Shown here piece after piece: positions 1-64,000 of a stretch of 64,000 bases of DNA. The position numbers were made by a program, and so were the translations under genes. The notes below the pieces were generated by a model. The model was not told where the DNA came from. It ran no database searches and saw only the letters and a list, made by a program, of their open reading frames with translations. Positions within the stretch are counted from its first letter, which is position 1, and the number at the start of each line of letters is the position of its first letter. Where the stretch lies: sequence record OP617745.1, one strand, 5' to 3'.

Positions 1-759
1 GATGTTAAACAAAAAGTAGGCGATCAGTACAAAAATAGTAAAGAACAAATTGATGAAATTCTTGCAACTATGGAACGCGGTATTATCCGCCAACAAGGTG
101 AGCAGACGTGGCTTGAAAATTCTTATAATGAAAGTAAGAACTATCTCTTTGAATTACGTGATTCACTTGATAATTTGCTTGAAGTAACTGCTGAACAACA
201 ATCTATTCTTACTGAATACCAGAAAGATGAAAATGTTGATGTATATGTTATTCAAGATCAAAAAGCAATCGTGGATGCATTGGAACGTCAGGTTGATACC
301 GTCCGTCGACTGATTCTGATGGTGGAAATTAATATTCCACAGATCGCGGCGATGAAGAAAGTTAATCTCAGTACTATCTCAAAATTCCATGATATGAAAA
401 CTATCATGATTCCGAGTTGGACTACTACTCTTAGTCAGAACTTGATCAGTGACCGTCAGAAAAAAGATCAAGAACTTACTGAATTGTTGGCTAATGAAAC
501 AAACCGTATGTTGCGTGTGGGAAGTGAAATGGTTGGTAAGAATATGATCGCAGCAGCTAAAGCAGCAGGTCGAGGTGTAGTTGATGTTGAAACTCTTCGT
601 ATTGCACAGAAAAACATCGTCGATGGTATGACTCAAGTTATTCATGAAGAGAAGAAACTGAAAGAAGAACGTGCTAATGCTGCAATTGAAATGAGTAAAA
701 TGTCACTTGAGTTAAAAGAAACTCTTCGTGATATTGCAGAGAAATCCGGTAAAATCTAA
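1..759 (+). CDS. TelA-like toxic anion resistance protein (5' end outside window)
   Basis: Frame open from base 1; helical protein ending in the TelA-type pattern IP.W.....Q.L...RQ.....L.....NETN.ML..GSEM. Confidence 0.7.
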   Translation, partial: DVKQKVGDQYKNSKEQIDEILATMERGIIRQQGEQTWLENSYNESKNYLFELRDSLDNLLEVTAEQQSILTEYQKDENVDVYVIQDQKAIVDALERQVDTVRRLILMVEINIPQIAAMKKVNLSTISKFHDMKTIMIPSWTTTLSQNLISDRQKKDQELTELLANETNRMLRVGSEMVGKNMIAAAKAAGRGVVDVETLRIAQKNIVDGMTQVIHEEKKLKEERANAAIEMSKMSLELKETLRDIAEKSGKI

Positions 760-780
760 TACACAATCATACTCACAGTT

Positions 781-810
781 AAAAAGGTTCCACTTCTGGA
801 ACCTTTTTTT
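781..810 (+). terminator. intrinsic terminator
   Basis: AAAAAGGTTCCA-CTTC-TGGAACCTTTTTTT. Confidence 0.85.
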
Positions 811-827
811 AATATTGGAGGTTATTA

Positions 828-1508
828 ATGACAAAGTTGTTATCACTTGATATTGAATCATTTGGTGTACCTGAACGTTCTGGGTATAATATCGTAGTAC
901 CAAATTATGCGGTTGTGCTTATCCCAGATAATCCCATGCATTTAATTGAATCTTTTTCGTATGTAAAACTACCATTTCAACCACAAGTGGAAAATGGATT
1001 AAAAGTTGATGCAGGTTCGATGGATTTTTGGTTCAATGAATGTAGGAAGTATTACCCAAATGCACTAAATGAAGTTACAAGTACTTTCAATTTAAAAGAA
1101 CCTGAAGTTTATCAAGTAACAAAATCTTCTAGATTTAAATCCAATGATGTTATTTCTATGTGGAAAGACCTCAGATATAATATCTATGGTGAAGAAGAAT
1201 CGTTGGAAATTTGGGGCAATGGTTGTAACTTTGATTGTAGTATTTTACAAGCAAATCATTTACTTCAATTCAATAAAGGTGACTTGTGGAATTATGCTTC
1301 ACCACAAAACGCCCGTTCTTTAAAACGATTGTTAAGTGCTGAAGAGCGTGAAGAAATGGATGAAATTGTTAAAAAACAGTTATTAAAATTCACTGACTTT
1401 GCAGCAGGGCATGGTTTTAACGCACTGGAACTGCATCACCCATTATATGATGCGGCACGAGAAGCCATTCAGATTTCTTATTGCTTGAATAAAAAATCAT
1501 CAAAATAA
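828..1508 (+). CDS. DEDD 3'-5' exonuclease (T4 DexA-like)
   Basis: LDIESFG, WGNGCNFDCSIL and HHPLYDAARE motifs. Confidence 0.8.
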   Translation: MTKLLSLDIESFGVPERSGYNIVVPNYAVVLIPDNPMHLIESFSYVKLPFQPQVENGLKVDAGSMDFWFNECRKYYPNALNEVTSTFNLKEPEVYQVTKSSRFKSNDVISMWKDLRYNIYGEEESLEIWGNGCNFDCSILQANHLLQFNKGDLWNYASPQNARSLKRLLSAEEREEMDEIVKKQLLKFTDFAAGHGFNALELHHPLYDAAREAIQISYCLNKKSSK

Positions 1509-1573
1509 AAGTTGAAAAAATTTTGAATACAGGATATACTAGTTATATCCTTTTTAATTTAAGAGATGATCAA

Positions 1574-2671
1574 ATGTTAAGTTATGTCATTTTGTTACTA
1601 CCTGCACTTATTGTTATGTTTGTGATGAAATACATTTATAACAAAGAAATTAGTACCAAAGAATTTTTGATTCATGGGGCTATTTGTATTATTAGTGCAA
1701 CTGTTGTATTGGCACTTTCTTATGCAATAAATTACGCTTCATTGACTGATACCCAGATTTTAAATGGTAAAGTACTAAGTAAGAACAAACACGTTGAGAC
1801 TTGTACTCAATATAGCTCGTGTGAGCATTATTATGTAAAAGAAAAATGTCATTATTACACAGATAGTAAAGGAAAACGTCACAAAAGTTGTGAAACATAT
1901 AAAGTGTTTGATTATCCGTATGAAGTTGACTGGTATGTCAATACCAGTGTGGGTGACTTCAAAATTAAACGAGTCAACCGACAAGGTACTACAACACCAA
2001 ATAGATGGTCAGTTGTTAAAATAAATGATTATGCAAGTAATACTTCATATTATATAAATTATCTTCTTTCTGATAAAAATTCATTATTCAGTACTGAAAA
2101 TGATATCAAAAATTACAGCGAAAAATATTTGAATTCTCTACCAGAATATCCTGAAATTTTTGATTATTATCATACTGAACATGTAATCAATACAACAAAA
2201 GCAGATGTTTCTGGTTTTGATGAATACATTAAAGATGAACTGAAAGATTTGGGATCATCTAAACAAGTAAACATTGAAATATTAATTTATGATTACAAAG
2301 ATATTGACTTTGTTGATGCAGTATTGTTAAAATGGAAGGGTGGTAAGAAAAATGATGTTATCATGTTCTTTGGTATTGATGAAAATTCAATTGTAAAATC
2401 TTTTGTAAGTACATCTTTCGCCAAAGGGGTTGGTAATGAAGAATTACATTCCAAAATGAGAATTGATGCATTACAAGAGGAATTAAATCTTGACTTAATC
2501 AAGAAAGAAGTACATAATATCAGTACAAAGTTCGTAAGACAACCAAATGAAAACTTTTCTTATCTAGCAACAAAACTGGAACCAAGAAAAGATGTGATGA
2601 TTTTGGTGTCTATTATACTGTTAATTCTGTCCTATTTCGTTGGACTATACATGAGAGATAATGAAGTATGA
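1574..2671 (+). CDS. membrane protein with large extracytoplasmic domain
   Basis: Two N-terminal and one C-terminal TM segments, Cys-rich loop; ATG 1574 preferred over TTG 1523. Confidence 0.75.
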   Translation: MLSYVILLLPALIVMFVMKYIYNKEISTKEFLIHGAICIISATVVLALSYAINYASLTDTQILNGKVLSKNKHVETCTQYSSCEHYYVKEKCHYYTDSKGKRHKSCETYKVFDYPYEVDWYVNTSVGDFKIKRVNRQGTTTPNRWSVVKINDYASNTSYYINYLLSDKNSLFSTENDIKNYSEKYLNSLPEYPEIFDYYHTEHVINTTKADVSGFDEYIKDELKDLGSSKQVNIEILIYDYKDIDFVDAVLLKWKGGKKNDVIMFFGIDENSIVKSFVSTSFAKGVGNEELHSKMRIDALQEELNLDLIKKEVHNISTKFVRQPNENFSYLATKLEPRKDVMILVSIILLILSYFVGLYMRDNEV

Positions 2672-3222
2672 ATAAAAATCTAATTGCTGTTTGTGCTGGA
2701 CTGGTTTTAATTTTTTTGTGTGCAGTAGGTTATGTATCGATGTATAGTTCTGCTCATGATACTGCTGTGTCATTTGAAGAGAATATTAAAAAGTATTATG
2801 ATGCTAGTGAATCACAATTGAGTACATATACACTGACTATTCAGGAAAAAGTACAAATTTCCGACAAATATAAAGATGGCCTGAAAGAAGTAATTGAATC
2901 ATATTTCAAAGGTCGTGAAGGTGCAGATCAAAACTTTGTAATGTCATATGTTCAACAGCATGTCCCAAATCTTGATCCTAAAATGTATCAAGAACTAATG
3001 GTGACGATTGATTCAGGGCGAGAGAAGTTTAACAATCTTCAGAAAATGAAAATTGAACAATGTACTGAATATGGTAAATTCAGAAAAGGATTCTGGAATT
3101 CCAAAATTCTGGATAAGGATGTATTCCCAGGTAAAGATATTGAACATTACTGTGCAGTGGTATCCGATACACGTACCAAGAATGCAATGAAAACTGGAGT
3201 ACAAGAAGTTATTAAATTATAA
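2668..3222 (+). CDS. membrane-anchored LemA-like helical protein
   Basis: N-terminal TM helix then coiled-coil region; overlaps upstream gene (ATGA). Confidence 0.55.
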   Translation: MNKNLIAVCAGLVLIFLCAVGYVSMYSSAHDTAVSFEENIKKYYDASESQLSTYTLTIQEKVQISDKYKDGLKEVIESYFKGREGADQNFVMSYVQQHVPNLDPKMYQELMVTIDSGREKFNNLQKMKIEQCTEYGKFRKGFWNSKILDKDVFPGKDIEHYCAVVSDTRTKNAMKTGVQEVIKL

Positions 3223-3228
3223 TTTGAA

Positions 3229-3253
3229 GGGGAGACGAAAGTCTTCCCTTTTC
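3229..3253 (+). terminator. intrinsic terminator
   Basis: GGGGAGAC-GAAA-GTCTTCCC-TTTT. Confidence 0.85.
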
Positions 3254-3268
3254 TTGTTAGGTGAATAT

Positions 3269-3859
3269 ATGTATCACAATGAAACAATAGAGCTATTTGA
3301 AATAATCAACTCATTTGAGCCGGAGATGTTAAAAACATTACCCAGTTATGATGTACAACACAACGGACGTTCTTTCAGTTATATTTCAACATATGCAGAA
3401 TCAGAACATCCAATAAAATACAACGAATTTACGGTTAAATGGGTAACAGAAAGGGAAGATGAAGTTGTTCCAACTATTTCAGTTGGTTCTTCAACTTTAA
3501 CATCATTGACTCGTACTTACAATAATGTCAGTACTGATTTATTGAATACTTGTACAGTACTTGTATCAAGTGATTTATCCAGATTGATTTCAGTACAATG
3601 GGAAATGGGCTTGAATAGCAATATGATTTACCCACAGGCTATGATTAGTTCTACAATTATTAAAAAAACAACATCTGAAATGAAATTGATGAATGCATTG
3701 TATTTGCGAAATGAAAGTGTACTAATTAATGGTGTACTTTATGATTTAAATGCAAATGCAAATGCATTCACTGAAGATATTAGTGATGATAAATCACATT
3801 TTTCTATACTAAACGTCATTAATTTAAGGAACATTTTTAATGAATTACGATTGGCTTGA
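3269..3859 (+). CDS. hypothetical protein
   Basis: ORF; start moved to ATG 3269 downstream of the terminator and an AGGTG RBS. Confidence 0.75.
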   Translation: MYHNETIELFEIINSFEPEMLKTLPSYDVQHNGRSFSYISTYAESEHPIKYNEFTVKWVTEREDEVVPTISVGSSTLTSLTRTYNNVSTDLLNTCTVLVSSDLSRLISVQWEMGLNSNMIYPQAMISSTIIKKTTSEMKLMNALYLRNESVLINGVLYDLNANANAFTEDISDDKSHFSILNVINLRNIFNELRLA

Positions 3860-4403
3860 AACCCTTATTAACGAATCATGTAATGCACTAAAAGAATATG
3901 ATATTTCAGTGTTTTTCAATCCACTATTCAATGATCACAAATTTGAATCATTTGATATAGAAAAAAGAGATAATTTTATTATCTTAAAAAATGGTATTAG
4001 TCAGAAAGAAGTCGTGACATATAAAAAGAATTCAAGTCCTTATAATATTAGTACTGCGATAGTTGGTAGTTCCGCGATAAATGGTAATATCAATGTTTAT
4101 AACAAAAATCCATTTCATAATGATTTACCTGATTATCACAGCATTGAGTATGTAAATTACACTTATTCATTTGTTTTCAGACAAGATGGTTTCATTGGGT
4201 TTGATGTAAAGAAAAAATCAGAAACTTTATTGAATATTATTGTTGGAAATAGTGATATTTTGATATACAATGAAAATGGTTATAACTGGTACAACAAAGA
4301 AACATTTGAAGAATTTTCATTTCAAAATTCATTAATTGAACCAAGAAAAAATTTTGATTTATTTTATATTAATTCTGTACTTAAAAATTTTAAATTAGTT
4401 TAA
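3840..4403 (+). CDS. FQxS(T/L) C-terminal-motif family protein
   Basis: TFEEFSFQNSLIE near C-terminus. Confidence 0.7.
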   Translation: MNYDWLETLINESCNALKEYDISVFFNPLFNDHKFESFDIEKRDNFIILKNGISQKEVVTYKKNSSPYNISTAIVGSSAINGNINVYNKNPFHNDLPDYHSIEYVNYTYSFVFRQDGFIGFDVKKKSETLLNIIVGNSDILIYNENGYNWYNKETFEEFSFQNSLIEPRKNFDLFYINSVLKNFKLV

Positions 4404-4413
4404 GGATAATAAA

Positions 4414-4776
4414 ATGTGGTATATTATTAGTGTAGTAGTACTTTCTGTTTTGGTTGGTATTGTATTCCTGAAAGGGGTAACGTATACAATGTCTAAAATA
4501 GACAAGTACCAGGAAAATTCAGTAATCGATTTGTTTATTGATTACCCAAAAAGCATCATTGCTTTTCTATTTGTTATGGTACTGGTTGGTTTTTATATGG
4601 TATCTCATCAAATTGGAGAAATGTATACCTGTGCCATCCGAAGTAGTTCACAGAACGTAGAAACTGAATATAGTTGGTATTTTGATAAATGTCGCTTCAA
4701 AAATAAAGATGGTGCATGGGTAGATATTGATCGTTTATTGGGTATGCCTGATGGCAAAGAACATGAACAACAATGA
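4414..4776 (+). CDS. membrane protein
   Basis: Two hydrophobic helices. Confidence 0.75.
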   Translation: MWYIISVVVLSVLVGIVFLKGVTYTMSKIDKYQENSVIDLFIDYPKSIIAFLFVMVLVGFYMVSHQIGEMYTCAIRSSSQNVETEYSWYFDKCRFKNKDGAWVDIDRLLGMPDGKEHEQQ

Positions 4777-5287
4777 ACATAAATTCTTCATAGAGCCAGA
4801 AAATGAAATAGACTATTTTGATGCATTAGACAGTACTGAAGATGGATATACACATATCAATATATATAGTAAAGGTAAAACTAAATTAGGACGCGATTTA
4901 TCTAATTTTAGTTCCTATAGTTTTACGCTTGAACCATATGGATGGTTTCCATCAGTAGAGTCATTTTATTTCTGGTTTTTAACTGGACAAAAACACCATG
5001 AGCTACGTAAGCTCTCTGGGGCGGCAGCTAAGGCTGCTGCGGAAAAGTATACCAATGACAGGCTTGAGATGAATGAGGAGCGTCTTGGTGTGATACAGGC
5101 CGCTATTTGTGCCAAGATAGTACAGAACCCTGACTTAGCAGAGCGTTTAAAGAAAAGTACTTTAGCTTTTAAGCATTATTATTGCTATGGTAATAAAGTA
5201 ATAAACGTGGAAGATGAACATGGGTGGTTTGTTCAAACAATTGAAGATATAAGGACTGTATTAAAAGAAGGAGATGAACATGAATGA
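4727..5287 (+). CDS. NADAR-family protein (T4 gp30.3-like)
   Basis: LSNF..F......F.SVESF, LSGAAAKAA, AKIVQNPDL..RL.KS...KH pattern; true start probably slightly downstream. Confidence 0.7.
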   Translation: MIVYWVCLMAKNMNNNEHKFFIEPENEIDYFDALDSTEDGYTHINIYSKGKTKLGRDLSNFSSYSFTLEPYGWFPSVESFYFWFLTGQKHHELRKLSGAAAKAAAEKYTNDRLEMNEERLGVIQAAICAKIVQNPDLAERLKKSTLAFKHYYCYGNKVINVEDEHGWFVQTIEDIRTVLKEGDEHE

Positions 5288-5513
5288 TACGCAGTTTGAA
5301 TCATTTGATATAGAGAGTATATTAAAACCCACTGATAACTGTACGGTACTTATGAATATGTACTGGATAGTCAAAGATGAAAAAGTCTTTAGATCACTAC
5401 GAACTAAAGTATGGCAATGTAATAAATTTGAGAGTGTAGTTAAACGTGTAATCGAATCTTATCCTGGTTGTGAGGTTCGTTTTCTCGAATATGCTTATGT
5501 AAAGAAGGATTGA
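5274..5513 (+). CDS. hypothetical protein
   Basis: Tiled + strand ORF. Confidence 0.7.
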   Translation: MNMNDTQFESFDIESILKPTDNCTVLMNMYWIVKDEKVFRSLRTKVWQCNKFESVVKRVIESYPGCEVRFLEYAYVKKD

Positions 5514-5956
5514 ATATGAAATATTATATGGTAACGGAAGGTGATTCGAGTGGTATTCATTTTTTATGGTCTTATTATGAACTACTTGACTGCTGTACAG
5601 TAGAAGACGCTGAAGATTTATATAGAGAAGAAAATGGATATTCACTGGATGCACCTTATGGGTTGAGAATTTATAGTAAAGAAATTACAGAAAAAGAATA
5701 TCATGATGGATTGCATTTTAACGATTATTATGGTGTTAGAACGCTAATTACCGAATTGATGTTTAAAAATAACATTTTCCCACTAAAAAGTTGGGCTTTA
5801 ATGTTTGCAAATCCAAAAAAACCTGTTAGAATAGGGTTTCCTGGTTCACATCTAGTTTATCGTATGAATGATAAACGAGAGCTTAGCTACCAGTATGATT
5901 ATGATTCACATAAGTTTGGTCCTCTACCAGCATTTAAAGGTTTGACAAATGAGTAA
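5510..5956 (+). CDS. hypothetical protein
   Basis: Tiled + strand ORF. Confidence 0.7.
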   Translation: MNMKYYMVTEGDSSGIHFLWSYYELLDCCTVEDAEDLYREENGYSLDAPYGLRIYSKEITEKEYHDGLHFNDYYGVRTLITELMFKNNIFPLKSWALMFANPKKPVRIGFPGSHLVYRMNDKRELSYQYDYDSHKFGPLPAFKGLTNE

Positions 5957-6284
5957 AGATTCATTAGAATTTATTTTACGTTGTGATTGTGGTGAAAAAT
6001 CAGATCATGTAATTCACATTGCACAGTACGATCTAGATGAAGAGTACGGTGATAATAAACTTGGCACTTGTTTAATCAGTGCTCGTTTAGAACCATGTAA
6101 AACATGGTATGAACGTGTTTGGATTGGTATCAAATACATCTTTGGTTACAATAGTTATCAGTATATGGATACAATGGTTGATGTTGATATCCTACGTGAA
6201 GTAGTACAACAGTTAAAAGATGAACGTTCAGAAGAAGACAAAAAAGCTTCTCGTGAAAAACGCTCAGAGGTTAAGGTTCTATGA
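5949..6284 (+). CDS. hypothetical protein (CxCG...H motif)
   Basis: Tiled ORF; RCDCGEKSDH possible metal site. Confidence 0.7.
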   Translation: MSKDSLEFILRCDCGEKSDHVIHIAQYDLDEEYGDNKLGTCLISARLEPCKTWYERVWIGIKYIFGYNSYQYMDTMVDVDILREVVQQLKDERSEEDKKASREKRSEVKVL

Positions 6285-6475
6285 GTGTGTTATTTGAAAA
6301 GAAATATTGTACTAAATGCTTGACAGCTTATACAATTCAGGGTATGATTTGTTGCTCAAACTGTCAAAGCACAGATGCTCAAACGTTTTTGGTTGATGAT
6401 CGTTACACCGATTTAATTCAATTCAAAGCGAATCGAAATTTAAAACATTTTAGTGCTTTACACGACAAAGATTGA
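6281..6475 (+). CDS. small zinc-ribbon protein
   Basis: CTKC...CSNC. Confidence 0.65.
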   Translation: MSVLFEKKYCTKCLTAYTIQGMICCSNCQSTDAQTFLVDDRYTDLIQFKANRNLKHFSALHDKD

Positions 6476-6520
6476 ATGCTATAATCATCTTAACTTAAAC
6501 AAAAACAGGAATTACTTTAT

Positions 6521-7012
6521 ATGACTAACGTTAATACCAATCTAGTAACTGATATCAAAAAAGTTATTACTTCTCATCATTTCTTTGCACCAGAAAAACA
6601 ACGAGTCATCTCTGATATCAAAGAAGATGAACTTAGTATTATTATTCGTTTTAAAGAACCTGGTGATGAAATTTCATCACAGTTCACTGTACTTCGTGGT
6701 AAATTCCGCGAAGAAGGCGTTGACAAGATCCCAGCTTACATTCTTTTTATTACACTTGGTAGTGTAATTAAGCTGGAAATTGATGAAAATCTGGAGCGTT
6801 CATATAAATTTATGCTTGCACCAGTTACAGATGATGATAACGTTGAACTGGATTTCAAGAATGATTTCACTGAAGAAGAATTCTTTCAGCAAAGTACAAT
6901 CCATGATTTCCGTTCAGTAACTTATGAACACGTCGAACTTATCAAAGATATGATTGAACCAGTTACCAGTTACGAGAAATATCTCGATGGTCAAGCTGAA
7001 GGCAACGAATAA
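6521..7012 (+). CDS. FQxS(T/L) C-terminal-motif family protein
   Basis: FTEEEFFQQSTIHDF; follows a sigma70-like promoter. Confidence 0.8.
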   Translation: MTNVNTNLVTDIKKVITSHHFFAPEKQRVISDIKEDELSIIIRFKEPGDEISSQFTVLRGKFREEGVDKIPAYILFITLGSVIKLEIDENLERSYKFMLAPVTDDDNVELDFKNDFTEEEFFQQSTIHDFRSVTYEHVELIKDMIEPVTSYEKYLDGQAEGNE

Positions 7013-7017
7013 AAATA

Positions 7018-7044
7018 AATAACCCACTTCGGTGGGTTATTTTC
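7018..7044 (+). terminator. intrinsic terminator
   Basis: AATAACCCAC-TTCG-GTGGGTTATT-TT. Confidence 0.9.
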
Positions 7045-7062
7045 TATATAAGGATATAAATT

Positions 7063-7620
7063 ATGTTAAAAGAAATTCAAAAATTAACAAATTCAATTGT
7101 AGATTTTCTTAAAGATAAAAATGGTTTTAGTACTGAAGTATCAAAACAGGGTGTTCAGTTAATCGTTAAAAGTCCTAATGGTACTGAAACTTTGTATGAT
7201 GTTTATGAATTGCTTTTATATAAACTTAGTGCTAATAAACTAGGTGGTGATATTCAGTTAAACATTAATGATAGTACTGAGGGTAAGATTTTTGCAATTA
7301 ACACGAATGTAAATTTTGATATTCATTCTAAAATCCTCGAAATTAATAATTCATTTGATGATTTCAAACACGACACCATTCGTGGTGTTTTTGTTAGTAC
7401 TCAATTATCTGAAAGTACAAATCCGTTTTCGGTACTAACCATGTATAAAAATGGTACATGGGTTCGTTATGATTTAACACTGTCGGAATTACTGTACGCT
7501 TGTGTAAATGGGTATAAATTACAATTGAACGATTCAGGTTTTGTATACAATGAATTACGTGAATTGTGCGAAAATGTAAAAAAAGAAATGAAGCAAGAAG
7601 AAAATACAATATCCAAATAA
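7063..7620 (+). CDS. hypothetical protein
   Basis: ORF with AGGA RBS. Confidence 0.75.
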   Translation: MLKEIQKLTNSIVDFLKDKNGFSTEVSKQGVQLIVKSPNGTETLYDVYELLLYKLSANKLGGDIQLNINDSTEGKIFAINTNVNFDIHSKILEINNSFDDFKHDTIRGVFVSTQLSESTNPFSVLTMYKNGTWVRYDLTLSELLYACVNGYKLQLNDSGFVYNELRELCENVKKEMKQEENTISK

Positions 7621-7636
7621 TGAGGTAGATCTCTGT

Positions 7637-8059
7637 ATGACATTACATGAAGTACTGAATAGTTTCTTTGAATTGAATATTTCAGAAATGAAAACCAAAC
7701 AAAATAGACACCAACATAGTGTTTGGTATGATGCCCAACCACAACCGTTTTTAATCAATTTTAAAGAAACAGAAACATACACAATAATGAGATTTCATCA
7801 TTTTGATGGTGAAAATAATTACAGGGTATCATATGATGCAGGAACTGATCGACTGATTTACACAGTAATGGGTACCATTTCATCAACCATTACGATTGGA
7901 AACTTCTCTTCTTATAAATCAGAAGATAATTTTTTTCAGGATTCACTGATTAATGATTACAATGATTTATCATTCGAAGATATTGACAAAATGATGAATA
8001 TGTTCTATAATGTAAAAAATACAAGTTTATCCCTATTTGGTGAAGATGATGAAATTTGA
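7637..8059 (+). CDS. FQxS(T/L) C-terminal-motif family protein
   Basis: SEDNFFQDSLINDY. Confidence 0.8.
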   Translation: MTLHEVLNSFFELNISEMKTKQNRHQHSVWYDAQPQPFLINFKETETYTIMRFHHFDGENNYRVSYDAGTDRLIYTVMGTISSTITIGNFSSYKSEDNFFQDSLINDYNDLSFEDIDKMMNMFYNVKNTSLSLFGEDDEI

Positions 8060-8486
8060 TTTAGAAAAATTTCTGGATTTGGATTTAGATTCATTTTATA
8101 TCAGAAAGTTTATTTTTAAACCACACACAAATGTGGTTGATTATGCTGTGATTGAACTACATGAATCGGATTATACAATTTGGTACGATGTTGATGATTG
8201 TATTCAACTAAAGGAATGTGATGAATGTAAAGGTTATGTTCTGTTGTATGACCTCAATACAAATGAAATTACATTAAAAACTTCACATTATGATGAATAC
8301 GGTATTATAACAAGACGTGAATGTGTTGCATTTTCACATGATGATTACACAGAAGAATCATTTTTTATGATTAGTACCTTACATGATGTTGGGGAATTTA
8401 CATTTGAAACTTTCGATAAATTTAATAAAATTTTGAAAAAGATTAAATCAATGATCAAGGAAATTGAAAATGAACAGTCCAAGTAA
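8037..8486 (+). CDS. FQxS(T/L) C-terminal-motif family protein
   Basis: YTEESFFMISTLHD. Confidence 0.8.
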   Translation: MVKMMKFDLEKFLDLDLDSFYIRKFIFKPHTNVVDYAVIELHESDYTIWYDVDDCIQLKECDECKGYVLLYDLNTNEITLKTSHYDEYGIITRRECVAFSHDDYTEESFFMISTLHDVGEFTFETFDKFNKILKKIKSMIKEIENEQSK

Positions 8487-8883
8487 ATGTTATATTGTTA
8501 TTCGTAATGATTTGGATATGCCAGAAGGTAAATTTGGTGCACAAATCGGCCATGGCATCGACGCAGTATGGAAAGAGGTTTTGGTAGCCGGTACGATGGT
8601 GCGTGCTGCAAATATAGCCAATGAGCAACCAAAAGAGCGTGATATCAAAATACAGGATGAAATTTCTAAATGGGTAAGTGACGGTAGTAGAAAGATTATT
8701 CTAAAAACAAAATCAGAAGACGAATTACTGAAAATTTATAAAAAGGTATTGTCTGAAGGTTGTATTTGTACTAAAATTTATGATTATGGATTTAATTTTT
8801 TTGATGGTTTAACTTTAACTGGTATTGTTGTACATCCATGTTCAGAAGAAATTAAAACATTAAAACGAGTACGCTTATGGTAA
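8464..8883 (+). CDS. peptidyl-tRNA hydrolase type 2 (PTH2)
   Basis: YIVIRNDLDMPEGKFGAQIGHG, RKIILK, IYDYG...F...TLTGI, L..L.L C-terminus. Confidence 0.88.
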   Translation: MKMNSPSKCYIVIRNDLDMPEGKFGAQIGHGIDAVWKEVLVAGTMVRAANIANEQPKERDIKIQDEISKWVSDGSRKIILKTKSEDELLKIYKKVLSEGCICTKIYDYGFNFFDGLTLTGIVVHPCSEEIKTLKRVRLW

Positions 8884-9251
8884 ATGAACATTTAAAAGAA
8901 TTATGTTCTTTATGGAAATCATCTGATGTAAGATTTGAACCTGTACCCAAAAATAAAGATAACTGGCATAATTCTATTGTTATTGGGTCTTGTGGTTTTT
9001 TTCTTTTACCTATTGTACTAAAAGATAAAAAAATAGGTATTGTTGTTTTATACAATGATATTATATATTATTTTTTGTACGAAGATGAAATTCAGTACGT
9101 ACATAATAATATGACACATACATATAAAAGAGATACCACACATGAAGAACTATTCCAACTAAGTACTTTATACGATGGAGTAATTCAGTACGAAAACTTA
9201 ATAGAAGTTTTTAACTTATATGATTCCGTAATGGAGGTAATTGAAAGATGA
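8877..9251 (+). CDS. FQxS(T/L) C-terminal-motif family protein
   Basis: THEELFQLSTLYD. Confidence 0.8.
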   Translation: MVNEHLKELCSLWKSSDVRFEPVPKNKDNWHNSIVIGSCGFFLLPIVLKDKKIGIVVLYNDIIYYFLYEDEIQYVHNNMTHTYKRDTTHEELFQLSTLYDGVIQYENLIEVFNLYDSVMEVIER

Positions 9252-9589
9252 TGAGTCATTGTAAATTCTGGCTTCCTGTTATGGTTGTTCTGTTTATTAT
9301 TTTTACAGTAGTAAACTACAAAATCCACAATTCTATCCCAAGACAGCCTACAGCAGAAGAATTAGCTATTCATCAAAATAGTGGTTTATATGCTGAAGTA
9401 CTCAATAAAATCAAAAACAAATGTACTGGTATCAGTGATAATGAAAGGAATACATTCTATACATGTCAGGACGGTTCTAAAGTATCAGTGATTTACTGGA
9501 AACGACAAGATAGAAGTGGGTATGTCACTCGTGATTTTGATAAAAATGGTAAATTAATTTCGATTTATGGACACCCAGATGATATCTAA
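9248..9589 (+). CDS. membrane-anchored hypothetical protein
   Basis: N-terminal TM helix. Confidence 0.7.
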   Translation: MMSHCKFWLPVMVVLFIIFTVVNYKIHNSIPRQPTAEELAIHQNSGLYAEVLNKIKNKCTGISDNERNTFYTCQDGSKVSVIYWKRQDRSGYVTRDFDKNGKLISIYGHPDDI

Positions 9590-10031
9590 AGAACAACATA
9601 AATTTTTATTCAAAATATTGAATTCTTATAAAGTTAATAAGTTCAGTACTAAAAACGTTCACAATCCAAAAATTATTATTATCACAAGGCGATATATAGG
9701 AAATAACAGATTTGAAATACACTTATATAAAGGAACTATTTCATTAGAAATTCAAAGATATGGTATTATTTTATTATTAATTGAGTATAATCCAATTTCT
9801 GACAATATGACGTTATTATTCAATGATAATGAACATTGTTCTGAAATCGTTTATCGTATAAACGATGTGTCGGAAATTCTTGAAGAAGATGGTTATTTTC
9901 AACAAAGTCTTGTACAAAATCTTCCATTGGAATATAATGATTTTTGTAAAATGATAGATGATATCACAACCATCAAAAATTCAATGCTGGAACGTTTTGA
10001 GTTAACAGAGCAAGTGTGCGACAATGACTAA
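9567..10031 (+). CDS. FQxS(T/L) C-terminal-motif family protein
   Basis: LEEDGYFQQSLVQN. Confidence 0.8.
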   Translation: MDTQMISKEQHKFLFKILNSYKVNKFSTKNVHNPKIIIITRRYIGNNRFEIHLYKGTISLEIQRYGIILLLIEYNPISDNMTLLFNDNEHCSEIVYRINDVSEILEEDGYFQQSLVQNLPLEYNDFCKMIDDITTIKNSMLERFELTEQVCDND

Positions 10032-10278
10032 AGTAGTTAGAAAGCGTAGAGTACTGGATAATGATGAATTCAAATCATTAGAGATTCATCGTCAATTGTT
10101 TCACCGTCTTTGTGCTGGTGAGAAACAAATTGTAGTTACTGAAACATATGAAGAACCAGAAAATATTTTCGGTAACTATTTCCCTGTATTCAATTTGTAT
10201 ATTAAACGCGGTCTATTGGAAGTAATTACAATAGATCAGTTACCGGAAGATGAACATGAATTTACTGTTATCAAATAA
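10024..10278 (+). CDS. hypothetical protein
   Basis: Tiled ORF. Confidence 0.7.
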   Translation: MTKVVRKRRVLDNDEFKSLEIHRQLFHRLCAGEKQIVVTETYEEPENIFGNYFPVFNLYIKRGLLEVITIDQLPEDEHEFTVIK

Positions 10279-10339
10279 AGAACCATTAGATCGTGATGAT
10301 GATTTTTATGATGAACGTTATGGTGAATCGGAGGAATAA

Positions 10340-10894
10340 ATGGGATTAGATATCTATAAATGTAAAATTAGTTCTACTAAACAAGAACATGGTTTTATTA
10401 CACGTTCACAAGAAGAGATTGATTCAAATAAATCAATTAAAGAACTATTCCAGAAATATAAAAATTATATCAACATCGGTACTGAAGAATACATTGATAT
10501 TGAACAAAGTTTAATCAAATTTAATCTTTCTGATGAATGGTTTTTATCTGGATATGAGTTCAATGAAGATGAGGATTCATATTATGCAGTATTTGATTGT
10601 ACTCTACCATTGTTCGATTCCGTAAAAGTATTATATAATGAACTCATCACAAAAGATGAAAAAGTTTATACATTATATTACACAGAAATTGGCTATCAAC
10701 GTAGAGATTATAAACCTGGAATCTATGCTGATCTTTGGGGATGTGACCAGGACGATCATGACGGATATTACAGCTTAAATGTAGTAACAGATAATTCAGT
10801 ACTTGAACTTGTTAAAATGTATGCGAATGAAAATTCTCCACTTAGTCAATGGGTACTAAACGATAATGATGAATTTATTATCTTCGATTATTGA
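10340..10894 (+). CDS. hypothetical protein
   Basis: ORF with GGAGG RBS; MGLDIY start common in phage hypotheticals. Confidence 0.75.
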   Translation: MGLDIYKCKISSTKQEHGFITRSQEEIDSNKSIKELFQKYKNYINIGTEEYIDIEQSLIKFNLSDEWFLSGYEFNEDEDSYYAVFDCTLPLFDSVKVLYNELITKDEKVYTLYYTEIGYQRRDYKPGIYADLWGCDQDDHDGYYSLNVVTDNSVLELVKMYANENSPLSQWVLNDNDEFIIFDY

Positions 10895-10924
10895 GATTTC
10901 TAAATAAAATAAAACATAACAAGG

Positions 10925-11818
10925 ATGTTTATGAAACCTATTACAGTACTGTCATTATTCAATGGGATGAGTGTTGGGTATATGGCACTAAAGAATGCTG
11001 GAATTCCAGTACAGAAATATTACTCATCAGAAATTGATAAATTTGCTATTGCTGAATCACAAGCCAACTACCCTGATATTATTCAGTTAGGTGATATAAC
11101 TAAATGGGAAGATTGGGATATCGACTGGGGTAGTATTGACCTACTTATTGGTGGAAGTCCTTGTACTGATGTAAGTTTTGCGGGAAAACAAGAGGGGTTA
11201 GTGAAACCAGATGAAAACGGTGATGGTGGAACACGAAGTGGTTTATTTTATATAATGATTGACATATTCAATCATATTAAATCGATAAATCCAGATTTAA
11301 ATTTTTTATTTGAAAATGTCAAGATGAAAAAAGAACATCTTGAAGAATTTAATAATAATATAGGGGTTGATCCTGTTCTAATCAATTCTGAATTATATAC
11401 TGCTCATTACAGACAGAGATATTACTGGATTAGCTCAAATAAGCTAATTCTCAATCCCACCTACAAAGCCCCCGTACTTCAAGATATTATTGTTAATGCA
11501 TATACTGACAGGAATAAATCATATTGCATTGATGCCAATTACTGGAAAAAGGGGAATATCACACAGTACTTACGCAAATCAAGAAGACAGATTGTTTATC
11601 TAAGAGACGATCATGATTTATTCAGTACTGAAGAAAAAATTAACACATTTAAACTTAATGTTGATTATCGACATTTAACAGTAGATGAAGTATGTTTATT
11701 ACAGGGTGTACCTGTTGGATTTTTTAAAGTAAGTAGTACAACACAAGCATACAAAATGCTAGGTAATGGATGGACATGTCCAGTTATTGAACATCTATTA
11801 AAGGAAATTTTCTTTTAA
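10925..11818 (+). CDS. DNA (cytosine-5) methyltransferase
   Basis: Motifs SLFNG, SEID, GGSPC (catalytic), FENV, RQRYYW, LGNGW. Confidence 0.92.
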   Translation: MFMKPITVLSLFNGMSVGYMALKNAGIPVQKYYSSEIDKFAIAESQANYPDIIQLGDITKWEDWDIDWGSIDLLIGGSPCTDVSFAGKQEGLVKPDENGDGGTRSGLFYIMIDIFNHIKSINPDLNFLFENVKMKKEHLEEFNNNIGVDPVLINSELYTAHYRQRYYWISSNKLILNPTYKAPVLQDIIVNAYTDRNKSYCIDANYWKKGNITQYLRKSRRQIVYLRDDHDLFSTEEKINTFKLNVDYRHLTVDEVCLLQGVPVGFFKVSSTTQAYKMLGNGWTCPVIEHLLKEIFF

Positions 11819-11847
11819 TTAATAATTTAAAATGGAAAATAATATCA

Positions 11848-12057
11848 ATGATTAGTAAAGTATACCCGGATGAAAATATTTCTAACGAAAAGACACAATA
11901 TGCAGTTTATGATTCCTTGACTGATAAAGTACTAACAGAGAGTATTCATTCTTATAAAGCAGATGTTGAAGATTTTATGACACACAAATATGGTGCTGAC
12001 TGGCGTACAACACATGCATTATATAGTATTCGTGAAATTAAAATCATAGTGTTATAA
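11848..12057 (+). CDS. hypothetical protein
   Basis: Tiled ORF. Confidence 0.65.
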   Translation: MISKVYPDENISNEKTQYAVYDSLTDKVLTESIHSYKADVEDFMTHKYGADWRTTHALYSIREIKIIVL

Positions 12058-12061
12058 ACAT

Positions 12062-12088
12062 AAAAATCCACCACATGTGGATTTTTTT
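12062..12088 (+). terminator. intrinsic terminator
   Basis: AAAAATCCAC-CACAT-GTGGATTTTTTT. Confidence 0.75.
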
Positions 12089-12109
12089 CTATTTGAGATT
12101 AAATTAAAC

Positions 12110-12547
12110 ATGCATAATGAAGAAATAATTCATTTTCTTAAATTTTATTTAAAATGTATGAATGCTGTTCAAAAATTAATGGAATGTGAAATGATTAATG
12201 ATTTTAATGATCATTTTGGATATATAAGTACAGATTTATATCCCGTCCCTGTTCGTGCAAAATGGAATTATGATCAAGATGCATATGCAATGCAACTGGA
12301 TTTTGATTTATTCGGACTTCCATCTAAATTTAATATAGGAACTATTTGTTTTGATAAAAATGATGGTTTGATTTTAATTTGTTATAACAATAAAACAGAA
12401 GTTGATTTAAAATACAGAGAATGGTTAACCGAAGAATCGTTTTTTCAGTCCTCGTTAATATATGATTTTGGTAGTACTGATTTACAGTACTGGAAAAAAT
12501 GCATTGATTTATTTGAAAAGATTGAAGGAGTAATGACAGGTGTTTAA
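12110..12547 (+). CDS. FQxS(T/L) C-terminal-motif family protein
   Basis: WLTEESFFQSSLIYDF.STDLQYWKKC; close paralog of 23195..23644; start moved past terminator. Confidence 0.8.
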   Translation: MHNEEIIHFLKFYLKCMNAVQKLMECEMINDFNDHFGYISTDLYPVPVRAKWNYDQDAYAMQLDFDLFGLPSKFNIGTICFDKNDGLILICYNNKTEVDLKYREWLTEESFFQSSLIYDFGSTDLQYWKKCIDLFEKIEGVMTGV

Positions 12548-12935
12548 AATAAAACTAATTTATACCACCGGTGATACATTCGAAACACGTGAAGTAGAAA
12601 GATTTATTAATTGCGAATGGGATACAGAAGAGAAAGCTATTCATGAAATGAATAAAATCCGAGAGCACTGGATTTTCAATAAAAAAATTAGTTCTACTCG
12701 TGATAAAGGCACAAAGAAGAGATTGGTATCACAAGCTATTATGCAATCATGGTATAAACCTGGTAATTCTGAATATACTATGCTGCTAGTTGATAATGAT
12801 GGGAATTCTTTTGAGATGTATGCTGCATGGTTAGGGTATTTTGAAATTCTTCATAGTACTGAAGTAGTCAATACAAACCAATTAGACAACTATATTGATT
12901 TCGATGAATTAAGATCAAACATGGGATTGTGGTAA
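12540..12935 (+). CDS. hypothetical protein
   Basis: Tiled ORF. Confidence 0.75.
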   Translation: MFKIKLIYTTGDTFETREVERFINCEWDTEEKAIHEMNKIREHWIFNKKISSTRDKGTKKRLVSQAIMQSWYKPGNSEYTMLLVDNDGNSFEMYAAWLGYFEILHSTEVVNTNQLDNYIDFDELRSNMGLW

Positions 12936-13369
12936 TGAATGGTCCAACTGTACTAAAAATCCTTCGTAAATTTAAACACCCAATATTGGTCGGTCGCTGG
13001 AAATCATTAAAAGAAAATAAAAATACCGACGATCAAAAAAATATCAATTATAGATGGTATTGGGATTATTCTAAAGATTATGGTGATTCACTTTGTGTAA
13101 AAATTAAATTCAATAATCATAATAAATGGTCTAGAGATAAAAAATATATATATTCATATGATATTCACTTATCAAAGGAACATGTATTTATTTTTCATAG
13201 AAGTTACAACAAATTTTCAACTAAACATTATGTACTATTTTCTATAAATGAATTATATGAAGATTTAGAAAGTGTGTTATTTCAACAATCGCTGATGACT
13301 TCTACTGGTATGATGAGTACACAAGAAATCGAAGTAATAAGAGAATTAAAAGATATGTATTTTCCATAA
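12929..13369 (+). CDS. FQxS(T/L) C-terminal-motif family protein
   Basis: LESVLFQQSLM. Confidence 0.7.
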   Translation: MVMNGPTVLKILRKFKHPILVGRWKSLKENKNTDDQKNINYRWYWDYSKDYGDSLCVKIKFNNHNKWSRDKKYIYSYDIHLSKEHVFIFHRSYNKFSTKHYVLFSINELYEDLESVLFQQSLMTSTGMMSTQEIEVIRELKDMYFP

Positions 13370-13388
13370 TACAAATTGAGGATAATAA

Positions 13389-13916
13389 ATGTTTGGTATT
13401 TTATATAAATGCAATGATGGTAGAGACTATTATTGTACTTCTTCGAGATTTGCTCATTTCTCAGAAGATATTGAATCGATTGCTGAATTTGCACAACAAA
13501 AAACTGCTGAAAAAATTGCAAACCATTTTACCAAAACAAATGATTTTGAAGAATTATATGGTACTGGTAAATTGTTAGTGATTAAAGTAGTTAAAGTTCC
13601 TTTAAGTCTAAAGGAAATTCCATTGATTAAACTAAAATCTGGATACCGAATTTATTCAGAAGAAAATGATGAATATTATAGTGGTAATAAAAATCCAAAA
13701 AGTTTCAATCATTTAAATCTTGATGATTTACATTGTAGTACTGTTTATAAGTCAGAAAAAGAAGCACAAAAAACGATTGATGCTATGATTAAAGAATTTT
13801 ATGATTATGCATTCAACACTTATGAACCAGGTCATAATCGTTATGAATATCATGTAAAGATGTATGAAACAGATTACATGATTGCTTCTAAATTAAAAAT
13901 TGTTTATATTGAATAA
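13389..13916 (+). CDS. hypothetical protein
   Basis: ORF with GAGG RBS. Confidence 0.75.
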   Translation: MFGILYKCNDGRDYYCTSSRFAHFSEDIESIAEFAQQKTAEKIANHFTKTNDFEELYGTGKLLVIKVVKVPLSLKEIPLIKLKSGYRIYSEENDEYYSGNKNPKSFNHLNLDDLHCSTVYKSEKEAQKTIDAMIKEFYDYAFNTYEPGHNRYEYHVKMYETDYMIASKLKIVYIE

Positions 13917-13924
13917 AAAAAGCT

Positions 13925-13953
13925 TGACATATAAATTGACAATGATATAATAA
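13925..13953 (+). promoter_or_regulatory. sigma70-like promoter
   Basis: TTGACA...TGATATAAT. Confidence 0.7.
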
Positions 13954-13981
13954 TTGCAAATCAACCAAAGAGTGAATTTGT

Positions 13982-14221
13982 ATGAAATATTATAATGGCT
14001 TTAGTGATATTGGTGTAAAGTTTGAAAATGGCAAAGGATACTATTTCCACGGTATGTCACCGTGGATTGAAACCAATGTATCTGAAGGATTAATTAAGTC
14101 CCTTGCATACTATAAAAAACTTAATGAATATGATATTCCTATGCGTGAAAAATCATCATTCAGTACTTCAATCGTTGATAACAAAGATCTTCTTATGGAG
14201 AAATTTAATGCCTTATCGTAA
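13982..14221 (+). CDS. hypothetical protein
   Basis: ORF after promoter. Confidence 0.7.
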   Translation: MKYYNGFSDIGVKFENGKGYYFHGMSPWIETNVSEGLIKSLAYYKKLNEYDIPMREKSSFSTSIVDNKDLLMEKFNALS

Positions 14222-14366
14222 AAGTCGTGGTAAAATGAATCCTGAAACAAAAGCTGCATTAATTAATACGATGCTGATCGGAACAAATTATCATTGCATT
14301 GTTGTTAATGGTGAAGTACATAAAATTAATGTCAAAGAAATCATTGACGAGCGTCCTGATCTTTGA
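14208..14366 (+). CDS. hypothetical protein
   Basis: GGAG RBS before ATG 14208. Confidence 0.6.
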   Translation: MPYRKSRGKMNPETKAALINTMLIGTNYHCIVVNGEVHKINVKEIIDERPDL

Positions 14367-14417
14367 TATAATCGTTTACACCATATAATACTGATACTAT
14401 TAATTAAAGGAAATACC

Positions 14418-14849
14418 ATGAAATCTAAAATTCAGATGCGTCGTGCCAAACATATGATTGCTATTTGGTTAAAACCCGGTGATAAAGAATCATTAAAAGA
14501 TGCATTTGATACTGCTAAACGTTGCTGGAATCGTTCTTCACAACGTGTATTGAAAACATGGGCTAAGGAACTCTATAAGAATCCCGAACGTTATGAATTC
14601 ACTGGTATGGCACATAAAGAGTTGAAATTGGAAGATTTCTTCACTGAAGATGATTGTCAATATGTACTTGATACGGTACAAGAACATGTATCAAGTAGTG
14701 ACAAACATTATGCTATTCGTAGTATTATCCAGCACAAATGGGTTTATGGACTAAGCACTGATTACGCTATCCAATATGGCTTAGAAGCATACTTTGGCAA
14801 AGGTTTAAAATTTCGCCCTAAACGTCCAGTACTGAAAGGTATCAAATAA
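14418..14849 (+). CDS. hypothetical protein
   Basis: ORF with AAGGA RBS. Confidence 0.75.
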   Translation: MKSKIQMRRAKHMIAIWLKPGDKESLKDAFDTAKRCWNRSSQRVLKTWAKELYKNPERYEFTGMAHKELKLEDFFTEDDCQYVLDTVQEHVSSSDKHYAIRSIIQHKWVYGLSTDYAIQYGLEAYFGKGLKFRPKRPVLKGIK

Positions 14850-15211
14850 TGAAACAATATGCTATCAAATATAAACCCAATGGGAAAATCATTTCTTTGT
14901 ATAATACAAAAGAAGCTGCATTGGAACGTTGTAAGTTTATTGGTGGTGATTCTAATGTATTTGGTGTATTTGAAGTATTTGTATATTTTGACCGTTATGA
15001 TTCATCATATGAATGGATCGGTGTAGTACTGAAATCTAATAATACTGTATTGAATATCTTTGCTGATACTGGTGAAATTTCTAATAGTTGCCAGTACTTA
15101 ATTAAAAACAAGCATTGCTATACCAAAAAAGTACAGATCCGTACTAATGGAAAAGAAATCAAAGCACCAAAAGTCAAAAAAGATGAGTTTTCATTTGAGG
15201 AGATTAAATAA
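14849..15211 (+). CDS. hypothetical protein
   Basis: TAATG coupling. Confidence 0.75.
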   Translation: MKQYAIKYKPNGKIISLYNTKEAALERCKFIGGDSNVFGVFEVFVYFDRYDSSYEWIGVVLKSNNTVLNIFADTGEISNSCQYLIKNKHCYTKKVQIRTNGKEIKAPKVKKDEFSFEEIK

Positions 15212-15753
15212 TGGCTGGTATTGAAAAAGTTTGTGAATATAGTGGTGAATATCCGGGCGGTTTAATGTATGGATATAAGCGTAATCATATTCAGGTTATT
15301 CCAAAATATCGCAAAGAATTTCGTGGTAAGAAAGCAACACTGCACGTATTTAAAAATGGTTTAAAAGAAGTATATAAATGTGGTGCACGAAGTGATGCAG
15401 AACTCAAATGCATAAATCCTAATCCATCTGAAGAGAATTGGGATAATCATGAGTACTATCGAATGGGTAAACGTACTCCCTGGGGAAAACCAGAAGTTTA
15501 TGGTGTGTTCTTTGAAAATATCAAAGAATATAAAAATGCATTGAAGCAATATCATCAACGCCTTCTAATGGAATATGCTTATATTCTTGAAGTTCCAGAA
15601 GTTCAAGGCGAAGTCAATGGTTTGTACAGTAATTACAGTACAGATCTGACTTCGGTAAAACGCCGTATGCGTCGTTTGGTTGGACGAAAAAACTTGACAA
15701 TCATTTATCATGATTGTACAATGTACGAATTCTATGAATCATTGGGGTATTAA
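15211..15753 (+). CDS. hypothetical protein
   Basis: TAATG coupling. Confidence 0.75.
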   Translation: MAGIEKVCEYSGEYPGGLMYGYKRNHIQVIPKYRKEFRGKKATLHVFKNGLKEVYKCGARSDAELKCINPNPSEENWDNHEYYRMGKRTPWGKPEVYGVFFENIKEYKNALKQYHQRLLMEYAYILEVPEVQGEVNGLYSNYSTDLTSVKRRMRRLVGRKNLTIIYHDCTMYEFYESLGY

Positions 15754-15754
15754 T

Positions 15755-16021
15755 ATGAAAAAGATTATCATTGCAGCATTGCTCTGTACTCTAACTGGAG
15801 TAGTATCCAGTACAGCAAATGCTTCTCTTCTTGGTAATAACAACAATAAAGAAGAGCAAAAAGGAAAATACCATATTACATGTTGGCATCCAAATGGTAG
15901 TGAATACGTAAATCGTGATATTAAAGACTTTTATTCTTATAATTCTTTACTATTGAAGATTATCAATTTAAATGATAGTGTTGACTATGTTAATAGTGAA
16001 TGTTATATTGAAAAATATTAA
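15755..16021 (+). CDS. exported hypothetical protein
   Basis: Signal peptide MKKIIIAALLCTLTGVVSSTANA. Confidence 0.7.
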   Translation: MKKIIIAALLCTLTGVVSSTANASLLGNNNNKEEQKGKYHITCWHPNGSEYVNRDIKDFYSYNSLLLKIINLNDSVDYVNSECYIEKY

Positions 16022-16037
16022 TTCTATTTCGAGAAAT

Positions 16038-16211
16038 ATGGTTTGGTTAATACAATCGATATTTATTACTATATTGACATTGTTGATTTTATTTACACCA
16101 TCCATGATATATGTATATTTTGGTGGTAGTGATCCAAATATTGAATTTTCATGCAGAGTATTGGGATTTATTATTTGGTTGACCATTCTTTTATATATAA
16201 TGAGAAAATAA
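16038..16211 (+). CDS. small membrane protein
   Basis: Two TM segments. Confidence 0.55.
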   Translation: MVWLIQSIFITILTLLILFTPSMIYVYFGGSDPNIEFSCRVLGFIIWLTILLYIMRK

Positions 16212-16212
16212 T

Positions 16213-17042
<830 letters not shown>

Positions 17043-17046
<4 letters not shown>

Positions 17047-17315
17047 AAATTTTAAAACTTCGTGTATCTGATTTTAGTTCAGAAATTTATGTTGGTAACG
17101 ATTTTAGCCCAGATCCTCTCGAAATGCTTGAAAAGATTCGCACTGCTGGTGCTATTGGGACTGAAACAGATCGTACAATGCATTTTATTACTGAATCTAA
17201 AGATAAATTCGAAAAAGCACAAGAAGATGTAAAAAAGCTCTTGACAAAGAATGGTTATGTACTATATAATCCATGTACTGTCCTGATTGATTGTAAGACT
17301 GAGAAGAGAAAATAA
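17043..17315 (+). CDS. hypothetical protein
   Basis: ATGA overlap. Confidence 0.7.
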
Positions 17316-17316
17316 T

Positions 17317-17613
17317 ATGTCAGAATTGCAAGAAAAATACATCTCTCTTAAAAAAGAACTCAACTCTGCTAAAGAGCAGAAAGAAAAATTGCTACCGCGT
17401 TATAAAGAACTCAATGAACTAGATAACAACGGGTATAGTGTTGCACTAAATGACTTAGTAAATAAACGTACCAAAGCAGAAGAACGTGAGTTCAATAACC
17501 TAAGCAAAAATATTAGTGCATTAAATAGCAAAATCACTGGATTGCAGAAAACGATCATCAAACTCGGTTCTGAAATCCTTGAAGAAATCACTAAAAAAGC
17601 TGAACAAAATTAA
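17317..17613 (+). CDS. coiled-coil hypothetical protein
   Basis: Heptad-rich sequence. Confidence 0.7.
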   Translation: MSELQEKYISLKKELNSAKEQKEKLLPRYKELNELDNNGYSVALNDLVNKRTKAEEREFNNLSKNISALNSKITGLQKTIIKLGSEILEEITKKAEQN

Positions 17614-17669
17614 TTTTTAGTGATATAATATAAACATCAGTAAAAAAAGCTGATAAACATGGCGTCTCA

Positions 17670-17915
17670 ATGAAGAGACATTCTATAAAAGAAACAAAAA
17701 AGGGTTATACAACAATGGCTAATGAAGTAAACAACAACGAACTAATCGATATCACCGATGTTGAACGTACTGAAAACTACATTCAGTTCCAAATCTCTCA
17801 AGCAGAATCGATGTTGGAAGAACATCATCGCATTGGTTCCAGGCCATTTATTTTCCACCACATAGTGACGTGGAAGAAAAATCTTCAATCTGAGCTTGAT
17901 GCTCTTCGTAAGTAA
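17670..17915 (+). CDS. hypothetical protein
   Basis: ORF followed by hairpin terminator; start may be 17715. Confidence 0.65.
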   Translation: MKRHSIKETKKGYTTMANEVNNNELIDITDVERTENYIQFQISQAESMLEEHHRIGSRPFIFHHIVTWKKNLQSELDALRK

Positions 17916-17994
17916 TATCAAATCAAGCCACTACGTATATGTAGTGGCTATTATTTTAAGTACATGTTTAAGTACATTACAAAGGTGAATTATC

Positions 17995-18498
<504 letters not shown>

Positions 18499-18526
18499 TA
18501 TTTTATAATAAAAAGGGATATTTTAT

Positions 18527-18772
18527 ATGAATGAAAAAATTGTAAAACTAAACACTTTACTACAAGAAATTGTAGATCTAAGTTCTCACATGGATGATAC
18601 ACATATTCATATGGTTGAGGAATTATGTTCATCTGTACTTGCAGTATTTGCTGATCATGATTATGTTCCTATGGTACACGTAGAGGCACCTGAAGAAGAC
18701 GGCGAAACTGAAATTTCTCCTGGTGTATTTGCTGTTCGCAAGGACAATAAAATTACGATTGTTAAAAAATAA
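18527..18772 (+). CDS. hypothetical protein
   Basis: ORF followed by hairpin. Confidence 0.7.
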   Translation: MNEKIVKLNTLLQEIVDLSSHMDDTHIHMVEELCSSVLAVFADHDYVPMVHVEAPEEDGETEISPGVFAVRKDNKITIVKK

Positions 18773-18805
18773 TATTAAGGAGACTACTAATAGTCTCCTT
18801 TATTT

Positions 18806-19704
<899 letters not shown>

Positions 19705-19706
19705 AT

Positions 19707-19913
19707 ATGCATGTAAAAATTAACCCAGAAAAGAACTTTTATAATGAAGTATTCGGTTCTGAAGATTTAGTACGTCATTTTCCTGAATTAGAAACAACTG
19801 GCGTCGAAGTTTATTATGATGGTGACTTGTATCATATCATTAAAGATGGTAAACTAGCTGGAGATTGCTGTTTCTTTGATGAAGAAGAAATGGAACATCT
19901 TACCATTCTATAA
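19707..19913 (+). CDS. hypothetical protein
   Basis: Tiled ORF. Confidence 0.7.
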   Translation: MHVKINPEKNFYNEVFGSEDLVRHFPELETTGVEVYYDGDLYHIIKDGKLAGDCCFFDEEEMEHLTIL

Positions 19914-19920
19914 ATAAAAA

Positions 19921-20410
19921 ATGGAGGCGACTGTATTCAGTACTGAATCAATTGATCGTTGCGTAATCAGATTCAGTTAGCGTAGTATTAGCTGGGACGC
20001 GTACTTGTGAGCCGCAACCACAACGTACTTAAAATCCAACGCGTGGAGGGTAAGCATTCTGTACTGAATAGCAGAAGGGCTACAAAAACTTATACTTCAA
20101 AAAGGTTCGGGAAGTATTCGTAATAAACCGTTTAATCGTCTTATCAGTGCTATGAACAACCAATATATTTGTGGTGGATATTATTGGACTCAAGTAGATG
20201 ATGTTATCTTTGTACGCTTTCTAACCAAAAGGTCAGATAATAAAAATGTAAGAAAATTTCAGTACTGATAGCTGGAACCTTACTATAGTAAAAAGACCTG
20301 ATATGACTCGCTTAGGTCTTTAAATTATATAATGCGAGGGACGCTACGCCTTAGTTTAGGGCTAAATCGTAAGGATTGAGTACTAAACCGCCTTGAGAGT
20401 CCCAAGGCAA
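19921..20410 (+). ncRNA. large structured non-coding RNA candidate (~490 nt)
   Basis: No ORF >=60 aa, raised GC, nested helices TATTCAGTAC/GTACTGAATA, TATCAGTGCT/AGTACTGATA, AAGACCTGA/TTAGGTCTT, GCCTTG/CAAGGC. Confidence 0.6.
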
Positions 20411-20559
20411 CTTTTAATTTAAACAAATTTGTACAAAACACAAAAAGGTGATATAATGATTCTATCTGAAGAAGATTGGGGTGTTTATCCTAAAGACGAA
20501 TTTGATGGATTTTAATAAAAAATCTTGAACAAAAACAAAATAATGTGATATAATATTAG

Positions 20560-20687
20560 TACTGAATGAGGATAGGTGCAGTTGGTGAGATACCGCATGA
20601 GAAATCATAGACACCGTAGAAAGCGAAGGGCTTGGTGAGCGACGGCAATAGACAAGCATAGTAGAGGCTTGAAGAACTCATTTAGTA
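20560..20687 (+). ncRNA. structured RNA, copy 1 of duplicated motif
   Basis: Starts just after TTGAAC..TATAAT promoter; 11-bp closing stem TACTGAATGAG/CTCATTTAGTA; homologous to 21287..21386. Confidence 0.7.
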
Positions 20688-20792
20688 TTTTTTAATTTAA
20701 AGAATTATGCATTAGTTGTTTTAAATCAGTAAAACACCGAAGATGTAAGTACTATGTAGTATGTCAAAATCAAATATAATAAGAGTATACAT

Positions 20793-21266
20793 ATGAAAGT
20801 CAAATTGGGAAGTACTATCAAAGCAGGTTATACTGTTTCAGTTACAACGTGGGAAAATGATGGAGATAATTATCAAACAAATGACATTGTAGGTTTATCT
20901 AAAGAAGATGCCAAAATGTTTATTGATACTTTACCCATTTTTAAATCCGTTAATAGTAAAAAGAAAGGTCTTGGAAACAAAGAACTTAATATTAACCAGT
21001 ACTTGGGTAAGTTCGAAGACCTAATCAATAACAATATTATCACAGTGTCATTTGCTGAAAAATATTTTGGTTATATTAACCCAAATAGTGATTATGATGA
21101 AGATGAACAACAAGACACGATTATTGAAGCATTGTCTGAAATTCTAGGATATCCAGTTGAATACGATTATGGTTTTATCAGAGTCTTTGAAAAAGTTCAA
21201 GTACTCTTCTTCGATGAAGATACTGTAATTCCTTCAGGTTCGAAAGTAGACACCAGTACTTTATAA
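20793..21266 (+). CDS. hypothetical protein
   Basis: 157-aa ORF, TWENDGDNY motif. Confidence 0.8.
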   Translation: MKVKLGSTIKAGYTVSVTTWENDGDNYQTNDIVGLSKEDAKMFIDTLPIFKSVNSKKKGLGNKELNINQYLGKFEDLINNNIITVSFAEKYFGYINPNSDYDEDEQQDTIIEALSEILGYPVEYDYGFIRVFEKVQVLFFDEDTVIPSGSKVDTSTL

Positions 21267-21286
21267 CATATAAAATACAGAACAAA

Positions 21287-21386
21287 TACTGAATGAGGAT
21301 AGGTCATTGTGACCGGATGAAGTGAAAGGCTTGGTTAGCGACGGCAAAACCCAACCGTAGTAGAAGCTCTAGGAACTTATTCAGTA
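21287..21386 (+). ncRNA. structured RNA, copy 2 of duplicated motif
   Basis: TACTGAATGAG/CTTATTCAGTA closing stem; shared core GGCTTGGT.AGCGACGGCAA...TAGTAGA.GCT. Confidence 0.7.
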
Positions 21387-21407
21387 CATTTTAATTTAAA
21401 GAATTAT

Positions 21408-21503
21408 GCGGGTGTGGCGGTATTGGTTGTACGCAAAGGTCTTAAAAACCTTCAGAGGGCTTAAAATGCATTCCTCTTGTGAGTTCGAATCTCATCACCC
21501 GTA
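21408..21503 (+). tRNA. tRNA-Leu (UAA)
   Basis: GCGGGTG/CACCCGT acceptor, AAGGT-CTTAAAA-ACCTT anticodon arm, long variable arm, GTTCGAATC T-loop; CCA not encoded. Confidence 0.92.
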
Positions 21504-21523
21504 CTCATTAAATAGTCAATGGA

Positions 21524-22357
21524 TTGACACAAATGGCAAGAAAAGACATATTAGAACAAAAAGAATTAATATTAGATTTAATTTCCAAGAATACTACAAA
21601 ATCAACAATATGTAAGATTTTAAATTGTAAATCATCAACGTTAGATACGTATTTGAAAAAGATGGGTATTATATATAAAGGAAATCAATCTGGTAAAGGT
21701 AAAAAGAAGGGGATACATTCAAAATATGTCGAAGCTTCTAAATTTCTTAATAAAAATTCATCAATTAGTTCTAATCAATTAAAAAGAAAATTATTGAGAG
21801 AAGGATATTTTGAACACAAATGTTCAAAATGTGGATTAACTGAATGGATGGGTAAACCAATACCAATCGAACTTGAACATAAAGATGGTGATAACACCAA
21901 TAATGAAATAGAAAACTTATGTTTACTGTGTCCAAATTGTCATGCACAAACTGATACATATAAAGGTAAAAATATTAAATCAGTTCGTGAAAAGAAACAT
22001 ATACAAGAAATATTAGATTTTGAAAATTCTTTTGAACGTTCAAAAATAAAAGAACCAATAGAAAATAAAAAGAGAATTCTCAAAATCAAAGAAATTAAAA
22101 AGTGTGAGGAATGCGGTAATGAATATACTGGAAGATCCAAAAAATATTGTTCACATGCTTGTCTTCATTTATCACAAAGAAAATTTAATTTGACATATGA
22201 AGAATTAAAAGATATAATATGGAAATATCCAAGAACAAAAATTGGTGAAATGTATAATGTTTCGGATAATACTGTTCTTAAACGTTGTAGACTGCTAGGT
22301 ATAGAAGTTCCACCATTAGGATATTTTTTAAGTTCAGAATATAAAGATAAAAATTAG
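21524..22357 (+). CDS. free-standing HNH homing endonuclease
   Basis: CSKC...ELEHKDGDNTNNEIENLCLLCPNCH plus C-terminal Zn/HTH modules. Confidence 0.9.
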   Translation: MTQMARKDILEQKELILDLISKNTTKSTICKILNCKSSTLDTYLKKMGIIYKGNQSGKGKKKGIHSKYVEASKFLNKNSSISSNQLKRKLLREGYFEHKCSKCGLTEWMGKPIPIELEHKDGDNTNNEIENLCLLCPNCHAQTDTYKGKNIKSVREKKHIQEILDFENSFERSKIKEPIENKKRILKIKEIKKCEECGNEYTGRSKKYCSHACLHLSQRKFNLTYEELKDIIWKYPRTKIGEMYNVSDNTVLKRCRLLGIEVPPLGYFLSSEYKDKN

Positions 22358-22391
22358 TACTTAATTATTCAGTACTAAATACACCAACAAA

Positions 22392-22467
<76 letters not shown>

Positions 22468-22472
22468 AATTC

Positions 22473-22568
22473 AACAGGTAGTAACGCTCTTAGGTGTACA
22501 TTAATATAGGAATAAGGGTTAACAGTACTGTACACAAACGAGTAACCCCGAAAGACCCGAAACCTGTT
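22473..22568 (+). ncRNA. pseudoknot-containing structured RNA candidate
   Basis: AACAGGT/ACCTGTT closing stem, GTGTACA/TGTACAC stem, loop GGTTAAC complementary to downstream GTAACC. Confidence 0.5.
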
Positions 22569-22578
22569 AAAGTTTTAC

Positions 22579-22628
22579 GGATGATTATAAATCTGAATTG
22601 ACAGAAACAGCTAAAACTGTTATTATCC
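22579..22628 (+). ncRNA. 50-nt three-way-junction motif, copy 1
   Basis: GGATGAT-TATAAA-TCTG AATTGA CAGA-AACAG CTAAAA CTGTT-ATTATCC. Confidence 0.7.
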
Positions 22629-22636
22629 TATTTTAT

Positions 22637-22821
22637 TCCACAATCAGACGTATATGGTGTAAGTTACGTCGATGAAATCCAGAACAAGATCTCTGGTACT
22701 CTAGGAAGTGGTGAATGTTAACCTAGACGGGTTTGTTAATTGGACGATAAGCAATTAATACTTGACTAGCAGGTTTAAACTAGAGGTGACTGTCCTTCAC
22801 TATACTGGAAAACCGGGTGGA
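22637..22821 (+). ncRNA. multi-hairpin structured RNA candidate
   Basis: TCCAC/GTGGA closes hairpins GACGTA/TACGTC, CCAGA/TCTGG, CTAGG/CCTAG, TTAATTG/CAATTAA, CTAG/CTAG, GTGA/TCAC. Confidence 0.5.
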
Positions 22822-22830
22822 CTTTTAATT

Positions 22831-22867
22831 AAAAAGTGTTGAACAAAATGTTCAATAATGATATAAT
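22831..22867 (+). promoter_or_regulatory. tRNA-cluster promoter with TTGAAC-N5-GTTCAA palindrome
   Basis: TTGAAC-17-TATAAT with inverted repeat over -35. Confidence 0.8.
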
Positions 22868-22958
22868 AAGTATCAATGTAAGGCATGGAACAATGTTTAC
22901 AGAAGTTACTTAGTAGCCTGTACGCCCCATGTCAAGGTAGCCGAAAGGCAAGTTTAAT

Positions 22959-23008
22959 GGGTGGTTATAAATCTGAATTGACAGAGACTATTAAAACAGT
23001 CACCATCC
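22959..23008 (+). ncRNA. 50-nt three-way-junction motif, copy 2
   Basis: GGGTGGT-TATAAA-TCTG AATTGA CAGA-GACT..AGTC-ACCATCC. Confidence 0.7.
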
Positions 23009-23194
23009 AAATTTTAATTTAATAGTTTAGTATGAATAAAAAACAAATACATAAACATTATGATGAAATTGCAGTGAAGGTTTTTCGTGGTGAATTAGGT
23101 TATAAACCATCTGTTAAATCTAAATATTCAAAATCTTCTTCAATAAAGTTCAATCATAAAATAGAGTTTAAATAATACTGGACAATAATATATA

Positions 23195-23644
23195 ATGAAT
23201 ATCACTAATGTAAAAGATTTTTTAGAATATTTTATTAAGAATACTCGTGCACGTGATGAATTAGAAAAGAATGGATTCATCCAAGGTTACGATTGCACTA
23301 ATTTCTTTTATACTATAGATAAACATGAATATTATGTCGATGCAATTTTAATTGATGATGATGGGTATTGTGTTGGATTTTCGTTCGAAGATATATCACA
23401 AGATGCACCAATAAACTTTTATGCATTATATTATAATAAAAAAGATAATATTTTGAAATTAGGATTTACCAGTGACACGGATGAAGATGTTGTATTCAAT
23501 TGTAACACATGGTTGGAACATGATTCATTCTTTCAAAGTACATTAATTCATAACTTTATGACAACAGATTTAGAGTACTGGAAAAATTGCATAGAATTAC
23601 TTAATGTAATTTATAATGAACAAATCAAACAAAAATGGCAATAA
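23195..23644 (+). CDS. FQxS(T/L) C-terminal-motif family protein
   Basis: WLEHDSFFQSTLIHNF.TTDLEYWKNC. Confidence 0.8.
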   Translation: MNITNVKDFLEYFIKNTRARDELEKNGFIQGYDCTNFFYTIDKHEYYVDAILIDDDGYCVGFSFEDISQDAPINFYALYYNKKDNILKLGFTSDTDEDVVFNCNTWLEHDSFFQSTLIHNFMTTDLEYWKNCIELLNVIYNEQIKQKWQ

Positions 23645-23700
23645 TCACAGAACGGTTCAGCATTTGGTAGTATGTTTGACTGAATAAAGCATAAACGTGT

Positions 23701-23737
23701 AAAAAAGTGTTGAACAAAAAGTTCAGTACTATATAAT
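23701..23737 (+). promoter_or_regulatory. tRNA-cluster promoter
   Basis: TTGAAC AAAAA GTTCAG..TATAAT. Confidence 0.75.
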
Positions 23738-23748
23738 TGACTTACTAC

Positions 23749-23822
23749 GTCCCCTTAGTTCAGTTGGATAGAACAACTGCCTTCTAAGCAGTAGGTCACT
23801 GGTTCGAGTCCAGTAGGGGATA
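23749..23822 (+). tRNA. tRNA-Arg (UCU)
   Basis: GTCCCCT/AGGGGAT, ACTGC-CTTCTAA-GCAGT, GGTTCGAGTCC. Confidence 0.92.
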
Positions 23823-23869
23823 TACCATACAATATGGGAATAGTTAGAAGATATTCCCAATTTTAATTT

Positions 23870-23907
23870 AAAAAAGTGTTGAACAAAAAGTTCAATAATG
23901 ATATAAT
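23870..23907 (+). promoter_or_regulatory. tRNA-cluster promoter
   Basis: TTGAAC AAAAA GTTCAA..TGATATAAT. Confidence 0.8.
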
Positions 23908-23970
23908 GGTATTATAAAAGGTTGTAATACTTAATATTAACTTTTAAGAAGATAATTAGTATTATACACA

Positions 23971-24062
<92 letters not shown>

Positions 24063-24074
24063 TAAAATTCAATT

Positions 24075-24112
24075 AAAAAAGTGTTGAACAAAAAGTTCAA
24101 TGCTGATATAAT
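24075..24112 (+). promoter_or_regulatory. tRNA-cluster promoter
   Basis: TTGAAC AAAAA GTTCAA..TGATATAAT. Confidence 0.8.
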
Positions 24113-24120
24113 AAAAGAAT

Positions 24121-24211
<91 letters not shown>

Positions 24212-24219
24212 GATTTTAT

Positions 24220-24269
24220 GGATAGTTATAAAGTTGAATTAACAGCGACACTTAAAATTGTCACTATCC
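24220..24269 (+). ncRNA. 50-nt three-way-junction motif, copy 3
   Basis: GGATAGT-TATAAA-GTTG AATTAA CAGC-GACA..TGTC-ACTATCC. Confidence 0.7.
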
Positions 24270-24284
24270 AAATTTTAATTTAAA

Positions 24285-24319
24285 TAGTACTTGACAAAAA
24301 TGTTCAGTACTGATACAAT
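24285..24319 (+). promoter_or_regulatory. promoter of intron-containing tRNA
   Basis: TTGACA-17-TACAAT with GTTCAG half site. Confidence 0.7.
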
Positions 24320-24329
24320 AAAGAATATT

Positions 24330-24640
24330 GGCCCCTTAGCTCACGCTTTGGTTAGAGCAGACGACTCATCGATAAATGGTGACTTTCACAAGTAATTGTG
24401 ATTGAAAAACTGGATGAATTCAGGGAAACCTTAACACATAATGGTGATGGCAATCCTGAGCCAAGCCCAATAAGCGTATTGGGAAGGTGCAGAGACTAGG
24501 TGGTTCAGCACGATCTTGCTGTGTAATACACCAATAGCGTCCGGCATCCTTATAGGATGATGATATAGTCCTTTCTATAATGAAAATTATAGGTAAAAAG
24601 AATCGTTTGGTACTGTGTTCGACTCACAGAGGGGCCACCA
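24330..24640 (+). tRNA. tRNA-Ile2 (CAU, ileX-like) split by a group I intron; exons 24330..24369 and 24601..24640
   Basis: Joined exons give GGCCCCT/AGGGGCC acceptor, GACGA-CTCAT^AA-TCGTT anticodon arm, T arm and ACCA, closely like E. coli ileX. Confidence 0.88.
24370..24600 (+). mobile_element. group I intron (IC3-like), 231 nt, no ORF
   Basis: Preceded by U, ends in G; P1 TCAT^CG/TGGTGA with U.G; P3 CTGGATG/CGTCCGG; TCAGGGAAACC, GGCAATCCTGAGCCAAG, GAAGGTGCAGAGACTA, GATATAGTCC cores; P9 CTATAAT-GAAA-ATTATAG. Confidence 0.92.
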
Positions 24641-24643
24641 CAC

Positions 24644-24719
24644 ATTGTACTCTTCTCCCGTAAGGAGAATGACAAAAAGCTATCCTAAAGATAGAAAGCC
24701 TGAATTAACAGGGTGCAAT
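24644..24719 (+). ncRNA. permuted variant of the 50-nt motif
   Basis: ATTGTAC/GTGCAAT closes TTCTCC/GGAGAA, CTATC-CTAAA-GATAG and CCTG-AATTAA-CAGG hairpins. Confidence 0.55.
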
Positions 24720-24730
24720 TAAAATACATT

Positions 24731-24805
24731 GGTTCGTTGGCCTATTGGTCGGGCAGCAAACTGTTAATTTGCCTCAAACTAGTTCAATTCTAGTACGAAC
24801 CGCCA
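24731..24805 (+). tRNA. tRNA-Asn (GUU)
   Basis: GGTTCGT/ACGAACC, GCAAA-CTGTTAA-TTTGC, GCCA end. Confidence 0.92.
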
Positions 24806-24849
24806 TTTTTAATCCGAATGAACTGTAGTTCGATAAATAACATTAATAT

Positions 24850-25419
24850 ATGTTATTAAAGGACTACATTTTCATGGGAAGAAAACAATCAGAAGAAACA
24901 AAAAATAGAATTTCACAAGCTTTAAAAAATAAATCAATATCTCTTCCAGTCGAAGAAGTTATTGAAAAATATAAAAGTGGAATATCTATTGTAAAATTAT
25001 CACAGTACTATAAATGCAGTAAGTCAAAAATAAGTTCTATACTAAACGATAATAATATAAAATCAAATAGAATTTTAAATAAGAACAAGTTATGTGATAA
25101 ACATAACATTGAACATATACAACAACCAAATGGCAAATGGGTATGTTCACAATGTAATACTGAAAGAGTTTCTGAAAGACGTAGACAATTAAAAATCTTG
25201 GCAGTAGAATATAAAGGTGGATGTTGTGAAAAATGTGGATATAATAAATGCATAGCTGCGTTAGAATTTCATCACTTAGATCCTTCACAAAAAGATTTTT
25301 CTATTAGTAAAGAAGGAGTCACTCGTTCTTTTGATAAAATTAAAACAGAACTTGATAAATGTATTATGGTTTGTGCTAATTGTCATCGTGAAATTCATGA
25401 TGAAGAAAGAAAAGAATAA
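24850..25419 (+). CDS. free-standing HNH homing endonuclease
   Basis: NUMOD3-like GRKQSEETKNRIS, HTH, CEKCGY..C..ALEFHHLDP...LDKCIMVCANCHREIH. Confidence 0.9.
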   Translation: MLLKDYIFMGRKQSEETKNRISQALKNKSISLPVEEVIEKYKSGISIVKLSQYYKCSKSKISSILNDNNIKSNRILNKNKLCDKHNIEHIQQPNGKWVCSQCNTERVSERRRQLKILAVEYKGGCCEKCGYNKCIAALEFHHLDPSQKDFSISKEGVTRSFDKIKTELDKCIMVCANCHREIHDEERKE

Positions 25420-25487
25420 TGGGACATGTAGACGATAACACCAATATACTTCCAAAGGGTTGTGAGGTGCGTAATATTCCCACCAAT

Positions 25488-25617
25488 TTTGGACAAATCG
25501 TACTGAATTAGTACTGTAATAATAGACACTTATTGCTGTAAACTGGAATGCGGTATACATTCCTTCAGATACAGAGTGTGACAATACGATGTTAAAGGTA
25601 TCCTTTGACTGTCCAAA
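25488..25617 (+). ncRNA. branched structured RNA candidate
   Basis: TTTGGACA/TGTCCAAA, ATCGTA/TACGAT, ACACT/AGTGT, GAATG/CATTC, GTTAAAGG/CCTTTGAC. Confidence 0.55.
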
Positions 25618-25641
25618 TTAATTTAAATGGAGTACTGAATA

Positions 25642-25842
25642 ATGTCCAAATATGTTAATCGACAAAAACGAAAAGCACGTTCCAAGGATGAAATTCTACA
25701 GTTGATACAAAAAAATCAAAAAGATGTAGTTATTGAAGAATATATTTTTCAGTATGGTAATCAACGAGGAATGGTACAAGAAAGTAATGGTAAGTATCAT
25801 TCTGAGCATTACGATCTTATTAAAAGAATTCTATTGAAATAA
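25642..25842 (+). CDS. hypothetical protein
   Basis: ORF with GGAG RBS. Confidence 0.65.
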   Translation: MSKYVNRQKRKARSKDEILQLIQKNQKDVVIEEYIFQYGNQRGMVQESNGKYHSEHYDLIKRILLK

Positions 25843-25852
25843 GGAGAATTAC

Positions 25853-26047
25853 ATGTTTTGGAACCTAGTTTGTTTATTTGGTCGTACATTTGTATTAGCT
25901 GTTATTCATTCTCCTGGTATTAAAAACTTTGTTTCATACGAATTCAAAGAATCGTATCACAATAATACTGAAAAGCGTTCAGTTCAAATGTGCAAAGACT
26001 TTGGCATTGAGATGAAAGAGCCATTCAAAAAATATAGTGATGAATAA
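25853..26047 (+). CDS. hypothetical protein
   Basis: ORF with AGGAG RBS. Confidence 0.65.
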   Translation: MFWNLVCLFGRTFVLAVIHSPGIKNFVSYEFKESYHNNTEKRSVQMCKDFGIEMKEPFKKYSDE

Positions 26048-26079
26048 AGAAAGTAATCAATAATACCTATCATCTAATA

Positions 26080-26192
26080 TCAGTACTGATGCGTATCAGC
26101 AGATGGCTTGATGGGCAGTACTGACAGGATACATCGTTCGCCGGGTGCGGGTTCGGTGGATATACGTAAAGTCGTATTGGGTATGCCAAATA
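26080..26192 (+). ncRNA. GC-rich structured RNA candidate
   Basis: TCAGTACTG/CAGTACTGA, TTCGCCG/CGGTGGA, TACG/CGTA, TTGG/CCAA stems in an AT-rich background. Confidence 0.45.
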
Positions 26193-26208
26193 TAATAATA
26201 AAAATATG

Positions 26209-26289
26209 TAATAATGTGATAGCTCAAATAGGTAGAGCGGGAGGCCATAGTGCTGACTGGTTTGTGAGTTCAATTCTCACCCATTATTA
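26209..26289 (+). pseudogene. pseudo-tRNA / tRNA-like element
   Basis: D arm GCTC-AAATAGGTA-GAGC and T arm GTGAG-TTCAATT-CTCAC intact; acceptor shifted, no valid 7-nt anticodon loop. Confidence 0.7.
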
Positions 26290-26352
26290 ATAAAATTGTA
26301 AGCTACCCTGTTATTTGGGTAGCTTTTTCTTTTTATAACAAGAGAGATTATC

Positions 26353-26769
26353 ATGAGTAATGTTACTTTACTGAATATTTTACAAGAATGCTATGAAAAA
26401 CTTGAAAATTCCAATCCAAGTGTCATATTCAACTCATCATTTGATAATTATTCTACTTCAAATTATAAAGCAAAAATTTTAGTATATAATCACTTTGATT
26501 TATCATCATTAAGTGATTGTAGTAACATTTACTTACACATTTGTGACTACAATGATGATAGTGGATATACTATGACGATTGATATTTACAAAGGATATTT
26601 TTATTATAAAAATAAAAAATTTGACAATTTTGAAAATTTATTCCCATTGACTGAAGATACGATGTTTCAGTACTCAACACTTTATGACACATCCTCCTTG
26701 ACAATGGATGAGTTAAATTTTATAATGTCTATCAGTTTGGATATTCCAATTTATGAAGCAGCATTATAA
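26353..26769 (+). CDS. FQxS(T/L) C-terminal-motif family protein
   Basis: LTEDTMFQYSTLYD. Confidence 0.8.
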   Translation: MSNVTLLNILQECYEKLENSNPSVIFNSSFDNYSTSNYKAKILVYNHFDLSSLSDCSNIYLHICDYNDDSGYTMTIDIYKGYFYYKNKKFDNFENLFPLTEDTMFQYSTLYDTSSLTMDELNFIMSISLDIPIYEAAL

Positions 26770-26786
26770 AATCTAGGAGCATTTTT

Positions 26787-26945
26787 ATGAAAATTAAGTG
26801 TTTTGTATGTGATTGTGAAATTGATGAAAAGCATGTATATGGCGAATGGGATGATTACTGCTCTGACTGCTGGGAATCTGAAGGACGTGATGCAGAACGA
26901 TGGGAAGATGAGAGTGAATGGGATGAGGATGAGGATGAAGAATAA
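26787..26945 (+). CDS. 52-aa zinc-finger protein with acidic tail (not in ORF track)
   Basis: AGGAG RBS; MKIKCFVCDCE...YCSDCWE...WDEDEDEE. Confidence 0.7.
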   Translation: MKIKCFVCDCEIDEKHVYGEWDDYCSDCWESEGRDAERWEDESEWDEDEDEE

Positions 26946-27041
26946 ACGTATGTTTAAAGTACTGTTTCTTCATGCGTTTTAATTTATAGAGGCTGATTCA
27001 TTGAATCGGCCATTTTCTTTGTTAAAAAAAGAGATAAAAAT

Positions 27042-27449
27042 ATGAAAAAATTTCTTTCAAAAGAACACGAAAAAAATATTCTTAATGCATTGAGTGTATT
27101 TCCAGAGAGTGTTATAAGTAATAATAAGAATTCTACATATTATTATGGTAAAGGCAATTGGTTTTATTTTAGCGACAGTTCATATATGTGTGTATTAAAT
27201 CTATGTACTGAAGAATATTCTTATTGTTTAAGGATCGATCCTGGTCATAAATTAATCCTACTATGCGAAAAGAATTATGAATTTTATGAAAGTGATATAG
27301 ATGATACTGATTCATATATTAGTTATTTTTATCTTGAAGAAGAAAATTATTTTATGGATAGTACTGTGAATGAAATTACTATTCCTTTTAGTATAATGAA
27401 ACGTTCGCATGAATTTCTAAAATACAGCAGAGAAAAATTTCATGACTGA
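27042..27449 (+). CDS. FQxS(T/L) C-terminal-motif family protein
   Basis: LEEENYFMDSTVNE. Confidence 0.75.
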   Translation: MKKFLSKEHEKNILNALSVFPESVISNNKNSTYYYGKGNWFYFSDSSYMCVLNLCTEEYSYCLRIDPGHKLILLCEKNYEFYESDIDDTDSYISYFYLEEENYFMDSTVNEITIPFSIMKRSHEFLKYSREKFHD

Positions 27450-27831
27450 TATAAATGAAGTTATAGAGCATTTTTATAATTGGGTACTAACGGATCCAAT
27501 AAAAACTGGATTAATTGAAAAATATAACTGCTCTATGTATTCTTATTGTTCAAATAAAGCTACGATGTATAGTAAGGATGTTGATAATTATTTACTAATC
27601 TCTGACTATGTAGTTTATGATGTATTTGACAATGAAATTGTCATTGATGGTGGTGATGTTGATATTGTAAAATTACATGATATAGATTTCTCATGTACTG
27701 AATCAGCGGCGTTTCAATTAAGCACATTATATGATTTCCGATGCAGTACCGAGAATATAGCATTACTTCTTGAAATTGTACTTATATTGAGAAAAAAGAC
27801 AGAAAGCAGAAAACAAAGGAATTTTTTATAA
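27442..27831 (+). CDS. FQxS(T/L) C-terminal-motif family protein
   Basis: CTESAAFQLSTLYDF. Confidence 0.8.
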   Translation: MTDINEVIEHFYNWVLTDPIKTGLIEKYNCSMYSYCSNKATMYSKDVDNYLLISDYVVYDVFDNEIVIDGGDVDIVKLHDIDFSCTESAAFQLSTLYDFRCSTENIALLLEIVLILRKKTESRKQRNFL

Positions 27832-28277
27832 TGAATATTACTAATGTTAAACTAATTTTTGAAAACTGTGAAGCAATAGACATTCCTTTTAATGATATAT
27901 TGTTTTTGCATATAGGGAAAGAGTACAAAAAAACACATAGAACTTTTAATTCTTTGTCTATAGAAACAGTTTTAAAAGAATTTGCTATTGCACTGAATAA
28001 GGATATTGAATGTAATTTCTGGAATAACCAGAGCATCGAAGAAAGACTTGCTATGCGTGATATAACATGGGTAGAACTGTGTAATAATAATGAGAAAGTA
28101 TCATATTATATTGAATGGCCTGAATACGATGAACATTATAGTACTGCACAACGTTTGCAGTACACACCAGATGGTAATTTAATTTTTACCAGTTCTACTC
28201 AATCATTCATCAAAATCGAAACTGATGATATCGATCATATGGCTAAATCAATTGGGATGTACGGACATGAAAAATGA
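27831..28277 (+). CDS. hypothetical protein
   Basis: TAATG coupling. Confidence 0.75.
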   Translation: MNITNVKLIFENCEAIDIPFNDILFLHIGKEYKKTHRTFNSLSIETVLKEFAIALNKDIECNFWNNQSIEERLAMRDITWVELCNNNEKVSYYIEWPEYDEHYSTAQRLQYTPDGNLIFTSSTQSFIKIETDDIDHMAKSIGMYGHEK

Positions 28278-28710
28278 AAACGACGAGGATTTTATAAAAA
28301 TTCATTTAAAAAGAACCTGGACAGATGTTACATCAGGTGATATAATGAACGTAGAATATAGCACAGAAAAGATTTTAGTTAAAAACCAACTTAATGCAAA
28401 TGATGAAGCAAATGATTTCATTGAAAAAAATGTTGGCGTTTATGTTCTTGATGGAATAGAATATAAAACTGAACTCATCGAGAAGGATGTTATGCAAGAT
28501 AAACAGGTCTTTTTAACTAAAGAACAAATGTTCGATTTTATTCTCAATAATACTGTGACAATCATTCCAGATAACACCATCTGGACTGATGAAAATGGTA
28601 ATAAAGTCAAAAAGAAATATACGGTATCGATTAATTCAACATCAATGAGTGGGTTTGACTTAGAAGATGCTATTAATTACTACGTAAACAATAGGAGTTC
28701 AATGAAATGA
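28225..28710 (+). CDS. hypothetical protein
   Basis: Tiled ORF; start probably near 28267. Confidence 0.7.
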   Translation: MISIIWLNQLGCTDMKNENDEDFIKIHLKRTWTDVTSGDIMNVEYSTEKILVKNQLNANDEANDFIEKNVGVYVLDGIEYKTELIEKDVMQDKQVFLTKEQMFDFILNNTVTIIPDNTIWTDENGNKVKKKYTVSINSTSMSGFDLEDAINYYVNNRSSMK

Positions 28711-29036
28711 TATTCATCATTGTAGCAGTTATTTGTTGTGTTACGGTTATTATATGTAAATCAATTCAGGTAAAAAGTTATCATAAAGCACTGGAGATGG
28801 AAAAGAATTTATATAGTACTGAAATTCTTTGTGAAGACCCTAATGCGAAAAAATCACCATATTCACTAACAAGAGAACTCCATGTAGAATCAGAAACATG
28901 GGGATGGACTGTAAACAGAAACGGTGAAAAAGTCAAAAGTTCAAATGGTTATTATCAAATTCTCAACTTAGATAAAGCACAAGAACTGATGAATACTATG
29001 GAAAAAATTGATGGATACAAAATAACCAAATTTTAA
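28707..29036 (+). CDS. membrane-anchored hypothetical protein
   Basis: N-terminal TM helix. Confidence 0.7.
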   Translation: MIFIIVAVICCVTVIICKSIQVKSYHKALEMEKNLYSTEILCEDPNAKKSPYSLTRELHVESETWGWTVNRNGEKVKSSNGYYQILNLDKAQELMNTMEKIDGYKITKF

Positions 29037-29053
29037 TCCAGGAGAAAATATAT

Positions 29054-29392
29054 ATGGATATTAGTAGTACTATAAAATTCTTGGCAGAGAATTTTGAAAA
29101 GATTATCACAAGGGGTGGTTTAATAGTTCACCCCAATACGAATATTATGTATCAAATTAGGTTTGACACTCAGTCTTACGATCAAGTACTTGTATTTTCC
29201 AAGTTCAATGATTATAAAGAAGTAGTGATGTTTTGTTGTACAGAATTTGGTGTATATATCAAAGATACTGAAACTCAAACAATTTCCCATTACTTTTACC
29301 ATACATTAATGGGTACTGATTTATTTGGTCTTAAATTTAATGATTTGGCTAATTTACATTACATGTTCAAACACTATCCACACACTAACTAA
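29054..29392 (+). CDS. hypothetical protein
   Basis: AGGAG RBS. Confidence 0.7.
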   Translation: MDISSTIKFLAENFEKIITRGGLIVHPNTNIMYQIRFDTQSYDQVLVFSKFNDYKEVVMFCCTEFGVYIKDTETQTISHYFYHTLMGTDLFGLKFNDLANLHYMFKHYPHTN

Positions 29393-29401
29393 GGAAGTAC
29401 A

Positions 29402-30238
29402 ATGAAAAATATTATTTTTAAAAACATTGCGTTTGTAAAAGATCTATACACTGGTGCATATGTATCTGGTAATAAACTAATTATCTCTGCTGGTAATGAT
29501 TATGAAGTGCAATTTGAGTCCAGTGATAAGGCATTTGAAGGTTTAACTGAACTTGATAGTCTGTTGAATGCAGAAGAACATACCAAATCAGCCAAAGCAA
29601 GTACTGTTTCTGATGAAATTACTTCTCTCTTGAACGGTATTAAAAACGGTTCAGTACTGAATACTATTAACGGCATTAATGATAAACTTCGTAATAAAGT
29701 AAGTTCATTAAAAAACGATGCACAAGAAAAAGCAATGGAAATCGCATTTGAAAAACTATTTAAAGAAGGTTCACTTGCTATCGATAAAGCTATTTCTGAT
29801 CTGGACAACGCTTTCAACGTTCTGTTCCCTGAAGATGAAACAGAAACACCAAAACAACAAAATACAACTAGCACAAAACCCACTGAAAGCACAGAAAGTA
29901 CAGAAAGTATTAAATCCAAAAAATTTAACATTGATGATATTTTTAGTACTCTAAATGTTGGTCAGGATCAAAGTGTACTAACTTTTGATAAAATCATGGC
30001 TTCTGATAAGATCATTGATGATATGACATGTACTGAACTTCGTCGTATTATTGAGATTTTCATTGATGAAATTGTGAATTCCGAAAAAGGTAAAGAGATG
30101 ATTGATTCAATCAAAACCAATTTTGGTACAGCAGAAGTTGATGCCGCGATCCAGAAAATCAAAGATACTGCATATCAGGTTTGTATTGAAAATTCAAAAC
30201 TAACATTTGCTGATGTGATGCAAAAATACTTCTTTTAA
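29402..30238 (+). CDS. hypothetical helical protein
   Basis: 278-aa ORF with T/E/S-rich linker; followed by terminator. Confidence 0.8.
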   Translation: MKNIIFKNIAFVKDLYTGAYVSGNKLIISAGNDYEVQFESSDKAFEGLTELDSLLNAEEHTKSAKASTVSDEITSLLNGIKNGSVLNTINGINDKLRNKVSSLKNDAQEKAMEIAFEKLFKEGSLAIDKAISDLDNAFNVLFPEDETETPKQQNTTSTKPTESTESTESIKSKKFNIDDIFSTLNVGQDQSVLTFDKIMASDKIIDDMTCTELRRIIEIFIDEIVNSEKGKEMIDSIKTNFGTAEVDAAIQKIKDTAYQVCIENSKLTFADVMQKYFF

Positions 30239-30258
30239 TGTATAAAATTTGATATAAT

Positions 30259-30286
30259 AAAAGCCTCCCTTCGTGGAGGCTTTTTT
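30259..30286 (+). terminator. intrinsic terminator
   Basis: AAAAGCCTCC-CTTCGT-GGAGGCTTTTTT. Confidence 0.85.
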
Positions 30287-30376
30287 CGTTCTTTTTTAAT
30301 TTAAATTGAGTCTTGACAAATAATACATTTTTATGTATAATAATCCTAATAATTAGAAAAGTATCAGGTGTGATTT

Positions 30377-30961
30377 ATGTTAAGTACTTTTAAGCGAGTT
30401 TATTTAAGAAACAACAAAATGCAAGTTCGTTTACACAAAGACGAAGCTGATTCGTTTATGGCTAAAGCTATTGTTAAATCTGAATTGTACAAACGCCTTT
30501 CACCAAAAGAAAGCTCGCCATATGGATTTAATCACCCACACAGCCATTATGTTGGATTGGTGTGTGAACACGCTGCTTATGTGTTGTTCACGGAACTGGA
30601 AGAAATGACTGGCATCAAATACGATATCGATCCAGCATTCCAGAATAGTAAAAGAGATGGTGAATGTGATTTAATTGTTAACAATCTACGTATAGAAGTG
30701 AAGGGTATTAAGTACAAATCATGGACTAATTATGGTCCGTGTATCAGTACAAGACAATTGAAGAATATTGAGAAAAAAGCAGATATCATTCTGTGGGTTT
30801 TGTATAATGAAAAACGTCATGAATTTTCGTTTGAAGGTTTTAATTATGTAAAAGATGTACATACTGTACCAGTTAAAATTACTGGTGCTAAAGGTAAACC
30901 ACAAATTAAAAATCATCCAGTTATTGATATTATCAAACCATTACAGGAATTACCAATATGA
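30377..30961 (+). CDS. PD-(D/E)xK nuclease-fold protein
   Basis: E in helix GLVCEHAA, then DGECDLIV..LRIEVKG. Confidence 0.65.
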   Translation: MLSTFKRVYLRNNKMQVRLHKDEADSFMAKAIVKSELYKRLSPKESSPYGFNHPHSHYVGLVCEHAAYVLFTELEEMTGIKYDIDPAFQNSKRDGECDLIVNNLRIEVKGIKYKSWTNYGPCISTRQLKNIEKKADIILWVLYNEKRHEFSFEGFNYVKDVHTVPVKITGAKGKPQIKNHPVIDIIKPLQELPI

Positions 30962-31215
30962 TCAAATGTAATATCGTAGTGTATAATTATGAGATTAATT
31001 CACGCGATGGAAGTGAACAATTAGTGAATTCATATTTAGAATATGTAGTTAATTTTCCAGTACTGCCAGCGATTGGTTCTGAATTGAAAATTTATACATA
31101 CAATGAAAAAGTATATGTAGTACTGGATATCGAATACAGAACACGTATTATGGACTGTCATAATGTTGACAATCCAAGTACCATGGAAATTAATATCATT
31201 GTTAAGGAAGTATAA
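30958..31215 (+). CDS. hypothetical protein (paralog of next ORF)
   Basis: LPAIGSELKI motif. Confidence 0.7.
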   Translation: MIKCNIVVYNYEINSRDGSEQLVNSYLEYVVNFPVLPAIGSELKIYTYNEKVYVVLDIEYRTRIMDCHNVDNPSTMEINIIVKEV

Positions 31216-31457
31216 TGAACCAACAATACATGATTAAAGTGGTTTTGTACAAAAATGATAGTCAGAGAACTAAAATCTGTTCTTCTTATGTTCAGTCATT
31301 ACCAAGAACCGGAGAACTTATTACAGTACTTAATGATAAATTCATTGTTGAACAAATTGAACACACACTGTATCCAATTAGTACAACCGATACTGTTTCG
31401 TGGAATATGAATCAACATTCTGAATCTGGTATTGCTATTATTTGTACAAAAACATAA
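31215..31457 (+). CDS. hypothetical protein (paralog of previous ORF)
   Basis: LPRTGELITV motif. Confidence 0.7.
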   Translation: MNQQYMIKVVLYKNDSQRTKICSSYVQSLPRTGELITVLNDKFIVEQIEHTLYPISTTDTVSWNMNQHSESGIAIICTKT

Positions 31458-31914
31458 GGTACCACATATGATGTATTTTATATTTCTGTACTTAATATGT
31501 CACCTTGTTATTGTTACTATTATGGACAGACATTCACACTTTGGATATAGTTATAAAGTTTCTAAGATTTATGGTTTTAAATCTTATTTTGTTGCACTAT
31601 TTTATAGTTATATACTCGATCCAAAGTATATGGTATTGTCTCTTATACTACAAAAAGAAGCAAACATTGATACTATTTCTAAAATAGAATTCGTATGTAG
31701 ACGATTTCTTAATTCAGATGATAAATGTTCAGTTAAATTTCATTCGGATAAAGTTATTTTTGTATATAACAACGTATTCACTTGTGGTATTGAATTAAAT
31801 CAGGTATTAGGTATAGTTGATATTTCATGGAATCATAACGTCATTATGCATCCAAGAACTATCAAGCTAATAGAAGCATGTAAAATAAAAGTTGACAGCG
31901 ACACAAAGAGATGA
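31432..31914 (+). CDS. hypothetical membrane protein
   Basis: N-terminal hydrophobic segments. Confidence 0.65.
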   Translation: MLLFVQKHKVPHMMYFIFLYLICHLVIVTIMDRHSHFGYSYKVSKIYGFKSYFVALFYSYILDPKYMVLSLILQKEANIDTISKIEFVCRRFLNSDDKCSVKFHSDKVIFVYNNVFTCGIELNQVLGIVDISWNHNVIMHPRTIKLIEACKIKVDSDTKR

Positions 31915-31942
31915 TATTATATAGAATAAACATATTAAAGAG

Positions 31943-32416
31943 GTGTATATGGATGCTTTAGCTACTCTATTCAAACTGAATACTTCAGAAAAAGAAGGTT
32001 ATTTGAGTATCAGTGATCTTGAAAATACAAGTGAATATATTTTCAAAAATACAATCAAAATTAAAGCGAATAAGGATAAAAGCAATACACATTTCACAAA
32101 ATGGATTGCTTATTGGGAGGGTGTTGATTTCGCAGTTGAAATGACAGTTCTACCAAAAGTATTAAGTACCGGATTTGTTAAAGTTGTTATTATTGATAAA
32201 AATCTTCGACCAATTTCAGAAATTGGTGAATACCCGGTTAAGGGTACTAAAGTTTTTGGTACAATGATCAATAATAAGTTCATGATCGAAAAAACAAAAA
32301 CTCAATACATCAATCAGGTTATTTCTGAATTCGAGAACAAACCTAAACCAAAAACTAAAACTGAAACCAATGAAGAATATGTTAATAAAATTAAAGAAGC
32401 ATGGGGATTGAAATAA
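31943..32416 (+). CDS. hypothetical protein
   Basis: After TTGACA..TATTAT promoter, GAGG RBS. Confidence 0.75.
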   Translation: MYMDALATLFKLNTSEKEGYLSISDLENTSEYIFKNTIKIKANKDKSNTHFTKWIAYWEGVDFAVEMTVLPKVLSTGFVKVVIIDKNLRPISEIGEYPVKGTKVFGTMINNKFMIEKTKTQYINQVISEFENKPKPKTKTETNEEYVNKIKEAWGLK

Positions 32417-32865
32417 TGTTAACTTTAAAAAATCTAAAGTACTTAATTATGATTAGTATTATCCTATTCATCTCCAATGTACCTATGGATATTTTTAAAT
32501 TTGGTGACACACGATTGGGTGCATTCATTGGTGTATATAGTTTAATATTCTGCATCATAACATTTGTGGTTGCGTTTGTTATGTTCATTGAAGATATGTA
32601 TGATGATAAAGACTTTTATTTCGAATTTCTCGGAAAAGATAGCTATTCATTTATCTGGACATTCTCTATTTTACCAGCATTAATTTATGCATTCTTTATC
32701 GCAGAGAATGGTATCATTTATGGAGTTATGGGTATCTTCTTATTTCTCTTCTGGGAAAGAATCAGAACTATTCAAAACCGATATGCTCAAGAATATCGTG
32801 ATGAAGAACTAAAAAATGAAGCAATGCGTAAGAACTATCCACCCGAAGAGGTAGAAATTAAATGA
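32401..32865 (+). CDS. multi-pass membrane protein
   Basis: 4 hydrophobic helices. Confidence 0.75.
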   Translation: MGIEIMLTLKNLKYLIMISIILFISNVPMDIFKFGDTRLGAFIGVYSLIFCIITFVVAFVMFIEDMYDDKDFYFEFLGKDSYSFIWTFSILPALIYAFFIAENGIIYGVMGIFLFLFWERIRTIQNRYAQEYRDEELKNEAMRKNYPPEEVEIK

Positions 32866-33290
32866 GTACTTATTTGAAAATTACACTATTTGTTTTTATT
32901 GTATTTCTTATTCAGTTATATGGTATTCTTGTACATAACTACAATTTACCTTCATTTCTGAATGAATCTTGGTATATTGGTTCTTTTTGGGTTGCTGGAG
33001 CATTGGGTGTACTTGGGGTAATTCTGTCAATTGCAATAATCAGTACTACAGATAACGATGCAGATAAAGAGACTACTATTAAAATGTTCGGATTTGATGA
33101 ACTTAGTCCGTGGATTTATAGTAGACCATTCCTTTTATTGGCTATCGTATTTGTACAGCTAGGTTCTCTATGGGTTGCTGTTTTCTGTTTTAGTGTGTGG
33201 TCTTACCAGACTCTTCAGATTGGTGAACACCGCGACTATTTGATTGAAAAGCTAACAAAAGAGGCAGAAAAAGGCACCAAAAATCATTAA
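32862..33290 (+). CDS. multi-pass membrane protein
   Basis: 4 hydrophobic helices; similar layout to upstream gene. Confidence 0.75.
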   Translation: MSTYLKITLFVFIVFLIQLYGILVHNYNLPSFLNESWYIGSFWVAGALGVLGVILSIAIISTTDNDADKETTIKMFGFDELSPWIYSRPFLLLAIVFVQLGSLWVAVFCFSVWSYQTLQIGEHRDYLIEKLTKEAEKGTKNH

Positions 33291-33360
33291 TCATTGACAA
33301 ATGTGCTTCACATGAGGTAATATCATTACCTCATTTTAATTCAAAAGAAGGAATGCAACC

Positions 33361-33663
33361 ATGAAAGATATTCTCATTGCAGTTGATGGTAGTGCTAAAA
33401 CAATATCAAAAGGTATGCGTCTCTCCGTAGCCAAAACCCTTAGTAATGTATGTCCTGATTCTAAAATTTTATTTTGTCAAATTACAGACAAAAATATTAT
33501 CGAATTAGATATTGATTTATTCTTTAAGTATGATCATCTTTTGTGTGGCACAAAAGCAAATATTGATCTGATATATTTAATTGATGATTTTGATCATAAA
33601 TTCCTTATCACAGATAACAGTAATATTGAAAGTTCTGAAAACCTCAATGTAGTACTTTACTAA
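33361..33663 (+). CDS. hypothetical protein
   Basis: AAGGA RBS. Confidence 0.7.
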   Translation: MKDILIAVDGSAKTISKGMRLSVAKTLSNVCPDSKILFCQITDKNIIELDIDLFFKYDHLLCGTKANIDLIYLIDDFDHKFLITDNSNIESSENLNVVLY

Positions 33664-33683
33664 TCAACTGGAGATGTATTATA

Positions 33684-34139
33684 ATGCAAAAACTCAATAC
33701 ATGGGTAGAGAATACCAGGATTTATCCACCTTCTGAAATGTTTTATCAGGCTGATTCAAAACAAGCAAAGGCCGAGAAACGCATTGTAAGCATCTGTGAA
33801 GAGCTTTATGTTTTTACCTGTACTACCCTAAGCGATATGAGAGCGGCCTACACAGAGCTTTCTATGGCGGTTAGAATGGGTATTTCGGATATGCGTCAGG
33901 TTTATGTAGAAGAAATTTGTGGAAAGACTGCATTTCATATTGATAATGCAGTAAAAGCATTAGACACTATGCATAAGCGAGATCCACTTCTACAGGCTTA
34001 TTATAAAGAATGGTCATGTAAATCAAAGGATTTAAAAGATGAAATTAAATCTACACTGATCAATGCTTTTCCGGGCGTTGATAAATCCGTACTTTTATCA
34101 AACCTACAGTACTGGTACGATAAAGAGAGTGAAAAATGA
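33684..34139 (+). CDS. hypothetical protein
   Basis: GGAG RBS. Confidence 0.75.
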   Translation: MQKLNTWVENTRIYPPSEMFYQADSKQAKAEKRIVSICEELYVFTCTTLSDMRAAYTELSMAVRMGISDMRQVYVEEICGKTAFHIDNAVKALDTMHKRDPLLQAYYKEWSCKSKDLKDEIKSTLINAFPGVDKSVLLSNLQYWYDKESEK

Positions 34140-34648
34140 CAACTGTTTACATCGATAAACGTTGTGGATTGGCAATGACTGATTCGAGAGTTACATCTAC
34201 AATAGAACGTGCTTTTCTTGGTATCTTTCCATTGCAATCAAAAAATCAATACAGTAAAGTACTACAAAAATCAATGTACATCCACGACCGATTATTTCTA
34301 AGTTGTGGTACTGTATCTGAGATTAACAAGGTACTAAGGTATTTGGTTGAACAAAAACCAATAGTACCAAGTAGAAAAGATGGATGCCACTGTCTTTTAC
34401 TTGATAAAGAGTATTGTATTAATTTTGTAATTCACAATGGTGTACTGAAAAAGTTTGTGCAATTCATTGATAAAAATTATGTATTCAGTATGGGTAGTGG
34501 TTCTTCTCATATGAAAAATGCTTTTAATGTTATTGGTTCATCAAAATTAAATAATATCTCATTATCAGAATATGTTATTGATGAATTCAGTAAAGTATCA
34601 GAAAAAGATATATATACTGATAATAATATTAATTTATACAAAATTTGA
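34136..34648 (+). CDS. HslV/proteasome-beta-like Ntn hydrolase
   Basis: N-terminal (M)TTV..., AMTDSRVT, SCGTV, SMGSGS. Confidence 0.7.
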   Translation: MTTVYIDKRCGLAMTDSRVTSTIERAFLGIFPLQSKNQYSKVLQKSMYIHDRLFLSCGTVSEINKVLRYLVEQKPIVPSRKDGCHCLLLDKEYCINFVIHNGVLKKFVQFIDKNYVFSMGSGSSHMKNAFNVIGSSKLNNISLSEYVIDEFSKVSEKDIYTDNNINLYKI

Positions 34649-34655
34649 TTAATTT

Positions 34656-34684
34656 AAAGACCAAATTGAATTTGGTCTTTTTTG
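34656..34684 (+). terminator. intrinsic terminator
   Basis: AAAGACCAAAT-TGA-ATTTGGTCTTTTTT. Confidence 0.8.
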
Positions 34685-34711
34685 TTTTATTACATATAAA
34701 AAGGATGAATA

Positions 34712-35608
34712 ATGAAAGAAGTTGATCTAAATGAACTAAGTACTGAAATCATGGAAACATTATTTGATGAATCTGATATTGAGCAATCAAAAAATATTAA
34801 GAGTACAAAAGATAATATCAGTCTCAAACATCCAACTGGTGTTACAAATGAAATGCTGTTAAATGAAATACATAATGGTATTAATGTAAAACAAAATCGT
34901 GAATTACTTATCCGTTATAATTATCCACTAGCAGTCAGTATTGCTAAACGTTGTAAATGTTATATTCCAGAAGAAGATAAAATTTCTTATGCAGTAGAGG
35001 GTCTTTTGAATTCAATTCATAATTTTGATGTTACAAAAGGTGTATTATTCAGTACTTATGCCAGTGCTTCCATTTACATGACAGTGATGAACATGAGTAA
35101 TGAACATAATAATTTAGTTTATATCCCCCGCCATGTAAGTGTACATAATGTTAATATTCGTAAATTTGCAAATGACTACGAAAAGAAACACGGCAAAAAA
35201 TGCAAACCTGAACTTATTTCAAAAGAACTCGGAATTAATGTTGATACCGTTGAGTTGTGTTTGTCTTTCCAGGAAACCACATCTCTTGATACTCCAACTT
35301 CTGATGATAGTACTGCACTAATCGATACCATTGCCAGTGATTGTAATGTAGAACAAAATGACGTTGATAGTATTGTTCTGGAATTGATGAATGAACTAGA
35401 ACCAAAAGAAAAGGAAATCCTTTCCAGAATTTATGGTTTGAATGGATATGCACCGGAAACCTATGATAGCTTGATAAGTACTGGATTTTATGATAAAAAG
35501 GGTAAACGTATCACTGTTCGCGGAACTTTACACTACAAATTTAGTACTGCACTTGAGAAACTAAAGCGTTTGGTTCGTCTAAAAGGATTAACTGCCAAAG
35601 ATGTTTAA
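34712..35608 (+). CDS. RNA polymerase sigma factor (sigma-70 family)
   Basis: Region 2 LIRYNYPLAVSIAK..EDKISYAVEGLLNSIHNFDVTKGVLFSTYA, VYIPRH, region 3 ELISKELGI/TSLDTP, region 4 LEPKEKEILSRIYGL. Confidence 0.9.
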   Translation: MKEVDLNELSTEIMETLFDESDIEQSKNIKSTKDNISLKHPTGVTNEMLLNEIHNGINVKQNRELLIRYNYPLAVSIAKRCKCYIPEEDKISYAVEGLLNSIHNFDVTKGVLFSTYASASIYMTVMNMSNEHNNLVYIPRHVSVHNVNIRKFANDYEKKHGKKCKPELISKELGINVDTVELCLSFQETTSLDTPTSDDSTALIDTIASDCNVEQNDVDSIVLELMNELEPKEKEILSRIYGLNGYAPETYDSLISTGFYDKKGKRITVRGTLHYKFSTALEKLKRLVRLKGLTAKDV

Positions 35609-35634
35609 ATTGATATTTTTTCTTTATTAAATAC

Positions 35635-35663
35635 TTGAACAAAATTTTTTACAGTGATATAAT
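35635..35663 (+). promoter_or_regulatory. sigma70-like promoter
   Basis: TTGAAC...TGATATAAT. Confidence 0.7.
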
Positions 35664-35674
35664 GTTTGTAATAC

Positions 35675-35885
35675 ATGGATGTTGGACATTCTTTTTGAAA
35701 AGAACGTATGGATAAAAACCCGATTAGCCGAAAATGTAACGCTACGGATGAGTATACCAACATATACGAGATGCAGAGGATACCCGAAAGGCGAGACGGC
35801 ATCTAAAAGGATAGGAAATAGCACTGCCTATCCCAAGCTTACATTAGGCTTGATAGATCGCAAATCTGGTTGAGTCCAGACAAAT
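35675..35885 (+). ncRNA. ~200-nt branched structured RNA candidate
   Basis: Downstream of promoter; GGAC/GTCC, AATGTAA/TTACATT, AGATGC/GCATCT, GGATAGG/CCTATCC, TCTTT/AAAGA helices. Confidence 0.6.
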
Positions 35886-35929
35886 AAAGAGTGTAAGGGA
35901 GATTATTTTCTTTTAGATATTTTGGAAAT

Positions 35930-36285
35930 AATCACGGTACTGAATTGCTTGAATAGTTCGGTACTGAAGTGCAAGTATGTTTAAACTTGTGACCGTTGCA
36001 TGTGACTGCGATAGGACGAAACAGGGCAACCCGCGTTCGTGTACCAAAAGGTATAATTCGCAATTCAAGGAATTTCGACAGCTACGAGCTTCAAGGCTTA
36101 GCTTTTTATTTCTCTTCCCCTCCCTGTGGGGGGATGAAAATATCTCGTGCAAACGCCTTCAAGTATTGAAATTCACGAAGTGAATTGAAATTACTTGGTT
36201 CTGTAGTCGAACGACAGTGAGACGTGAGAACCAAGTAATTTCTGCATGTATCAACGAAGTGCAAACGGAGTTGATACATAGCACT
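35930..36285. other. inverted-repeat-rich non-coding region (origin-like or structured RNA)
   Basis: 16-bp IR 36187-36202/36227-36242, 10-bp IR 36246-36255/36270-36279, AATTCAC-GAA-GTGAATT hairpin, TGAATTGC/GCAATTCA. Confidence 0.55.
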
Positions 36286-36327
36286 TTAAAACATTATTGA
36301 ATTCAATAATTAATATTATTATGGTTA

Positions 36328-36555
36328 TTGAAGAAATCAAATCGGAGTACTGAAATGAACACTATTATTTTTTTGATTATACTGAGTACTGGAACAACTA
36401 CTACAGTAATTAAAGAAATGCCTTCTTTAGTACAATGCAAAGTAATTATGAATTCTGTTTATAAACAACAAAAAGAAAAACAAAAAGAAACAAGTAAAAC
36501 AGATTACTATTGTTTGAATTCAACAACTAACACTGAGTACTATCCAGATGAGTGA
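36328..36555 (+). CDS. small exported/hypothetical protein
   Basis: Hydrophobic N-terminus, two Cys; start probably near 36355. Confidence 0.6.
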   Translation: MKKSNRSTEMNTIIFLIILSTGTTTTVIKEMPSLVQCKVIMNSVYKQQKEKQKETSKTDYYCLNSTTNTEYYPDE

Positions 36556-36730
36556 GTTCACATTTCTTTGTACTTTTTATTATTATACTTCTGCTACTTC
36601 AAAGAAGTATGTAAAAGAAGAAATAAACGTATATACCAGTTCAGTACAAAAAGCTATTTGTGAGGTACATTTATACTTAGTTTGTTGTGAAGTAATTGAT
36701 ATAGAATATATACATACTATACAGGAATAA
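36548..36730 (+). CDS. hypothetical protein
   Basis: Tiled ORF. Confidence 0.55.
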   Translation: MSEFTFLCTFYYYTSATSKKYVKEEINVYTSSVQKAICEVHLYLVCCEVIDIEYIHTIQE

Positions 36731-36735
36731 ATCCA

Positions 36736-37626
36736 ATGACTTTAAGACTTATTACTGAAGTAGATAAATCAGTAAGTGAATTAACAAATGAAGAATTGAA
36801 TAAATTGGACTGGAGTTCAGTACCAAAATCACAACTTCTTTCTATTTCAGATGATCGTTTGATGAAATGTCCCATCGACATTTTAACTCAAAGTTTTTCT
36901 TGTGATAACTATAGCAATGATTTGTGTTTATATATACTCACTTCTAAAATAAAGAAGTGTAAAGATTTTCGAAATGGTTATGCATTACATCATTTATTAA
37001 GTAATTTTTTTAATCCAGATTTTATCAAGAATAATAAAAAAGAAATTCTTGAAATGTTAAAACGACATGAAGAGATTCATAGTACTGTTACGTTTCCATC
37101 AGTTATTCAATACCTGATGAAACATGGAATCATTTCATTTTTTGATTTAAATATGACATTTGAAACAATCAATGTCACATGGGACGCACTGGAATCAAAT
37201 ATTCCACAAGAAGATTGGATTAAATTAATCACACGTACAAATTACCTGTATTCAACACTCACTGAACACCATTCAATACAGAATAATGTAATACCATTAA
37301 GCACTGAAAACTTATGGAAATGTGGGATTAAAATTAATCCAGTTGTTGATCTGTCGTGGGTTAAAAATGGAACATATGAATGTGATGATGATTATGTAGA
37401 AATTTTACTGGAAGATTTAATAGAACAATTAAATTGTACTTCAATCACATGGGATGAAGTACTAGAAAAATTCAATACATATAAACTTGATAGGGACAAC
37501 AATCCCCCTTATGGTGTTAATTTTATCAGTACTGTATGGGAACATCACATAATTGACACAAAGTTTGAATTGAACAGAGATGATTTTTTCAAGAAAAATT
37601 TACATCTTTACAAAACTATTGGATAA
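36736..37626 (+). CDS. hypothetical protein
   Basis: 296-aa ORF. Confidence 0.8.
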   Translation: MTLRLITEVDKSVSELTNEELNKLDWSSVPKSQLLSISDDRLMKCPIDILTQSFSCDNYSNDLCLYILTSKIKKCKDFRNGYALHHLLSNFFNPDFIKNNKKEILEMLKRHEEIHSTVTFPSVIQYLMKHGIISFFDLNMTFETINVTWDALESNIPQEDWIKLITRTNYLYSTLTEHHSIQNNVIPLSTENLWKCGIKINPVVDLSWVKNGTYECDDDYVEILLEDLIEQLNCTSITWDEVLEKFNTYKLDRDNNPPYGVNFISTVWEHHIIDTKFELNRDDFFKKNLHLYKTIG

Positions 37627-37692
37627 AAAGTCTTGACATGGAGTACTATTTGAGTAATAATACTCCTATCTTAATTTAATGAGGAAACACTG

Positions 37693-37857
37693 ATGAAAAC
37701 TCTATTACTTATTGTAGTCGTGGCTTTTGGTGCATGGTGGTTTTCTGAAAATTTTAGTATAACTTCAAAAAATGAACCACAACCTGTTCCACAAGAAGTA
37801 CATACAGATTCTATTGGAACTAAGGTTGATAAAATAATTAAAGTAATTACGGAATAA
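37693..37857 (+). CDS. small membrane protein (not in ORF track)
   Basis: Promoter at 37632, GAGGA RBS, N-terminal TM. Confidence 0.6.
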   Translation: MKTLLLIVVVAFGAWWFSENFSITSKNEPQPVPQEVHTDSIGTKVDKIIKVITE

Positions 37858-37862
37858 ATGTT

Positions 37863-38255
37863 ATGGGATTAGATGTAACTGAAGCTCAAACACTATTAGA
37901 AAACCTTAGAGAAATTAATTCAAAATTTGAACGTAATAATCTCTGTACTGAATGGGATAAAAAACTACCCAATAGATTTAGTGAAATCACCAATGAAATT
38001 TTATTCAGTACTGGTTTAGTTTGGATTGAACATACTTCTCTGTATAATGTTACATATCGCCATGAAGGTTATGTTGTTGAATACAATGAATATCTATATC
38101 AGGGCATGAAAGTACTCAAAATGTGGAGTACTGTTTATAACGAGCTAGTAATTATCTGGATTAATGAAAGTAATGGTGTTGACTTTGGTGATTTAGAAGA
38201 AAGCACTACTAAGGTAGCACCAATTTTTATTGGTTTGTCTGATAATACTATGTAA
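37863..38255 (+). CDS. hypothetical protein
   Basis: Tiled ORF. Confidence 0.7.
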   Translation: MGLDVTEAQTLLENLREINSKFERNNLCTEWDKKLPNRFSEITNEILFSTGLVWIEHTSLYNVTYRHEGYVVEYNEYLYQGMKVLKMWSTVYNELVIIWINESNGVDFGDLEESTTKVAPIFIGLSDNTM

Positions 38256-38487
38256 GTATCAAAGAAAGGTTTTGGTAATGAATGAAAAATTGTCTTTAAT
38301 TTGGAAAAGTGGTTATGACTTTAAAGTAACACCAAAGGAACTTAGAGTATTTCGTACTGAATACTGTGAGTATCTTGATTTAGACCAGTATAATACCATT
38401 GTTCGTATTGAACACAATGGTGATGTTGAAGGTCATATCAGTGAAGTACTTGATAAAGCTATTTCAATTATTGAGGCAAAATTATGA
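38230..38487 (+). CDS. hypothetical protein
   Basis: Tiled ORF; start probably 38278. Confidence 0.65.
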   Translation: MVCLIILCKYQRKVLVMNEKLSLIWKSGYDFKVTPKELRVFRTEYCEYLDLDQYNTIVRIEHNGDVEGHISEVLDKAISIIEAKL

Positions 38488-38681
38488 TTAGTTTTTATTT
38501 GGCAGTGATACTTATTAATGGTAATATCGAACGAACACTAGGAAATGGGTTTTATAAAACACCTGAAGAATGCTATACGACGACAAATTGGCCTCGTGAT
38601 AGTGAAACTCGTGAAGAATTCAAATGCATCAAGGCTACTGGTGATTTTGTAAATTTCAAAGTTATTGAGGTACAAAAATGA
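38484..38681 (+). CDS. hypothetical protein
   Basis: ATGA overlap. Confidence 0.65.
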   Translation: MISFYLAVILINGNIERTLGNGFYKTPEECYTTTNWPRDSETREEFKCIKATGDFVNFKVIEVQK

Positions 38682-38959
38682 TTCTTTCAAAAGAAGAACG
38701 TGATATTGTATTACACGCTTTATATTTTCTTGAGAATGAAAGTATGCATACGGATGCTTCTATGGCGTTGATTGAACGTCTTCAGAAAGAAGAAATGCCA
38801 AAGATTTATCGTATCCGTTATCTTGATGGGGCTGGTGGTGATCGTATTGCCATTGCTGAATCACGAGAAGAAGCAGAACAAATCTTCACTGATAATTATT
38901 TGAATCCTTTTTTGATGGAAGAAGTTTGTGAAGTGAAAAATGGTACATTTATTGGTTGA
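38678..38959 (+). CDS. MILS(K/N)EE family protein
   Basis: MILSKEERDIVLHAL. Confidence 0.75.
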   Translation: MILSKEERDIVLHALYFLENESMHTDASMALIERLQKEEMPKIYRIRYLDGAGGDRIAIAESREEAEQIFTDNYLNPFLMEEVCEVKNGTFIG

Positions 38960-38991
38960 CAGAAAATAAAAATACGGTATAATGTTTATAT

Positions 38992-39056
38992 CAAGACAAG
39001 AATGGTTCTATGTGTATCTGTGAATAAGCGGTGGTTCGATTCCCCTTCTTGTCTTG
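38992..39056 (+). ncRNA. tRNA-like RNA lacking D arm
   Basis: After TTGACA..TATAAT; 10-bp CAAGACAAGA/TCTTGTCTTG stem; GGTTCGATTCC T-loop; homologous to 40551..40637. Confidence 0.65.
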
Positions 39057-39125
39057 TCCTTTTTAATTTAACAAAGTAACTATGTTTACTCCACATAATC
39101 AATCAGTTGTTATTGAGGTGCAGAA

Positions 39126-39368
39126 ATGATTCTTTCTAATGAAGAACGTAAAATTGTTTTGCAAGCAATGAGTCTTGTGCATTTAACTACTGAACAAGAG
39201 AGAGATTTGTTTGCTCGTCTTAAAGTCGGCAATGATTTAATTGAACGCAAAAAAGCCAGTGCTGCTCGCCATAGTCGTTTCAAAGAGCATATGCATACAT
39301 TATATGGTCCTCTGTCACATTTACATAATCATGAATATTATGATTTTTGTAAAAAGAATGAATTTTGA
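39126..39368 (+). CDS. MILS(K/N)EE family protein
   Basis: MILSNEERKIVLQAMSLVHLTT; paralog of 40261..40506. Confidence 0.8.
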   Translation: MILSNEERKIVLQAMSLVHLTTEQERDLFARLKVGNDLIERKKASAARHSRFKEHMHTLYGPLSHLHNHEYYDFCKKNEF

Positions 39369-39404
39369 GTGATAGTACCGAATCATTGAGATAGAATCTG
39401 TATC

Positions 39405-39485
39405 AAGACGGTAGCTCAAGGGAGAGCAGCAGGTAATAACGATAAGTTCACCTGTCAGCGTGGATTAAAACACCACCCGTCGTCA
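39405..39485 (+). ncRNA. tRNA-like RNA with 15-nt anticodon loop
   Basis: AAGACGG/CCGTCGT, TA-GCTC AAGGGA GAGC D arm, GCAGGT/ACCTGT stem, degenerate T arm. Confidence 0.6.
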
Positions 39486-39494
39486 TTTAATTTA

Positions 39495-39710
39495 ATGAGG
39501 TATATTATGTTTACTCCAAACACATCAAATGTAGGTAAGCGTGTAGTACTGTTAGAAGATGTATCAACACTTCGTGGGAATTTCAGTAAAGGTCACGAGA
39601 TGACCATCATCGGAGAAACGTCACGTGGTTGGGATCTCGAAGATGATGATGGTAATCGCATTTTAGAAGCTGGGATGTTTGGTCATAAAGAATTTAAACT
39701 ACTTGACTAA
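39495..39710 (+). CDS. hypothetical protein
   Basis: GAGG RBS. Confidence 0.7.
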   Translation: MRYIMFTPNTSNVGKRVVLLEDVSTLRGNFSKGHEMTIIGETSRGWDLEDDDGNRILEAGMFGHKEFKLLD

Positions 39711-39762
39711 ATTATTCAGTACTGAAGTATAATTTTGTTGTCTTAACGTGAGGAAATAAAAT

Positions 39763-39891
39763 ATGATTAAAGCTGGTGTATTTGCACTCGGTGTTATGGT
39801 TGGTGGTTTTGCTCATATGCTTTATGTTGATCATAAAGCACCTGAACCTGCACCATTTGTTGAAGTACAAAATGGATCTGTCGGTAAATAA
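39763..39891 (+). CDS. small membrane protein (not in ORF track)
   Basis: Promoter TTGACT..TATAAT and GAGGA RBS. Confidence 0.55.
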   Translation: MIKAGVFALGVMVGGFAHMLYVDHKAPEPAPFVEVQNGSVGK

Positions 39892-40016
39892 AAATTAAAT
39901 CATCAAAGGATATGTAGGTAACGCATTTCCTTCGAAGGAATTTAAATCTGGAAAAAGTCATTATTTCTTTATCCAGTGATTGACAAATAATAGCAGTGCT
40001 GCTAATATAAGAATAA

Positions 40017-40080
40017 GACGGGATGATAAATTAACATTAACCTTAATCGATCAACAGGTGGCTGCGGTTATCATCCCGTC
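40017..40080 (+). ncRNA. promoter-proximal hairpin RNA
   Basis: 13-bp perfect stem GACGGGATGATAA/TTATCATCCCGTC after TTGACA..TAATAT, followed by T tract. Confidence 0.55.
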
Positions 40081-40106
40081 TTTCCTTTTTAACAATGAGG
40101 TTTATC

Positions 40107-40248
40107 ATGAGTAAAGATGTTCACGTTCCAGTACAAAATGGTATGTCAGCATGTGGTAAACGCGTGGATTTAACTGGTTGGGTACGTTCGATGATTACTT
40201 GTAAAAAAATGCAAAAAAACCAAAGAGTATTTTGATTTGGAAAAATAA
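40107..40248 (+). pseudogene. small zinc-finger ORF with +1 frameshift in A7 run
   Basis: HV....SACG.....ITC then KKC only if one A is removed from 40203-40209. Confidence 0.5.
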
Positions 40249-40260
40249 CAAGGATTTAAT

Positions 40261-40506
40261 ATGATATTATCTAAAGAAGAACAAGAAATTGTTGCACAAG
40301 CAATGAGTCTTTTGCACTTAACCACTGATAAAGAAAAAGATTTATTCAATCGTCTTAAAACTGGGGTTGATACAGTTCAACGTATAAAAGAGAGTAATGA
40401 ACGTAAAATGAAATTCCATGCATCACTCATAGCTATGTATGGTCCAAATGCACATTTACATTATAATGATTATTATGAATACTGTGAAAAAAATGGTTTT
40501 TGGTGA
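40261..40506 (+). CDS. MILS(K/N)EE family protein
   Basis: MILSKEEQEIVAQAMSLLHLTT. Confidence 0.8.
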   Translation: MILSKEEQEIVAQAMSLLHLTTDKEKDLFNRLKTGVDTVQRIKESNERKMKFHASLIAMYGPNAHLHYNDYYEYCEKNGFW

Positions 40507-40550
40507 AATAAAAGATTGACAAATAATATTAGTACTGTATAATGTTTACA

Positions 40551-40637
40551 ATCAAGACAAGATTAGTTCAGTAGGTAGGAACCTTTCTATGTGTATCTAA
40601 GAATAAGTTGTGGTTCGATTCCCTATCTTGTCTTGAT
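40551..40637 (+). ncRNA. tRNA-like RNA with extended acceptor stem
   Basis: After TTGACA..TATAAT; 13-bp ATCAAGACAAGAT/ATCTTGTCTTGAT; D arm GTTC/GAAC; T-loop; 11-nt anticodon loop. Confidence 0.7.
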
Positions 40638-40674
40638 TTCAGTGGTGAGCTTTAGTGATACATCTATTGACGAT

Positions 40675-40767
40675 GCGGGTGTGAGGGTGGCTACCTCAGC
40701 AGTGGCGAATTATGTAGCAACTGTGCTGAAAGATGCTAAGACAGTTCGATTCTGTCCACCCGCCGCA
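40675..40767 (+). ncRNA. tRNA-like RNA with non-canonical anticodon arm
   Basis: GCGGGTG/CACCCGC acceptor, AGG/CCT D stem, GACAG-TTCGATT-CTGTC T arm, ends CGCA. Confidence 0.7.
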
Positions 40768-40862
40768 CTAAAGGTAGGGTACTAAGTACCAGAAACTAAC
40801 ACGAGGCAGTCGGAATATACGCCTACACCACAATTACTTTTAATTTAATTGAGGAACAAAAC

Positions 40863-41210
40863 ATGTCAGAATCACTTGTAAATAAAAACTCTCAAGGATT
40901 TGTAATTGCAAATAAAAACCCTCAAGGGTTTGTAATTATTGATCTGAATCTTAACAGTGGGAGAATGTTCCAAAGTACTGATGCGTGTATGCAATTTGAC
41001 TTCCTCGGTTATGAAATTAGTGTTAGTACAGGTGGTTCAGTACTACAAGGTGGTTTTCTTCAGGAAATTTTAGTTACTGATCCAGAAGAACGTCCTCACT
41101 TCATTCAGGGTTCGGTGCAAGATGCTATTATGTTTGTTATTCAGCGTGAACAAAATAGAAACTTTAATGAATTTACTAATGCAATGAGTAATAAGATTGA
41201 AGAAGTTTAA
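40863..41210 (+). CDS. hypothetical protein
   Basis: GAGGA RBS; internal tandem repeat VNKNSQGFVI/ANKNPQGFVI. Confidence 0.75.
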   Translation: MSESLVNKNSQGFVIANKNPQGFVIIDLNLNSGRMFQSTDACMQFDFLGYEISVSTGGSVLQGGFLQEILVTDPEERPHFIQGSVQDAIMFVIQREQNRNFNEFTNAMSNKIEEV

Positions 41211-41451
41211 AGTTAATGTTAAGTACTTCACATTCTATAGTTTAGATCCAAATGATTGTCATCCAGGATTTTTTGAATGCACCCTAATCAGGGAGAATGA
41301 ATGTGAAGTACTATACTTTATATATAAAATGTATAACAAAATAGTTGTTTATGATTATAGAAAAAGAAATCCATATCCAGGAGAAACCTTATATTTCAAT
41401 CAAACAATTATTGATTCCTACAGTATAGTTCTCACCGGAGAATATAAATGA
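41197..41451 (+). CDS. hypothetical protein
   Basis: Tiled ORF. Confidence 0.6.
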   Translation: MKKFKVNVKYFTFYSLDPNDCHPGFFECTLIRENECEVLYFIYKMYNKIVVYDYRKRNPYPGETLYFNQTIIDSYSIVLTGEYK

Positions 41452-41630
41452 AGTATTATACTTTTGCATTGAAATATATTTCAGCATATTCACCTAATGT
41501 GGAAGGTAAATGTGTTATAGAAGCACAAGGAAATAATCCAATTGAAGCCATTATGAAAATAATATCTACTAATTCATTCCCTGATAAAAATTCAACGTTT
41601 GTACTAATTACTTCAATTGTCATTCAATGA
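41448..41630 (+). CDS. hypothetical protein
   Basis: Tiled ORF. Confidence 0.6.
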   Translation: MKYYTFALKYISAYSPNVEGKCVIEAQGNNPIEAIMKIISTNSFPDKNSTFVLITSIVIQ

Positions 41631-41645
41631 TAATTTGGATATAGT

Positions 41646-41909
41646 ATGAATATATATACAGTAACTGGAATTCATATGGCTCAATTTACAGGAACATTTC
41701 CAATGATTGGTGGTGTTTCTGTAAATACAATTCCTAAAAAATTTAAATTCCGAATTTCAGCAGATAATGAAGTACATGCGTATTATAAAGTTATAGAAAA
41801 ATATAATGTTTATAATACCTGCAATTATTTTTATATAATTTATGATGTTAAAGTTGACATTCATTATACCCCATATAGTAAGAATAACCTCATTAATATC
41901 TTAATCTAA
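41646..41909 (+). CDS. hypothetical protein
   Basis: Tiled ORF. Confidence 0.6.
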   Translation: MNIYTVTGIHMAQFTGTFPMIGGVSVNTIPKKFKFRISADNEVHAYYKVIEKYNVYNTCNYFYIIYDVKVDIHYTPYSKNNLINILI

Positions 41910-41922
41910 CAGAGAAAATAAA

Positions 41923-42591
41923 ATGCTTGCTAATCTGAAATACATGATCAGTACTGAAGCACGTGATGAAAAAGGTTGCTACATTAAATCCGAAACCAAA
42001 ACATTTGATGATCTTGGTATGAGTGGTGTTTTTCATGAATGTCATTTCGATCCATATCACCCATTTTGGTCTAAACACCAGGAACCAGAGAAAGTACAAA
42101 ATACTCGAATTTTTTGTGCATTACAAACAAATACACCTGGCATCATTGCGGCGTATAATGCGGATGATGTAATCGACCACATGACGAATTATGAAGTAAT
42201 CGATGAGCACCCAATGATTAGTCCAAGGGGTGAAGTTTATACACATCAAGATTTCCATTCGATGTTTAATGAAATGGAGAGGATCATTCTTCCTAGTGGT
42301 AAACAACGACCTGAATATATGAACTTGGTTGGTTCTTATGGTGTAGCAGATAACATTGAGCAAATTCTTCGTAAGTATAAATCATTGTTAAATAGTCCAG
42401 ATGAAGTTGTATTAACTATCCATCCAGTACTGAAAAAGGATCAACCAGAAAGTGGTGGCTGGCGTTGGCATAAATGGGGGTCATATATCGGCAATCACAA
42501 GATTAAGTGTGAATATTTGTATGATGAAGTTGGCATTGATAAAGTTTTGTGTTATAATTGGATCTACGTAAAACCCAAAAAAGGAATCTAA
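41923..42591 (+). CDS. GWRWHKWG-motif protein
   Basis: YGVADNIEQI...GGWRWHKWGSYIG; paralog of 54353..54985. Confidence 0.8.
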   Translation: MLANLKYMISTEARDEKGCYIKSETKTFDDLGMSGVFHECHFDPYHPFWSKHQEPEKVQNTRIFCALQTNTPGIIAAYNADDVIDHMTNYEVIDEHPMISPRGEVYTHQDFHSMFNEMERIILPSGKQRPEYMNLVGSYGVADNIEQILRKYKSLLNSPDEVVLTIHPVLKKDQPESGGWRWHKWGSYIGNHKIKCEYLYDEVGIDKVLCYNWIYVKPKKGI

Positions 42592-42863
42592 AAATGATTA
42601 ATGTATTAGCATTGGTACTTATTTTGCTCTTTATTATGTTACCAACACTTATTTCTGTTACACGCAATACAGTAGAAACTTCACTACGTGTATTTTTACT
42701 TAACTTTATGTTATTGGTTACTTCAATCATCGTTCCTTACAGTGAATCACTTATTGATGGTATCAGTAACATTTTACTTGTTTGGTCTTATTTGATTATG
42801 TTATCTTATATTCCAGACGAATCAGATCCAAAAGATTTAAGAAATGTTGTAAGATACGTGTGA
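42558..42863 (+). CDS. membrane protein
   Basis: 3 hydrophobic helices; start probably 42594. Confidence 0.7.
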   Translation: MDLRKTQKRNLKMINVLALVLILLFIMLPTLISVTRNTVETSLRVFLLNFMLLVTSIIVPYSESLIDGISNILLVWSYLIMLSYIPDESDPKDLRNVVRYV

Positions 42864-42876
42864 TTAAGGATTAATT

Positions 42877-43137
42877 GTGGCAAGTGGGTTTGTTGATGAT
42901 GATGGTGTAAACAATACCATAGAAAGCACAGTACTTAATGCTATTGATTTTGCAAGAAGTAATTTATATTCAGGTGAATCATTTAAGTACTGTACTGACT
43001 GCGGTGATGAAATACCAGAAAAACGTCGGGCAGTTCTTAGTGGTGTAAAACGTTGTGTGAAATGTCAATCTAAGGTAGACAATTCATATAAAGAGTATTA
43101 TAATAGACGTGGATCTAAAGATTCACAATTACGTTAA
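42877..43137 (+). CDS. DksA/TraR-family C4 zinc-finger protein (YbiI-like)
   Basis: CTDCGDEIPEKRRAVLSGVKRCVKCQ. Confidence 0.9.
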   Translation: MASGFVDDDGVNNTIESTVLNAIDFARSNLYSGESFKYCTDCGDEIPEKRRAVLSGVKRCVKCQSKVDNSYKEYYNRRGSKDSQLR

Positions 43138-43148
43138 AAGGAAACAAA

Positions 43149-43472
43149 ATGATTGGATTAATTTCGGTTGTACTTACTATCCCATATATTATTATTGTGT
43201 GGGCGATGGTTTGCAGTTTGTTACAGGAAAATGGTTCACTGAAGGGGAGTAGATTTAATTATAAAGAAGATTTTCTATTAAATTCTAATACAGTGTCCTT
43301 ACTATACAAAATCGTTTGGATTTGGTTAGCAGCTACAGTACTGAACTTCTTTTTCCCTGTATTTGGAATTGTACTATATATTATTAATATTGTTATTATT
43401 CTGGTATCATTGTATTGGTTGTACGAATGTTACAAAGCTGGAAAATTCAAAGTTTGGTTTAATAAAAAATAA
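43149..43472 (+). CDS. membrane protein
   Basis: 3 hydrophobic helices. Confidence 0.7.
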   Translation: MIGLISVVLTIPYIIIVWAMVCSLLQENGSLKGSRFNYKEDFLLNSNTVSLLYKIVWIWLAATVLNFFFPVFGIVLYIINIVIILVSLYWLYECYKAGKFKVWFNKK

Positions 43473-43531
43473 AAATTATAAATACCTTTGTATACTACCT
43501 ACAAAGGTATTTTCTTTTTAGAGGATTTATT

Positions 43532-43867
43532 ATGCATATAATACTAAGTTTAGTACTTAGTACTATTTTGCTATCCTTTCTACCTGCCAGTATATCAGCT
43601 AACAATGGTTCATTGTGCTTGTCTAATGATGGTGAATGGTACGAAGTACGTTCCGATCCTGATAATCCAAATAACCTCACTATTGATGGTGAAGTCTTTT
43701 ACATTCTACAACAACAAACCCACCTTAATAAAAAAGTCTTGACATTTAAAAGTACCAGTGGTACACTGGCATTGTTAGTTCTGGTTGGTAATCCAGAAAC
43801 TAAAAAGGTTTCAATTGACATGTTCCTCACATCTGAGATAAAATCAGTTAAAATTCAATGTAAATAG
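43532..43867 (+). CDS. exported protein (paralog of 44187..44606)
   Basis: Signal peptide; CLSNDGE motif. Confidence 0.7.
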   Translation: MHIILSLVLSTILLSFLPASISANNGSLCLSNDGEWYEVRSDPDNPNNLTIDGEVFYILQQQTHLNKKVLTFKSTSGTLALLVLVGNPETKKVSIDMFLTSEIKSVKIQCK

Positions 43868-43876
43868 GGTATAACA

Positions 43877-44233
43877 ATGCTAGACAAAATTTTTGATATT
43901 TTGTTTTTAATTCCAGTTGTATCAACTGCTATTGTAGTTTTTACAATGCTTAGTTCAGTACTGATTGGTATCCTTTGTCTGGTAATGGGTAGTGATTCTG
44001 TATTGAGATTCAGTTCTAAATATTTTGTTTGGGGAGACGTGCCAGCATTTAATGCTACATTCGTCTCCTTTTTTCTTTTTATTTGTTCTCTCATGTTACA
44101 TGAATTTGAATTGCTGAGTTCGATTTATATCGTAAACTTCTATTCAATTTTTAGTATGTGTTGTCTGTGGTACATGATCTACAGTATTGATGTTTGGTAT
44201 ACAAATTATGTTGAATATAAACACAAAAAATGA
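43877..44233 (+). CDS. membrane protein
   Basis: 3 hydrophobic helices. Confidence 0.7.
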   Translation: MLDKIFDILFLIPVVSTAIVVFTMLSSVLIGILCLVMGSDSVLRFSSKYFVWGDVPAFNATFVSFFLFICSLMLHEFELLSSIYIVNFYSIFSMCCLWYMIYSIDVWYTNYVEYKHKK

Positions 44234-44606
44234 GAATAAAAATATGAAAACTATTATCTTCTTTATATTAATGATGATTTGTAGTATCAGTGCACGTGCA
44301 GAACTTATTGTTGATATGGTATGTGTTAGTAATGATGGGGAATCTCATACCTATAAGGTAGACAGAGATAACTTATTAACAATATTAATTGATAACATTC
44401 CATATGATTATGAAAAAAATACAACTATTGGTGATACTGATATTTCGAAATACGCAAATACAAATAATAAATCCGAATTAGCTTATATTGCAGTTGATGT
44501 ATATGAAGATATGCGTACTAAACAACAATTTCCAGAAATTAAATTAGTACTAATGGAAAATGGTGCTAAAGTTGCCAAATTCGGAGGATTATGTCATGAT
44601 AATTAA
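44187..44606 (+). CDS. exported protein (paralog of 43532..43867)
   Basis: MKTIIFF..SARA signal peptide (start near 44244); CVSNDGE motif. Confidence 0.7.
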   Translation: MMFGIQIMLNINTKNENKNMKTIIFFILMMICSISARAELIVDMVCVSNDGESHTYKVDRDNLLTILIDNIPYDYEKNTTIGDTDISKYANTNNKSELAYIAVDVYEDMRTKQQFPEIKLVLMENGAKVAKFGGLCHDN

Positions 44607-44871
44607 TTTATCAATTAATTATGATTCTTTTTGTTTAAGAGATAATACTGAGAGTATTTTTTATTCTGGTGCCGTACATTTATTTTTTGAAGATTATAAA
44701 ATACCATATAAATTGATTGAAATTAATAATATTGATTATATTCAATATCATGAAAATGATAATAATGTTTGTGTTGAAATTGATAAATTAGAAGAATTAA
44801 TTAAATTCATGAAAAAATATAATTGTAATATTGAATTAAAATCTGATTATGGTATAATTCATTTCAAGTGA
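44560..44871 (+). CDS. hypothetical protein
   Basis: Tiled ORF. Confidence 0.6.
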   Translation: MVLKLPNSEDYVMIINLSINYDSFCLRDNTESIFYSGAVHLFFEDYKIPYKLIEINNIDYIQYHENDNNVCVEIDKLEELIKFMKKYNCNIELKSDYGIIHFK

Positions 44872-44878
44872 GATCCAA

Positions 44879-45409
44879 ATGAAACACTGGTCATATAAAA
44901 AAAGGTTAAAGAAGAATAAATGGTATCCAAGATATGATTACATACCATGGGTATCGAGTTTTGCAAGATTATCTGCTTTATCTAAAAAATGTACTATTAA
45001 TAAATTTCAAGTAAGTGATATAAGCACTAAAGGCGTATATAAAGTAAAAGTTAACCCAAATGATGAAATTGGTATTTGTTTATTGAATTATAATGAATTT
45101 AGTATTAACTATATATCTTCTGCGGTGAAATATTTAAATATACTAAGTACTAATTATGAATTTTCAGATTTTTTTACTGGAGACCGCCGACGTATAATTT
45201 GCACTAAATCTTACGAAAAGATTTCTAATGATATAGATTTTTCAAATTTAACTGAAGAGGAATATTTTCAGTACAGTACGTTATATGATAATCTTGATGA
45301 TTTAGTTAAACTTAATACATTGTTTAAATGTATTGAAGAAAAAACCAAAGACAAATTTACATTAATGAATTTTCTACGTGGAATTCAGAAATTTGAGGCT
45401 GAACAATGA
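44879..45409 (+). CDS. FQxS(T/L) C-terminal-motif family protein
   Basis: LTEEEYFQYSTLYD. Confidence 0.8.
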   Translation: MKHWSYKKRLKKNKWYPRYDYIPWVSSFARLSALSKKCTINKFQVSDISTKGVYKVKVNPNDEIGICLLNYNEFSINYISSAVKYLNILSTNYEFSDFFTGDRRRIICTKSYEKISNDIDFSNLTEEEYFQYSTLYDNLDDLVKLNTLFKCIEEKTKDKFTLMNFLRGIQKFEAEQ

Positions 45410-45813
45410 AAACGGTACTCGTTTATCGAGTTGAACTGTGTTTTACTGCTATCAGTATTAGTGGTATGAATTATGCTCAACAAGGACCATATACTACATA
45501 TGATGCATGGATGAGCAAAGACAATGGATATAAACCGTGTTTAGTTTCATACGATCCAATTAATCAGCCTGAACCTGAAAATGATGGATTAGAACATACA
45601 TTTGCAGTAATTTATGGATTTCGTGATAAAAACCAAATGTTTGATTGGTTTTGTTGTGATATCGTCTCTTTACATTATGCTGGATTTGTGTTAAGCGTAT
45701 ATGAAGTACCAATTGAAGATGTAAATTATGGTAGAAAACAGTTGAATTTTTATCCAAATGAGAGTAGACTTATCTCTGTAGAATCGTTGTTGGACATTGC
45801 AGAGGATTATTAA
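45406..45813 (+). CDS. hypothetical protein
   Basis: VYRVE..GPY...PEPENDGL...YGF motif common in phage hypotheticals. Confidence 0.75.
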   Translation: MKTVLVYRVELCFTAISISGMNYAQQGPYTTYDAWMSKDNGYKPCLVSYDPINQPEPENDGLEHTFAVIYGFRDKNQMFDWFCCDIVSLHYAGFVLSVYEVPIEDVNYGRKQLNFYPNESRLISVESLLDIAEDY

Positions 45814-46097
45814 TGAAAACTGTCACAATCAAAGAAATCCAAAATAATTGGCAAGATTTAATTGAATTTAAATATAATTTTGAAGAATACAAGAAAGATA
45901 CAGCGGCAAGAAATGCTTTAAATTCTGCATTTGGTTGTAAGTTAAAAGCAGCATTCTGTACTGTATATCCTGCTGTGACAGTTGATAAAACAGGCATCGA
46001 TTTTGGTGCAGCACGTATTATTTTCATTACAGAGAAAGGTGATGTAAGAATGATCTCTTCTTCTGAATGGGGTGGTATCAGTAATAAATTAAATTAA
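45813..46097 (+). CDS. hypothetical protein
   Basis: TAATG coupling. Confidence 0.7.
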   Translation: MKTVTIKEIQNNWQDLIEFKYNFEEYKKDTAARNALNSAFGCKLKAAFCTVYPAVTVDKTGIDFGAARIIFITEKGDVRMISSSEWGGISNKLN

Positions 46098-46109
46098 AGG
46101 TATATTTCC

Positions 46110-46598
46110 ATGAAACCAAATAATGTTATTGTTAATGTTCCTGAATTCCATAATGTCGTTGTGCAAGGAAAGGATTATATGACATTGGGATGTTGTGGAT
46201 ATGAATTGTTTACAGTACTAAAAGACCATAAACAAGATGATCGTCATCATGTTATTGTACAAAATAATGGATATCTTTGTACCATTGATAATAGTACAAA
46301 TATGCTTGCAGAGAATCCAACAACAATTCAAAAATACTTAATTGAAAATCACGGTAATGACGCTGGTTTATTCTCTTTCAGTGACATGACAGAAGAAGAA
46401 GCAAATAGTTTTATTCCCATTGATCAAAATAAAAACGCACCTGTAGTATTTTTATACGAAGATGATGCATTCATTTATCGTGACAAACTTTGTATTCTCA
46501 TCAATGGAGAAGAAAAGTCTTTTCATGAAATCAGTGCGGATAAGAAATATATTTTTACTGTAGTACTCAATCGCATTACTGAAGTACTGATGGATTGA
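46110..46598 (+). CDS. hypothetical protein
   Basis: AAGG RBS. Confidence 0.75.
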   Translation: MKPNNVIVNVPEFHNVVVQGKDYMTLGCCGYELFTVLKDHKQDDRHHVIVQNNGYLCTIDNSTNMLAENPTTIQKYLIENHGNDAGLFSFSDMTEEEANSFIPIDQNKNAPVVFLYEDDAFIYRDKLCILINGEEKSFHEISADKKYIFTVVLNRITEVLMD

Positions 46599-46602
46599 TA
46601 TT

Positions 46603-46640
46603 AAAAATGGTTGACTTTATGTCAACCATTTTGTTATTAT
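46603..46640 (+). promoter_or_regulatory. fused terminator/promoter cassette
   Basis: AAAATGGTTGAC-TTTAT-GTCAACCATTTT-GTTATTAT. Confidence 0.75.
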
Positions 46641-46673
46641 ACGCATATATTAAGTCAATAAGGATTTATTTTA

Positions 46674-46976
46674 ATGAAAAATAAATTAGTGCTTACTATC
46701 ATTTTTTTAATTCCATCAATCCCTTCATATGCAGGTAAATTGAGTGAGCCAGTTTGTGAAGTACGAGTATGTAATAAAATTTCTCGTTTTTCTTTAGATA
46801 TTATGTCACATATTAAAGATAAAATGGGTGAGAAATGTGATACTGTATTATTACCCAAATCAGAATCATATGTTGGTAATGTATTATCATCAGAAAGTCG
46901 TTGGTATCAAGGTAGTTCTATCAATCCAACAAAGAAATCAGTGACGAAAGTTGTAGAAGTACTTGAATGTCAATGA
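46674..46976 (+). CDS. exported Cys-containing protein
   Basis: Signal peptide ending SYA; 4 Cys. Confidence 0.75.
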   Translation: MKNKLVLTIIFLIPSIPSYAGKLSEPVCEVRVCNKISRFSLDIMSHIKDKMGEKCDTVLLPKSESYVGNVLSSESRWYQGSSINPTKKSVTKVVEVLECQ

Positions 46977-46995
46977 TTAATAATTTAAAGCCAAC

Positions 46996-47023
46996 AAAAG
47001 GTTGACTTCGGTCAGCCTTTTTT
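46996..47023 (+). terminator. cassette hairpin without -10 box
   Basis: AAAAGGTTGAC-TTCG-GTCAGCCTTTTTT. Confidence 0.8.
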
Positions 47024-47026
47024 CTA

Positions 47027-48414
47027 TTGGTAAATATTAATGATAACAAAGAATCAAGGATGATTTTTATGGCAAAGAAAATTACACAGAAGGAAGCTGA
47101 AGAACGAGTAAAACAAAAGTGCTTGGAGAAAGGATATACGTGTGGAGAATTCGTTTATATTGGAAATGATAAAACTTTTTTACCTCTAACGTGTGATAAA
47201 AATCATTTTTGGAATACCACACATTATAATAACTTTATGATGAAAAATAAAGGATTATGTCCAATATGTTTGGGTAGATATAAAACTACTGAAAGTTTTA
47301 TTCAAGAAGCAAAACAAAAAAGAACTGATTTGAATTTTGATTATAGTAAAACTGAATATGTAGATAGTAAAACAAAAGTTTGTATAATAGATCCAGATTA
47401 TGGTGAATTTTGGATTACTCCTGGTAATTTTTTATATGGTTATGGAAATAAACAAAGAGCTATAGATAGAGTTCATGATAAACAACGTCACAGTACTGAA
47501 GATTTTTTAATTAAAGTTAAAGAAAAGAATTTCAATATTAATTATGATTTTAGTAAAACTGAATATGTTGATTCAAAAACTAAATTATGTATAATTGATC
47601 CTGAATATGGTGAATTTTGGATTACCCCGCATAGTTTTTTGAATGGCAATTGTCACAAAGAACGAGGTAAGCAAAAGAGTAGAGAACTATTTGCTTTTAG
47701 TACTGAAGAATTTATTATAAAAGCAAAAGAGAAATTTCCTGATATAGAATATAATTATAGTAAAGTTATATATAAAAATAACAGTACTAAAATTATAATT
47801 ATAGATCCAGATTATGGTGAATTTAAAGTTACACCCGCCAGCTTTTTTAATGGTTCGTGCCATCCAATAAAAAGAAAAGAAATAAGAAGAAAAGCTAAGA
47901 TTAAATCATCAGAACAGTTTATAAATGATTGTAAAAATAGATTTCCTGATATTAATTATGATTATAGTAAAGTTGATTACAAAACTGCAAGAACAAAAGT
48001 TACTATAATAGATCCAGAATACGGGGAATTCAATATTACTCCTAATAAATTTTTAAGTGGTCAAAAACATCCAAATCATTCTATAACTGGATATAATCAA
48101 TATTCATCTGGATATTTTTATATCAATAAGATCATATATATTATAAATTTGGTATAAGTAATAATTATGAAAAAAGATTTAAACAATATAATACAAATTA
48201 TTTAGAATCATTAAAATATAAATGTTTTTATCATGAAGATGGTTCTATTATTTTTAATATAGAATCAATTATTAAAAAGAACAAAAAGATAAAAAGAAAA
48301 GCTTTACCTAAAAATATTTTTAATGATGGTTATACTGAAACAATACATGAATCAAATTTAACTGATATTCTTGATATTATAAATGAATATAATTTAATAG
48401 AAGTACAAATTTAA
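47027..48414 (+). pseudogene. homing endonuclease with repeated DYSK.....IIDPDYGEF modules and frameshifted GIY-YIG-like C-terminus
   Basis: ORF stops at 48157, but another frame continues YKFGISNNYEKRFKQY...NDGYTET...* to 48414, matching the C-terminus of 61304..62218. Confidence 0.8.
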
Positions 48415-48480
48415 GTTGACAATGAAGAATCTATATGATATAAATATGTTCATATAGATTAAACTATAAGGAATTTAGTA

Positions 48481-50151
48481 ATGCCAAATGATAATGGAGA
48501 TATGAAACACAGGAATGGTGCATTAGTGCAACATTCCAGTAAATGGGCTAATGATCGTAGACCCAAAAATTCATACGCAGCAGGATCTGGAAGCAAAGCC
48601 AGTCGTAATCAGGGATATGGTCAACAAGGTATTGATAATACAAAACCATCCGACGAAATAGATACAACAAAAATGTCACCTGATCAAAAATTAAAGTATT
48701 TTCAAAAACTCGGCTTATTAAAACCCGATGAACCGAAGGAACAACCCAAACAAAACACACAATCAGAACCAAAACAACCAGAAGTAAAAGAACAACCTAA
48801 AACTAATCCAGTAAAAGAATTATCTGATAAATTAGGTAAAATTTTCGCTAATAAACCACAATTAATTCAGGGTATCGTGAAAGCATTACAATCTGTGCCG
48901 AAAGAACAATTAAAAGATAAAGCACAAGCTGTACTGAAAGCTATGAATAACAATACCAGTACTGAACCAACTGAAGTATTCAGTACTGTAATGCAAGCAA
49001 TTGAAGGTTCTCCTGAAAAGGATGAAGATGATATTGATTTCGATGAAAAAGAACCAGTTAAATCTGAACCAGAAGAAGGTTCTATTGACTGGATTCGTAA
49101 AATACATAAGTTTGTTTTTGATAAGTATTTTAATCAAGATTTTGATAGTTATAAATCTTATAGGGATTTACTAAAAAATAAACACGATGCTAATATTTTT
49201 CAGGATTATCTTGAAAAAATGGAAAAAAATCCAAAAATCAAACCATTGTATGATCTAGCTATGCATAAATTAAATGACTTCGATCCAGAAGAAGGTGAAG
49301 ATTCTAAATTCATTAACATTGGTGACGCAGTATTCAGTATCATCAAAGATGGTGAAAATGTACAACAAAGTTCTGGTGCTGAAGAAAGTGATAAGTACGC
49401 TCAAGATTATGAAAGAGAAGAAGAAAAAAGTCGTGATCTAGAACGTCAGTACAGTACTATGTCAGAGAATGATTTTAGAAAAGATTTTCATTTCTTAGAT
49501 AGTAAAGATGTAGAAGCATTAATTAAACAAGCTAAGCAATTCAAAAATTATCAATCAGCACTATCAGCTATTGCTTCGGGTGTTGATAATAGCACAGATG
49601 GTGATAACAATGAAATTCTTTCTTCCATGTATGCTATCGCTGATGATTTAGATAGTATGGGATTTGAATTGAAAGATAACGATAACAGTACTTCAGATAA
49701 TAATGAATATGGTTTTGTTATGTCTCCAGAAGAATTATCATCTACTGGAAAACATAGTTATAATAATGATCCAGAAGTATATCAACAGCCAACATTGGAT
49801 GATGCCTTAGTACTTGCACGTAAACATGCAGCGGCTGCACGTAAAGAAGATTTTGATAAATTCTTGAAATATGTAGCTGATGGTATGAAAGAACAGGGTA
49901 CTAAACCAGCAATTATTAACAGAACTCTTAGTCATTATATGCATGAACTAAAAAATAATGGTTTTAAATTTCAATCTGCACTAAATTCTATGGTAGATAA
50001 TGCCGAGGCTTATGATCCAGATGATGATTATGGTACTGAATTTGACCACAACATAGCTTCATTTGAAGGTGGGATGGAAAACTACGATAAAGATCAATCA
50101 AAATATGAAGATCAAATAATTCACGTTTACAATCAATTACACGGAAAATAA
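48481..50151 (+). CDS. 556-aa acidic, low-complexity hypothetical protein
   Basis: Own promoter at 48416; P/Q/K-rich linker, D/E-rich helical body. Confidence 0.85.
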   Translation: MPNDNGDMKHRNGALVQHSSKWANDRRPKNSYAAGSGSKASRNQGYGQQGIDNTKPSDEIDTTKMSPDQKLKYFQKLGLLKPDEPKEQPKQNTQSEPKQPEVKEQPKTNPVKELSDKLGKIFANKPQLIQGIVKALQSVPKEQLKDKAQAVLKAMNNNTSTEPTEVFSTVMQAIEGSPEKDEDDIDFDEKEPVKSEPEEGSIDWIRKIHKFVFDKYFNQDFDSYKSYRDLLKNKHDANIFQDYLEKMEKNPKIKPLYDLAMHKLNDFDPEEGEDSKFINIGDAVFSIIKDGENVQQSSGAEESDKYAQDYEREEEKSRDLERQYSTMSENDFRKDFHFLDSKDVEALIKQAKQFKNYQSALSAIASGVDNSTDGDNNEILSSMYAIADDLDSMGFELKDNDNSTSDNNEYGFVMSPEELSSTGKHSYNNDPEVYQQPTLDDALVLARKHAAAARKEDFDKFLKYVADGMKEQGTKPAIINRTLSHYMHELKNNGFKFQSALNSMVDNAEAYDPDDDYGTEFDHNIASFEGGMENYDKDQSKYEDQIIHVYNQLHGK

Positions 50152-50152
50152 T

Positions 50153-50189
50153 AAAAAGGGTTGACTTCGGTCAGCCCTTTTGTTATTAT
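50153..50189 (+). promoter_or_regulatory. fused terminator/promoter cassette
   Basis: AAAAAGGGTTGAC-TTCG-GTCAGCCCTTTT-GTTATTAT. Confidence 0.8.
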
Positions 50190-50216
50190 ACATCCAAACA
50201 AAATAGGAATACTACA

Positions 50217-50609
50217 ATGTCTTTAATTAAATTGGAAACTCATATCGCTGCTATCGAATCCATGATGAAACAACTGGATGTTCTTGAACTGACAACTGAT
50301 AGTCCAGTACTGAATCATTGTCTCAGTCTTGAAGATATGGGTGAATTGGGTAATGGTATTGAAGCAATTCGCCGTAATCTGAATAATGCTAAAGAATGGG
50401 CTGTTGAGCAATATAATACACAAGTGTTGCAATTATCGTACACTACCAACAAAGGTGATTTTGCTCGTTTTCATGGTACTAAAGATGAACTTCGTAAATT
50501 CTGGAATTCATCAAAAGATAATATGAAGTACGTTGAAATCTATTACAATTATTCTCGTGCTCCAATATGTGGTGATAAAGCTGTTGGAATATTTTTATCC
50601 ACATATTAA
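50217..50609 (+). CDS. hypothetical protein
   Basis: AGGA RBS. Confidence 0.75.
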   Translation: MSLIKLETHIAAIESMMKQLDVLELTTDSPVLNHCLSLEDMGELGNGIEAIRRNLNNAKEWAVEQYNTQVLQLSYTTNKGDFARFHGTKDELRKFWNSSKDNMKYVEIYYNYSRAPICGDKAVGIFLSTY

Positions 50610-50611
50610 TT

Positions 50612-50648
50612 AAAAAGGGTTGATTTCGGTCAGCCCTTTTGTTATCAT
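50612..50648 (+). promoter_or_regulatory. fused terminator/promoter cassette
   Basis: GGGTTGAT-TTCG-GTCAGCCC..TATCAT. Confidence 0.75.
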
Positions 50649-50693
50649 ATCAGTACTTAATATATAATTTTAATTTAAAAGGATATCTTACTC

Positions 50694-50930
50694 ATGATGG
50701 TATCAGTACAACCGTATGTAAATGGTACTTTTGTCCTTAAAATCGAAAGTGGTTACAGGACTGGTTTATTCGTTAGTAAACCAAAGCTCAATGATACTGA
50801 TATAGAATTTCCAGAAACATTCAGTACTGAAACAGATGCATTAAATTGGGCAATTGAAAATGGATATCAAAAAATTAAAATAAACAGCACGATTGAATTA
50901 AATTATGGAGTTCGTATAAATGCAAAATGA
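50694..50930 (+). CDS. hypothetical protein
   Basis: AAGGA RBS. Confidence 0.7.
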   Translation: MMVSVQPYVNGTFVLKIESGYRTGLFVSKPKLNDTDIEFPETFSTETDALNWAIENGYQKIKINSTIELNYGVRINAK

Positions 50931-51282
50931 ACAAGAGAATCAAGAAAAGAAAAAACTAGATACTAATGATTATAAAATCTTACATATCGCCTTACAAAAA
51001 ATCATGGAAGGTGAACGTAATGAAGATTATGGCATTTGTTATAATCTACAATCTAAAGTACTAAACTATATTGAAAAACGATTCATTTATCAATTCCTTC
51101 AAGAATCACTAAAAAGTATTCTTGGTGGTAAATGTGGTCAATATCCAATTGAAGGGTCGTATGAAGATTTCAAACGAAACAATGAAAAATGGAATACATT
51201 TACTGAATTCGGATTTAAGCGTTTAAATCTACTCAAATCAATGATTGAACGTACTGAAAAACTTTCTTTGGGAGAAAAATAG
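50920..51282 (+). CDS. hypothetical protein (paralog of 55469..55900)
   Basis: GIC.NL, YPIEGS, RLNLL.SMI shared. Confidence 0.75.
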   Translation: MQNEQENQEKKKLDTNDYKILHIALQKIMEGERNEDYGICYNLQSKVLNYIEKRFIYQFLQESLKSILGGKCGQYPIEGSYEDFKRNNEKWNTFTEFGFKRLNLLKSMIERTEKLSLGEK

Positions 51283-51704
51283 TGTCCAACTGCCCACACT
51301 GCAATAAAGAATTAAAAATTGACTACTGTGTATATATGAATGTAGAGACTTATGGTAAATCCGCATTAGCAACATCTAAATGTTGTGGGCGTGCTGTGGT
51401 GGTTTCTCGTGTAGTCAACTTTGGTATCAGTGCTTATAATGGTGAACGAACTGAAGATGATTGGGGTAACAGTATTCTACCAAAATCTAATGTACCACAA
51501 AGCAATATCAATGATGAACTTGCTATCAATGTTGTTGAACTTCTAAAATCAGATAGACGATATGAAGCACTTGAAGTTATTCGCAGCATCAAAAATCCAC
51601 TGACTGCTGGTTGGCTTGTACAAGAAGTATTAAATGAATTAAATGTTCCGAGTCGTACACAAACAAAAAACTGGCTAATTAATGCTCTTTATAATGGTAA
51701 ATGA
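51282..51704 (+). CDS. hypothetical protein with N-terminal zinc ribbon
   Basis: CPHC...SKCCG. Confidence 0.7.
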   Translation: MSNCPHCNKELKIDYCVYMNVETYGKSALATSKCCGRAVVVSRVVNFGISAYNGERTEDDWGNSILPKSNVPQSNINDELAINVVELLKSDRRYEALEVIRSIKNPLTAGWLVQEVLNELNVPSRTQTKNWLINALYNGK

Positions 51705-52024
51705 TTATGTTTGAATTATACAGATTCGCTGGAATTGCTATTGTTTTATTGGGATTTATGTATATTTTAATTTGCCTTTTGTTGAAATTTTTCAAATACA
51801 ATACATTATTGAATAAAATTTTTCCAAAAGGAATTGATGACATAGACAGAGACTGTTGTTTAATTGCTTTTTCTATATTTGGATTATGTTCGTTGTTTTT
51901 TGATATATCGGTACCAACGGCGTGCGTAAGTGCATTTCTTTCTTCTATAATTTTGTTTGTATTAATTGTATGTTTAGCAATTAATGTGCTAATTTCATTT
52001 CATAAAAAATTACCAGAAAGGTAA
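51701..52024 (+). CDS. membrane protein
   Basis: 3 TM; similar to 63547..63894. Confidence 0.7.
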   Translation: MIMFELYRFAGIAIVLLGFMYILICLLLKFFKYNTLLNKIFPKGIDDIDRDCCLIAFSIFGLCSLFFDISVPTACVSAFLSSIILFVLIVCLAINVLISFHKKLPER

Positions 52025-52101
52025 TATTGTAGTACTAAAAAAAATAAAAACCAAAAGACCATTTTAATATAAGTGGTCTTTTCATATTATAAGGGATAAT
52101 T

Positions 52102-52476
52102 ATGTTGATCAAAGAAACTGGCAGTAAAGTTAATTTTATTGATGTAAACGATGTATATGTAGGATATGATATTAGTCAGTCCTGTTGTGAACACGCTGGT
52201 TGGTTTATTCATCCAATGCAATGTGAATCACCATATATTGAGGAATATGGTGATTCATACAGTGGTATTGTTAATAAAGAATTTGATTTAAATGGATTTG
52301 TATTTGATACTAAGTTTGTTGAATACTCAACCAAAGATACAGATTCTGGTGCAATGGTTATTTTCCGCATGGTTAAAGGTAATAATCAATTGTTTTTGCA
52401 TCTATTCAATGTCCATAACGGATACTATGGTCATGGTTTTGATACCAATCTTCCATGTGGGAATGGTTGTTTGTAA
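52102..52476 (+). CDS. hypothetical protein
   Basis: QSCCE...HNGYYGH conserved-looking phage motif. Confidence 0.75.
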   Translation: MLIKETGSKVNFIDVNDVYVGYDISQSCCEHAGWFIHPMQCESPYIEEYGDSYSGIVNKEFDLNGFVFDTKFVEYSTKDTDSGAMVIFRMVKGNNQLFLHLFNVHNGYYGHGFDTNLPCGNGCL

Positions 52477-52488
52477 GAAATTAATATT

Positions 52489-52521
52489 AAGGTTGACTTC
52501 GGTCAACCTTTTTGCTATTAT
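52489..52521 (+). promoter_or_regulatory. fused terminator/promoter cassette
   Basis: AAGGTTGAC-TTCG-GTCAACCTT..GCTATTAT. Confidence 0.8.
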
Positions 52522-52551
52522 GTAATTGTAATTATACCGAGGATATTTAAT

Positions 52552-52806
52552 ATGTTCGCATTACAAAATAAAAATACTAAACAGATAATGAAAGTATCTT
52601 ATTATTTCACGAATAGTGATGCAGGGGTGGAATTTGATTCACAGGGTGATTATTTTTATTTAGAAAATGATCGTGAAGAACTGAAAAAACTACTTGAATT
52701 CTATCGTGAAGAAGGTAAAATAACACAGTTTGATGATTATCCAGAATGTGGGGTAGGCGAGTTAGATGGTTACGAAATAGTTGAAATTGAATTGGTAGTT
52801 AAATGA
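52552..52806 (+). CDS. hypothetical protein
   Basis: GAGGA RBS. Confidence 0.7.
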   Translation: MFALQNKNTKQIMKVSYYFTNSDAGVEFDSQGDYFYLENDREELKKLLEFYREEGKITQFDDYPECGVGELDGYEIVEIELVVK

Positions 52807-52827
52807 AAACACATTAGGAATTATATC

Positions 52828-53010
52828 ATGAAAAACATCATCAAAAAAGATTCAGGCGGTTATTCTGTAGTATTGAATGGTATCGATATACGCGACGCAA
52901 AAACCATGAAAGAAGCACGTAATATGATTGCTCAATACAAACGCAAACTTAAATACTCAAATTTAGTTCATAAGTATACTAAATTTTCCAACGATTTTAA
53001 GTCGAAATAA
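52828..53010 (+). CDS. hypothetical protein
   Basis: AGGA RBS. Confidence 0.65.
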   Translation: MKNIIKKDSGGYSVVLNGIDIRDAKTMKEARNMIAQYKRKLKYSNLVHKYTKFSNDFKSK

Positions 53011-53014
53011 AAAT

Positions 53015-53398
53015 ATGAAAATTCAATTAAGTACTACAATACAAGACACAGAAAACAAAGATGATGTTGAAGTACAAGTTTCTGTTGATGTTACAAAACA
53101 AGATTCAGTACTAATTAGTGTTGGTGGTAAAACTTTTAAGTTAACAGATATCGAACGTATCATTGATTGTGCTGATAAATTAGTTAATTTAAGTACCGAA
53201 TTCAATGAAGAAGATAGTACTGAAGTATCTGATTTAAAATATTTTGATATTGATTTCTTTAATCAACAGGGTGAACACAATAAAGTAACACTTTTAGCAA
53301 AAGATCCAGCACAAGCTGTGGTATCTTTCTATGGTTCTGCTCATGCGGAACTCCACCCAAACTCTACAATTGTCAGTGTAATGCTGAAAAAATATTGA
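53015..53398 (+). CDS. hypothetical protein
   Basis: Tiled ORF. Confidence 0.7.
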   Translation: MKIQLSTTIQDTENKDDVEVQVSVDVTKQDSVLISVGGKTFKLTDIERIIDCADKLVNLSTEFNEEDSTEVSDLKYFDIDFFNQQGEHNKVTLLAKDPAQAVVSFYGSAHAELHPNSTIVSVMLKKY

Positions 53399-53455
53399 CA
53401 GTGTGGTTTTCTTTTGCTATTATGTATACATGTTGAGTGAATAGAGGATTTAATC

Positions 53456-53728
53456 ATGCATGGTGTATTGACTTCACAAAGTATGAAAGTTGTATTCAAA
53501 GGTGAAGATGAAATCAGTTTAGAATCTGAGATTGTTCAAGAATGTCGCAGCTTTTCTGAGTTTAAAGACTTAGATATTCATACGCATGGTGATTATTTTC
53601 ATCACTATACAATTCAGTACAGTACTAATAGTATTGAACCGAAAAACTTTGCACCACAAATTATGAAAGCAGCACTGTTATTGATTTCAATTGCAACAAA
53701 ACGTGGATTGGTACTAGTTAATTTATAA
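53456..53728 (+). CDS. hypothetical protein
   Basis: Promoter at 53395, GAGGA RBS. Confidence 0.7.
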   Translation: MHGVLTSQSMKVVFKGEDEISLESEIVQECRSFSEFKDLDIHTHGDYFHHYTIQYSTNSIEPKNFAPQIMKAALLLISIATKRGLVLVNL

Positions 53729-53808
53729 TAGTGTTTGACAAATCTTAATGACTGCGGTACTATATCTATGTACCGCAAAACAACAAATTTTAATCTAAGG
53801 ATATAAAC

Positions 53809-54396
53809 ATGAACGTTACTTTCCATAAAACTGCTAACCACAAACATGAAATCCACATCAATGGTTTTAAAGCTGGTCTTATTCAACTTCTATCACATCA
53901 TCCTGATCATAAAGTTAATGATGAACAGCGTATGGATTGGCGTGTATTCTTTTGGGGAAAATATCAACAATTCCAAATGGATTATCGTGCAGTAGGTATC
54001 TGGCCTCAGACTCGCGGTTGCAATAGTGATATCTCTCTGAATCAAATGAAAAAAGATTTGGAATTTCTTTTGCAAAATAATATCGATATTGTTCTTCCTA
54101 AAAAGTATTTTGAAGATAAAGGATATGTATTCGCCCATTTCAATGACGGTGATATCTATACTATTGATACTGAATATCAAGATAAATGGACAGAATATTT
54201 CCATATCGGAGGAAAACATCATCTGTTTGCATCTGAACACGAACTGACTGAACGCGTACAAAAACTGTTTGATTATGAAAAACGTAATTACGCTGGTAAA
54301 CCCCACTTATTGAGTGAAAATAAAATCCTGGATATTGAATATCGTATGGTAAATGCAATGTTCGATACTTCTTATTATAATAGCATTAAGGATTAA
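53809..54396 (+). CDS. hypothetical protein
   Basis: Promoter upstream, AAGGA RBS. Confidence 0.8.
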   Translation: MNVTFHKTANHKHEIHINGFKAGLIQLLSHHPDHKVNDEQRMDWRVFFWGKYQQFQMDYRAVGIWPQTRGCNSDISLNQMKKDLEFLLQNNIDIVLPKKYFEDKGYVFAHFNDGDIYTIDTEYQDKWTEYFHIGGKHHLFASEHELTERVQKLFDYEKRNYAGKPHLLSENKILDIEYRMVNAMFDTSYYNSIKD

Positions 54397-54985
54397 CATG
54401 TTAGTTAAACTACATTTTGATTTAGAAAAAATGAATGCTGAAGGTGTCAGAAATGGCACCTCGTATGAAGTAATCGATCACGATGGAAAGTATGCTCATA
54501 TTGTGAAAGTAGATTATTCTCATTCATTGTGGAATGGTTTTGGTGCAGAAGGTGTTCATGATATTGATTTCTTAATTGAACATCAACCTGGTGTATATGA
54601 AACTCTAAGTGCAAACTTTCATTTAGAGATCGAAGAAACACAAATGAAAATTTGTGATAAGGATAACATTACCACAAACGGTGAAGTACTTGGATACGAT
54701 GAATATGAACCGTATAGTACTGAATTCTTACCAAGTTATGGTGTATGTGATAGCATCGAACAAGTATTAGAACTCTATAAACCTTGTATTGACCATAGTA
54801 CTAATAAATTTGTTATTTCATTGACACCGATATATAAAAATACACAACCAGAATTACATGGCTGGCGTTGGCATAAATGGGGTGAGTATATTGGTACTCA
54901 AGAAATTACAACCGAATACATTGCTGATGAACCACTAATTGAAATGGTATATTGCTTCCATATCTATTGTGTAGAAGAAAAATAA
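54353..54985 (+). CDS. GWRWHKWG-motif protein
   Basis: YGVCDSIEQV...HGWRWHKWGEYIG; start probably 54398. Confidence 0.8.
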   Translation: MQCSILLIIIALRINMLVKLHFDLEKMNAEGVRNGTSYEVIDHDGKYAHIVKVDYSHSLWNGFGAEGVHDIDFLIEHQPGVYETLSANFHLEIEETQMKICDKDNITTNGEVLGYDEYEPYSTEFLPSYGVCDSIEQVLELYKPCIDHSTNKFVISLTPIYKNTQPELHGWRWHKWGEYIGTQEITTEYIADEPLIEMVYCFHIYCVEEK

Positions 54986-54986
54986 T

Positions 54987-55024
54987 AAAAGGGGTTGACT
55001 TATGTCGACCCTTTTTGTTATAAT
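54987..55024 (+). promoter_or_regulatory. fused terminator/promoter cassette
   Basis: GGGTTGAC-TTAT-GTCGACCC..GTTATAAT. Confidence 0.8.
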
Positions 55025-55056
55025 AAAATCATATTAATTAAAAGTGATAATCAATT

Positions 55057-55455
55057 ATGTCAAAATATCGTTCAGTACTTAAAGTAAAGAAAGAAGAAAT
55101 TAAACCAGAAATGTTTGAAAATAAAAAAAGTTATGAATACTTTATGACTTTGTATTATGAATTCCGTTGGTTGGAATTATTACGTAAACAAGGTGCAATC
55201 ATCTTTATGGATGGTGAACCTATGGATAAAAAAGAATTTTTCTCTTTCGGTATTGATGATGATGGAACTATGCCACGTCTTGGAACCAGTACTACTAATA
55301 ATAGTATGACTGTGTATTGTGGTTTTACTTATGGTAACAAACCAAATACAGTATTCGTTTATAAGAAAGAGATCAATGAAGCATTGAAAAATATCACTTA
55401 CGTAGAAAAGAAAGATATTAAAAAATTCACTACACAAAAATATTCATTTCAATAA
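55057..55455 (+). CDS. hypothetical protein
   Basis: ORF after cassette. Confidence 0.75.
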   Translation: MSKYRSVLKVKKEEIKPEMFENKKSYEYFMTLYYEFRWLELLRKQGAIIFMDGEPMDKKEFFSFGIDDDGTMPRLGTSTTNNSMTVYCGFTYGNKPNTVFVYKKEINEALKNITYVEKKDIKKFTTQKYSFQ

Positions 55456-55468
55456 AGGAATATAAAAT

Positions 55469-55900
55469 ATGTTCCAAAAAGAAACAGTACTTAAAAAATT
55501 AGATGAATGTATTGATACTCTTCAATATCATATTTCTGAATCAAATAGTAGTACTGAAATTTTAGATCATACTTCAGTACTTAATAAAAAAAAGAAAAAG
55601 AATTATAAATTGATTCTTTCTGCTCTTGAAGAAATTAAAAGTGGGAACAGAAATGAACTTCATGGTATTTGTAACAACTTGTACTTCAAAGTGGACAATA
55701 CCGATATGGTAGAGGAATTTATTAAGTATTCTTTTGATAGAATTTATGGAAGTAATCATGATTATCCAATTGAGGGTTCTAGATTTCACTATCAAATGAA
55801 TAAAAACAAATGGGACGAATCAACAGTACACGGTAAAAATCGATTAAATCTTTTGGACTCGATGATTCAGTACTGTAAAGGTCGATTGCTTTCTATTTAA
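55469..55900 (+). CDS. hypothetical protein (paralog of 50920..51282)
   Basis: GICNNL, YPIEGS, RLNLLDSMI. Confidence 0.75.
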   Translation: MFQKETVLKKLDECIDTLQYHISESNSSTEILDHTSVLNKKKKKNYKLILSALEEIKSGNRNELHGICNNLYFKVDNTDMVEEFIKYSFDRIYGSNHDYPIEGSRFHYQMNKNKWDESTVHGKNRLNLLDSMIQYCKGRLLSI

Positions 55901-55962
55901 AAAATATTAAAATATATGTATCCTCTTTAAATTCTAAATATATTAAAAAGGGGATACATTAA

Positions 55963-56643
55963 ATGGTAAAATTATTAAAAACAATAGTACTTGGTACTAT
56001 ATTATATATTCCATTTTCATTCGGTGATACTAATTGCAGTGGTAAGTTTCTAAATTCAACTCTACCTGATGTTAAATACGATCAACAAGTTTGTTATACT
56101 AAATTTGCAGTACTATACAATTACAATTATAAAATCCCAATGGTAAGTGCTGAATTCTTAACACCAGACGATATCAACGCATCAAGTAAATTGAAGAGAA
56201 AAGATGCATTCCATTCAGATAAATCCATTCCACCAGAATTTAATCAAACCGTGGCTATGTATAAAGGCACTGGATATGATAAAGGTCACATGACACCAGC
56301 AGGTGATATGGATAATGCGTTTGATCAATCAGAAAGTTTTAGCTTAGCAAATATGACTCCACAGACTAAAAAGTTAAATGAAATAGTATGGAGAGGAATC
56401 GAAGAAAAAGTACGTAATGCTATATTATCCGATGGTGCTGCTTATATTATTACTGGTAGCATAGTTCAGAATAGTTCAAATAGACTTAATACTATTGTTA
56501 TTCCAGATTATATATATAAAGCAGTATACTTTGTTAATACAAAAAAATCCATTGTATATGTAGCAAAAAATGACAATTCGGGTGGAGAAGAGGAATTATC
56601 AGAAAAGGATTTTGAAGTGAAATATAAAATTAAACTTTTTTAA
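55963..56643 (+). CDS. DNA/RNA non-specific endonuclease (NucA/Serratia-nuclease family) with signal peptide
   Basis: YDKGHMTPAGD, SFSLANMTPQ..LNE..W..IE, IPDYIYK. Confidence 0.9.
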   Translation: MVKLLKTIVLGTILYIPFSFGDTNCSGKFLNSTLPDVKYDQQVCYTKFAVLYNYNYKIPMVSAEFLTPDDINASSKLKRKDAFHSDKSIPPEFNQTVAMYKGTGYDKGHMTPAGDMDNAFDQSESFSLANMTPQTKKLNEIVWRGIEEKVRNAILSDGAAYIITGSIVQNSSNRLNTIVIPDYIYKAVYFVNTKKSIVYVAKNDNSGGEEELSEKDFEVKYKIKLF

Positions 56644-56644
56644 T

Positions 56645-56682
56645 AAAAAGGGTTGACTTCGGTCAGCCCTTTTTGCTATAAT
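56645..56682 (+). promoter_or_regulatory. fused terminator/promoter cassette
   Basis: AAAAAGGGTTGAC-TTCG-GTCAGCCCTTTTT-GCTATAAT. Confidence 0.85.
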
Positions 56683-56709
56683 CATTGAATCAATTAAAGG
56701 AGATACACA

Positions 56710-57150
56710 ATGACTCGTATTAATTTAGTACATGTTAAAGAACTTGCAGATCAACATTTGATGGCTGAATACAGAGAACTTCCTCGTGTGTTTGGTGCAG
56801 TTCGTAAACATGTACAAGATGGAAAACGTGTTTCTGATTTCAAAATCAACCGTACTTACATCTTAGGTACAGGACATGTGACATTCTTCTATAACAAATT
56901 ATTGTACTTGCAGAAGCGTCACATTGATATTGTAAATGAATGTTTACGCCGTGGAATGAAGATTCAAAACACCGACATAAACGACCTCAGTGGTATTCCT
57001 ACAGCTTTCTGCAATGATTATAACCCATTACCTCATGAGATCGAAATGTCTCGTTCTAGATTGATTGAGAAGATTCAGATGAAACCAACATGGTATAAAT
57101 TTACTAGTGTGGAGTTTCCTTCTTATTATGTTGCTATGTTGGATAAGTAA
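56710..57150 (+). CDS. denV: pyrimidine dimer DNA glycosylase / endonuclease V
   Basis: [50 protein letters not shown] as in T4 DenV. Confidence 0.95.
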
Positions 57151-57193
57151 TAATATAGTATTTGAATAAAATAAATTAGGTGGTTTTTATACT

Positions 57194-57427
57194 ATGAAAT
57201 TTAAAAAATTTGATGGTACTGTCTATTCATGTGACGATATATACTGTAATCCTTCTTATCATGATGGATTTTTCATCAAAACAAAAGATCATGAAGTACT
57301 GAAAGTTTCCTTGCAGTGGGAAGAGGGTAGAACAAATAACTATAGATTTGTTCGTGGTGATATATTTTCATACACTCCAAAAGATATAATTTGGCCGGAT
57401 AGTGTAGTTGAAATAGAAATTAAATAA
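57194..57427 (+). CDS. hypothetical protein
   Basis: Tiled ORF. Confidence 0.65.
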   Translation: MKFKKFDGTVYSCDDIYCNPSYHDGFFIKTKDHEVLKVSLQWEEGRTNNYRFVRGDIFSYTPKDIIWPDSVVEIEIK

Positions 57428-57428
57428 G

Positions 57429-57710
57429 GTGGAAATTATTATGCCATTTCTCTTTATGATATTGTACTATTTGATTATTGTTCCATCTTATACTATTGGT
57501 GATTTAGTAGAATCCAGATTTGGTAATAAAGTTGGTACCGAGATTAAATGGATAGTAGTACATCTTATTGTTCATTTAATAATCTTTTCGTTATTCATCG
57601 CATTACCATTATGGTTGTTTGGTGTAAAAATATTAATAATTGCAATTATTTTTTTAGTTCTGGAAGTAATATGTTTCTATCTTATTCATAAACATAATTC
57701 AAAAAAATGA
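57429..57710 (+). CDS. membrane protein
   Basis: 3 TM. Confidence 0.65.
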   Translation: MEIIMPFLFMILYYLIIVPSYTIGDLVESRFGNKVGTEIKWIVVHLIVHLIIFSLFIALPLWLFGVKILIIAIIFLVLEVICFYLIHKHNSKK

Positions 57711-57747
57711 AAAAAGGGTTGACGAAAGTCAGCCCTTTTGCTATTAT
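57710..57747 (+). promoter_or_regulatory. fused terminator/promoter cassette
   Basis: GGGTTGAC-GAAA-GTCAGCCC..GCTATTAT. Confidence 0.8.
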
Positions 57748-57780
57748 ATATACATCCAAACGAAACAGGAATTTAATTTA

Positions 57781-58227
57781 ATGAAACTTCAATTCGACGC
57801 AATCAGTGCTGGTTCTAAAACAATCACAATCAACTGTGGTTCTATGACTCGTGAGTTTCTTGAAGAACATAATATCCCATATAAGATGCATTATGACGAT
57901 ATCAAACTTGATATCAATACAGAAGTAGAAGTTGATATTCGTTCTTTTGAAGATATCAAGCACTTCTGTAAAAAGTATTGTGCAAACATTACATTCGGTA
58001 ACGGTACTCCTGATATCACATTCTATTCTTTACACGAAGAAGATCTACCAGTGCATTGTGCATGGGATTATAAAGATATACCAGTTCAGCAATTACGTTC
58101 AATGTATGCTGCTTTTATTCAGGAATGCAGTGAAATCAATGGAAGTACCGAAATGAATGAAGATGAAAAAGAACAAATGAAACTCTTCGAAGAAACCATT
58201 GAATGGGTAAAAGGTCGAAATAAATGA
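57781..58227 (+). CDS. hypothetical protein
   Basis: AGGA RBS. Confidence 0.75.
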   Translation: MKLQFDAISAGSKTITINCGSMTREFLEEHNIPYKMHYDDIKLDINTEVEVDIRSFEDIKHFCKKYCANITFGNGTPDITFYSLHEEDLPVHCAWDYKDIPVQQLRSMYAAFIQECSEINGSTEMNEDEKEQMKLFEETIEWVKGRNK

Positions 58228-58418
58228 AAGATTCAGTACTGAAATGTTCAGAAGGTGCTGATTGGTTAGTTGACAGGCTACCAAATGCAGCGTATAATGA
58301 AATGAAAGTTGAGATTGAATTGTGCGTTCATGCTATCTTCCAGAAATATGGATATGGTAAAGAATTACAAGATGCATTCAATGAATCTATTCCAGTTAAA
58401 TTAGAAAGAAGGAAATGA
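58224..58418 (+). CDS. hypothetical protein
   Basis: ATGA overlap. Confidence 0.65.
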   Translation: MKDSVLKCSEGADWLVDRLPNAAYNEMKVEIELCVHAIFQKYGYGKELQDAFNESIPVKLERRK

Positions 58419-58603
58419 CAATGAATAAGGCACAAGAACTGAAACTCTGTATTCAACAACTTTGTACACTTCGTTGTGAAAACCTTCGTGCTATCTATGA
58501 AGGGGTGAATACAATTGAATTGTCACGTTGTGAAACTGCAATCAAAGCAAAAGAATTTGAAGTCAACCGCTTAATTGATGAACTTTGTGGAGAAAAGAAA
58601 TGA
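58415..58603 (+). CDS. hypothetical protein
   Basis: ATGA overlap. Confidence 0.65.
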   Translation: MTMNKAQELKLCIQQLCTLRCENLRAIYEGVNTIELSRCETAIKAKEFEVNRLIDELCGEKK

Positions 58604-58893
58604 ACGTATTTAAGTTAAAATTTTATGCAAATGATACCCGCCCATTAGGAAAGAAAGTAGATTATGATCTGTACTTTAATAGTACTGAGTTGGCATTAGA
58701 ATACCTCAATACTAAAATGCCAGGACACAAAGAAATCACAGAAGAAGTTGTTAAGCCGTGGTTCACTAATTACAATACTCGTACTTTTACATGGGAAGGT
58801 AAGCGTTATGATGAAAACGGTGAATGGGATTATCCAGTAGAATTCACGGTTGAACTCGACAAAATTGAAGTAATTCAAACATTAGAGGAATAG
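58585..58893 (+). CDS. hypothetical protein
   Basis: Tiled ORF; start probably 58600. Confidence 0.7.
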   Translation: MWRKEMNVFKLKFYANDTRPLGKKVDYDLYFNSTELALEYLNTKMPGHKEITEEVVKPWFTNYNTRTFTWEGKRYDENGEWDYPVEFTVELDKIEVIQTLEE

Positions 58894-58894
58894 T

Positions 58895-59137
58895 ATGTGG
58901 TTGCTAATTTTTCCTGTACTGACTGTTTTACTGACACTTTATTATTTTGTTCCACAATTAGCAGCAACGATATTTGTATTCGTTTTTTGTGGAACTATCT
59001 ATAATATGTTGTTGGTACTATTATGGTTAATTGGTATTCATATTATACCACAAAAATATGAAAACCATTTTGCTGTTGCAATAATTGCTTTATTTGTAGT
59101 ACTGAATGGTGTATGGATCTGGGCTATCTGGTTTTAG
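58895..59137 (+). CDS. membrane protein
   Basis: 3 TM. Confidence 0.65.
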   Translation: MWLLIFPVLTVLLTLYYFVPQLAATIFVFVFCGTIYNMLLVLLWLIGIHIIPQKYENHFAVAIIALFVVLNGVWIWAIWF

Positions 59138-59236
59138 TAAAAAAGTTCAGTTAAGAAATTACTTATCAAAGATAAGAAGAATATTTCTATCCAGATGTGT
59201 AATTTTTTTACTATATGACATAGGATAATATATAAA

Positions 59237-59431
59237 ATGTATGTTACTGTTCAAACTAATGATAGAACTCAAGTGTATACTAAAGAGTTTTTAAATAAAG
59301 TGGGGATTGTTGAACTAACTCGTATAGCTTTTGAGCATTATAATGCACAAGAACAATATGATAATGTTCCACAAAATTATAAGAAAAAAATCAACCTCTT
59401 TACTGGTCTTGTAGTAGGTGAAATAGTATGA
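59237..59431 (+). CDS. hypothetical protein
   Basis: Tiled ORF. Confidence 0.6.
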   Translation: MYVTVQTNDRTQVYTKEFLNKVGIVELTRIAFEHYNAQEQYDNVPQNYKKKINLFTGLVVGEIV

Positions 59432-59643
59432 AAGGAATCAAAGCTAAAAATAGTGTCTTATTTTCTTTGATTGATGGAAAATATACATATGAAGTAATGT
59501 ATGGAACTACTAGATCTGTAGTATTATATATTGATGATGTATTATCATTATCTATGAATAAAACTACTATGAATTGTATGACAAATCGTGCTGTTCCATT
59601 TTCAGTACTGGAACGTATGCAATCATTTGTCAATAAAGTATAG
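59428..59643 (+). CDS. hypothetical protein
   Basis: ATGA overlap. Confidence 0.6.
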   Translation: MKGIKAKNSVLFSLIDGKYTYEVMYGTTRSVVLYIDDVLSLSMNKTTMNCMTNRAVPFSVLERMQSFVNKV

Positions 59644-59712
59644 TCTATTCTATTACATTAATATTTCTATTATGGAACTATAAATGTGGTGGTTACACCA
59701 GAAAAAGAACTG

Positions 59713-59750
59713 AAAAAAGGGTTGACGAAAGTCAGCCTTTTTGCTAATAT
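59713..59750 (+). promoter_or_regulatory. fused terminator/promoter cassette
   Basis: GGGTTGAC-GAAA-GTCAGCC..GCTAATAT. Confidence 0.75.
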
Positions 59751-59790
59751 AATAATCATCTGGAAAAACCATTTTAATTTGAGGTATATT

Positions 59791-59949
59791 ATGTCACGTA
59801 AAGTTCTTATCAATCGTTTAGCTGAAGCCCTGAATTGCAAACCACATGAGATTCCTCATGTTAATGAACTGACCAGTAATCAAATATACTGGATGATTCA
59901 ACATGAACGTATGCATAAACGCTATGGTGATTTATATCGTTCAAAATGA
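59791..59949 (+). CDS. hypothetical protein
   Basis: GAGG RBS before ATG 59791. Confidence 0.65.
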   Translation: MSRKVLINRLAEALNCKPHEIPHVNELTSNQIYWMIQHERMHKRYGDLYRSK

Positions 59950-59955
59950 TCATAT

Positions 59956-59991
59956 AAAAGGGTTGACTTTGGTCAGCCCTTTTGCTATTAT
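59956..59991 (+). promoter_or_regulatory. fused terminator/promoter cassette
   Basis: GGGTTGAC-TTTG-GTCAGCCC..GCTATTAT. Confidence 0.8.
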
Positions 59992-60296
59992 ATTTGTATA
60001 TTAAGTCAATGAGGTGTTGTATTATGATTCGTTATGCTCTGCGTCATAGAACTTCCAAACAGTACGTTGGATTTCGTACTGTGCCATGGGAATTTGGTAT
60101 TGATATTCATTTGGATTTCGATGATGATTATATTTGGTTGAAAGAAGATCGCACATTAATGGATACACTTATTGAAAATAGAAAGTCAAGTGATGCATCG
60201 TTACAATTGAGTGATTCAGTACTGAAGGCGTTAAAAGATTATAAATTAGAAGTGATGGAAATCAATTTCCCAGATACTGATTGGTGGGATGATTAA
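59982..60296 (+). CDS. hypothetical protein
   Basis: Start probably 60024 after GAGG RBS. Confidence 0.7.
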   Translation: MLLYLYIKSMRCCIMIRYALRHRTSKQYVGFRTVPWEFGIDIHLDFDDDYIWLKEDRTLMDTLIENRKSSDASLQLSDSVLKALKDYKLEVMEINFPDTDWWDD

Positions 60297-60564
60297 TGAT
60301 TGTGAAAATACAATCTTAATTTTATAAACTAATATTATCCAAAGGTGAAATAATGCAATACTCTATCTATGCTCGTATGGGAGTTGATTATGAATGGAAC
60401 AGACTTCGTACAGTTTACAATGAAGAGAAAGCAATTGAACTGAAAGAGTATTACGAACAAACATGGCGTATAGTTGAAATTCGTAATGAAAGCAAATAAG
60501 CGTTGACAACATATATCAGTACTGTATAATATGTACAATCTTAATCGAAAAAGGTAAAAACATA

Positions 60565-60906
60565 ATGAAAGTTACTCTGACTGGTAGTACAATCAATGTA
60601 GCAACAATTAAATCAGTACTGGAAAACAATAGCCGAGTATATATTTCACTTCCAATTAATGATGTTTGTGAAATTTTAGTAACTCGTTTGGAATCGAATT
60701 TTAACGGGTATATCAAACAAGATAGTATTGAAGTTAAATTCGCCGAAGGAGATTGTGGTGAAATCCAGTGTATGGCAACAGAATACTTCAACATCAATAT
60801 GATGGAAAAAGCTGCAATGGCTGCCGTTGAGCGATATAATTCAGAAGATCCATGTGAATTTTCTAATTATTCAGTGGCATTTGAAAATACATTTATTAAA
60901 GAATAA
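60565..60906 (+). CDS. hypothetical protein
   Basis: Promoter TTGACA..TATAAT near 60503, AAGG RBS. Confidence 0.75.
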   Translation: MKVTLTGSTINVATIKSVLENNSRVYISLPINDVCEILVTRLESNFNGYIKQDSIEVKFAEGDCGEIQCMATEYFNINMMEKAAMAAVERYNSEDPCEFSNYSVAFENTFIKE

Positions 60907-60963
60907 CAAAATGAAGTCATACCTTTTCCTATAATATAGTATTACTAAAATAGAGAATATTGT

Positions 60964-61287
60964 ATGAAACTCGATTATGAATTAATAAGCAAAACGTTTA
61001 AATTAATATATTTTATTTTTGGTTTATTATTTGACCTTGATGAAAATGATATTCACCAAGAATATAATAAAATATTGAATAGAGAGTTACATTTATCAAT
61101 TAAAGAATTAGTAATTAATAAGTATATTCATTATAAAAATAAAAATTTTGATGGATATTTGCAAATTATTGGATATGATTTTGATACATCGAAATTAATA
61201 GTAAAGGCACCTAATAATACGGGAATTTTCCAAATAACTTGGGCGAATTTAAAAATTTTTGACAGTATACCATCAAAAAAAGGTTGA
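60964..61287 (+). CDS. hypothetical protein
   Basis: ORF ending in cassette hairpin. Confidence 0.6.
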   Translation: MKLDYELISKTFKLIYFIFGLLFDLDENDIHQEYNKILNRELHLSIKELVINKYIHYKNKNFDGYLQIIGYDFDTSKLIVKAPNNTGIFQITWANLKIFDSIPSKKG

Positions 61288-61305
61288 CGAAAGTCAGCCT
61301 TTTTT
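61275..61305. terminator. cassette hairpin without -10 box (probably bidirectional)
   Basis: AAAAAAAGGTTGAC-GAAA-GTCAGCCTTTTTT between convergent genes. Confidence 0.75.
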
Positions 61306-62218
61306 AAATTTTAATTCCACCAAATCTTTCATATATTTCTATAATTTTATTAAAATTATAAGCATATGTAGTTTCCGTGTATCCATCTTTCATATTTTCT
61401 TTTTGTATTATTCCTTTACCAAATATTTGTTTGCATTCTTTTTCGGCATTTTTACAATCATTGATTGATTCAAAATAATAAGAAGTATGATGTTTAATAT
61501 AGTATATAGATCTACAATTTTGTTCTTTTACACGTTTACCTTTTATGTTTTCAATTCCATATTTCAAACCAATAATTTCATTTTCATATTCAATTGTATG
61601 AATATAGGAATAATGTTGACAATGCAATCCTCTAACTGGATGACCTTTACCTTGTAAAAAACTATCAGGTCTAATTTCAAATTCACCATAATCAGGATCA
61701 ATAATAATTACCTTTGTTTTGTTGTTTTTATAATCTACTTTACTATAATCATAATTAATATGCGGTTGAACTTTTTTAGCTTTTTCAATAAATTTTTCAG
61801 TATTCGATCTATTAGTTATTCCTCTATCTGGATGCACTCCACCTTGCAAAAATAAATTTGGAGTAATATAAAATTCTCCATAATCTGGATCTATAATACA
61901 AATAGATTTTCTATTATGTTCATATTGGACTTTACTATAATCATATTCAACATCCATTCTTTTTGATTTAGCTTTTTGTATAAATTTTTCAGTACTACAT
62001 GTTTTTGATTTAATTCTTTTATTTTTACCACGTTCAGGATGACCTTGTTTCATACTCAAAAATGAATTTGGCTTTATTAAAAATTCTCCATATTGTGGAT
62101 CTATAATTATAATTTTAGTTCTATTATTAATATATACTGTTTTACTATAATCAAATTCCACATCTGTTCTTATTCTTTTTGCATCTATAATAAATTCTTC
62201 TTGTGTTTTTCTACGCAT
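61304..62218 (-). CDS. free-standing homing endonuclease (repeated DYSK..IIDPDYGEF modules plus GIY-YIG-like domain)
   Basis: Three repeats, then YIHTI..LKYGIEN..KRVKEQN..DGYTET; the only long minus-strand gene. Confidence 0.82.
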   Translation of the reverse strand: MRRKTQEEFIIDAKRIRTDVEFDYSKTVYINNRTKIIIIDPQYGEFLIKPNSFLSMKQGHPERGKNKRIKSKTCSTEKFIQKAKSKRMDVEYDYSKVQYEHNRKSICIIDPDYGEFYITPNLFLQGGVHPDRGITNRSNTEKFIEKAKKVQPHINYDYSKVDYKNNKTKVIIIDPDYGEFEIRPDSFLQGKGHPVRGLHCQHYSYIHTIEYENEIIGLKYGIENIKGKRVKEQNCRSIYYIKHHTSYYFESINDCKNAEKECKQIFGKGIIQKENMKDGYTETTYAYNFNKIIEIYERFGGIKI

Positions 62219-62325
62219 TATTATAATCTCTTTGTCAATATATAAAAATATTTAGTTATGATGGTTTTTGTGCTTGACAATTTTTTTTATATAAGTTATT
62301 ATGTTGTTATTGAATGAAGAGGTGA

Positions 62326-63102
62326 TTGAAAATGCATCCACGCCTAGAAAAAGCACAACAAATTCAAAAAAACTTCGATTCCATGATGAGTGCTTTGGAA
62401 TGTCTTCTTGATTATAAATCAACTATTAACTCTCTTATTATTTGTGGTAAGGGTGGTTGTGGTAAAACATACAATGTAGAAAAGCGTCTCAAAGAAGCTC
62501 ATGACCGTGCTGAAATTAACTTCACTTCTATTAGTGGTAAAGTTAGTACTATGGGTTTGTATGAAACATTATATAAAACTCGTAATAGTACTGATGTATT
62601 AGTACTTGATGATGTTGATGTATTCAATTCAGAAGCAAATTTTGATCTATTAAAAGCAATCCTTGATACTTCTGATGAACGTGTTGTATCATATGCTACA
62701 ACAAATAAACATCTAAAAAATAATGGCATTCCAATGTCTTTTGACTATCGAGGTAAAGTCATATTCATCACAAATAAAGATTTGTCAAAAATGGCAAAAT
62801 CTAATACAAAATTAGCACCACATGTTGATGCATTACTAACTCGTTCTATTTTTGTTGATCTTCAAATTTTTAGCAATGAAGAAGTTATGATTCATATTGA
62901 GAATATTATGCTCAGTACTAATATTCTCAAAAATTATGGTATTAATCAAAGTGGTTCAACTCAAATTATGAATTGGATGTTGAAACATGAATCAAAATTA
63001 CGTTCTCCATCATTACGTATGCCAGTACTGATAGCATCATTGTATAATAAATTCCCATATGATTGGGAAGAACGATGTGAAAACTTATTCCTGGAGAAAT
63101 AA
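62326..63102 (+). CDS. AAA+ family ATPase
   Basis: Walker A GKGGCGKT, Walker B VLVLDDVD, VIFITN sensor, ALLTRS arginine finger. Confidence 0.88.
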   Translation: MKMHPRLEKAQQIQKNFDSMMSALECLLDYKSTINSLIICGKGGCGKTYNVEKRLKEAHDRAEINFTSISGKVSTMGLYETLYKTRNSTDVLVLDDVDVFNSEANFDLLKAILDTSDERVVSYATTNKHLKNNGIPMSFDYRGKVIFITNKDLSKMAKSNTKLAPHVDALLTRSIFVDLQIFSNEEVMIHIENIMLSTNILKNYGINQSGSTQIMNWMLKHESKLRSPSLRMPVLIASLYNKFPYDWEERCENLFLEK

Positions 63103-63416
63103 TGAAATACAAATGTACAGTGTATAAAGAAGGTATTGTATTCATAGAAGTCTATGTAGATGATGATATTTGGTTTGAAGTTGATGAATGTTTTGATACA
63201 AATGTATACGTATCAAAAAATGGATATATCTATGAATATAATTTAAATCACGATTTTGGTTCAATGCAAGATGATGAACTATTTCAAATGAGTACTGTAA
63301 TTTCTATTCCTTTTGATTTAAAAATCATTAGAGAAGCCCATAAACAATTCAGTACTATTATAAAAGAAAATTCATCATTATTGTATCATTATATATTAGT
63401 AACAGAGGACGAATAA
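63102..63416 (+). CDS. FQxS(T/L) C-terminal-motif family protein
   Basis: MQDDELFQMSTVIS. Confidence 0.75.
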   Translation: MKYKCTVYKEGIVFIEVYVDDDIWFEVDECFDTNVYVSKNGYIYEYNLNHDFGSMQDDELFQMSTVISIPFDLKIIREAHKQFSTIIKENSSLLYHYILVTEDE

Positions 63417-63546
63417 TGAAACCAGAACAATGGATCATCGATGATATGCGTGCTATGCGTAAGATTGAAAATAAATCATACGAAGAACAAGCATACTTAG
63501 ATCTTCTTCAATGGTATGTTAAAGTAATCCAATCAAAGGAATAATT

Positions 63547-63894
63547 ATGTTAGACTTTATGCTAAAAAGTGAACTATCTCATACTATTGGATATAGTATT
63601 GCAGTACTGATCGTATTCAGCTTTTTGTTTGAAAAAATCAATTGGCTATTCAAAACCAATATCTATAAAAAGTATTATAAAGTTAAAAGTTTTGACAGAC
63701 AAATCTTTTTGGGTATAATGTATACATTAACATTATACTGTAGTATATTCGAAGTTGGATTTGTACTGGCTGATTCACCATTAACATTATATCTTTCATT
63801 GTATACACTTTTTCTTATACCATTTTCTTTGTATATTTTTTGTACTAAAATGTTCAATAAAATTATTGAATTCCGAAATAAATTACCGGACTGA
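63547..63894 (+). CDS. membrane protein
   Basis: 3 TM; similar to 51701..52024 and to the partial ORF starting near 63910. Confidence 0.7.
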   Translation: MLDFMLKSELSHTIGYSIAVLIVFSFLFEKINWLFKTNIYKKYYKVKSFDRQIFLGIMYTLTLYCSIFEVGFVLADSPLTLYLSLYTLFLIPFSLYIFCTKMFNKIIEFRNKLPD

Positions 63895-64000
63895 TATGGA
63901 GTAATATAAATGATTGAGTTTATATTCAAAAGTGATTTCGCATATAGTGTTGGGTATTGTATCTTTATTGCTATTATTTTTAATTACTTATTTGAGAAAA

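Follow-up and report, generated by a model that had tools for sequence, protein, structure and literature searches.

A multigene family of small proteins with a constant C-terminal helical module and divergent N-terminal parts in RaK2/121Q-type jumbo phages

Judging from their sequences, 16 small ORFs of Klebsiella phage KP13-7 (OP617745.1), a RaK2-like jumbo phage, are real genes that belong to an old, previously unnamed multigene family of RaK2/121Q-type jumbo phages. The stretch analysed (64,000 nucleotides, record positions 62001-126000; hereafter the window) is low in G+C (about 30%). The KP13-7 genome holds 42 copies by HMM, 16 of them in the window, which amounts to 7.6% of its genes; the "at least 16" members of the earlier note were thus confirmed for the window, but the figure is too low for the genome. 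The members combine a constant C-terminal helical module with paralogue-specific N-terminal parts, as HHalign and AlphaFold agree, and in this the descriptive half of the earlier note's reading was borne out. Our tentative preference is to regard them as early cytoplasmic binder proteins in which the module may be a helical keystone and the paralogue-specific surfaces may carry the specificity.

Members of the family and their relationship

All 16 ORFs translate as the earlier note had quoted them. KP13-7 has annotated CDSs for the first 14, and the last two (44879 and 63102) were taken from the ORF list. In five ORFs, those with earlier starts at 8037, 9567, 12929, 18806 and 19213, the annotated CDS starts further downstream; the start at 8037 is an upstream TTG. 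The members are listed below with the codon of the conserved motif Phe, followed by one neighbour.

3840..4403, + strand: 187 aa, weakest member, motif present; Phe codon 4320; annotated CDS
6521..7012, + strand: 163 aa; Phe codon 6884; leave-one-out E = 1.7e-9; phrog_23322; annotated CDS
7637..8059, + strand: 140 aa; Phe codon 7934; leave-one-out E = 1.6e-9; phrog_24941; annotated CDS
8046..8486, + strand: 146 aa; Phe codon 8364; recovered by leave-one-out; phrog_24510; annotated CDS; AlphaFold model m94d34c12bfaa
8877..9251, + strand: 124 aa; Phe codon 9153; leave-one-out E = 1.3e-8; annotated CDS
9579..10031, + strand: 150 aa (earlier start 9567); Phe codon 9897; leave-one-out E = 4.1e-5; annotated CDS
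12110..12547, + strand: 145 aa; Phe codon 12443; recovered by leave-one-out; phrog_21500; annotated CDS
12935..13369, + strand: 144 aa (earlier start 12929), basic, pI 9.3; Phe codon 13280; A3 HMM E = 3.4e-7; annotated CDS
18818..19216, + strand: 132 aa (earlier start 18806); Phe codon 19097; A3 HMM E = 3e-3; annotated CDS
19225..19704, + strand: 159 aa (earlier start 19213), basic, pI 9.6; Phe codon 19528; recovered by leave-one-out; phrog_22160; annotated CDS
23195..23644, + strand: 149 aa, amid tRNA genes; Phe codon 23531; recovered by leave-one-out; annotated CDS; AlphaFold model mf74f71ad5b05
26353..26769, + strand: 138 aa; Phe codon 26665; recovered by leave-one-out; phrog_17453; annotated CDS
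27042..27449, + strand: 135 aa; Phe codon 27351; leave-one-out E = 8.7e-4; annotated CDS
27442..27831, + strand: 129 aa; Phe codon 27712; recovered by leave-one-out; phrog_27994; annotated CDS
44879..45409, + strand: 176 aa, apart from the main array, basic, pI 9.0; Phe codon 45266; ORF list; recovered by leave-one-out
63102..63416, + strand: 104 aa, short, N-terminal part of about 54 residues; Phe codon 63282; ORF list; leave-one-out E = 1.9e-3, A3 HMM E = 7.3e-7
62326..63102, + strand: neighbour, not a member; AAA-like ORF, phrog_1250 (unknown function), proposed in the earlier note as a candidate partner; its end shares one base with the start of the 63102 member

The claim that these 16 proteins form one family was upheld by profile searches. 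Leave-one-out HMMs recovered 13 of the 16 and placed 12110 as the nearest paralogue of 23195. A further profile (the A3 HMM), built from 63 outside relatives and 13 window members with 12929, 18806 and 3840 left out, accepts 15 of the 16, the exception being 3840 at E = 0.63. Upon iteration all 16, including 3840, fell below 1e-3, a value reached by no other ORF of the window and by no - strand decoy. A profile search of 1.84 billion proteins returned 83 cluster representatives, nearly all of 120-170 aa and most matched along the whole profile, with a single layout and similar size throughout and no fusion of the module to another domain type; the contigs on which the family could be confirmed were all large ones of RaK2/121Q-type jumbo phages. 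No Pfam family matched at E <= 1 (10 members) or at E <= 0.01 (76 relatives), and no relative was found in NCBIfam, PADLOC or PDB. PHROGs scatters the family over about 25 families of 'unknown function', among them 23322, 24941, 24510, 21500, 17453, 27994 and 22160, and we did not find it singled out in the jumbo-phage literature searched. The proteins range from 61 to 214 aa genome-wide (104-187 aa for the 16 of the window), are soluble and usually acidic (pI below 5.5 in 29 of 40), and none of the 40 checked has a transmembrane segment.

One possible objection is that there is no real family, and that the motif arose by chance or composition in an AT-rich genome or reflects a conserved DNA element inside the coding sequence. 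A G+C content of about 30% does raise the frequency of Phe, Asn, Lys, Ile and Tyr. Nevertheless, + strand ORFs carry 14 copies of the strict motif, where shuffling within proteins leads one to expect 0.46 (never more than 4 in any of 1000 shuffles); with a preceding acidic residue included, the figures are 14 and 0.11. The three - strand frames gave 3 matches, and 80 of the 90 relatives retrieved carry the strict motif. Synonymous codons also differ at the conserved residues, with 13 TCN and 27 AGY codons for Ser and 17 CAA and 24 CAG codons for Gln; as both Ser codon families are in use, selection acts at the protein level. Refuted by the shuffles, by recovery of the members in leave-one-out and independent HMMs, by the relatives' motif and by the codon variation, this explanation retains a vanishingly small probability.

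Constant C-terminal module and variable N-terminal parts

Among 44 KP13-7 members the motif Phe is invariant (44/44), followed by Gln at +1 (41/44; Met in 3) and Ser at +3 (40/44); the 18806 member has Leu at +3, and in 23195 the motif is displaced by one residue. Acidic residues precede Phe at -4 in 40/44 and at -3 in 39/44, with Thr or Ser at -5 in 28/44. Hydrophobic residues occupy -1, +4, +5 and +6, and by the column shares the motif helix is hydrophobic on most of its circumference. A Ser/Thr cap followed by acidic residues, the capping box, is a helix N-cap signal, and the Thr/Ser and acidic pair before Phe fits such a signal; in both AlphaFold models the helix starts (DSSP) 4-5 residues before Phe. 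The stretch from Phe to the C-terminus measures 27-58 residues in the 16 window members, for which the earlier note gave about 20-50, and 27-84 when the first 40 members of the genome are taken.

HHalign finds the C-terminal ~40 residues to be homologous across subfamilies: C-terminal parts reached probability 50 in 94 of 153 subfamily pairs. N-terminal parts did so in 0 of 153, the same as a reversed control, and the earlier description of them as barely alignable was accurate. N-terminal fragments match their own PHROG only, phmmer gave no match between the N-terminal parts of any two paralogues in the genome, and no relatives of these parts were found outside the family. A weak common signal is nevertheless detectable, in that an HMM of distant relatives' N-terminal parts ranks those of the window over decoys (Mann-Whitney p = 6e-4). 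Each N-terminal part is nonetheless conserved among its orthologues from other genera. Within the larger subfamilies (orthologues grouped by full-length BLAST, from loci of several phage genera) N-terminal identity is kept at 20-30%, which indicates that each paralogue is old and maintained; orthologues of 8046..8486 in 121Q-type coliphages are about 30% identical. N-terminal length varies widely, with Phe anywhere from residue 18 to residue 162, and the smallest member, of 61 aa, has little beyond the module.

Both modelled members (8046 and 23195) are predicted to consist of an N-terminal helix, a five- to six-strand beta meander, the motif helix and a long amphipathic last helix, in agreement with the "beta-rich, then helix" layout first proposed. 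No linker separates the motif helix from the last beta strand, which it follows directly. The model of 23195 is compact (pLDDT 73, pTM 0.67); confidence is highest in the C-terminal part (pLDDT 87-96) and low in the N-terminal halves (pLDDT 33-68). For other subfamilies, independent BFVD models superpose at TM 0.40-0.54 across 107-157 columns, a length greater than that of the ~45-residue module by itself; the model of RaK2 H6X3Z3 (140 aa, taken by its length as the 7637 orthologue) superposes on the 23195 model at TM 0.51. Certain observations sit less easily with a single fold: the N-terminal parts share no HHalign or phmmer signal between subfamilies, the N-terminal halves of the models have low pLDDT, and a 61-aa member together with so wide a range of N-terminal lengths is odd for one fold. 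Packing alone, moreover, does not explain the near-invariant polar Gln and Ser.

Possible functions of the family

In the reading we prefer, the members would share a small alpha/beta fold in which the C-terminal two-helix module serves as a constant structural keystone: after a helix-start signal, aromatic and aliphatic residues would be buried and pack against the sheet. Each paralogue would owe its own binding specificity to the diverging sheet and N-terminal surface, and together they would form a repertoire of early, cytoplasmic proteins that bind or inhibit various host (or phage) molecules stoichiometrically, perhaps for host take-over or counter-defence. The HMM family, the linker-free motif helix of the models, the BFVD superposition and the column pattern make this the likeliest of the readings considered. 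We infer one common fold, with a buried motif and a binding function, for all members. As to timing, near-consensus sigma-70 promoters number 29 on the + strand in the family's region, where the - strand has 2 and shuffles give 3.1, a strong promoter context that points to early expression; for phage CBB, a comparable region has likewise been proposed as early (PMC5259590).

An alternative explanation, which was the mechanism favoured in the earlier note, is an adaptor array in which the C-terminal module docks on one common partner, such as a phage or host AAA+ protease, and the N-terminal part brings the targets. The sharp contrast between module and N-terminal part (94/153 against 0/153 pairs at HHalign probability 50), the near-invariant polar residues (Gln 41/44, Ser 40/44, the acidic pair about 40/44) and the joining of the module to N-terminal parts of very different length, including the 61-aa member, all speak for it. 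Furthermore, KP13-7 encodes, outside the window, a ClpA-like Hsp100 ATPase (with 75% identity to its 121Q-type counterparts and 56-65% to those of Erwinia and Yersinia relatives) and two ClpP-family proteins (81 and 135 bits, cut-off 20); a family member is found some 300 bases downstream of clpP_1, and another overlaps the end of the AAA-like ORF. However, the Clp genes are common to the whole clade and their co-occurrence with the family does not discriminate. The ClpA-like protein contains no [ILVM]-G-[FLM] tripeptide along its whole length; ATPases of the ClpA/ClpX type use this loop to dock on ClpP. Of the two partners suggested before, 34136 proved weak, with no Pfam match, no ATPase or protease signature and a PHROG of unknown function; 62326 is also a weak candidate, with a marginal AAA-like match (AAA 22.6 bits, cut-off 21.2; DUF815 23.3 bits, cut-off 23.8). 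Also against an adaptor array are the missing linker between sheet and motif helix, a motif helix hydrophobic nearly all round, a module without fusion to other domain types (83 representatives), N-terminal parts without relatives outside the family, and the lack of any Pfam match to F-box, SOCS box, ClpS or SspB. On balance the evidence tips slightly against a docking-adaptor mechanism; the array is a serious but unlikely alternative, and about as unlikely is its fuller version, in which ~40 paralogue-specific binder domains would hand different host proteins to one machine, possibly the phage's own ClpA-like ATPase and ClpP-like proteins.

An additional scenario is that the helical hairpin is a common oligomerisation module which bundles copies into homo- or mixed oligomers with the variable parts facing outward. 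A two-helix module that is hydrophobic on most faces and ends in a long amphipathic helix resembles a helical-bundle dimer, strong conservation would be explained without an external partner, and the metagenomic relative P0049 (329 aa) has two copies in one chain; yet the monomer model is already compact at pTM 0.67, and we consider this scenario rather improbable. Finally, the proteins could be packaged in or ejected from the virion, the shared C-terminal segment being a capsid targeting signal. Short shared targeting peptides do occur in internal head proteins and encapsulin cargo, the joining of a short constant segment to a variable body is of this kind, and the small RaK2 neighbours ORF175 and ORF182 of the same region are labelled virion proteins. 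In the RaK2 record, where 'virion structural protein' marks the MS-detected proteins (54 in a single proteome), the label is carried by 0 of 14 orthologues of the first array and 0 of 64 genes under the second; as the promoter context also suggests early expression, a virion role is highly improbable.

Resemblance to known systems and significance

The best PDB match by Foldseek E-value was the p32/gC1qBP/MAM33 fold, which has an N-terminal helix, antiparallel strands and two C-terminal helices in the same order and, like most members here, is acidic; the superposition is not significant (E = 0.2, TM 0.21, rmsd 14) and there is no Pfam match, so the resemblance is one of topology only. F-box, SOCS-box and PRANC families likewise have many paralogues per genome and a short C-terminal helical module (about 40 residues) with a variable part, the poxvirus PRANC proteins joining ankyrin repeats to an F-box-like domain. 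The same combination was found here by HHalign and in the models, although the phage proteins have no repeat domain as their variable part, their modelled sheet leads into the module without a linker, and no F-box, SOCS-box or PRANC docking-domain profile matched (10 members, 76 relatives); to our knowledge, the ubiquitin system is absent from bacteria. ClpS and SspB are small as well, and deliver substrates to an AAA+ protease. No profile of either matched the family (10 members, 76 relatives), although KP13-7 has ClpA-like and ClpP-like genes, and the candidate AAA+ partner in this comparison would be the ClpA-like ATPase that lacks the ClpP-docking tripeptide. Large multigene families limited to one jumbo-phage clade and arranged in co-directional arrays are known as lineage-specific expansions; Bacillus phage G, for instance, has ~35 zinc-ribbon copies (PMC7824862), and 'about 10% paralogues' were noted in RaK2 (PMC3622015); the present family differs from such expansions in having another fold and no known domain, and in being split by PHROGs into about 25.

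About one in 13 genes of these 350-kb phages belongs to a single unnamed family, and naming it cuts their 'dark matter' noticeably. About 40 variable parts, each of them old and conserved in its own right, on a module that stays constant form a natural series, in which structure, expression and distribution data for a few members would be informative about all. If the module is a docking element, bacterial viruses would gain their first described large adaptor repertoire, and docking module and binder domains together would be a phage counterpart of the eukaryotic and poxviral F-box-type adaptor arrays. If the module is instead a scaffold, the family would add a new small fold that serves host take-over as a platform for binders.

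A C-terminal motif shared by 16 ORFs

The window corresponds to positions 62001-126000 in the record of Klebsiella phage KP13-7 (OP617745.1; 357,701 bp; genus Alcyoneusvirus, RaK2-like), which a 6-kb probe matched with 100% identity. It has a G+C content of ~30% and carries almost all of its genes on the + strand. The translations of all 16 ORFs in which a shared C-terminal motif had been claimed, from sequence alone, were identical to those quoted in the earlier note; the first 14 are annotated in the KP13-7 record as CDSs with the product "hypothetical protein", and in 5 of these 14 the annotated start lies slightly 3' of the coordinate first given. The motif in its strict form was found 14 times in the + strand ORFs, as compared to 0.46 times when residues were shuffled within each protein (at most 4 among 1000 shuffles), and 3 matches were present in the - strand frames. 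Leave-one-out HMMs recovered 13 of the 16 ORFs. A second HMM, constructed from the window members and 63 outside relatives with ORFs 12929, 18806 and 3840 (named by their window starts) left out, supported 12929 (3.4e-7) and 18806 (3e-3) and gave no support to 3840 (0.63). When the HMM was iterated, all 16 ORFs passed 1e-3, and neither a further window ORF nor any - strand ORF did so.

The column shares below were computed over 44 KP13-7 members.

Residues of the motif, counted from the invariant Phe (position 0; minus, N-terminal side)
Position -5: Thr/Ser, 28/44
Position -4: acidic, 40/44
Position -3: acidic, 39/44
Position 0: Phe, 44/44
Position +1: Gln, 41/44; Met, 3/44
Position +3: Ser, 40/44
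Position +4: Thr, 28/44; Leu, 16/44
Position +5: Val/Ile/Leu, 40/44
Position +6: Tyr/His/Phe, 29/44
Position +7: Asp/Asn, 29/44

The conserved Ser is encoded by both of its codon families (13 TCN, 27 AGY) and the conserved Gln by both of its codons (17 CAA, 24 CAG), which indicates that conservation acts at the level of the protein and not of the DNA. The invariant Phe is residue 18 to 162 of the family members (median 107.5). Its distance to the C-terminus is 27-84 residues (median 44). The Thr/Ser and the acidic residues that follow it at the start of the motif are compatible with a helix N-cap. Hydrophobic residues at -1, 0, +4, +5 and +6, and often at +2 too, take up most of the helix circumference, suggesting that the motif helix is buried, either inside the monomer or at an interface. 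The original observation is confirmed, and is extended by the results that follow.

Size and distribution of the family

A scan of the complete KP13-7 record raised the number of members from "at least 16" to 42 of the 556 annotated genes, with a handful of borderline motif-bearing ORFs in addition. Forty members lie within record positions 65840-183494 and two at 256134-256532 and 321573-321995; the upstream replication module has none. Among the members are one of 104 aa (window 63102-63416) and one of 61 aa (record 154695-154880). Word-indexed protein searches with alignments yielded 7 and 8 proteins, and the breadth of the family was revealed by an HMM search run exhaustively over 1.84 billion cluster representatives, which returned 83 at E <= 1e-3, nearly all of 120-170 aa and most of them matching the full profile. 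The strict motif was present in 80 of 90 proteins fetched. One metagenomic relative (P0049, 329 aa) matched the family profile in two stretches and is read as two family copies fused in tandem in one chain.

When IMG/VR was scanned with a pattern, the only contigs with confirmed relatives were large ones (nine measuring 345-371 kb, plus a shorter pair of 94 and 174 kb), with as many as 10 members in 20 kb. A metagenomic contig bears 13 members within 20 kb, adjoined, as in the window, by a gene for a PTH2-type peptidyl-tRNA hydrolase. Foldseek and tblastn added relatives in 121Q, PBECO4, GAP32, CBB and Yersinia phages fHe-Yen9-03 and -04. That the motif belongs to no named domain was borne out by Pfam, NCBIfam, PADLOC and PDB-sequence searches, none of which gave anything above noise; PHROGs splits the family across about 25 groups of "unknown function". 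About 10% of the gene products of RaK2 have been described as paralogues, with nothing more specific said (PMC3622015), and our literature search found no paper describing the family.

Homologous C-parts and divergent N-parts

As judged by HHalign, the C-parts (the ~40-residue modules that carry the motif) of different subfamilies are clearly homologous, with a probability of at least 50 in 94 of 153 pairs and at least 95 in 32. The N-parts, earlier called barely alignable, reached 50 in 0 of 153 pairs, the same as the reversed control. A leave-one-out N-part HMM revealed no N-terminal homology, N-part fragments matched only their own PHROG, and phmmer matched no pair of N-parts among the KP13-7 paralogues, the sole borderline match being a non-family ORF. 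The constant module with a variable part is a fact of the sequences. Within the larger subfamilies, for which orthologues from loci of several phage genera were grouped by full-length BLAST, identity is 20-30% in the N-part and 30-50% or more in the C-part; the paralogues are therefore old and individually maintained, and do not make up a cassette that is hypervariable at present. An HMM of the N-parts of distant relatives scored the window N-parts collectively above + strand decoys (rank test, p = 6e-4), a faint sign that the entire protein, N-part included, may be of common descent.

AlphaFold models were obtained for member 8046 (pLDDT 65, from an alignment of 13 paralogues) and member 23195 (pLDDT 73, pTM 0.67, from 76 relatives). 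Both agree with the proposed beta-rich part followed by a helix: an N-terminal helix, 5-6 antiparallel strands, the short motif helix, starting right at the end of the last strand, and a long terminal helix. The C-terminal module was modeled with a confidence of 87-96, the N-terminal half with one of just 33-68. When BFVD models from other subfamilies were superimposed, TM was 0.40-0.54 across 107-157 columns; as this exceeds the module alone, one overall layout shared by the family is likely, though not proven. Foldseek found nothing significant in the PDB, where the best match, p32/gC1qBP (E = 0.2, TM 0.21), resembles the family model in element order only. SUKH/immunity-protein, Bet v1/START, roadblock/longin and lipocalin-like folds were also considered, and none was among the PDB matches. 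The members have no transmembrane segments; their pI is under 5.5 in 29 of 40 cases, and five members are basic.

Genomic setting and possible roles

Near-consensus sigma-70 promoters (at least 11 of 12) number 29 on the + strand of the window, eleven of them 12 of 12 matches, whereas the - strand has 2 and shuffles give 3.1; several of the 29 lie directly upstream of family members.

Sigma-70 promoter matches, all within window 5942-63719 (examples)
7983-8011, + strand, promoter match
13924-13951, + strand, promoter match
17241-17270, + strand, promoter match
22190-22218, + strand, promoter match
26698-26726, + strand, promoter match

From these matches, the whole window looks like a region of early transcription by the host RNA polymerase; the corresponding region of phage CBB has been proposed to be early (PMC5259590). 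A sigma-70-like factor (regions 2 and 3; window 34712-35608) matches in position the sigma factor in the presumed early region of CBB. Gene overlaps of a few bases are frequent within the arrays, and terminator-like hairpins are enriched in window 3000-20000 (17 found vs 4.9 expected, e.g., 12062-12086 and 18777-18800), two of the 17 being symmetric and scoring on both strands.

Other genes are interspersed with the family or lie near it. The array encloses the PTH2-type hydrolase gene (window 8470-8883), in a neighborhood that recurs on metagenomic contig L002 (8771-9178), and a C-5 cytosine DNA methyltransferase gene (10931-11818; Pfam, 108 bits); the L002 array likewise holds a DNA_methylase gene. 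Member 23195-23644 sits among six annotated tRNAs (Leu, Gly, Arg, Ser, Ser, Asn; 21408-24805). The sole sizeable - strand gene (61304-62218; phrog_681/559), just upstream of the AAA-like ORF 62326, encodes an HNH-type endonuclease, probably a homing endonuclease. An ORF of 376 aa (47027-48157) gave borderline C39 and C58 papain-like peptidase matches (~22 bits, at the cut-off). Window 46000-52000 has 65-71% coverage in RaK2, K64-1 and Muenster, the remainder being 96-99% identical, and by this comparison is a variable spot among close relatives. Five other pairs of paralogues, all small + strand ORFs (39126/40261, 41923/54353, 44560/57781, 50920/55469 and 43532/44187), are not related to the family.

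The interpretation offered in the earlier note is partly supported: the constant module and variable part are borne out by the sequences, and an adaptor function toward a common partner is a possible role. Of the two partners suggested there, ORF 34136 falls in a PHROG of unknown function and is without a match in Pfam; ORF 62326 has a marginal AAA-like match and overlaps member 63102 with its 3' end. Clp proteins are encoded elsewhere in the genome.

Clp proteins outside the window
Record 304464-306773, complete ClpA-like Hsp100 ATPase (Clp_N, two AAA modules, D2-small)
Record 129002-129634, ClpP-family protein
Record 209678-210379, ClpP-family protein

The ClpA-like ATPase shares 75% identity with its counterparts in 121Q-type phages and 56-65% with those in Erwinia and Yersinia relatives. 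Directly 3' of the first ClpP-family gene there is a family member. The usual ClpP-docking loop is an [ILVM]-G-[FLM] tripeptide; it was absent from the KP13-7 ATPase, and a phage ClpAP-like protease is therefore not assured. A docking role, in which the module would bring the family members to a common partner, is in our opinion rather unlikely, and a role of the C-terminal segment in oligomerization more unlikely still. Targeting of the proteins to the virion by this segment seems very improbable: the RaK2 record labels virion proteins detected by MS, and none of the family orthologues is so labeled, though their neighbors ORF175 and ORF182 are. Chance, given the frequency of the motif in real versus shuffled proteins, may practically be dismissed as its origin.

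A scaffold-and-binder reading of the family is a serious possibility, to which we assign slightly less than an even chance. As a named entity, the family is new; it belongs to a general kind that is already known, lineage-specific expansions in giant viruses.

Follow-up and report, generated by a model that had tools for sequence, protein, structure and literature searches.

GOLLD and ROOL are structured RNAs without an assigned function that often lie near tRNA genes in phage genomes. To our knowledge, the record of structured RNAs in phage tRNA regions goes back to RNAC and RNAD of T4, and we know of none to which a function has been assigned. RNAC and RNAD (species 1 and 2) are stable RNAs of 139 and 119 nt in the tRNA cluster of T4, and their function is still unknown (PMC9697503, PMC3014915). 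For PA5oct, a related A+T-rich jumbo phage, RNA-seq defined the non-coding RNAs ncRNA001-004, which are ORF-free, G+C-richer, and 236-619 nt in length; two of them account for 2-5% of phage reads (PMC7318152).

The locus examined here lies in a 64,000-nucleotide stretch of sequence record OP617745.1, which was analyzed as a whole and is called the window. It is 100% identical to Klebsiella phage KP13-7 of the genus Alcyoneusvirus, and RaK2, K64-1, Muenster, and other members of this genus, which are jumbo phages of ~350 kb, match it at 95-99% identity. Six tRNAs were detected in the window with ARAGORN, and a group I intron was detected elsewhere in it with Rfam models. The original prediction had pointed to positions 19921-20410 as an ORF-free, highly base-paired RNA of about 490 nt upstream of the tRNA cluster. 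Its placement was borne out, as the longest ORF on either strand is 38 aa and the cluster begins at 21408. The G+C content of this gap is 39%, against 30.6% for the window. Its neighborhood consists of small early-type ORFs, behind which sigma-70 promoters and the tRNA genes of a scattered cluster are found.

The conserved core and its relatives

Cross-lineage conservation was found to be restricted to a core of ~175 nt at 19917-20092 (~175-190 nt across the lineages), which contradicts a single RNA of 490 nt. Judged from its conservation and covariation, this core encodes a putative folded non-coding RNA of ~175 nt that is a new family. Homologues and covariation in related phages, both of which had been named as checks, were obtained for it. 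The homologues occur in Asteriusvirus (PBECO4, 121Q), Munch-like Salmonella and Klebsiella phages, Pectobacterium phage CBB, and Erwinia phage Hallingskeid, so that the core is conserved in five lineages of RaK2-like Enterobacterales jumbo phages. Every copy lies in an ORF-free gap with a tRNA gene at most 1.5 kb away and usually within ~400 nt. The core is located 5' of tRNA-Gly in both Munch (16 nt) and Hallingskeid (57 nt); in 121Q it precedes tRNA-Thr by ~370 nt and in the window tRNA-Leu by 1.3 kb, and in CBB it follows tRNA-Ile at a distance of ~190 nt. The gene upstream of the core varies by lineage, and the proximity to a tRNA gene stays. In Asteriusvirus (PBECO4 and ~37 other genomes), the layout is an unrelated small ORF, an ORF-free gap, a terminator, a sigma-70 promoter, a tiny ORF, and tRNA-Thr. 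Several phage records annotate spurious small CDSs over the core. The location of the core, directly 5' of tRNA genes or of a terminator, is as compatible with a cis-acting leader as with a stand-alone RNA.

The Asteriusvirus homologues were recovered by blastn and pattern searches, and a sensitive local comparison showed that the syntenic region of PBECO4 matches the window at both copies of a palindromic word discussed below. The start-to-start spacing of the two palindromes is 121 nt in Alcyoneusvirus and Asteriusvirus (120 nt in UE-S1), and the sequence between them is strongly diverged between these genera. A covariance model of the core was then available from the Alcyoneusvirus/Asteriusvirus side (R1). 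It gave one copy per genome, with a window match at 19921-20086 and no second one in the window. Its best match in 55 kb of Salmonella phage Munch was weak (12.4 bits, E 0.15) and sits in a 476-nt ORF-free gap, the end of which lies 16 nt before tRNA-Gly. Blastn with this Munch stretch led to other Munch-like phages, Klebsiella phage fENko-Kae01, CBB (82% identity), and Hallingskeid. A second covariance model (R2), built from Munch, fENko-Kae01, CBB, and Hallingskeid only, has 19917-20092 as its sole match in the 64-kb window (25.3 bits, E 6e-5) and also detects the copies in Asteriusvirus (E 2e-7 to 7e-3). Since R1 finds the Munch group and R2 finds the window and Asteriusvirus, detection works both ways, with modest scores of 12-36 bits for the link between the two groups. 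Pattern scans for further relatives gave only RaK2, 121Q, and CBB in IMG/VR, one Asteriusvirus-like metagenome contig, and no copy in GTDB genomes. Two IMG/VR pattern matches (L029 and L030) were rejected as chance, as they had neither a model match nor a tRNA.

Variation within the genus was examined in an alignment of seven Alcyoneusvirus genomes. In OU509535 and phiKp_21, the sequence diverges as a block between 19853 and 20049, and both the 5' GGAGGCG and the GGGAC/ACGCGT stretch at 19994-20002 are changed there; the partners proposed for them at 20389-20394, 20399-20403, and 20039-20044 are unchanged in both genomes. These one-sided substitutions contradict two tertiary features of the original prediction, namely pairing of the 5' GGAGGCG with CGCCTT near the 3' end and a pseudoknot between GGGAC (19994) and GTCCC. 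A second GGGAC copy at 20336 shows no variation within Alcyoneusvirus. The remainder, 20050-20410, is nearly invariant in the genus, and its few differences all fall in predicted loops or bulges, a placement that is suggestive of the predicted hairpins on variation too thin to carry more.

Scanning against Rfam, which had also been proposed as a check, gave no match in the region with release 15, either for the window at the gathering score or for 19400-21500 at E<=10; the six tRNAs and the group I intron detected elsewhere in the window served as the control. No family was placed on the element in the PBECO4, CBB, Hallingskeid, and fENko-Kae01 copies at E<=10. As originally stated, no tmRNA, RNase P RNA, or group I intron is present at 19921-20410 according to ARAGORN and Rfam models, and no tRNA either. 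The covariance models of GOLLD (RF01998) and ROOL (RF03087) matched neither the window nor the other lineages. The original prediction had suggested a new class of non-coding RNA or a distant member of these two; a structured RNA outside Rfam release 15 is upheld, but membership in GOLLD or ROOL is not, because none of the lineages has an Rfam match, even at E<=10. The only match of YrlA (RF02553) was at 31.4 bits (gathering score 69), located beside the element in CBB (L025:372-462), and was rejected. The literature searched gave no description of this RNA family. Lastly, a check for small proteins gave no confident coding match in the gap with Pfam, tblastn, or protein databases. The observation that prompted this analysis is hence partly confirmed, and its interpretation is partly supported.

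Fold of the core

The features of the core and of its immediate 5' flank are as follows.

19909-19916, + strand: TATAAATA, a word of the T4 late-promoter type directly 5' of the core and a candidate promoter of its own
19917-20092, + strand: conserved structured RNA core (single window match of R2, R1 match at 19921-20086, pair counts)
19934-19940 with 20064-20070, + strand: P1, long-range closing helix TATTCAG/CTGAATA, from covariation
19941-19979, + strand: Arm 1, consisting of P1' (19941-19949 with 19970-19979) around Pa (19953-19956 with 19966-19969)
19958-19963 with 20013-20018, + strand: loop-loop (kissing) contact GUUGCG/CGCAAC between the Pa and Pc loops
20001-20009 with 20019-20028, + strand: hairpin Pc, with C20024 bulged
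20035-20038 with 20044-20047, + strand: hairpin Pd
20053-20062 with 20071-20081, + strand: hairpin P3', formed by the second palindrome (left half) and GCAGAAGGGCU behind it

Covariation indicates that the core is a multi-way junction closed by P1, in which two arms are predicted to be joined by a loop-loop (kissing) contact. The folding energy of single sequences was rejected as a line of evidence, as the z-scores are weak and the energies are no better than those of shuffles. The high degree of base pairing first described for the gap corresponds to an MFE z-score against shuffles of only −1.9 for the whole region, and the core alone has an unremarkable −0.9. The minus strand of the gap folds at −3.4, and the palindromes count equally on both strands. 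Many G-U pairs of the fold would be C-A on the opposite strand, which identifies the + strand as the folded one.

Three alignments were evaluated. The first (A1) is a plain MAFFT alignment of 14 Alcyoneusvirus and Asteriusvirus sequences that was not fitted to the kissing contact. RNAalifold and a manual pair list gave five hairpins at equivalent places with different sequences on it, namely P1' (which encloses Pa), Pb, Pc, Pd, and P3'. Pairing was found in 96% of its cells, against 28-41% when the partners were slid, and ten pairs are changed on both sides. The covariation score of 0.240 exceeds the shuffle value of 0.114 and was attained in none of 500 shuffles. For the four sequences of Munch, fENko-Kae01, CBB, and Hallingskeid (A6), the RNAalifold consensus has 45 pairs, 13 of which show compensatory changes. 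The third (A7) is the 16-sequence model alignment, in which 86.5% of cells are paired (30-45% when slid) and 27 pairs are changed on both sides (17 ± 2.3 in shuffles, reached by 0/500); being fitted to the structure of the model, it favors that structure, and much of the covariation reflects a few deep splits between two groups and five lineages rather than many independent events. Conservation and homology of the core, its strand, and its secondary and tertiary pairing are demonstrated at the level of sequence comparison.

The closing helix P1 corresponds to one part of the first long-range helix of the original prediction. Its quoted complementary words are present (TATTCAGTAC at 19934 and GTACTGAATA at 20061), and the two longest helices proposed there turned out to be copies of the palindrome TCAGTACTGA. 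Any two copies of this word are complementary by construction, and therefore their complementarity alone is no evidence for an RNA structure. The TATTCAG/CTGAATA part of the first helix does covary, as it is replaced by TAACCAG/CTGGTTA in Munch, fENko-Kae01, and CBB, which amounts to two compensatory pairs. P1 is invariant in Alcyoneusvirus and Asteriusvirus and is 97% paired over the 16 sequences.

Arm 1 is predicted to consist of P1' and Pa. Three of the four pairs of Pa have both partners exchanged between Alcyoneusvirus and Asteriusvirus, and the hairpin changes again between Munch and CBB; P1' covaries as CUGG/CCAG and CUAG/CUAG. The kissing contact between the Pa and Pc loops is paired in 84 of 84 cells on A1, where two of its six pairs covary (U-A/C-G and G-C/G-U/A-U). 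The two loops are complementary in every lineage, reading GUUGU(A/G)AU/AUUACAAC in Asteriusvirus, GUGA/UCAC in Munch and CBB, and AUGA/UCAU in Hallingskeid. The duplex energies of these loops against shuffled loops are individually weak (p 0.01-0.17), and hence the case for the contact rests on covariation. Every lineage has a hairpin of different sequence at the place of Pc, of which G20001-C20028 becomes A-U in OU509535 and phiKp_21. The same two genomes replace U-A by C-G in Pd (T20035C with A20047G), and a second pair of Pd differs on both sides between Alcyoneusvirus and Asteriusvirus. The ACGCGT/ACGCGT pairing of the original prediction overlaps and competes with Pd. R2 aligns this option to a covarying helix of the Munch group, and in OU509535 and phiKp_21 19994-20002 changes without a change at 20039-20044; either of the two pairings may form.

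In the two-genus alignment, GCWGAAGG, which follows the second palindrome, is the partner of the left half of this palindrome in P3'. In two P3' pairs, both partners differ between Alcyoneusvirus and Asteriusvirus, which accounts for the odd T in ATTCTGTAC of the window, as it is compensated in this pairing; JP4 has U-A for U-G. On a steric argument, P3' would not fully coexist with P1, and it may represent an alternative conformer. The 3' part (P0, P3', and the ACGCGU option) differs between the two groups. The 3' tail in Asteriusvirus has a UUCG/UCCG-capped hairpin with the stem GUACU/AGUAU or AUGC/GCAU, and this hairpin is kept in variants whose length shifts by non-multiples of three, which speaks against a coding function.

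The genus-specific 3' part and transcript ends

No counterpart of 20093-20410 was detected outside Alcyoneusvirus, and this part is regarded as extending the RNA or its transcript at the 3' end in this genus only. Its features and the promoter behind it are listed below.

20093-20118, + strand: hairpin ATACTTC/GAAGTAT, predicted fold
20142-20270, + strand: second long helix of the original prediction, i.e., the palindrome copies at 20143-20152 and 20259-20268 around a 38-codon ORF (20152-20268)
20293-20322, + strand: local hairpin AAAGACCUGA/UUAGGUCUUU, predicted fold
20344-20388, + strand: imperfect 13-bp hairpin, predicted, with the variable sites 20363 and 20379 in loop and bulge
20390-20416, + strand: terminator-like hairpin GCCUUG/CAAGGC (stem 20390-20408) with a weak U run
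20430-20457, + strand: predicted sigma-70-type early promoter with extended −10, which would restart transcription after the gap

The local hairpins at 20293-20322 and 20390-20408 were confirmed as originally described, and the former shows no variation within Alcyoneusvirus, the sole indel being in the A-run that precedes it. For the predicted hairpin at 20093-20118, the location of all variable sites (20103, 20107, and 20111) in the loop is a weak indication. TATCAGTGCT, which opens the second long helix, had been placed 20 nt off, at 20162 instead of 20142. G20149 is A in most relatives, so that G-U alternates with A-U in this helix. The stretch 20121-20292 was considered as a decayed tandem duplicate of the core and rejected, as the similarity is limited to the palindrome (z 2.6, 11-nt match). 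Likewise, homology between the 3' part of the window and the 3' tail of Asteriusvirus was not significant (z 0.0-0.4).

The Asteriusvirus copy ends with a stronger hairpin and a T-run, and its terminator stem shows a change from G-C to A-U. Here too, the RNA is followed by a terminator and then a promoter (−35 element TTGACA), and the genes that flank this arrangement on either side are different ones. PeSL elements of T4-type phages are stem-loops directly before a sigma-70 early promoter, with variable flanking genes, and the hairpin at 20390-20408 with the promoter at 20430-20457 has this arrangement. Such a terminator-plus-promoter cassette accounts for the 3' end of the gap alone, not for the conserved core.

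At the 5' side, TATAAATA occurs three times in the 64 kb, against 16.6 ± 3.9 expected, and all three copies are on the + strand, outside ORFs or at a gene end. A/T words (AATAAAT, ATAAATA) precede the RNA in phiKp_21, PBECO4, Turkey5, and Hallingskeid, and no word like TATAAATA was found 5' of the 121Q and CBB copies. As no terminator lies between the upstream ORFs and the RNA, read-through from early promoters would be expected. The RNA would be transcribed together with the tRNA-region transcripts, with the late-type TATAAATA as a possible additional promoter of its own. In Alcyoneusvirus and Asteriusvirus, the downstream terminator would set the 3' end of the RNA. The 5' processing of tRNAs is a cleavage by RNase P; with a tRNA gene 16-57 nt downstream in Munch, fENko-Kae01, and Hallingskeid, this cleavage would define the 3' end in these phages.

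Explanations and comparison with described RNAs

We favor, with confidence only slightly above even, a stand-alone folded RNA that is made with the tRNA-region transcripts. Its two ends would form P1 and hold the multi-way junction, two arms would kiss, and the 3' part could adopt the alternative P3'. The RNA would be a gene product in its own right rather than a regulator of one neighboring gene, and we infer that it is stable, acts in trans, and binds a protein or small-molecule partner. The variation of the upstream gene, with the RNA staying near a tRNA, was counted for its autonomy.

A cis-acting leader, which would be aptamer- or attenuator-like, sense a ligand, protein, or tRNA, and use a P1/P3' switch to gate transcription or processing into tRNA genes, is the strongest competitor, though we regard it as rather unlikely. 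It would account for the location of the RNA always just 5' of a tRNA gene or a terminator-plus-promoter block, and for a closing helix, multi-way junction, and kissing loop, which is the architecture of several riboswitch aptamers. P3' has compensatory changes of its own, and P1-forced and P1'+P3'-forced folds differ by only 1-3 kcal/mol in several Asteriusvirus sequences. However, the second palindrome needed for P3' is missing from the Munch group, and no expression platform is shared: what follows is, by lineage, either a terminator at ~110 to ~320 nt behind unrelated intervening sequence, or, in Munch, fENko-Kae01, and Hallingskeid, directly a tRNA, with no terminator or start codon to control. 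In none of the lineages did a T-box or other riboswitch model match at E<=10. An 8-nt resemblance to the T-box motif in UAGGGUGG, the 3' strand of the Munch group, was rejected, as the word is not conserved in Alcyoneusvirus/Asteriusvirus and no T-box model matches.

The palindrome itself raises the question of a DNA-level element, in which an operator-like cluster of TCAGTACTGA would serve a phage or host protein regulating adjacent early promoters, and the RNA folding would be incidental. No other word of the window is as over-represented as TCAGTACTGA, and Munch and PBECO4 show an enrichment of it as well; CAGTACTG occurs 7-fold above the third-order Markov expectation, and CAGTACTGA has 174 matches with one mismatch allowed, against 10.7 expected. 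Four to five copies lie inside 620 nt here, against ~0.5 expected from the window average, and in several sigma-70-type promoters the palindrome overlaps with the spacer or the start site. Its center presumably resembles the SlmA-binding site of E. coli, and the literature search for the palindrome gave nothing relevant. A DNA element is nevertheless improbable, as it leaves unexplained the compensatory changes between the palindromes, the G-U pattern, the covariation of the kissing loops, and the UUCG/UCCG-capped hairpin. Moreover, P1 complementarity is retained where both palindromes are lost (Hallingskeid) or the second site is lost (Munch and CBB), and most copies of the word lie within genes, spread over all three reading frames.

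A decayed or very small coding sequence, i.e., the 38-codon ORF at 20152-20268 (annotated as K64-1 gp260 in RefSeq) or a remnant of a homing-endonuclease DNA-binding tail in the 65-codon open frame at 20071-20265, whose last residues ICGGYYW presumably resemble C-terminal tails of phage homing endonucleases, is the least probable explanation and was rejected, as there is no Pfam match beyond noise, no tblastn match outside the genus, no relative of the 65-codon frame among 5.8 billion proteins, and no Shine-Dalgarno sequence at the ATG of the 38-codon ORF, and as it concerns only the genus-specific part rather than the conserved core.

Returning to the stand-alone RNA, it is a tentative further possibility, less probable than the reading itself, that it would be the founding member of a new compact class of phage RNAs with a specific role in the tRNA economy of infection, and not a passive 3' UTR. 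Such a role might be the sensing or decoying of a host factor that targets tRNAs, or alternatively a ligand- or protein-responsive switch for phage tRNA operons. The family offers a fresh and tractable case, with a defined fold and testable tertiary contacts. Its lineages infect Klebsiella, Escherichia, Salmonella, Pectobacterium, and Erwinia, and the member phage Sharanji grows on E. coli K-12 MG1655. These jumbo phages carry many capsule depolymerases and are studied for therapy against Klebsiella and E. coli, so that an unannotated conserved RNA gene matters for their annotation.

Among described RNAs, purine and lysine riboswitches combine a closing helix, a multi-way junction, and a kissing loop. 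Their aptamers resemble the core in the closing helix P1, the multi-way junction, and the covarying loop-loop contact, and this likeness is one of architecture only; unlike them, the core has no Rfam riboswitch match and no platform common to its lineages, and a tRNA lies downstream in three. GOLLD and ROOL differ in size, as the conserved unit here (~175 nt) is several-fold smaller. The PA5oct non-coding RNAs are likewise ORF-free and G+C-richer, and their A+T-rich phage is a jumbo phage that belongs to the same wider clade, whereas no tRNA genes are adjacent to them in the stretch examined, and no structure or conservation beyond one species has been reported. R1 run unfiltered gave no match in the 18 kb holding ncRNA001 and ncRNA002, and homology to them was rejected.

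T4 RNAC and RNAD appear to be the closest analogues in kind. Homology to them was rejected, as the best unfiltered R1 match in T4 69000-74500 (9.2 bits) lies inside gene e.6 and none lies at rnaC or rnaD. In T4, the two RNAs come after the last tRNA, on its 3' side, whereas the jumbo-phage RNA is 5' of a tRNA or terminator. Expression and stability have been shown for RNAC and RNAD. RNAC and RNAD are late RNAs, and the core in the window is preceded by the T4-late-type TATAAATA. They are small RNAs among the tRNA genes of a phage of the T4 superfamily, co-located with homing-endonuclease genes, and the core likewise lies in or beside a phage tRNA cluster.

Over-represented and avoided words

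The palindrome TCAGTACTGA, with its core CAGTACTG, was the most over-represented word of the 64-kb window, in which the exact core was observed 39 times against 5.5 expected. Copies are located inside genes, where all three reading frames are represented, and in some promoter spacers. Example sites are as follows.

Palindrome TCAGTACTGA: 2088, 3528, 11622, 19937, 20259, 24304, 39716, 60216

The same enrichment was detected outside the window for the Salmonella phage Munch (19 vs. 2.6) and the Asteriusvirus PBECO4 (12 vs. 1.1), and none was detected in PA5oct or T4. The palindrome looks like a clade-wide nucleic-acid signal. Another word, TATAAATA, is strongly avoided in the window, which holds 3 copies against 16.6 ± 3.9 expected.

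19909, 43477 and 48439, all + strand: TATAAATA, at a non-ORF position or gene end

This + strand orientation and placement off ORFs or at a gene end fit what a functional promoter word of the late type should show.

Second structured element and the tRNA cluster

Besides the RNA core, a second structured element of 125–145 nt was observed, which is G+C-richer and present in two copies sharing 79% identity.

20558–20700: copy 1, closed by GTACTGAATGAG/CTCATTCAGTAC, beginning at +1 of the promoter 20525–20554
21285–21407: copy 2, closed by the same pair, immediately 5' of tRNA-Leu

Neither copy exhibited a match in Rfam. RaK2 possesses only one copy of the element. In the window, a 157-aa ORF lies between the two copies, as if it had arrived via recombination between them. 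Directly 3' of the early promoter lies a tiny ORF (20457–20515), whose start is conserved between genera (MILSEEDWG... in the window and MVQEENWGF in PBECO4, L010:4622–4651 of its analysed stretch, − strand); in some Asteriusvirus genomes, an unrelated small ORF replaces it at the same site. An HNH endonuclease gene (21524–22357) is located between tRNA-Leu and tRNA-Gly, as it is in Muenster and Munch, and its place is occupied by a 324-nt ORF in K64-1, RaK2, RCIP0023, and phiKp_21. The HNH endonuclease gene behaves like a mobile gene within the tRNA cluster. Further downstream, a tRNA gene with the anticodon CAU (24325–24640), for which ARAGORN gave no call, is split in its anticodon loop by an intron.

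24344–24592: group I intron (Rfam RF00028, 104 bits)

This tRNA has its own sigma-70-type promoter (24267–24319), which carries the palindrome in its spacer. Between 22815 and 24319, a cassette of ~53 nt composed of an A/T-rich stretch, a TTGAAC −35, and an extended −10 occurs in five to six copies, each preceding an individual tRNA gene, so that the tRNAs appear to be served by separate, near-identical promoters.

RNA copies in related phages

OU509535 and phiKp_21 (analysed stretches L002 and L003) exhibited a sharply more divergent block against 19853–20049 of the window, in which ~40% of sites differ where the upstream ORF ends, and which terminates within the RNA core. This block is a mosaic recombination with its breakpoint in the RNA. 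In three public records, small hypothetical CDSs overlap either the RNA itself or its 3' extension.

Munch, L024:17250–17402, − strand: small CDS
Hallingskeid, L026:581–679, + strand: small CDS
K64-1, L005:1737–1853: gp260

All three are probably annotation artefacts. Just 5' of the RNA copy of the Pectobacterium phage CBB, a tRNA-like stretch (L025:372–462), unannotated in the record and scoring below the gathering score of 69, was matched to the Y RNA-like family YrlA at 31.4 bits (E 4e-4).

Follow-up and report, generated by a model that had tools for sequence, protein, structure and literature searches.

Ever since T4, the tRNA islands of phages have been known as sites of stable RNAs that are not tRNAs, none of which has a known function. 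The ROOL and GOLLD RNAs are conserved structured RNAs, again with no known function, that commonly occur close to tRNA genes of phages or prophages, while the putL and putR sequences of phage HK022 are two homologous RNA elements that lie just downstream of promoters and act without being translated. In T4, RNAC and RNAD are stable RNAs made from the tRNA region, with no known role (PMC3014915; PMC9697503). In addition, RNA-seq revealed two abundant non-coding transcripts, ncRNA001 and ncRNA002, in PA5oct, a jumbo phage related to the RaK2-like phages (PMC7318152).

Here, we analysed a stretch of 64,000 nucleotides from sequence record OP617745.1 (the window), which is 100% identical to Klebsiella phage KP13-7 (357.7 kb), a RaK2-like jumbo phage of the genus Alcyoneusvirus. 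It contains a pair of small RNA genes whose setting is, by analogy, like that of T4 RNAC and RNAD, which are thought to be processed stable RNAs and are likewise encoded by two small genes, of 139 and 119 nt, that do not specify tRNAs but lie in the tRNA cluster of a phage, adjoining a homing-endonuclease gene. Still, the two pairs appear to be separate families: our covariance model (CM) gave no match in the T4 tRNA region (L002), and no similarity in sequence or structure was seen when the sequences were compared by eye. By the same comparison, T4 rnaC ends in a tRNA-like T arm that the KP13-7 RNA does not have, and RNAC and RNAD are located at the distal end of their cluster whereas the KP13-7-type RNA is usually promoter-proximal. 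The other systems differ as well. ROOL and GOLLD are 500-800 nt long, versus ~100-130 nt and no Rfam match here, and the HK022 put RNAs, made of two stem-loops, exert their effect on RNA polymerase in cis, whereas the RNA described here is a closed three-way junction that, in Erwinia phage Kaldavass, is located between tRNAs and not beside a promoter. When PA5oct ncRNA001 and ncRNA002 were considered as relatives, the unfiltered covariance model detected nothing above noise in that region. Full-text searches of the literature brought up nothing relevant on the motif or on the transcriptomes and small RNAs that RaK2-like phages may have.

Two paralogous RNA genes at the start of a tRNA island

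The tRNA island of KP13-7 (21408-24805) encodes tRNA-Leu, Gly, Arg, Ser, Ser and Asn and also contains repeated sigma-70 promoter cassettes, HNH endonuclease genes and a group I intron. The window region is matched at 97-99% identity in four other RaK2-like Alcyoneusvirus phages (Muenster, K64-1, RCIP0023 and phiKp_21). At the start of the island lie the two RNA genes, copy 1 (20560..20687, 128 nt, CM score of 93.7 bits) and copy 2 (21287..21386, 100 nt, 117.6 bits), which are paralogues on the + strand, co-oriented with the tRNAs, with an ORF of 157 aa between them (20793..21266, + strand, PHROG 2290). An earlier note, made from the letters of this DNA alone, had described them as homologous small RNAs, and their sequences are indeed as it described: both begin with the same 18 nt (TACTGAATGAGGATAGGT), and the 20-nt GGCTTGGT.AGCGACGGCAA of the shared core occurs exactly twice in 64 kb, when 0.01 occurrences are expected by chance.

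The positions that the note had given to the two copies relative to a promoter and to a tRNA gene were also correct. Copy 1 starts 5 nt 3' of a sigma-70-type promoter (20525..20554, + strand) made of TTGAAC, 18 nt and TATAAT with a TG extended -10, and the predicted transcript start (~20559-20561) corresponds to the first bases of P1, the helix that closes the RNA. Copy 2 ends 21 nt upstream of the gene for tRNA-Leu(UAA) (21408..21504, + strand, 97 nt), which is the next gene after the RNA in four of the five lineages described below. Since the U/A-rich spacer of 21 nt that separates them (21387..21407, + strand) contains no promoter, this tRNA-Leu must be transcribed by read-through from upstream. 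A U/A-rich spacer (UUUUUUAAUUUAAAGAAUUAUGC, 20688..20710, + strand) is also found 3' of copy 1; it contains TTTTAATTTAAA and was duplicated along with the RNA, the duplicated unit being the RNA plus the 21-23 nt of U/A-rich spacer that follow each copy. A direct-repeat scan detected the copies as a repeat (D3) of 106 nt with 79% identity, reaching 20710 and 21409. This TTTTAATTTAAA, which both copies have in their 3' U/A tract, is also the motif that comes after terminator hairpins at other places in the island. The neighbouring ORFs gave no clue to a function, as they correspond only to PHROGs without an assigned function and to HNH endonucleases, with no co-occurring protein gene.

No known RNA family accounts for the element, in agreement with the note, whose author did not recognize it. 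Using Rfam 15 (4227 models), only tRNA-Leu reached the threshold and no model matched either copy of the window at E<=10, nor was there a match over the element in the homologues from the metagenomic contig L056 and from Kaldavass. The 5S and YrlA models did not match the element in any of these three sequences, neither ARAGORN nor the Rfam tRNA models made a call over 20560-20687 or 21287-21386, and a GTTCRANYC-type T loop is absent from both copies. The ribozyme models of Rfam 15 (hammerhead, twister, twister-sister, pistol, hatchet, HDV-like, hairpin and others) gave no match at E=10; the 5' end CUGAAUGAG resembles the CUGAUGA box of the hammerhead, but this is not retained in L006, 7t3 and L056.

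Other elements of this region were noted in passing. A promoter cassette of ~53 nt (AAAAAGTGTTGAACAAAAAGTTCAATAATGATATAAT and variants, repeat family D1) occurs at six sites in 20405-24319 and drives most of the island's RNA genes. A second promoter-proximal small structured unit just 5' of copy 1 (20334-20423) covers ~75 nt after a TATAAT at ~20328-20333, ends in a terminator hairpin (20390-20408) plus TTTTAATTTAAA, is kept in RaK2 and OU509535 and has no Rfam match. Between this unit and the copy 1 promoter, a micro-ORF of 19 codons (20456-20515, MILSEEDWGVYPKDEFDGF) with an AAGGTG Shine-Dalgarno sequence shows a single, synonymous, difference in OU509535 (CCT -> CCC). An element of 70 nt is found three times (22573-22642, 22953-23022 and 24214-24283, 70-83% identical) as a long hairpin ending in AAATTTTAATTTAA, and these hairpins terminate the tRNA-Ser(tga) unit as well as transcription units that are non-coding. 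The segments 22475-22640, 22640-22830 and 22880-23020 have promoters and no plausible ORFs, so that further small RNAs are likely. Finally, a tRNA(CAU) gene that ARAGORN missed (24330-24640) is split by a group I intron of 231 nt (24370-24600; Rfam Intron_gpI, 104 bits), which is inserted in the anticodon loop immediately 3' of the anticodon, is preceded by a U and has a G as its last base. Once its exons are joined, ARAGORN calls it tRNA-Met(cat) at a relaxed threshold, with an encoded CCA.

Predicted fold and conservation of the RNA

Judging from the aligned sequences, the RNA is a three-way junction made of a helix P1 closed by both ends of the molecule, a variable short hairpin P2 and a hairpin P3 with 5 bp and an 18-nt loop (all features on the + strand). 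In copy 1, P1 (20560-20570 with 20677-20687) is followed by J1/2 (GAUA, 20571-20574), P2 (20575-20615), J2/3 (20616-20629), P3 (20630-20634 with 20653-20657, loop 20635-20652) and J3/1 (20658-20676). In copy 2, the corresponding positions are 21287-21297 with 21376-21386 for P1, 21298-21301 for J1/2, 21302-21314 for P2, 21315-21328 for J2/3, 21329-21333 with 21352-21356 for P3 (loop 21334-21351) and 21357-21375 for J3/1. The 11-bp closing stem that had been noticed earlier is retained by each copy with its own 3' end and includes one G.U pair in each (G5.U in copy 1, G9.U in copy 2). Such G.U pairs become A.C mismatches if read on the opposite strand, and copy 1 folds better on the + strand (MFE of -31.7 kcal/mol, z of -3.06) than on the reverse strand (-23.5 kcal/mol). 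The one hairpin region reported to vary between the copies turned out to be P2, which is enlarged by ~28 nt in copy 1, where GGUG/CACC closes two sub-hairpins, one of them with a GAAA loop. In copy 2, one P3 pair is a C.C mismatch and J2/3, which is otherwise fixed, differs at five positions.

The same note had claimed compensatory changes between the two copies, which holds only in part: a single pair of P2 is flipped (G-C versus C-G), but the differences in P1 are one-sided exchanges of G-C and G.U. It is when other phages are compared, and not from P1 of the window copies, that two-sided changes that keep the fold appear. The 5' strand of P1 is UACUGAAUGAG, AUCAGACGG, AUCAGGAUGG, ACAGGAAGG or GUAAUUAAG, each of which complements its own 3' end, even if only 3-4 of 18 P1 positions are identical to copy 1 in L006, 7t3 and L056. 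The base of P2 is GGU/ACC (GGC/GCC in Kaldavass), with C-G, U-A or G-C as a fourth pair, and P3 occurs as GCUUG/CAAGC, GUGUG/CACAU, GUGCA/UGCAU or UUAUA/UAUAA, with 1-5 of 10 positions identical to copy 1 in L006, 7t3 and L056. When all members were aligned to the model, P1, P2 and P3 were found to be retained across five diverged lineages despite these sequence changes, with 97% of cells paired, compared to 24-46% in controls where the partner was slid by 1-3 columns. Two-sided changes were found in 16 of 20 pairs in the five lineages and none of 500 shuffles reached the observed covariation score, although these statistics rest on few independent events because the family is small (five lineages, ~10 isolates and two metagenomic contigs).

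An all-against-all covariation scan for additional pairs returned noise only, the lineages being few. Two other pairings were considered and not adopted: a pseudoknot between GAGC of the P3 loop and GCUU/GCUC of J3/1, which RNAalifold preferred, shows only one-sided changes and is broken in Kaldavass, and an alternative helix between AAGC of J2/3 and GCUU of J3/1 does not covary and has mismatches in copy 2 and 7t3.

The strands that join the helices are nearly invariant, as 12-14 of 14 positions in the purine-rich J2/3 (AGAAAGCGAA) and 16-19 of 19 in J3/1 (UAGUAG.GGCU..A.GAAC) are identical to copy 1 in other phages; copies 1 and 2 share TAGTAGA.GCT....GAAC in J3/1. The columns that do not vary in any member are the last P1 pair and the GGA, the GG/CC of P2 and then a G, AAG..AA.G in J2/3 and UAGUAG..GCU..A.GAAC in J3/1. 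This is not where the earlier note had placed an invariant unpaired core: its AGCGACGGCAA is in fact the middle of the 18-nt loop of the covarying hairpin P3 and, identical as it is in the Klebsiella and Salmonella phages, it is replaced by the unrelated UUCAUCUAUAGGGAAC in Kaldavass, which retains both junction strands. Within the junction, the GAA of J2/3 just 5' of P3 faces the AGUA of J3/1 just 3' of P3, and these may form a bulged-G (S-turn / loop E) platform, a motif that frequently serves to bind proteins. The G of this GAA is altered in RaK2 only. The GAAA tetraloop in the copy 1 extension and the GAA and UAGUAG kept across lineages may also hint at a tertiary fold. In size (~120 nt), as a three-way junction closed by its ends and in the 5'-to-3' order of an arm with a loop E / S-turn, the RNA recalls 5S rRNA; however, its arms are much shorter, no 5S model matches at E=10 and its S-turn is a prediction, so the resemblance is architectural only. 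Altogether, we consider it very likely that the element is a real structured RNA under selection.

Distribution among giant phages

To find homologues, IMG/VR, JGI metagenomes and GTDB genomes were scanned with sequence patterns, and the pattern-seeded loci were then screened with the covariance model. This search yielded only RaK2, the 360-kb metagenomic contig L006 (= L030), the 366-kb contig L056 and Kaldavass (L117 = L036), the other pattern matches being due to chance. The covariance-model search that the note had suggested for phage genomes, done here on these loci, did uncover diverged homologues, and only in giant phages; these include the isolates Salmonella phages 7t3 and SE_PL and Erwinia phage Kaldavass. 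In total, ~10 isolates and two metagenomic giant-phage contigs from five lineages carry the RNA, always adjoining tRNA genes. Between KP13-7 and the L006 phage, the RNA core is the sole blastn alignment. Bacterial genomes (GTDB pattern scans and CM screening) yielded no member, nor did the tRNA regions of GAP32, XbC2 and CBB or 40 kb of EJP2 sequence with several tRNA genes, and weak CM matches in L070 and L035 were discarded, being located inside long ORFs.

In Alcyoneusvirus, L006, 7t3 and L056, a strong sigma-70 -10 box precedes the RNA by 5-6 nt and tRNA-Leu(UAA) is located downstream. In the last three, gatataat or cctataat is followed by 5-6 nt and then P1, and the distance from the RNA to tRNA-Leu is 21 nt in Alcyoneusvirus. 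In Kaldavass, the RNA starts directly 3' of the CCA of tRNA-Ser(UGA) and is followed by a tRNA-like element and tRNA-Lys. Since only 7-8 nt separate the same two flanking tRNAs in XbC2 and CBB, the RNA behaves as one more cassette of the tRNA cluster.

Two further structures were seen near these loci. The Kaldavass tRNA-like element has an acceptor-like stem and a T arm with a UUCAACU loop, is not called by tRNA finders and has a weak match to YrlA (E=0.11) as its best Rfam hit. In Kaldavass, XbC2 and GAP32, the tRNA-Lys(UUU) gene measures 122-127 nt and includes ~48 inserted nt close to the anticodon arm (L117 6209-6285 and 6294-6415, L118 6113-6234 and L004 8911-9037 for this element and the long tRNA-Lys genes). 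In the 7t3 / Munch group, a second conserved structure of ~150 nt with no Rfam match is located between the RNA, or its remnant hairpin, and tRNA-Leu (L025 4133-4260; L006 (-) 4300-4160; L056 3076-3220; also L026-L028); it consists of a closing stem GUUGAG...CUCAAC around two hairpins and then a long GGAAUCC...GGAUUCC stem.

The number of copies varies among close relatives. Both copies, with the 157-aa ORF in between, are found in KP13-7, Muenster, K64-1 and RCIP0023, and also in phiKp_21 as judged by two blastn places. OU509535 has one copy of the copy 1 type, then the spacer and tRNA-Leu, and RaK2 has a single chimeric copy made of a copy 1 5' part and a copy 2 3' part, with two P1 mismatches and a changed junction G. 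The ORF is absent from these two single-copy phages, and copy 2 plus the ORF thus look like a cassette that was gained or lost by recombination within the RNA gene. Among close relatives of 7t3, Munch, fENko-Kae01 and PHA46 retain the promoter, the downstream structure and tRNA-Leu and have lost the core, with a short P1-like hairpin left in its place. The element is therefore dispensable at least for these phages and, considering also the mismatches and the changed G of RaK2, selection on it is not universal.

The tRNA-Leu(UAA) gene of Alcyoneusvirus itself exists as two alleles (window 21408-22357; L031 2519-2959; L003 3310-3750). One allele, of 97 nt and with a long variable arm, has a T5 TflIV-like HNH endonuclease gene after it (KP13-7 and Muenster), and the other, of 88 nt, a 324-nt ORF (RaK2 and RCIP0023; by sequence also K64-1 and OU509535). 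Homology between the alleles breaks exactly at the tRNA start, which suggests an exchange driven by homing endonucleases.

Possible roles of the RNA

As a working model, we propose that this previously uncatalogued family consists of stable structured RNAs that are carried as a tRNA-island cassette, released by tRNA processing and active in trans through protein binding. We give this whole chain a probability of roughly 0.5. For its transcription, processing, stability and binding partner, we infer the following path. The host sigma-70 RNA polymerase would transcribe the RNA early and strongly from the upstream promoter, or together with the adjacent tRNAs. Nucleases that process tRNAs would then release it: RNase P by cutting where the downstream tRNA begins, and RNase E and exonucleases by acting in the U/A-rich spacer. 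P1 would seal both ends, allowing the molecule to accumulate as a stable RNA, and the conserved junction would bind a host or phage protein, probably in the sphere of tRNA metabolism, translation or defence against host systems directed at tRNAs.

The element might instead act in cis, as a leader or attenuator of the tRNA-Leu(UAA) unit that sets read-through together with its U tract, perhaps in response to a ligand or protein as riboswitches do, or that helps the stability or processing of the precursor. Indeed, in four of the five lineages (Alcyoneusvirus, L006, 7t3 and L056), the sole visible promoter is on one side of it and tRNA-Leu on the other, P1 is followed in Alcyoneusvirus by UUUUUUAAUUU or CAUUUUAAUUU, the same U/A tract as after the bona fide terminator hairpins of the island, and aptamers likewise show conserved junctions and variable stems. 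However, the Kaldavass element sits between two tRNAs and has no U tract, P1 of L006, 7t3 and L056 has no clear U run and is separated from the tRNA by ~150 nt with the other conserved structure, copy 1 of the window precedes an ORF rather than a tRNA, and the core-less relatives still have the promoter and tRNA-Leu. No alternative anti-terminator pairing was found and a terminator scan gave no call at P1 plus the U tract. On the whole, we regard a cis-acting role as unlikely, even if the location of the element at the 5' end of the tRNA-Leu transcript in four lineages would suit a role in cis just as well as one in trans.

A new class of small self-cleaving ribozymes, excising the RNA or its tRNA neighbours from polycistronic precursors, would fit the size of the element, its three helices around strictly conserved junctions and the GNRA-capped extension of copy 1, all of which resemble small nucleolytic ribozymes. 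It would also fit Kaldavass, where P1 directly follows the CCA of the upstream tRNA and thus leaves no single-stranded room for RNase E. We nevertheless regard self-cleavage as very unlikely: besides the lack of a match to the Rfam 15 ribozyme models at E=10, the RNA begins at the predicted transcription start site in four lineages, so that a 5' cleavage would have no purpose there, and its 3' side would already be freed by RNase P.

A functionless, decaying remnant (for instance a degenerate tRNA, a piece of an intron or a duplicated spacer) comes to mind when considering the relatives that have lost the core, the C.C mismatch and the five J2/3 changes of copy 2 and the chimeric, mismatched copy of RaK2. 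This explanation is hardly credible given the compensatory changes in all three helices and the near-identical junctions in phages whose flanks no longer align, and neither ARAGORN nor the Rfam tRNA and intron models gave a match. Lastly, a protein-coding sequence, as could be suspected from the minus-strand ORFs 20462-20659 and 20556-20681 of the window and from the short hypothetical proteins that some records place across the element on the minus strand (such as 7t3_040 and a PHA46 CDS over the homologue), is ruled out by indels of 1 nt (a deletion in K64-1 and RCIP0023), 10 nt (a duplication in RCIP0023) and 28 nt (between the copies), while substitutions fit paired stems and these ORFs are antisense to an element that is on the strand of all surrounding genes.

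Going beyond the proposed stable RNA that acts in trans, one could imagine a new class of jumbo-phage RNAs whose junction core either is the catalytic centre of a novel ribozyme that cleaves itself or acts on tRNAs, or binds tightly, as a decoy or aptamer, a host factor that works on tRNAs or the ribosome, for example a defence nuclease that targets tRNAs. We find this pair of ideas, taken together, quite doubtful. As part of it, the variable P3 loop, which the Klebsiella and Salmonella phages share but the Erwinia phage does not, would tune the RNA to the host; no antisense target of this loop was found within the window.

On this comparative evidence, the KP13-7-type element is a genuine new family of small RNAs with good comparative support for its fold, a narrow distribution in RaK2-like giant phages and a tie to tRNA islands. 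It represents a second, unrelated family of tRNA-island RNAs, with a clear fold and a strictly conserved junction, and several records annotate short hypothetical proteins across an RNA gene. As phages are already known for such RNAs, this will not yet surprise specialists. Natural knock-outs are at hand, since 7t3 carries the element while Munch, fENko-Kae01 and PHA46 are core-less, and KP13-7 has two copies while OU509535 has one. With natural carriers and non-carriers among existing isolates, the old question on the RNAs of tRNA islands becomes testable and worth a bench test. If its junction does bind a host factor or is catalytic, jumbo phages would have in this RNA a new means of competing over tRNAs.

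Follow-up and report, generated by a model that had tools for sequence, protein, structure and literature searches.

A phage-type group I intron in the anticodon loop of a tRNA-Ile2(CAU) gene of Klebsiella jumbo phage KP13-7

Within a 64,000-nt stretch of the genome of Klebsiella phage KP13-7 (OP617745.1, 357.7 kb, genus Alcyoneusvirus, a RaK2-like jumbo phage), hereafter the window, a tRNA gene with anticodon CAU is interrupted by a group I intron of 231 nt that contains no open reading frame. Window position x corresponds to position x + 62000 of the record, which window positions 20000–30000 match at 100% identity. We consider it quite likely that the gene is a functional, intron-split source of an AUA-decoding tRNA, and that its intron is a mobile element of the type found in phage protein genes, sitting at the site used by the Azoarcus tRNA-Ile intron.

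The gene lies on the plus strand and consists of a 5′ exon at 24330–24369 (acceptor 5′ strand, D arm with a 12-nt loop, anticodon stem 5′ strand, and C32–U36), the intron at 24370–24600, and a 3′ exon at 24601–24640 (A37–A38, anticodon stem 3′ strand, variable loop, T arm, acceptor 3′ strand, and ACCA). Once the intron is excised, the joined exons form a cloverleaf of 80 nt whose anticodon is CAU and whose CCA end is encoded (GGCCCCU/UA/GCUC-loop-GAGC/A/GACGA-CUCAUAA-UCGUU/UGGUA/CUGUG-UUCGACU-CACAG/AGGGGCC/ACCA). The 5′ exon ends in U (U-1, 24369), the intron begins with C and ends with G (the terminal or omega G, 24600), and the 3′ exon begins with A; because the flanking bases differ at each junction, the boundaries cannot be shifted. 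A group I intron in a phage tRNA(CAU) gene had been proposed at exactly these coordinates by a sequence-only reading, and a covariance-model scan with group I models, one of the checks proposed with it, matched Rfam Intron_gpI (RF00028) to 24344–24592 on the plus strand with 104.1 bits (gathering score 50, E = 6.4e-26). Introns of homologous alleles scored 95 and 90 bits. The insertion point falls between U36 and A37, inside the anticodon loop, and its equivalence to the Azoarcus site, which had also been proposed, agrees with the “Ile2.5Ug” site (Williams 2020) and with bacterial examples. The U.G at the 5′ splice site and the terminal G of that reading were likewise recovered, with U36 facing G 24379, and both features are present in all three exon backgrounds in which the intron was found.

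The split gene is part of a tRNA cluster in which ARAGORN called tRNA-Leu(UAA), tRNA-Gly(UCC), tRNA-Arg(UCU), tRNA-Ser(GCU), tRNA-Ser(UGA), and tRNA-Asn(GUU). No ARAGORN call was made between 24211 and 24731, and in intron mode the genomic locus yielded nothing at 95% or 90% of threshold and spurious calls at 80%. The expectation that standard tRNA finders would miss the gene was thereby borne out, and the gene is unannotated in all seven GenBank phage records that contain it. Upstream, a sigma-70-like promoter with an extended TG (TTGACA-17-TACAAT, 24291–24319, plus strand) stops 10 nt short of the tRNA 5′ end; no other promoter-like match within 23600–25600 is as good (11/12), and an equivalent element also precedes the intron-less allele of RaK2. 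Between tRNA(CAU) and tRNA-Asn lies a conserved, cloverleaf-shaped spacer RNA (24645–24718, plus strand; 24 pairs, three of them compensatory among four phages) that matched no Rfam family and is a neighbor of the intron, not part of it. Downstream of tRNA-Asn, a free-standing gene at 24874–25419 (plus strand) encodes NUMOD3 and HNH endonuclease domains (Pfam NUMOD3 22 bits, HNH weak). Its counterpart in phage Muenster is annotated as an HNH endonuclease. The KP13-7 protein is a candidate trans-acting homing enzyme.

The intron is found at this locus in KP13-7, RCIP0023, phiKp_21, Muenster, and OU509535. Among cultured phages, the first tier of BLAST matches comprised KP13-7, RCIP0023, Muenster, and phiKp_21 (99.7–100%), OU509535 (91%), and the E. 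coli phages TH47 and Turkey5 (∼89%). The same promoter and locus occur in RaK2 and K64-1, but there tRNA(CAU) is uninterrupted (and in RaK2 unannotated), and the joined flanks match as one piece at 90% identity. Since the locus is intron-less in these two phages, the intron is mobile or was so until recently. Three different tRNA(CAU) exon backgrounds carry it; when KP13-7 is compared with OU509535, intron identity is 91.3% and exon identity only 62.7%, and the surroundings of the KP13-7 gene have only ∼5% of a 10-kb query in common with the E. coli phages. The P9 region of the OU509535 intron resembles that of a Vibrio phage terminase intron, which suggests mosaicism.

No homing endonuclease is encoded within the 231 nt of the intron, and HNH genes occur only as free-standing neighbors. 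HNH orthologues (69–71% identical) lie directly 3′ of tRNA(CAU) in intron-less RaK2 and in intron-bearing Turkey5/TH47; a different HNH gene occupies this position in OU509535, and in KP13-7 and Muenster the NUMOD3-HNH gene follows tRNA-Asn. Comparison across these phages gave no simple correlation between intron presence and any single HNH gene, and we therefore offer collaborative homing as a hypothesis. One form of it, compatible with our main reading, is that the intron persists mainly by interrupting the DNA target of HNH endonucleases that attack the tRNA(CAU) genes of competitors (collaborative homing or immunity). The HNH genes beside tRNA(CAU) or tRNA-Asn in RaK2, Turkey5/TH47, OU509535, and KP13-7 are consistent with this, the exons at the locus differ like swapped cassettes, as co-conversion would give, and collaborative homing is an established pathway; set against the fact that no one HNH gene simply tracks the intron, we regard this as a tentative explanation with perhaps a minor share of the probability.

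The intron has the architecture of a folded ribozyme. The three tRNA-hosted alleles were aligned with 15 related viral introns and scored against a model of 70 pairs in P1, P2, P3, P4, P5/P5a, P6/P6a, P7, P8, P9.0, P9, and a peripheral extension. Standard pairs filled 87.7% of 1,242 cells, compared with 32–40% when the 3′ partners were slid by one to three columns, and both sides had changed in 46 of the 70 pairs. The covariation score was 0.468 (0.07–0.09 in the slid controls), and the observed values were reached by none of 500 shuffles. Pairing was 97–100% in P3, P4, P6, P6a, P7, and P8; P5a was weak (50%). Covariation thus supports helices P1 to P9, of which P2 to P9 had been read from the single sequence.

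On the plus strand, P1 (24366–24382) is formed by exon UCAU and intron CG (24366–24371) pairing with UGGUGA (24377–24382) over 6 bp that include the U.G wobble, and in OU509535 the +1/+9 pair of the P1 extension has changed from C-G to G-C, a compensatory change. The P2 hairpin (24386–24401) is capped by a GUAA tetraloop (L2) and shows changes on both sides in all six of its pairs. The 5′ strand of P3 (24410–24416) pairs with 24538–24544 (99% of cells paired, three pairs changed on both sides), and is followed by the P4-P5-P6 domain (24420–24488), composed of P4 (24420–24425/24454–24459), P5/P5a (24429–24450), and P6/P6a (24460–24488); pairing here reached 100% in P4, 100% in P6, and 99% in P6a, with many compensatory changes. 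P7, expected to be the guanosine-binding helix, has a bulged A in its 5′ strand (24492–24498), pairs with 24566–24571 in a pseudoknot with P3, and was 100% paired, with one compensatory change of G-C to A-U. Between P7 and P3′ lies the 34-nt extension (24499–24532), which consists of an outer 4-bp stem (24499–24502/24529–24532; 85% paired) and an inner 5-bp hairpin (24506–24521; 81% paired) separated by a conserved GUAAUA internal loop. The two stems are nested, like P7.1/P7.1a, and eight of their nine pairs have changed on both sides. The covariation alignment places P3′ (24538–24544), the P8 hairpin (24545–24559), J8/7, and P7′ (24566–24571) within 24538–24571, and the remainder (24572–24600) holds a 2-bp P9.0 (24572–24573/24598–24599), a single 7-bp P9 hairpin with a GAAA loop (24575–24592; 75% paired, six pairs changed on both sides), and the terminal G. 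A P10 helix would be weak and in competition with the anticodon stem. In all 18 sequences L2 covaries with P8 in a tertiary contact, with GNAA loops accompanying C:G and GNGA loops accompanying U:A, a pattern that agrees with the GNRA-receptor rule. Pairing, covariation, and the L2-P8 contact together demonstrate a folded group I ribozyme, more than a sequence match.

From these features we infer a working ribozyme and an AUA-decoding product, and propose the following course of events. The strong sigma-70-type promoter belonging to the gene would yield a precursor of ∼320 nt, within which the intron would fold into a compact group I ribozyme made up of P1 to P9 and the nested P7-P3′ extension. 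U33 to U36 of the anticodon loop would pair with the intron guide, with U36.G as the wobble; external guanosine would attack after U36, and the terminal G would then take the same site, ligating the exons and restoring the loop CUCAUAA. Splicing might thereby control supply of the tRNA, and the intron might hide the anticodon loop in the precursor, as the sequence-only reading suggested. Host enzymes would trim the ends, and host TilS would be expected to convert C34 to lysidine, allowing charging with isoleucine and reading of AUA, a codon that is common in this phage, with its GC content of 31%, and seldom used by its enterobacterial hosts. The intron itself is a mobile element of a family that colonizes phage protein genes and has taken the anticodon-loop site of the Azoarcus IC3 intron independently. 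Although it lacks an endonuclease gene, it has passed from one tRNA(CAU) allele to another and between jumbo phages of Klebsiella and of E. coli, probably either by recombination in co-infected cells or with the aid of the free-standing HNH endonucleases crowded into the tRNA cluster.

The KP13-7 intron is probably splicing-competent. It might instead be a decaying relic, no longer spliced or spliced to an RNA that is not a working tRNA, as the oversized D-loop and sub-threshold tRNA score, the lack of a homing endonuclease to maintain the intron, and the sufficiency of an intron-less allele in other phages could suggest. We find such a pseudogene improbable, however, since compensatory changes keep all core helices intact across alleles, the exon cloverleaf is retained in three divergent alleles, the whole 311-nt gene is 99.7–100% identical in four Klebsiella phage genomes, the promoter is intact, and demand for AUA decoding is high. 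The window has a GC content of 30.6%, and AUA makes up 19.7% of isoleucine codons and 16.1 per thousand of all codons in 69 long ORFs, a frequency several-fold above that of E. coli. Codons that end in A or U are also the ones read by the remaining tRNAs in the cluster.

The spliced product had been described as a perfect ileX-like tRNA. Its 80-nt cloverleaf is indeed ileX-like, but “perfect” slightly overstates the case, given an unusual 12-nt D-loop, longer by four bases than that of E. coli ileX, and an ARAGORN score below the default. The spliced KP13-7 tRNA was found by ARAGORN at 95% of threshold and became a default call once the D-loop was trimmed to the ileX form; the 12-nt D-loop is therefore why it falls just short. 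Spliced products of the alleles from Turkey5 (an E. coli phage) and OU509535 (a Klebsiella phage assembly) were default ARAGORN calls. Matches listed across 5,426 complete E. coli genomes were all annotated as tRNA-Ile, with no tRNA-Met among those listed at E ≤ 0.01. The E. coli tRNA-Ile copy that we inspected adjoins mug, the position of ileX. The KP13-7 tRNA is 84% identical to this copy, and the two agree fully in the acceptor stem (GGCCCCU), D stem, and anticodon loop, as well as in C4:G69, C5:G68, and G27.U43, which are presumably the identity elements recognized by TilS in E. coli.

The sequence-only reading had settled on tRNA-Ile2 while leaving a Met identity possible, and the comparison favors its first choice: the tRNA is ileX-like, not Met-like. 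An elongator tRNA-Met would share the anticodon CAU, and intron-less homologues are labeled tRNA-Met by ARAGORN and in most GenBank records. The ARAGORN label is uninformative, however, because the mug-adjacent E. coli tRNA-Ile copy is also labeled Met, and a homologue is named tRNA-Ile in the record of phage ph0011. Together with the E. coli annotations and the ileX-type acceptor stem and putative TilS elements, this leaves a tRNA-Met identity with little probability.

A second tier of BLAST matches to the intron in cultured phages comprised ORF-less introns in the terminase gene of Vibrio phages (77–82%) and in psbA of Synechococcus phage S-CBWM1, as well as Staphylococcus phage introns. The intron had no match in 5,426 E. 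coli genomes, and in Bacillus plasmids only two short core matches. Loci sharing the P6-to-P7 core strings were collected from viruses (∼120) and bacteria (∼120). In the best viral matches the alignment continues through the extension, and no split-tRNA call was obtained for any of them; one interrupts a ribonucleotide reductase gene and another precedes the exonuclease domain of a DNA polymerase. For the exon following the commonest IMG/VR relatives, no PHROGs or Pfam family was found. The alignment of bacterial tRNA introns with the KP13-7 intron, by contrast, ends where the extension starts. The P7-to-P7′ spacing is 67 nt in KP13-7, compared with medians of 65 nt in viral non-tRNA introns, 45 nt in bacterial tRNA introns, and 40 nt in viral tRNA introns. 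Three bacterial introns at the Ile2 site (L206, L140, and L044), with junctions GGACUCAU/A…CAAACCGG/AAUCC (slashes at the splice sites), span 38–49 nt from P7 to P7′ and run from P7 straight into P3′, without an extension. A similar extension does occur in some bacterial tRNA introns, mainly in tRNA-Gln(CUG), so the feature is not confined to phages.

In a maximum-likelihood tree the three introns hosted by tRNA(CAU) fell within a 24-row clade (SH-aLRT 96) whose rows are all viral, the other 21 lying outside tRNA genes; the alignment is short (145–174 columns), so only the broad placement is trustworthy. Grouping with the bacterial tRNA(CAU) introns was rejected by the AU test (p = 0.018), a test weakened by the mixed nature of that group itself, and grouping with all extension-less bacterial tRNA introns was rejected at p = 1e-4. 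Removing the extension columns lowered the resolution, with ribonucleotide reductase and terminase introns still the nearest rows and the grouping with extension-less bacterial tRNA introns again rejected by the AU test (p = 5e-5). A phylogeny against bacterial tRNA introns had been among the checks proposed for the sequence-only reading, and its outcome, an all-viral clade with AU p of 5e-5 to 1e-4 against grouping with extension-less bacterial tRNA introns, runs counter to that reading, which had contrasted the intron with the classical phage introns of protein genes; it is with phage protein-gene introns that the KP13-7 intron groups.

The subgroup assignment is affected as well. A peripheral element between P7 and P3 separates IA2 introns, in which it is present, from IC3 introns, in which it is absent (PMC4498298). 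IC3-type core strings, as noted in the sequence-only reading, are indeed shared, and insertion into an anticodon loop is likewise IC3-like, but the assignment to IC3 is not supported: a covarying 34-nt extension lies where IC3 introns have nothing between P7 and P3′, and kinship to the classical bacterial tRNA introns was not found. Since the 34 nt lie at exactly the P7-P3′ position, the extension is of the IA kind. IA2 introns have two hairpins, P7.1 and P7.2, linked by G-U-A (PMC3428280, PMC4227781), and an extended P9.0 to P9.2 domain (PMC4227781). The KP13-7 extension has the conserved GUA(AUA), but its covariation favors one nested hairpin over two in tandem, and in place of an extended P9 domain (P9.0, P9.1, and P9.2) there are only the 2-bp P9.0 and the 7-bp P9. 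A drawing with two tandem P7 hairpins, as in IA2, was set aside, the double changes supporting the nested outer stem. By sequence comparison, then, the KP13-7 intron belongs with the introns of phage protein genes rather than with bacterial tRNA introns, and membership in IC3 fails on a defining feature of that subgroup. Acquisition by the phage of an Azoarcus-type IC3 tRNA-Ile intron together with a bacterial tRNA gene, for which the identical insertion site after U36, U-1, the terminal G, the common P4-P6 and P7 core strings, and L2-P8 and L9 tetraloop features like those of compact IC3 ribozymes could be cited, is the least probable of the readings considered, in view of the short P7-to-P7′ spacing at the bacterial Ile2 site against the longer, extension-bearing spacing here, the all-viral clade and AU results with and without the extension columns, and the intron-less state of enterobacterial ileX, with a similar intron in no E. 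coli genome.

The closest known introns are thus those of phage protein genes (Vibrio terminase, S-CBWM1 psbA intron 2, and IMG/VR ribonucleotide reductase and DNA polymerase), at 73–82% identity over core and extension, which share with the KP13-7 intron the nested P7 extension with its GUAAUA loop, the size class, and the lack of an ORF. They interrupt coding sequence, whereas the KP13-7 intron interrupts a tRNA anticodon loop, and its guide sequence consequently pairs with UCAU of the loop. The T4 td intron carries an endonuclease ORF and the KP13-7 intron none. Like the KP13-7 intron, td (IA2) is a phage intron with an IC3-like core and a P7-P3 extension (PMC4498298), but it has two hairpins, P7.1 and P7.2, and an extended P9.0 to P9.2, in place of one nested hairpin and a single P9. 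Azoarcus-type tRNA-Ile(CAU) introns resemble it in the type of host gene, the site after U36, the U-1.G wobble, the terminal G, a compact ORF-less ribozyme of ∼200–230 nt, and the P4-P6/P7 core strings, and differ in lacking the 34-nt extension, in tree position, and in residing in a betaproteobacterium rather than a phage. A survey limited to bacterial genomes reported 5,292 tRNA group I introns, with four classical types, including Ile2.5Ug, assigned to IC3 (Williams 2020). Newer bacterial classes from the same survey, for example that in tRNA-Gln(CUG), are also tRNA-hosted and have a nested P7 extension with a UAAU-type internal loop, but they occupy other tRNA hosts and sites in bacterial genomes and fall outside the all-viral clade of KP13-7. 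Lak megaphage tRNA introns (Devoto et al. 2019) are likewise phage tRNA introns missed by bacterial-mode tRNA finders; they came from eukaryote-mode tRNAscan and were called “enigmatic,” with no report of group I membership and with a tRNA possibly encoded in one of them, whereas in KP13-7 the intron is a bona fide group I ribozyme.

A 2014 review of bacterial group I introns noted that all phage introns then known were in protein genes, despite the many tRNA genes of phages (PMC3984707), and a 2019 paper regarded phage tRNA introns as unreported (PMC6784885). Devoto et al. (2019) stated that none had previously been reported in phage tRNAs. In the literature that we searched, neither the KP13-7 intron nor any other group I intron of a phage tRNA gene is described, and a phage-type group I intron in such a gene seems not to have been described before. 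The intron had been called a rare phage tRNA intron, which fits this literature but not the further unannotated cases that we found. A split-tRNA call was obtained in 41 of 119 pattern-positive IMG/VR contigs, several of them within arrays of 5–11 tRNAs, and some of the remaining split-tRNA cases could be host tRNAs at prophage ends. When splice sites in other viral contigs were remapped automatically from U-1 and omega G, each locus had several solutions of equal validity, and the tRNA type is named only where the junction was readable by eye. An exact-pattern scan of IMG/VR for further tRNA(CAU)-hosted copies (GACTCAT…GTGACTTTCA) returned only two chance matches in unrelated DNA. In the cultured, 490-kb Agrobacterium phage Atu_ph07, an unannotated tRNA-Leu(UAA) is interrupted at the classical site by an intron that falls just under the Rfam threshold (48.9 bits, E = 1.5e-11), and a 735-kb uncultured phage matches the same query. 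Given unannotated introns in Atu_ph07 and in the tRNA arrays of uncultivated phages, phage tRNA introns have been overlooked and are not unique to KP13-7.

A broader proposal, which we consider speculative, is that tRNA group I introns are recurrent in large phages, where they have been overlooked, and belong to at least two lineages, one of the protein-gene type and one of the tRNA-Leu IC3 type in Atu_ph07 and uncultivated phages, and that the RaK2-like intron, in the company of the free-standing HNH endonucleases of the tRNA cluster, would shield the DNA of the anticodon loop from cleavage and spread by co-conversion. If this were true, the tRNA gene, rather than the protein gene, would be the arena of homing competition between phages.

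The finding itself places a bona fide group I ribozyme in a tRNA gene of Klebsiella and E. coli phages that are cultured and tractable, and shows a phage-type intron lineage to be capable of retargeting from coding sequence to a tRNA anticodon loop. That it shares its site with the unrelated Azoarcus intron bears on what makes this site permissive. The AUA decoder of jumbo phages that are therapeutic candidates is absent from every record, an annotation gap that distorts analyses of their tRNA complement and codon usage. KP13-7 and RaK2 or K64-1 together form a natural intron-plus and intron-minus pair in which the mobility of an ORF-less intron, and its link to free-standing endonucleases, may be studied.

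The gene encoding tRNA(CAU), the ileX-like tRNA-Ile2 gene carrying the group I intron in KP13-7, appears to have its own promoter. Near-consensus sigma-70-type promoters (10–11 of 12 matches) were located separately upstream of tRNA-Arg, both tRNA-Ser genes and tRNA(CAU), at window positions 23710–23737, 23879–23907, 24084–24112 and 24291–24319; because each gene is preceded by its own promoter, this arrangement suggests that the four are transcribed individually and not as one operon. The KP13-7-type tRNA(CAU) also differs from ileX in its D-loop, which is four bases longer (at 24344–24349; ACGCUUUGGUUA vs. AGUGGUUA in ileX); four Klebsiella phage genomes share this 12-nt loop without any change.

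Group I introns were also found in or among tRNA genes of other phages. In the cultured jumbo phage Atu_ph07 (Agrobacterium; MF403008.1), such an intron splits an unannotated tRNA-Leu(UAA) gene (locus L254, ∼1196–1556); it occupies the classical position, CUU|a…g|AAAA, with an Rfam score of 48.9 bits, slightly below the gathering threshold of 50 bits. The 3′ part of this gene is overlain by a CDS annotated as “hypothetical protein,” and LR756501, an uncultured 735-kb phage, matched the same query. A higher-scoring intron (89.9 bits) lies inside an array of seven tRNA genes on a 103-kb IMG/VR contig (locus L060, 6290–6660), and has a P7 extension of the same kind as the nested hairpin element between P7 and P3′ in KP13-7. 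Its 5′ junction, CGGCUCAU|AAUAUUGUGAC, is likewise KP13-7-like, but the matching 5′ half-tRNA is located ∼65 nt further upstream, so a second insertion may be present at this locus.

The P9 region of the intron in the Klebsiella phage assembly OU509535 (GCCUUUACGAAAGUAUUGGAU, L006 ∼1430–1470) is nearly identical to that of the terminase intron of Vibrio phage R16F (L009), whereas the remainder is KP13-7-like, a pattern suggestive of inter-intron recombination. At the locus corresponding to that of the KP13-7 gene, RaK2 carries an intron-less tRNA(CAU) (L003 756–833, corresponding to ∼178885–178962 of JQ513383.1), which is missing from the GenBank annotation yet is called by ARAGORN at default settings.

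Between tRNA(CAU) and tRNA-Asn in the window, the ∼90-nt spacer is predicted to fold (24645–24718) into a cloverleaf-like four-way junction in which a closing stem of 6 bp is joined to three hairpins. The element is conserved in jumbo phages of both Klebsiella and E. coli; three compensatory pairs were counted among four sequences, and it matched no Rfam family. The T4 tRNA cluster encodes small stable RNAs, and by analogy the spacer may specify an RNA of this kind.

RaK2, Turkey5 and OU509535 have an HNH endonuclease gene in place of this spacer. At least three unrelated free-standing HNH genes occupy slots near tRNA(CAU)/tRNA-Asn that differ from phage to phage (window 24874–25419; L003 853–1560; L004 1825–2529; L006 1504–1929), and the tRNA(CAU) exons share 63–85% identity between phages, in a pattern like that of swapped cassettes. 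The tRNA(CAU)/tRNA-Asn locus looks like a homing hotspot.
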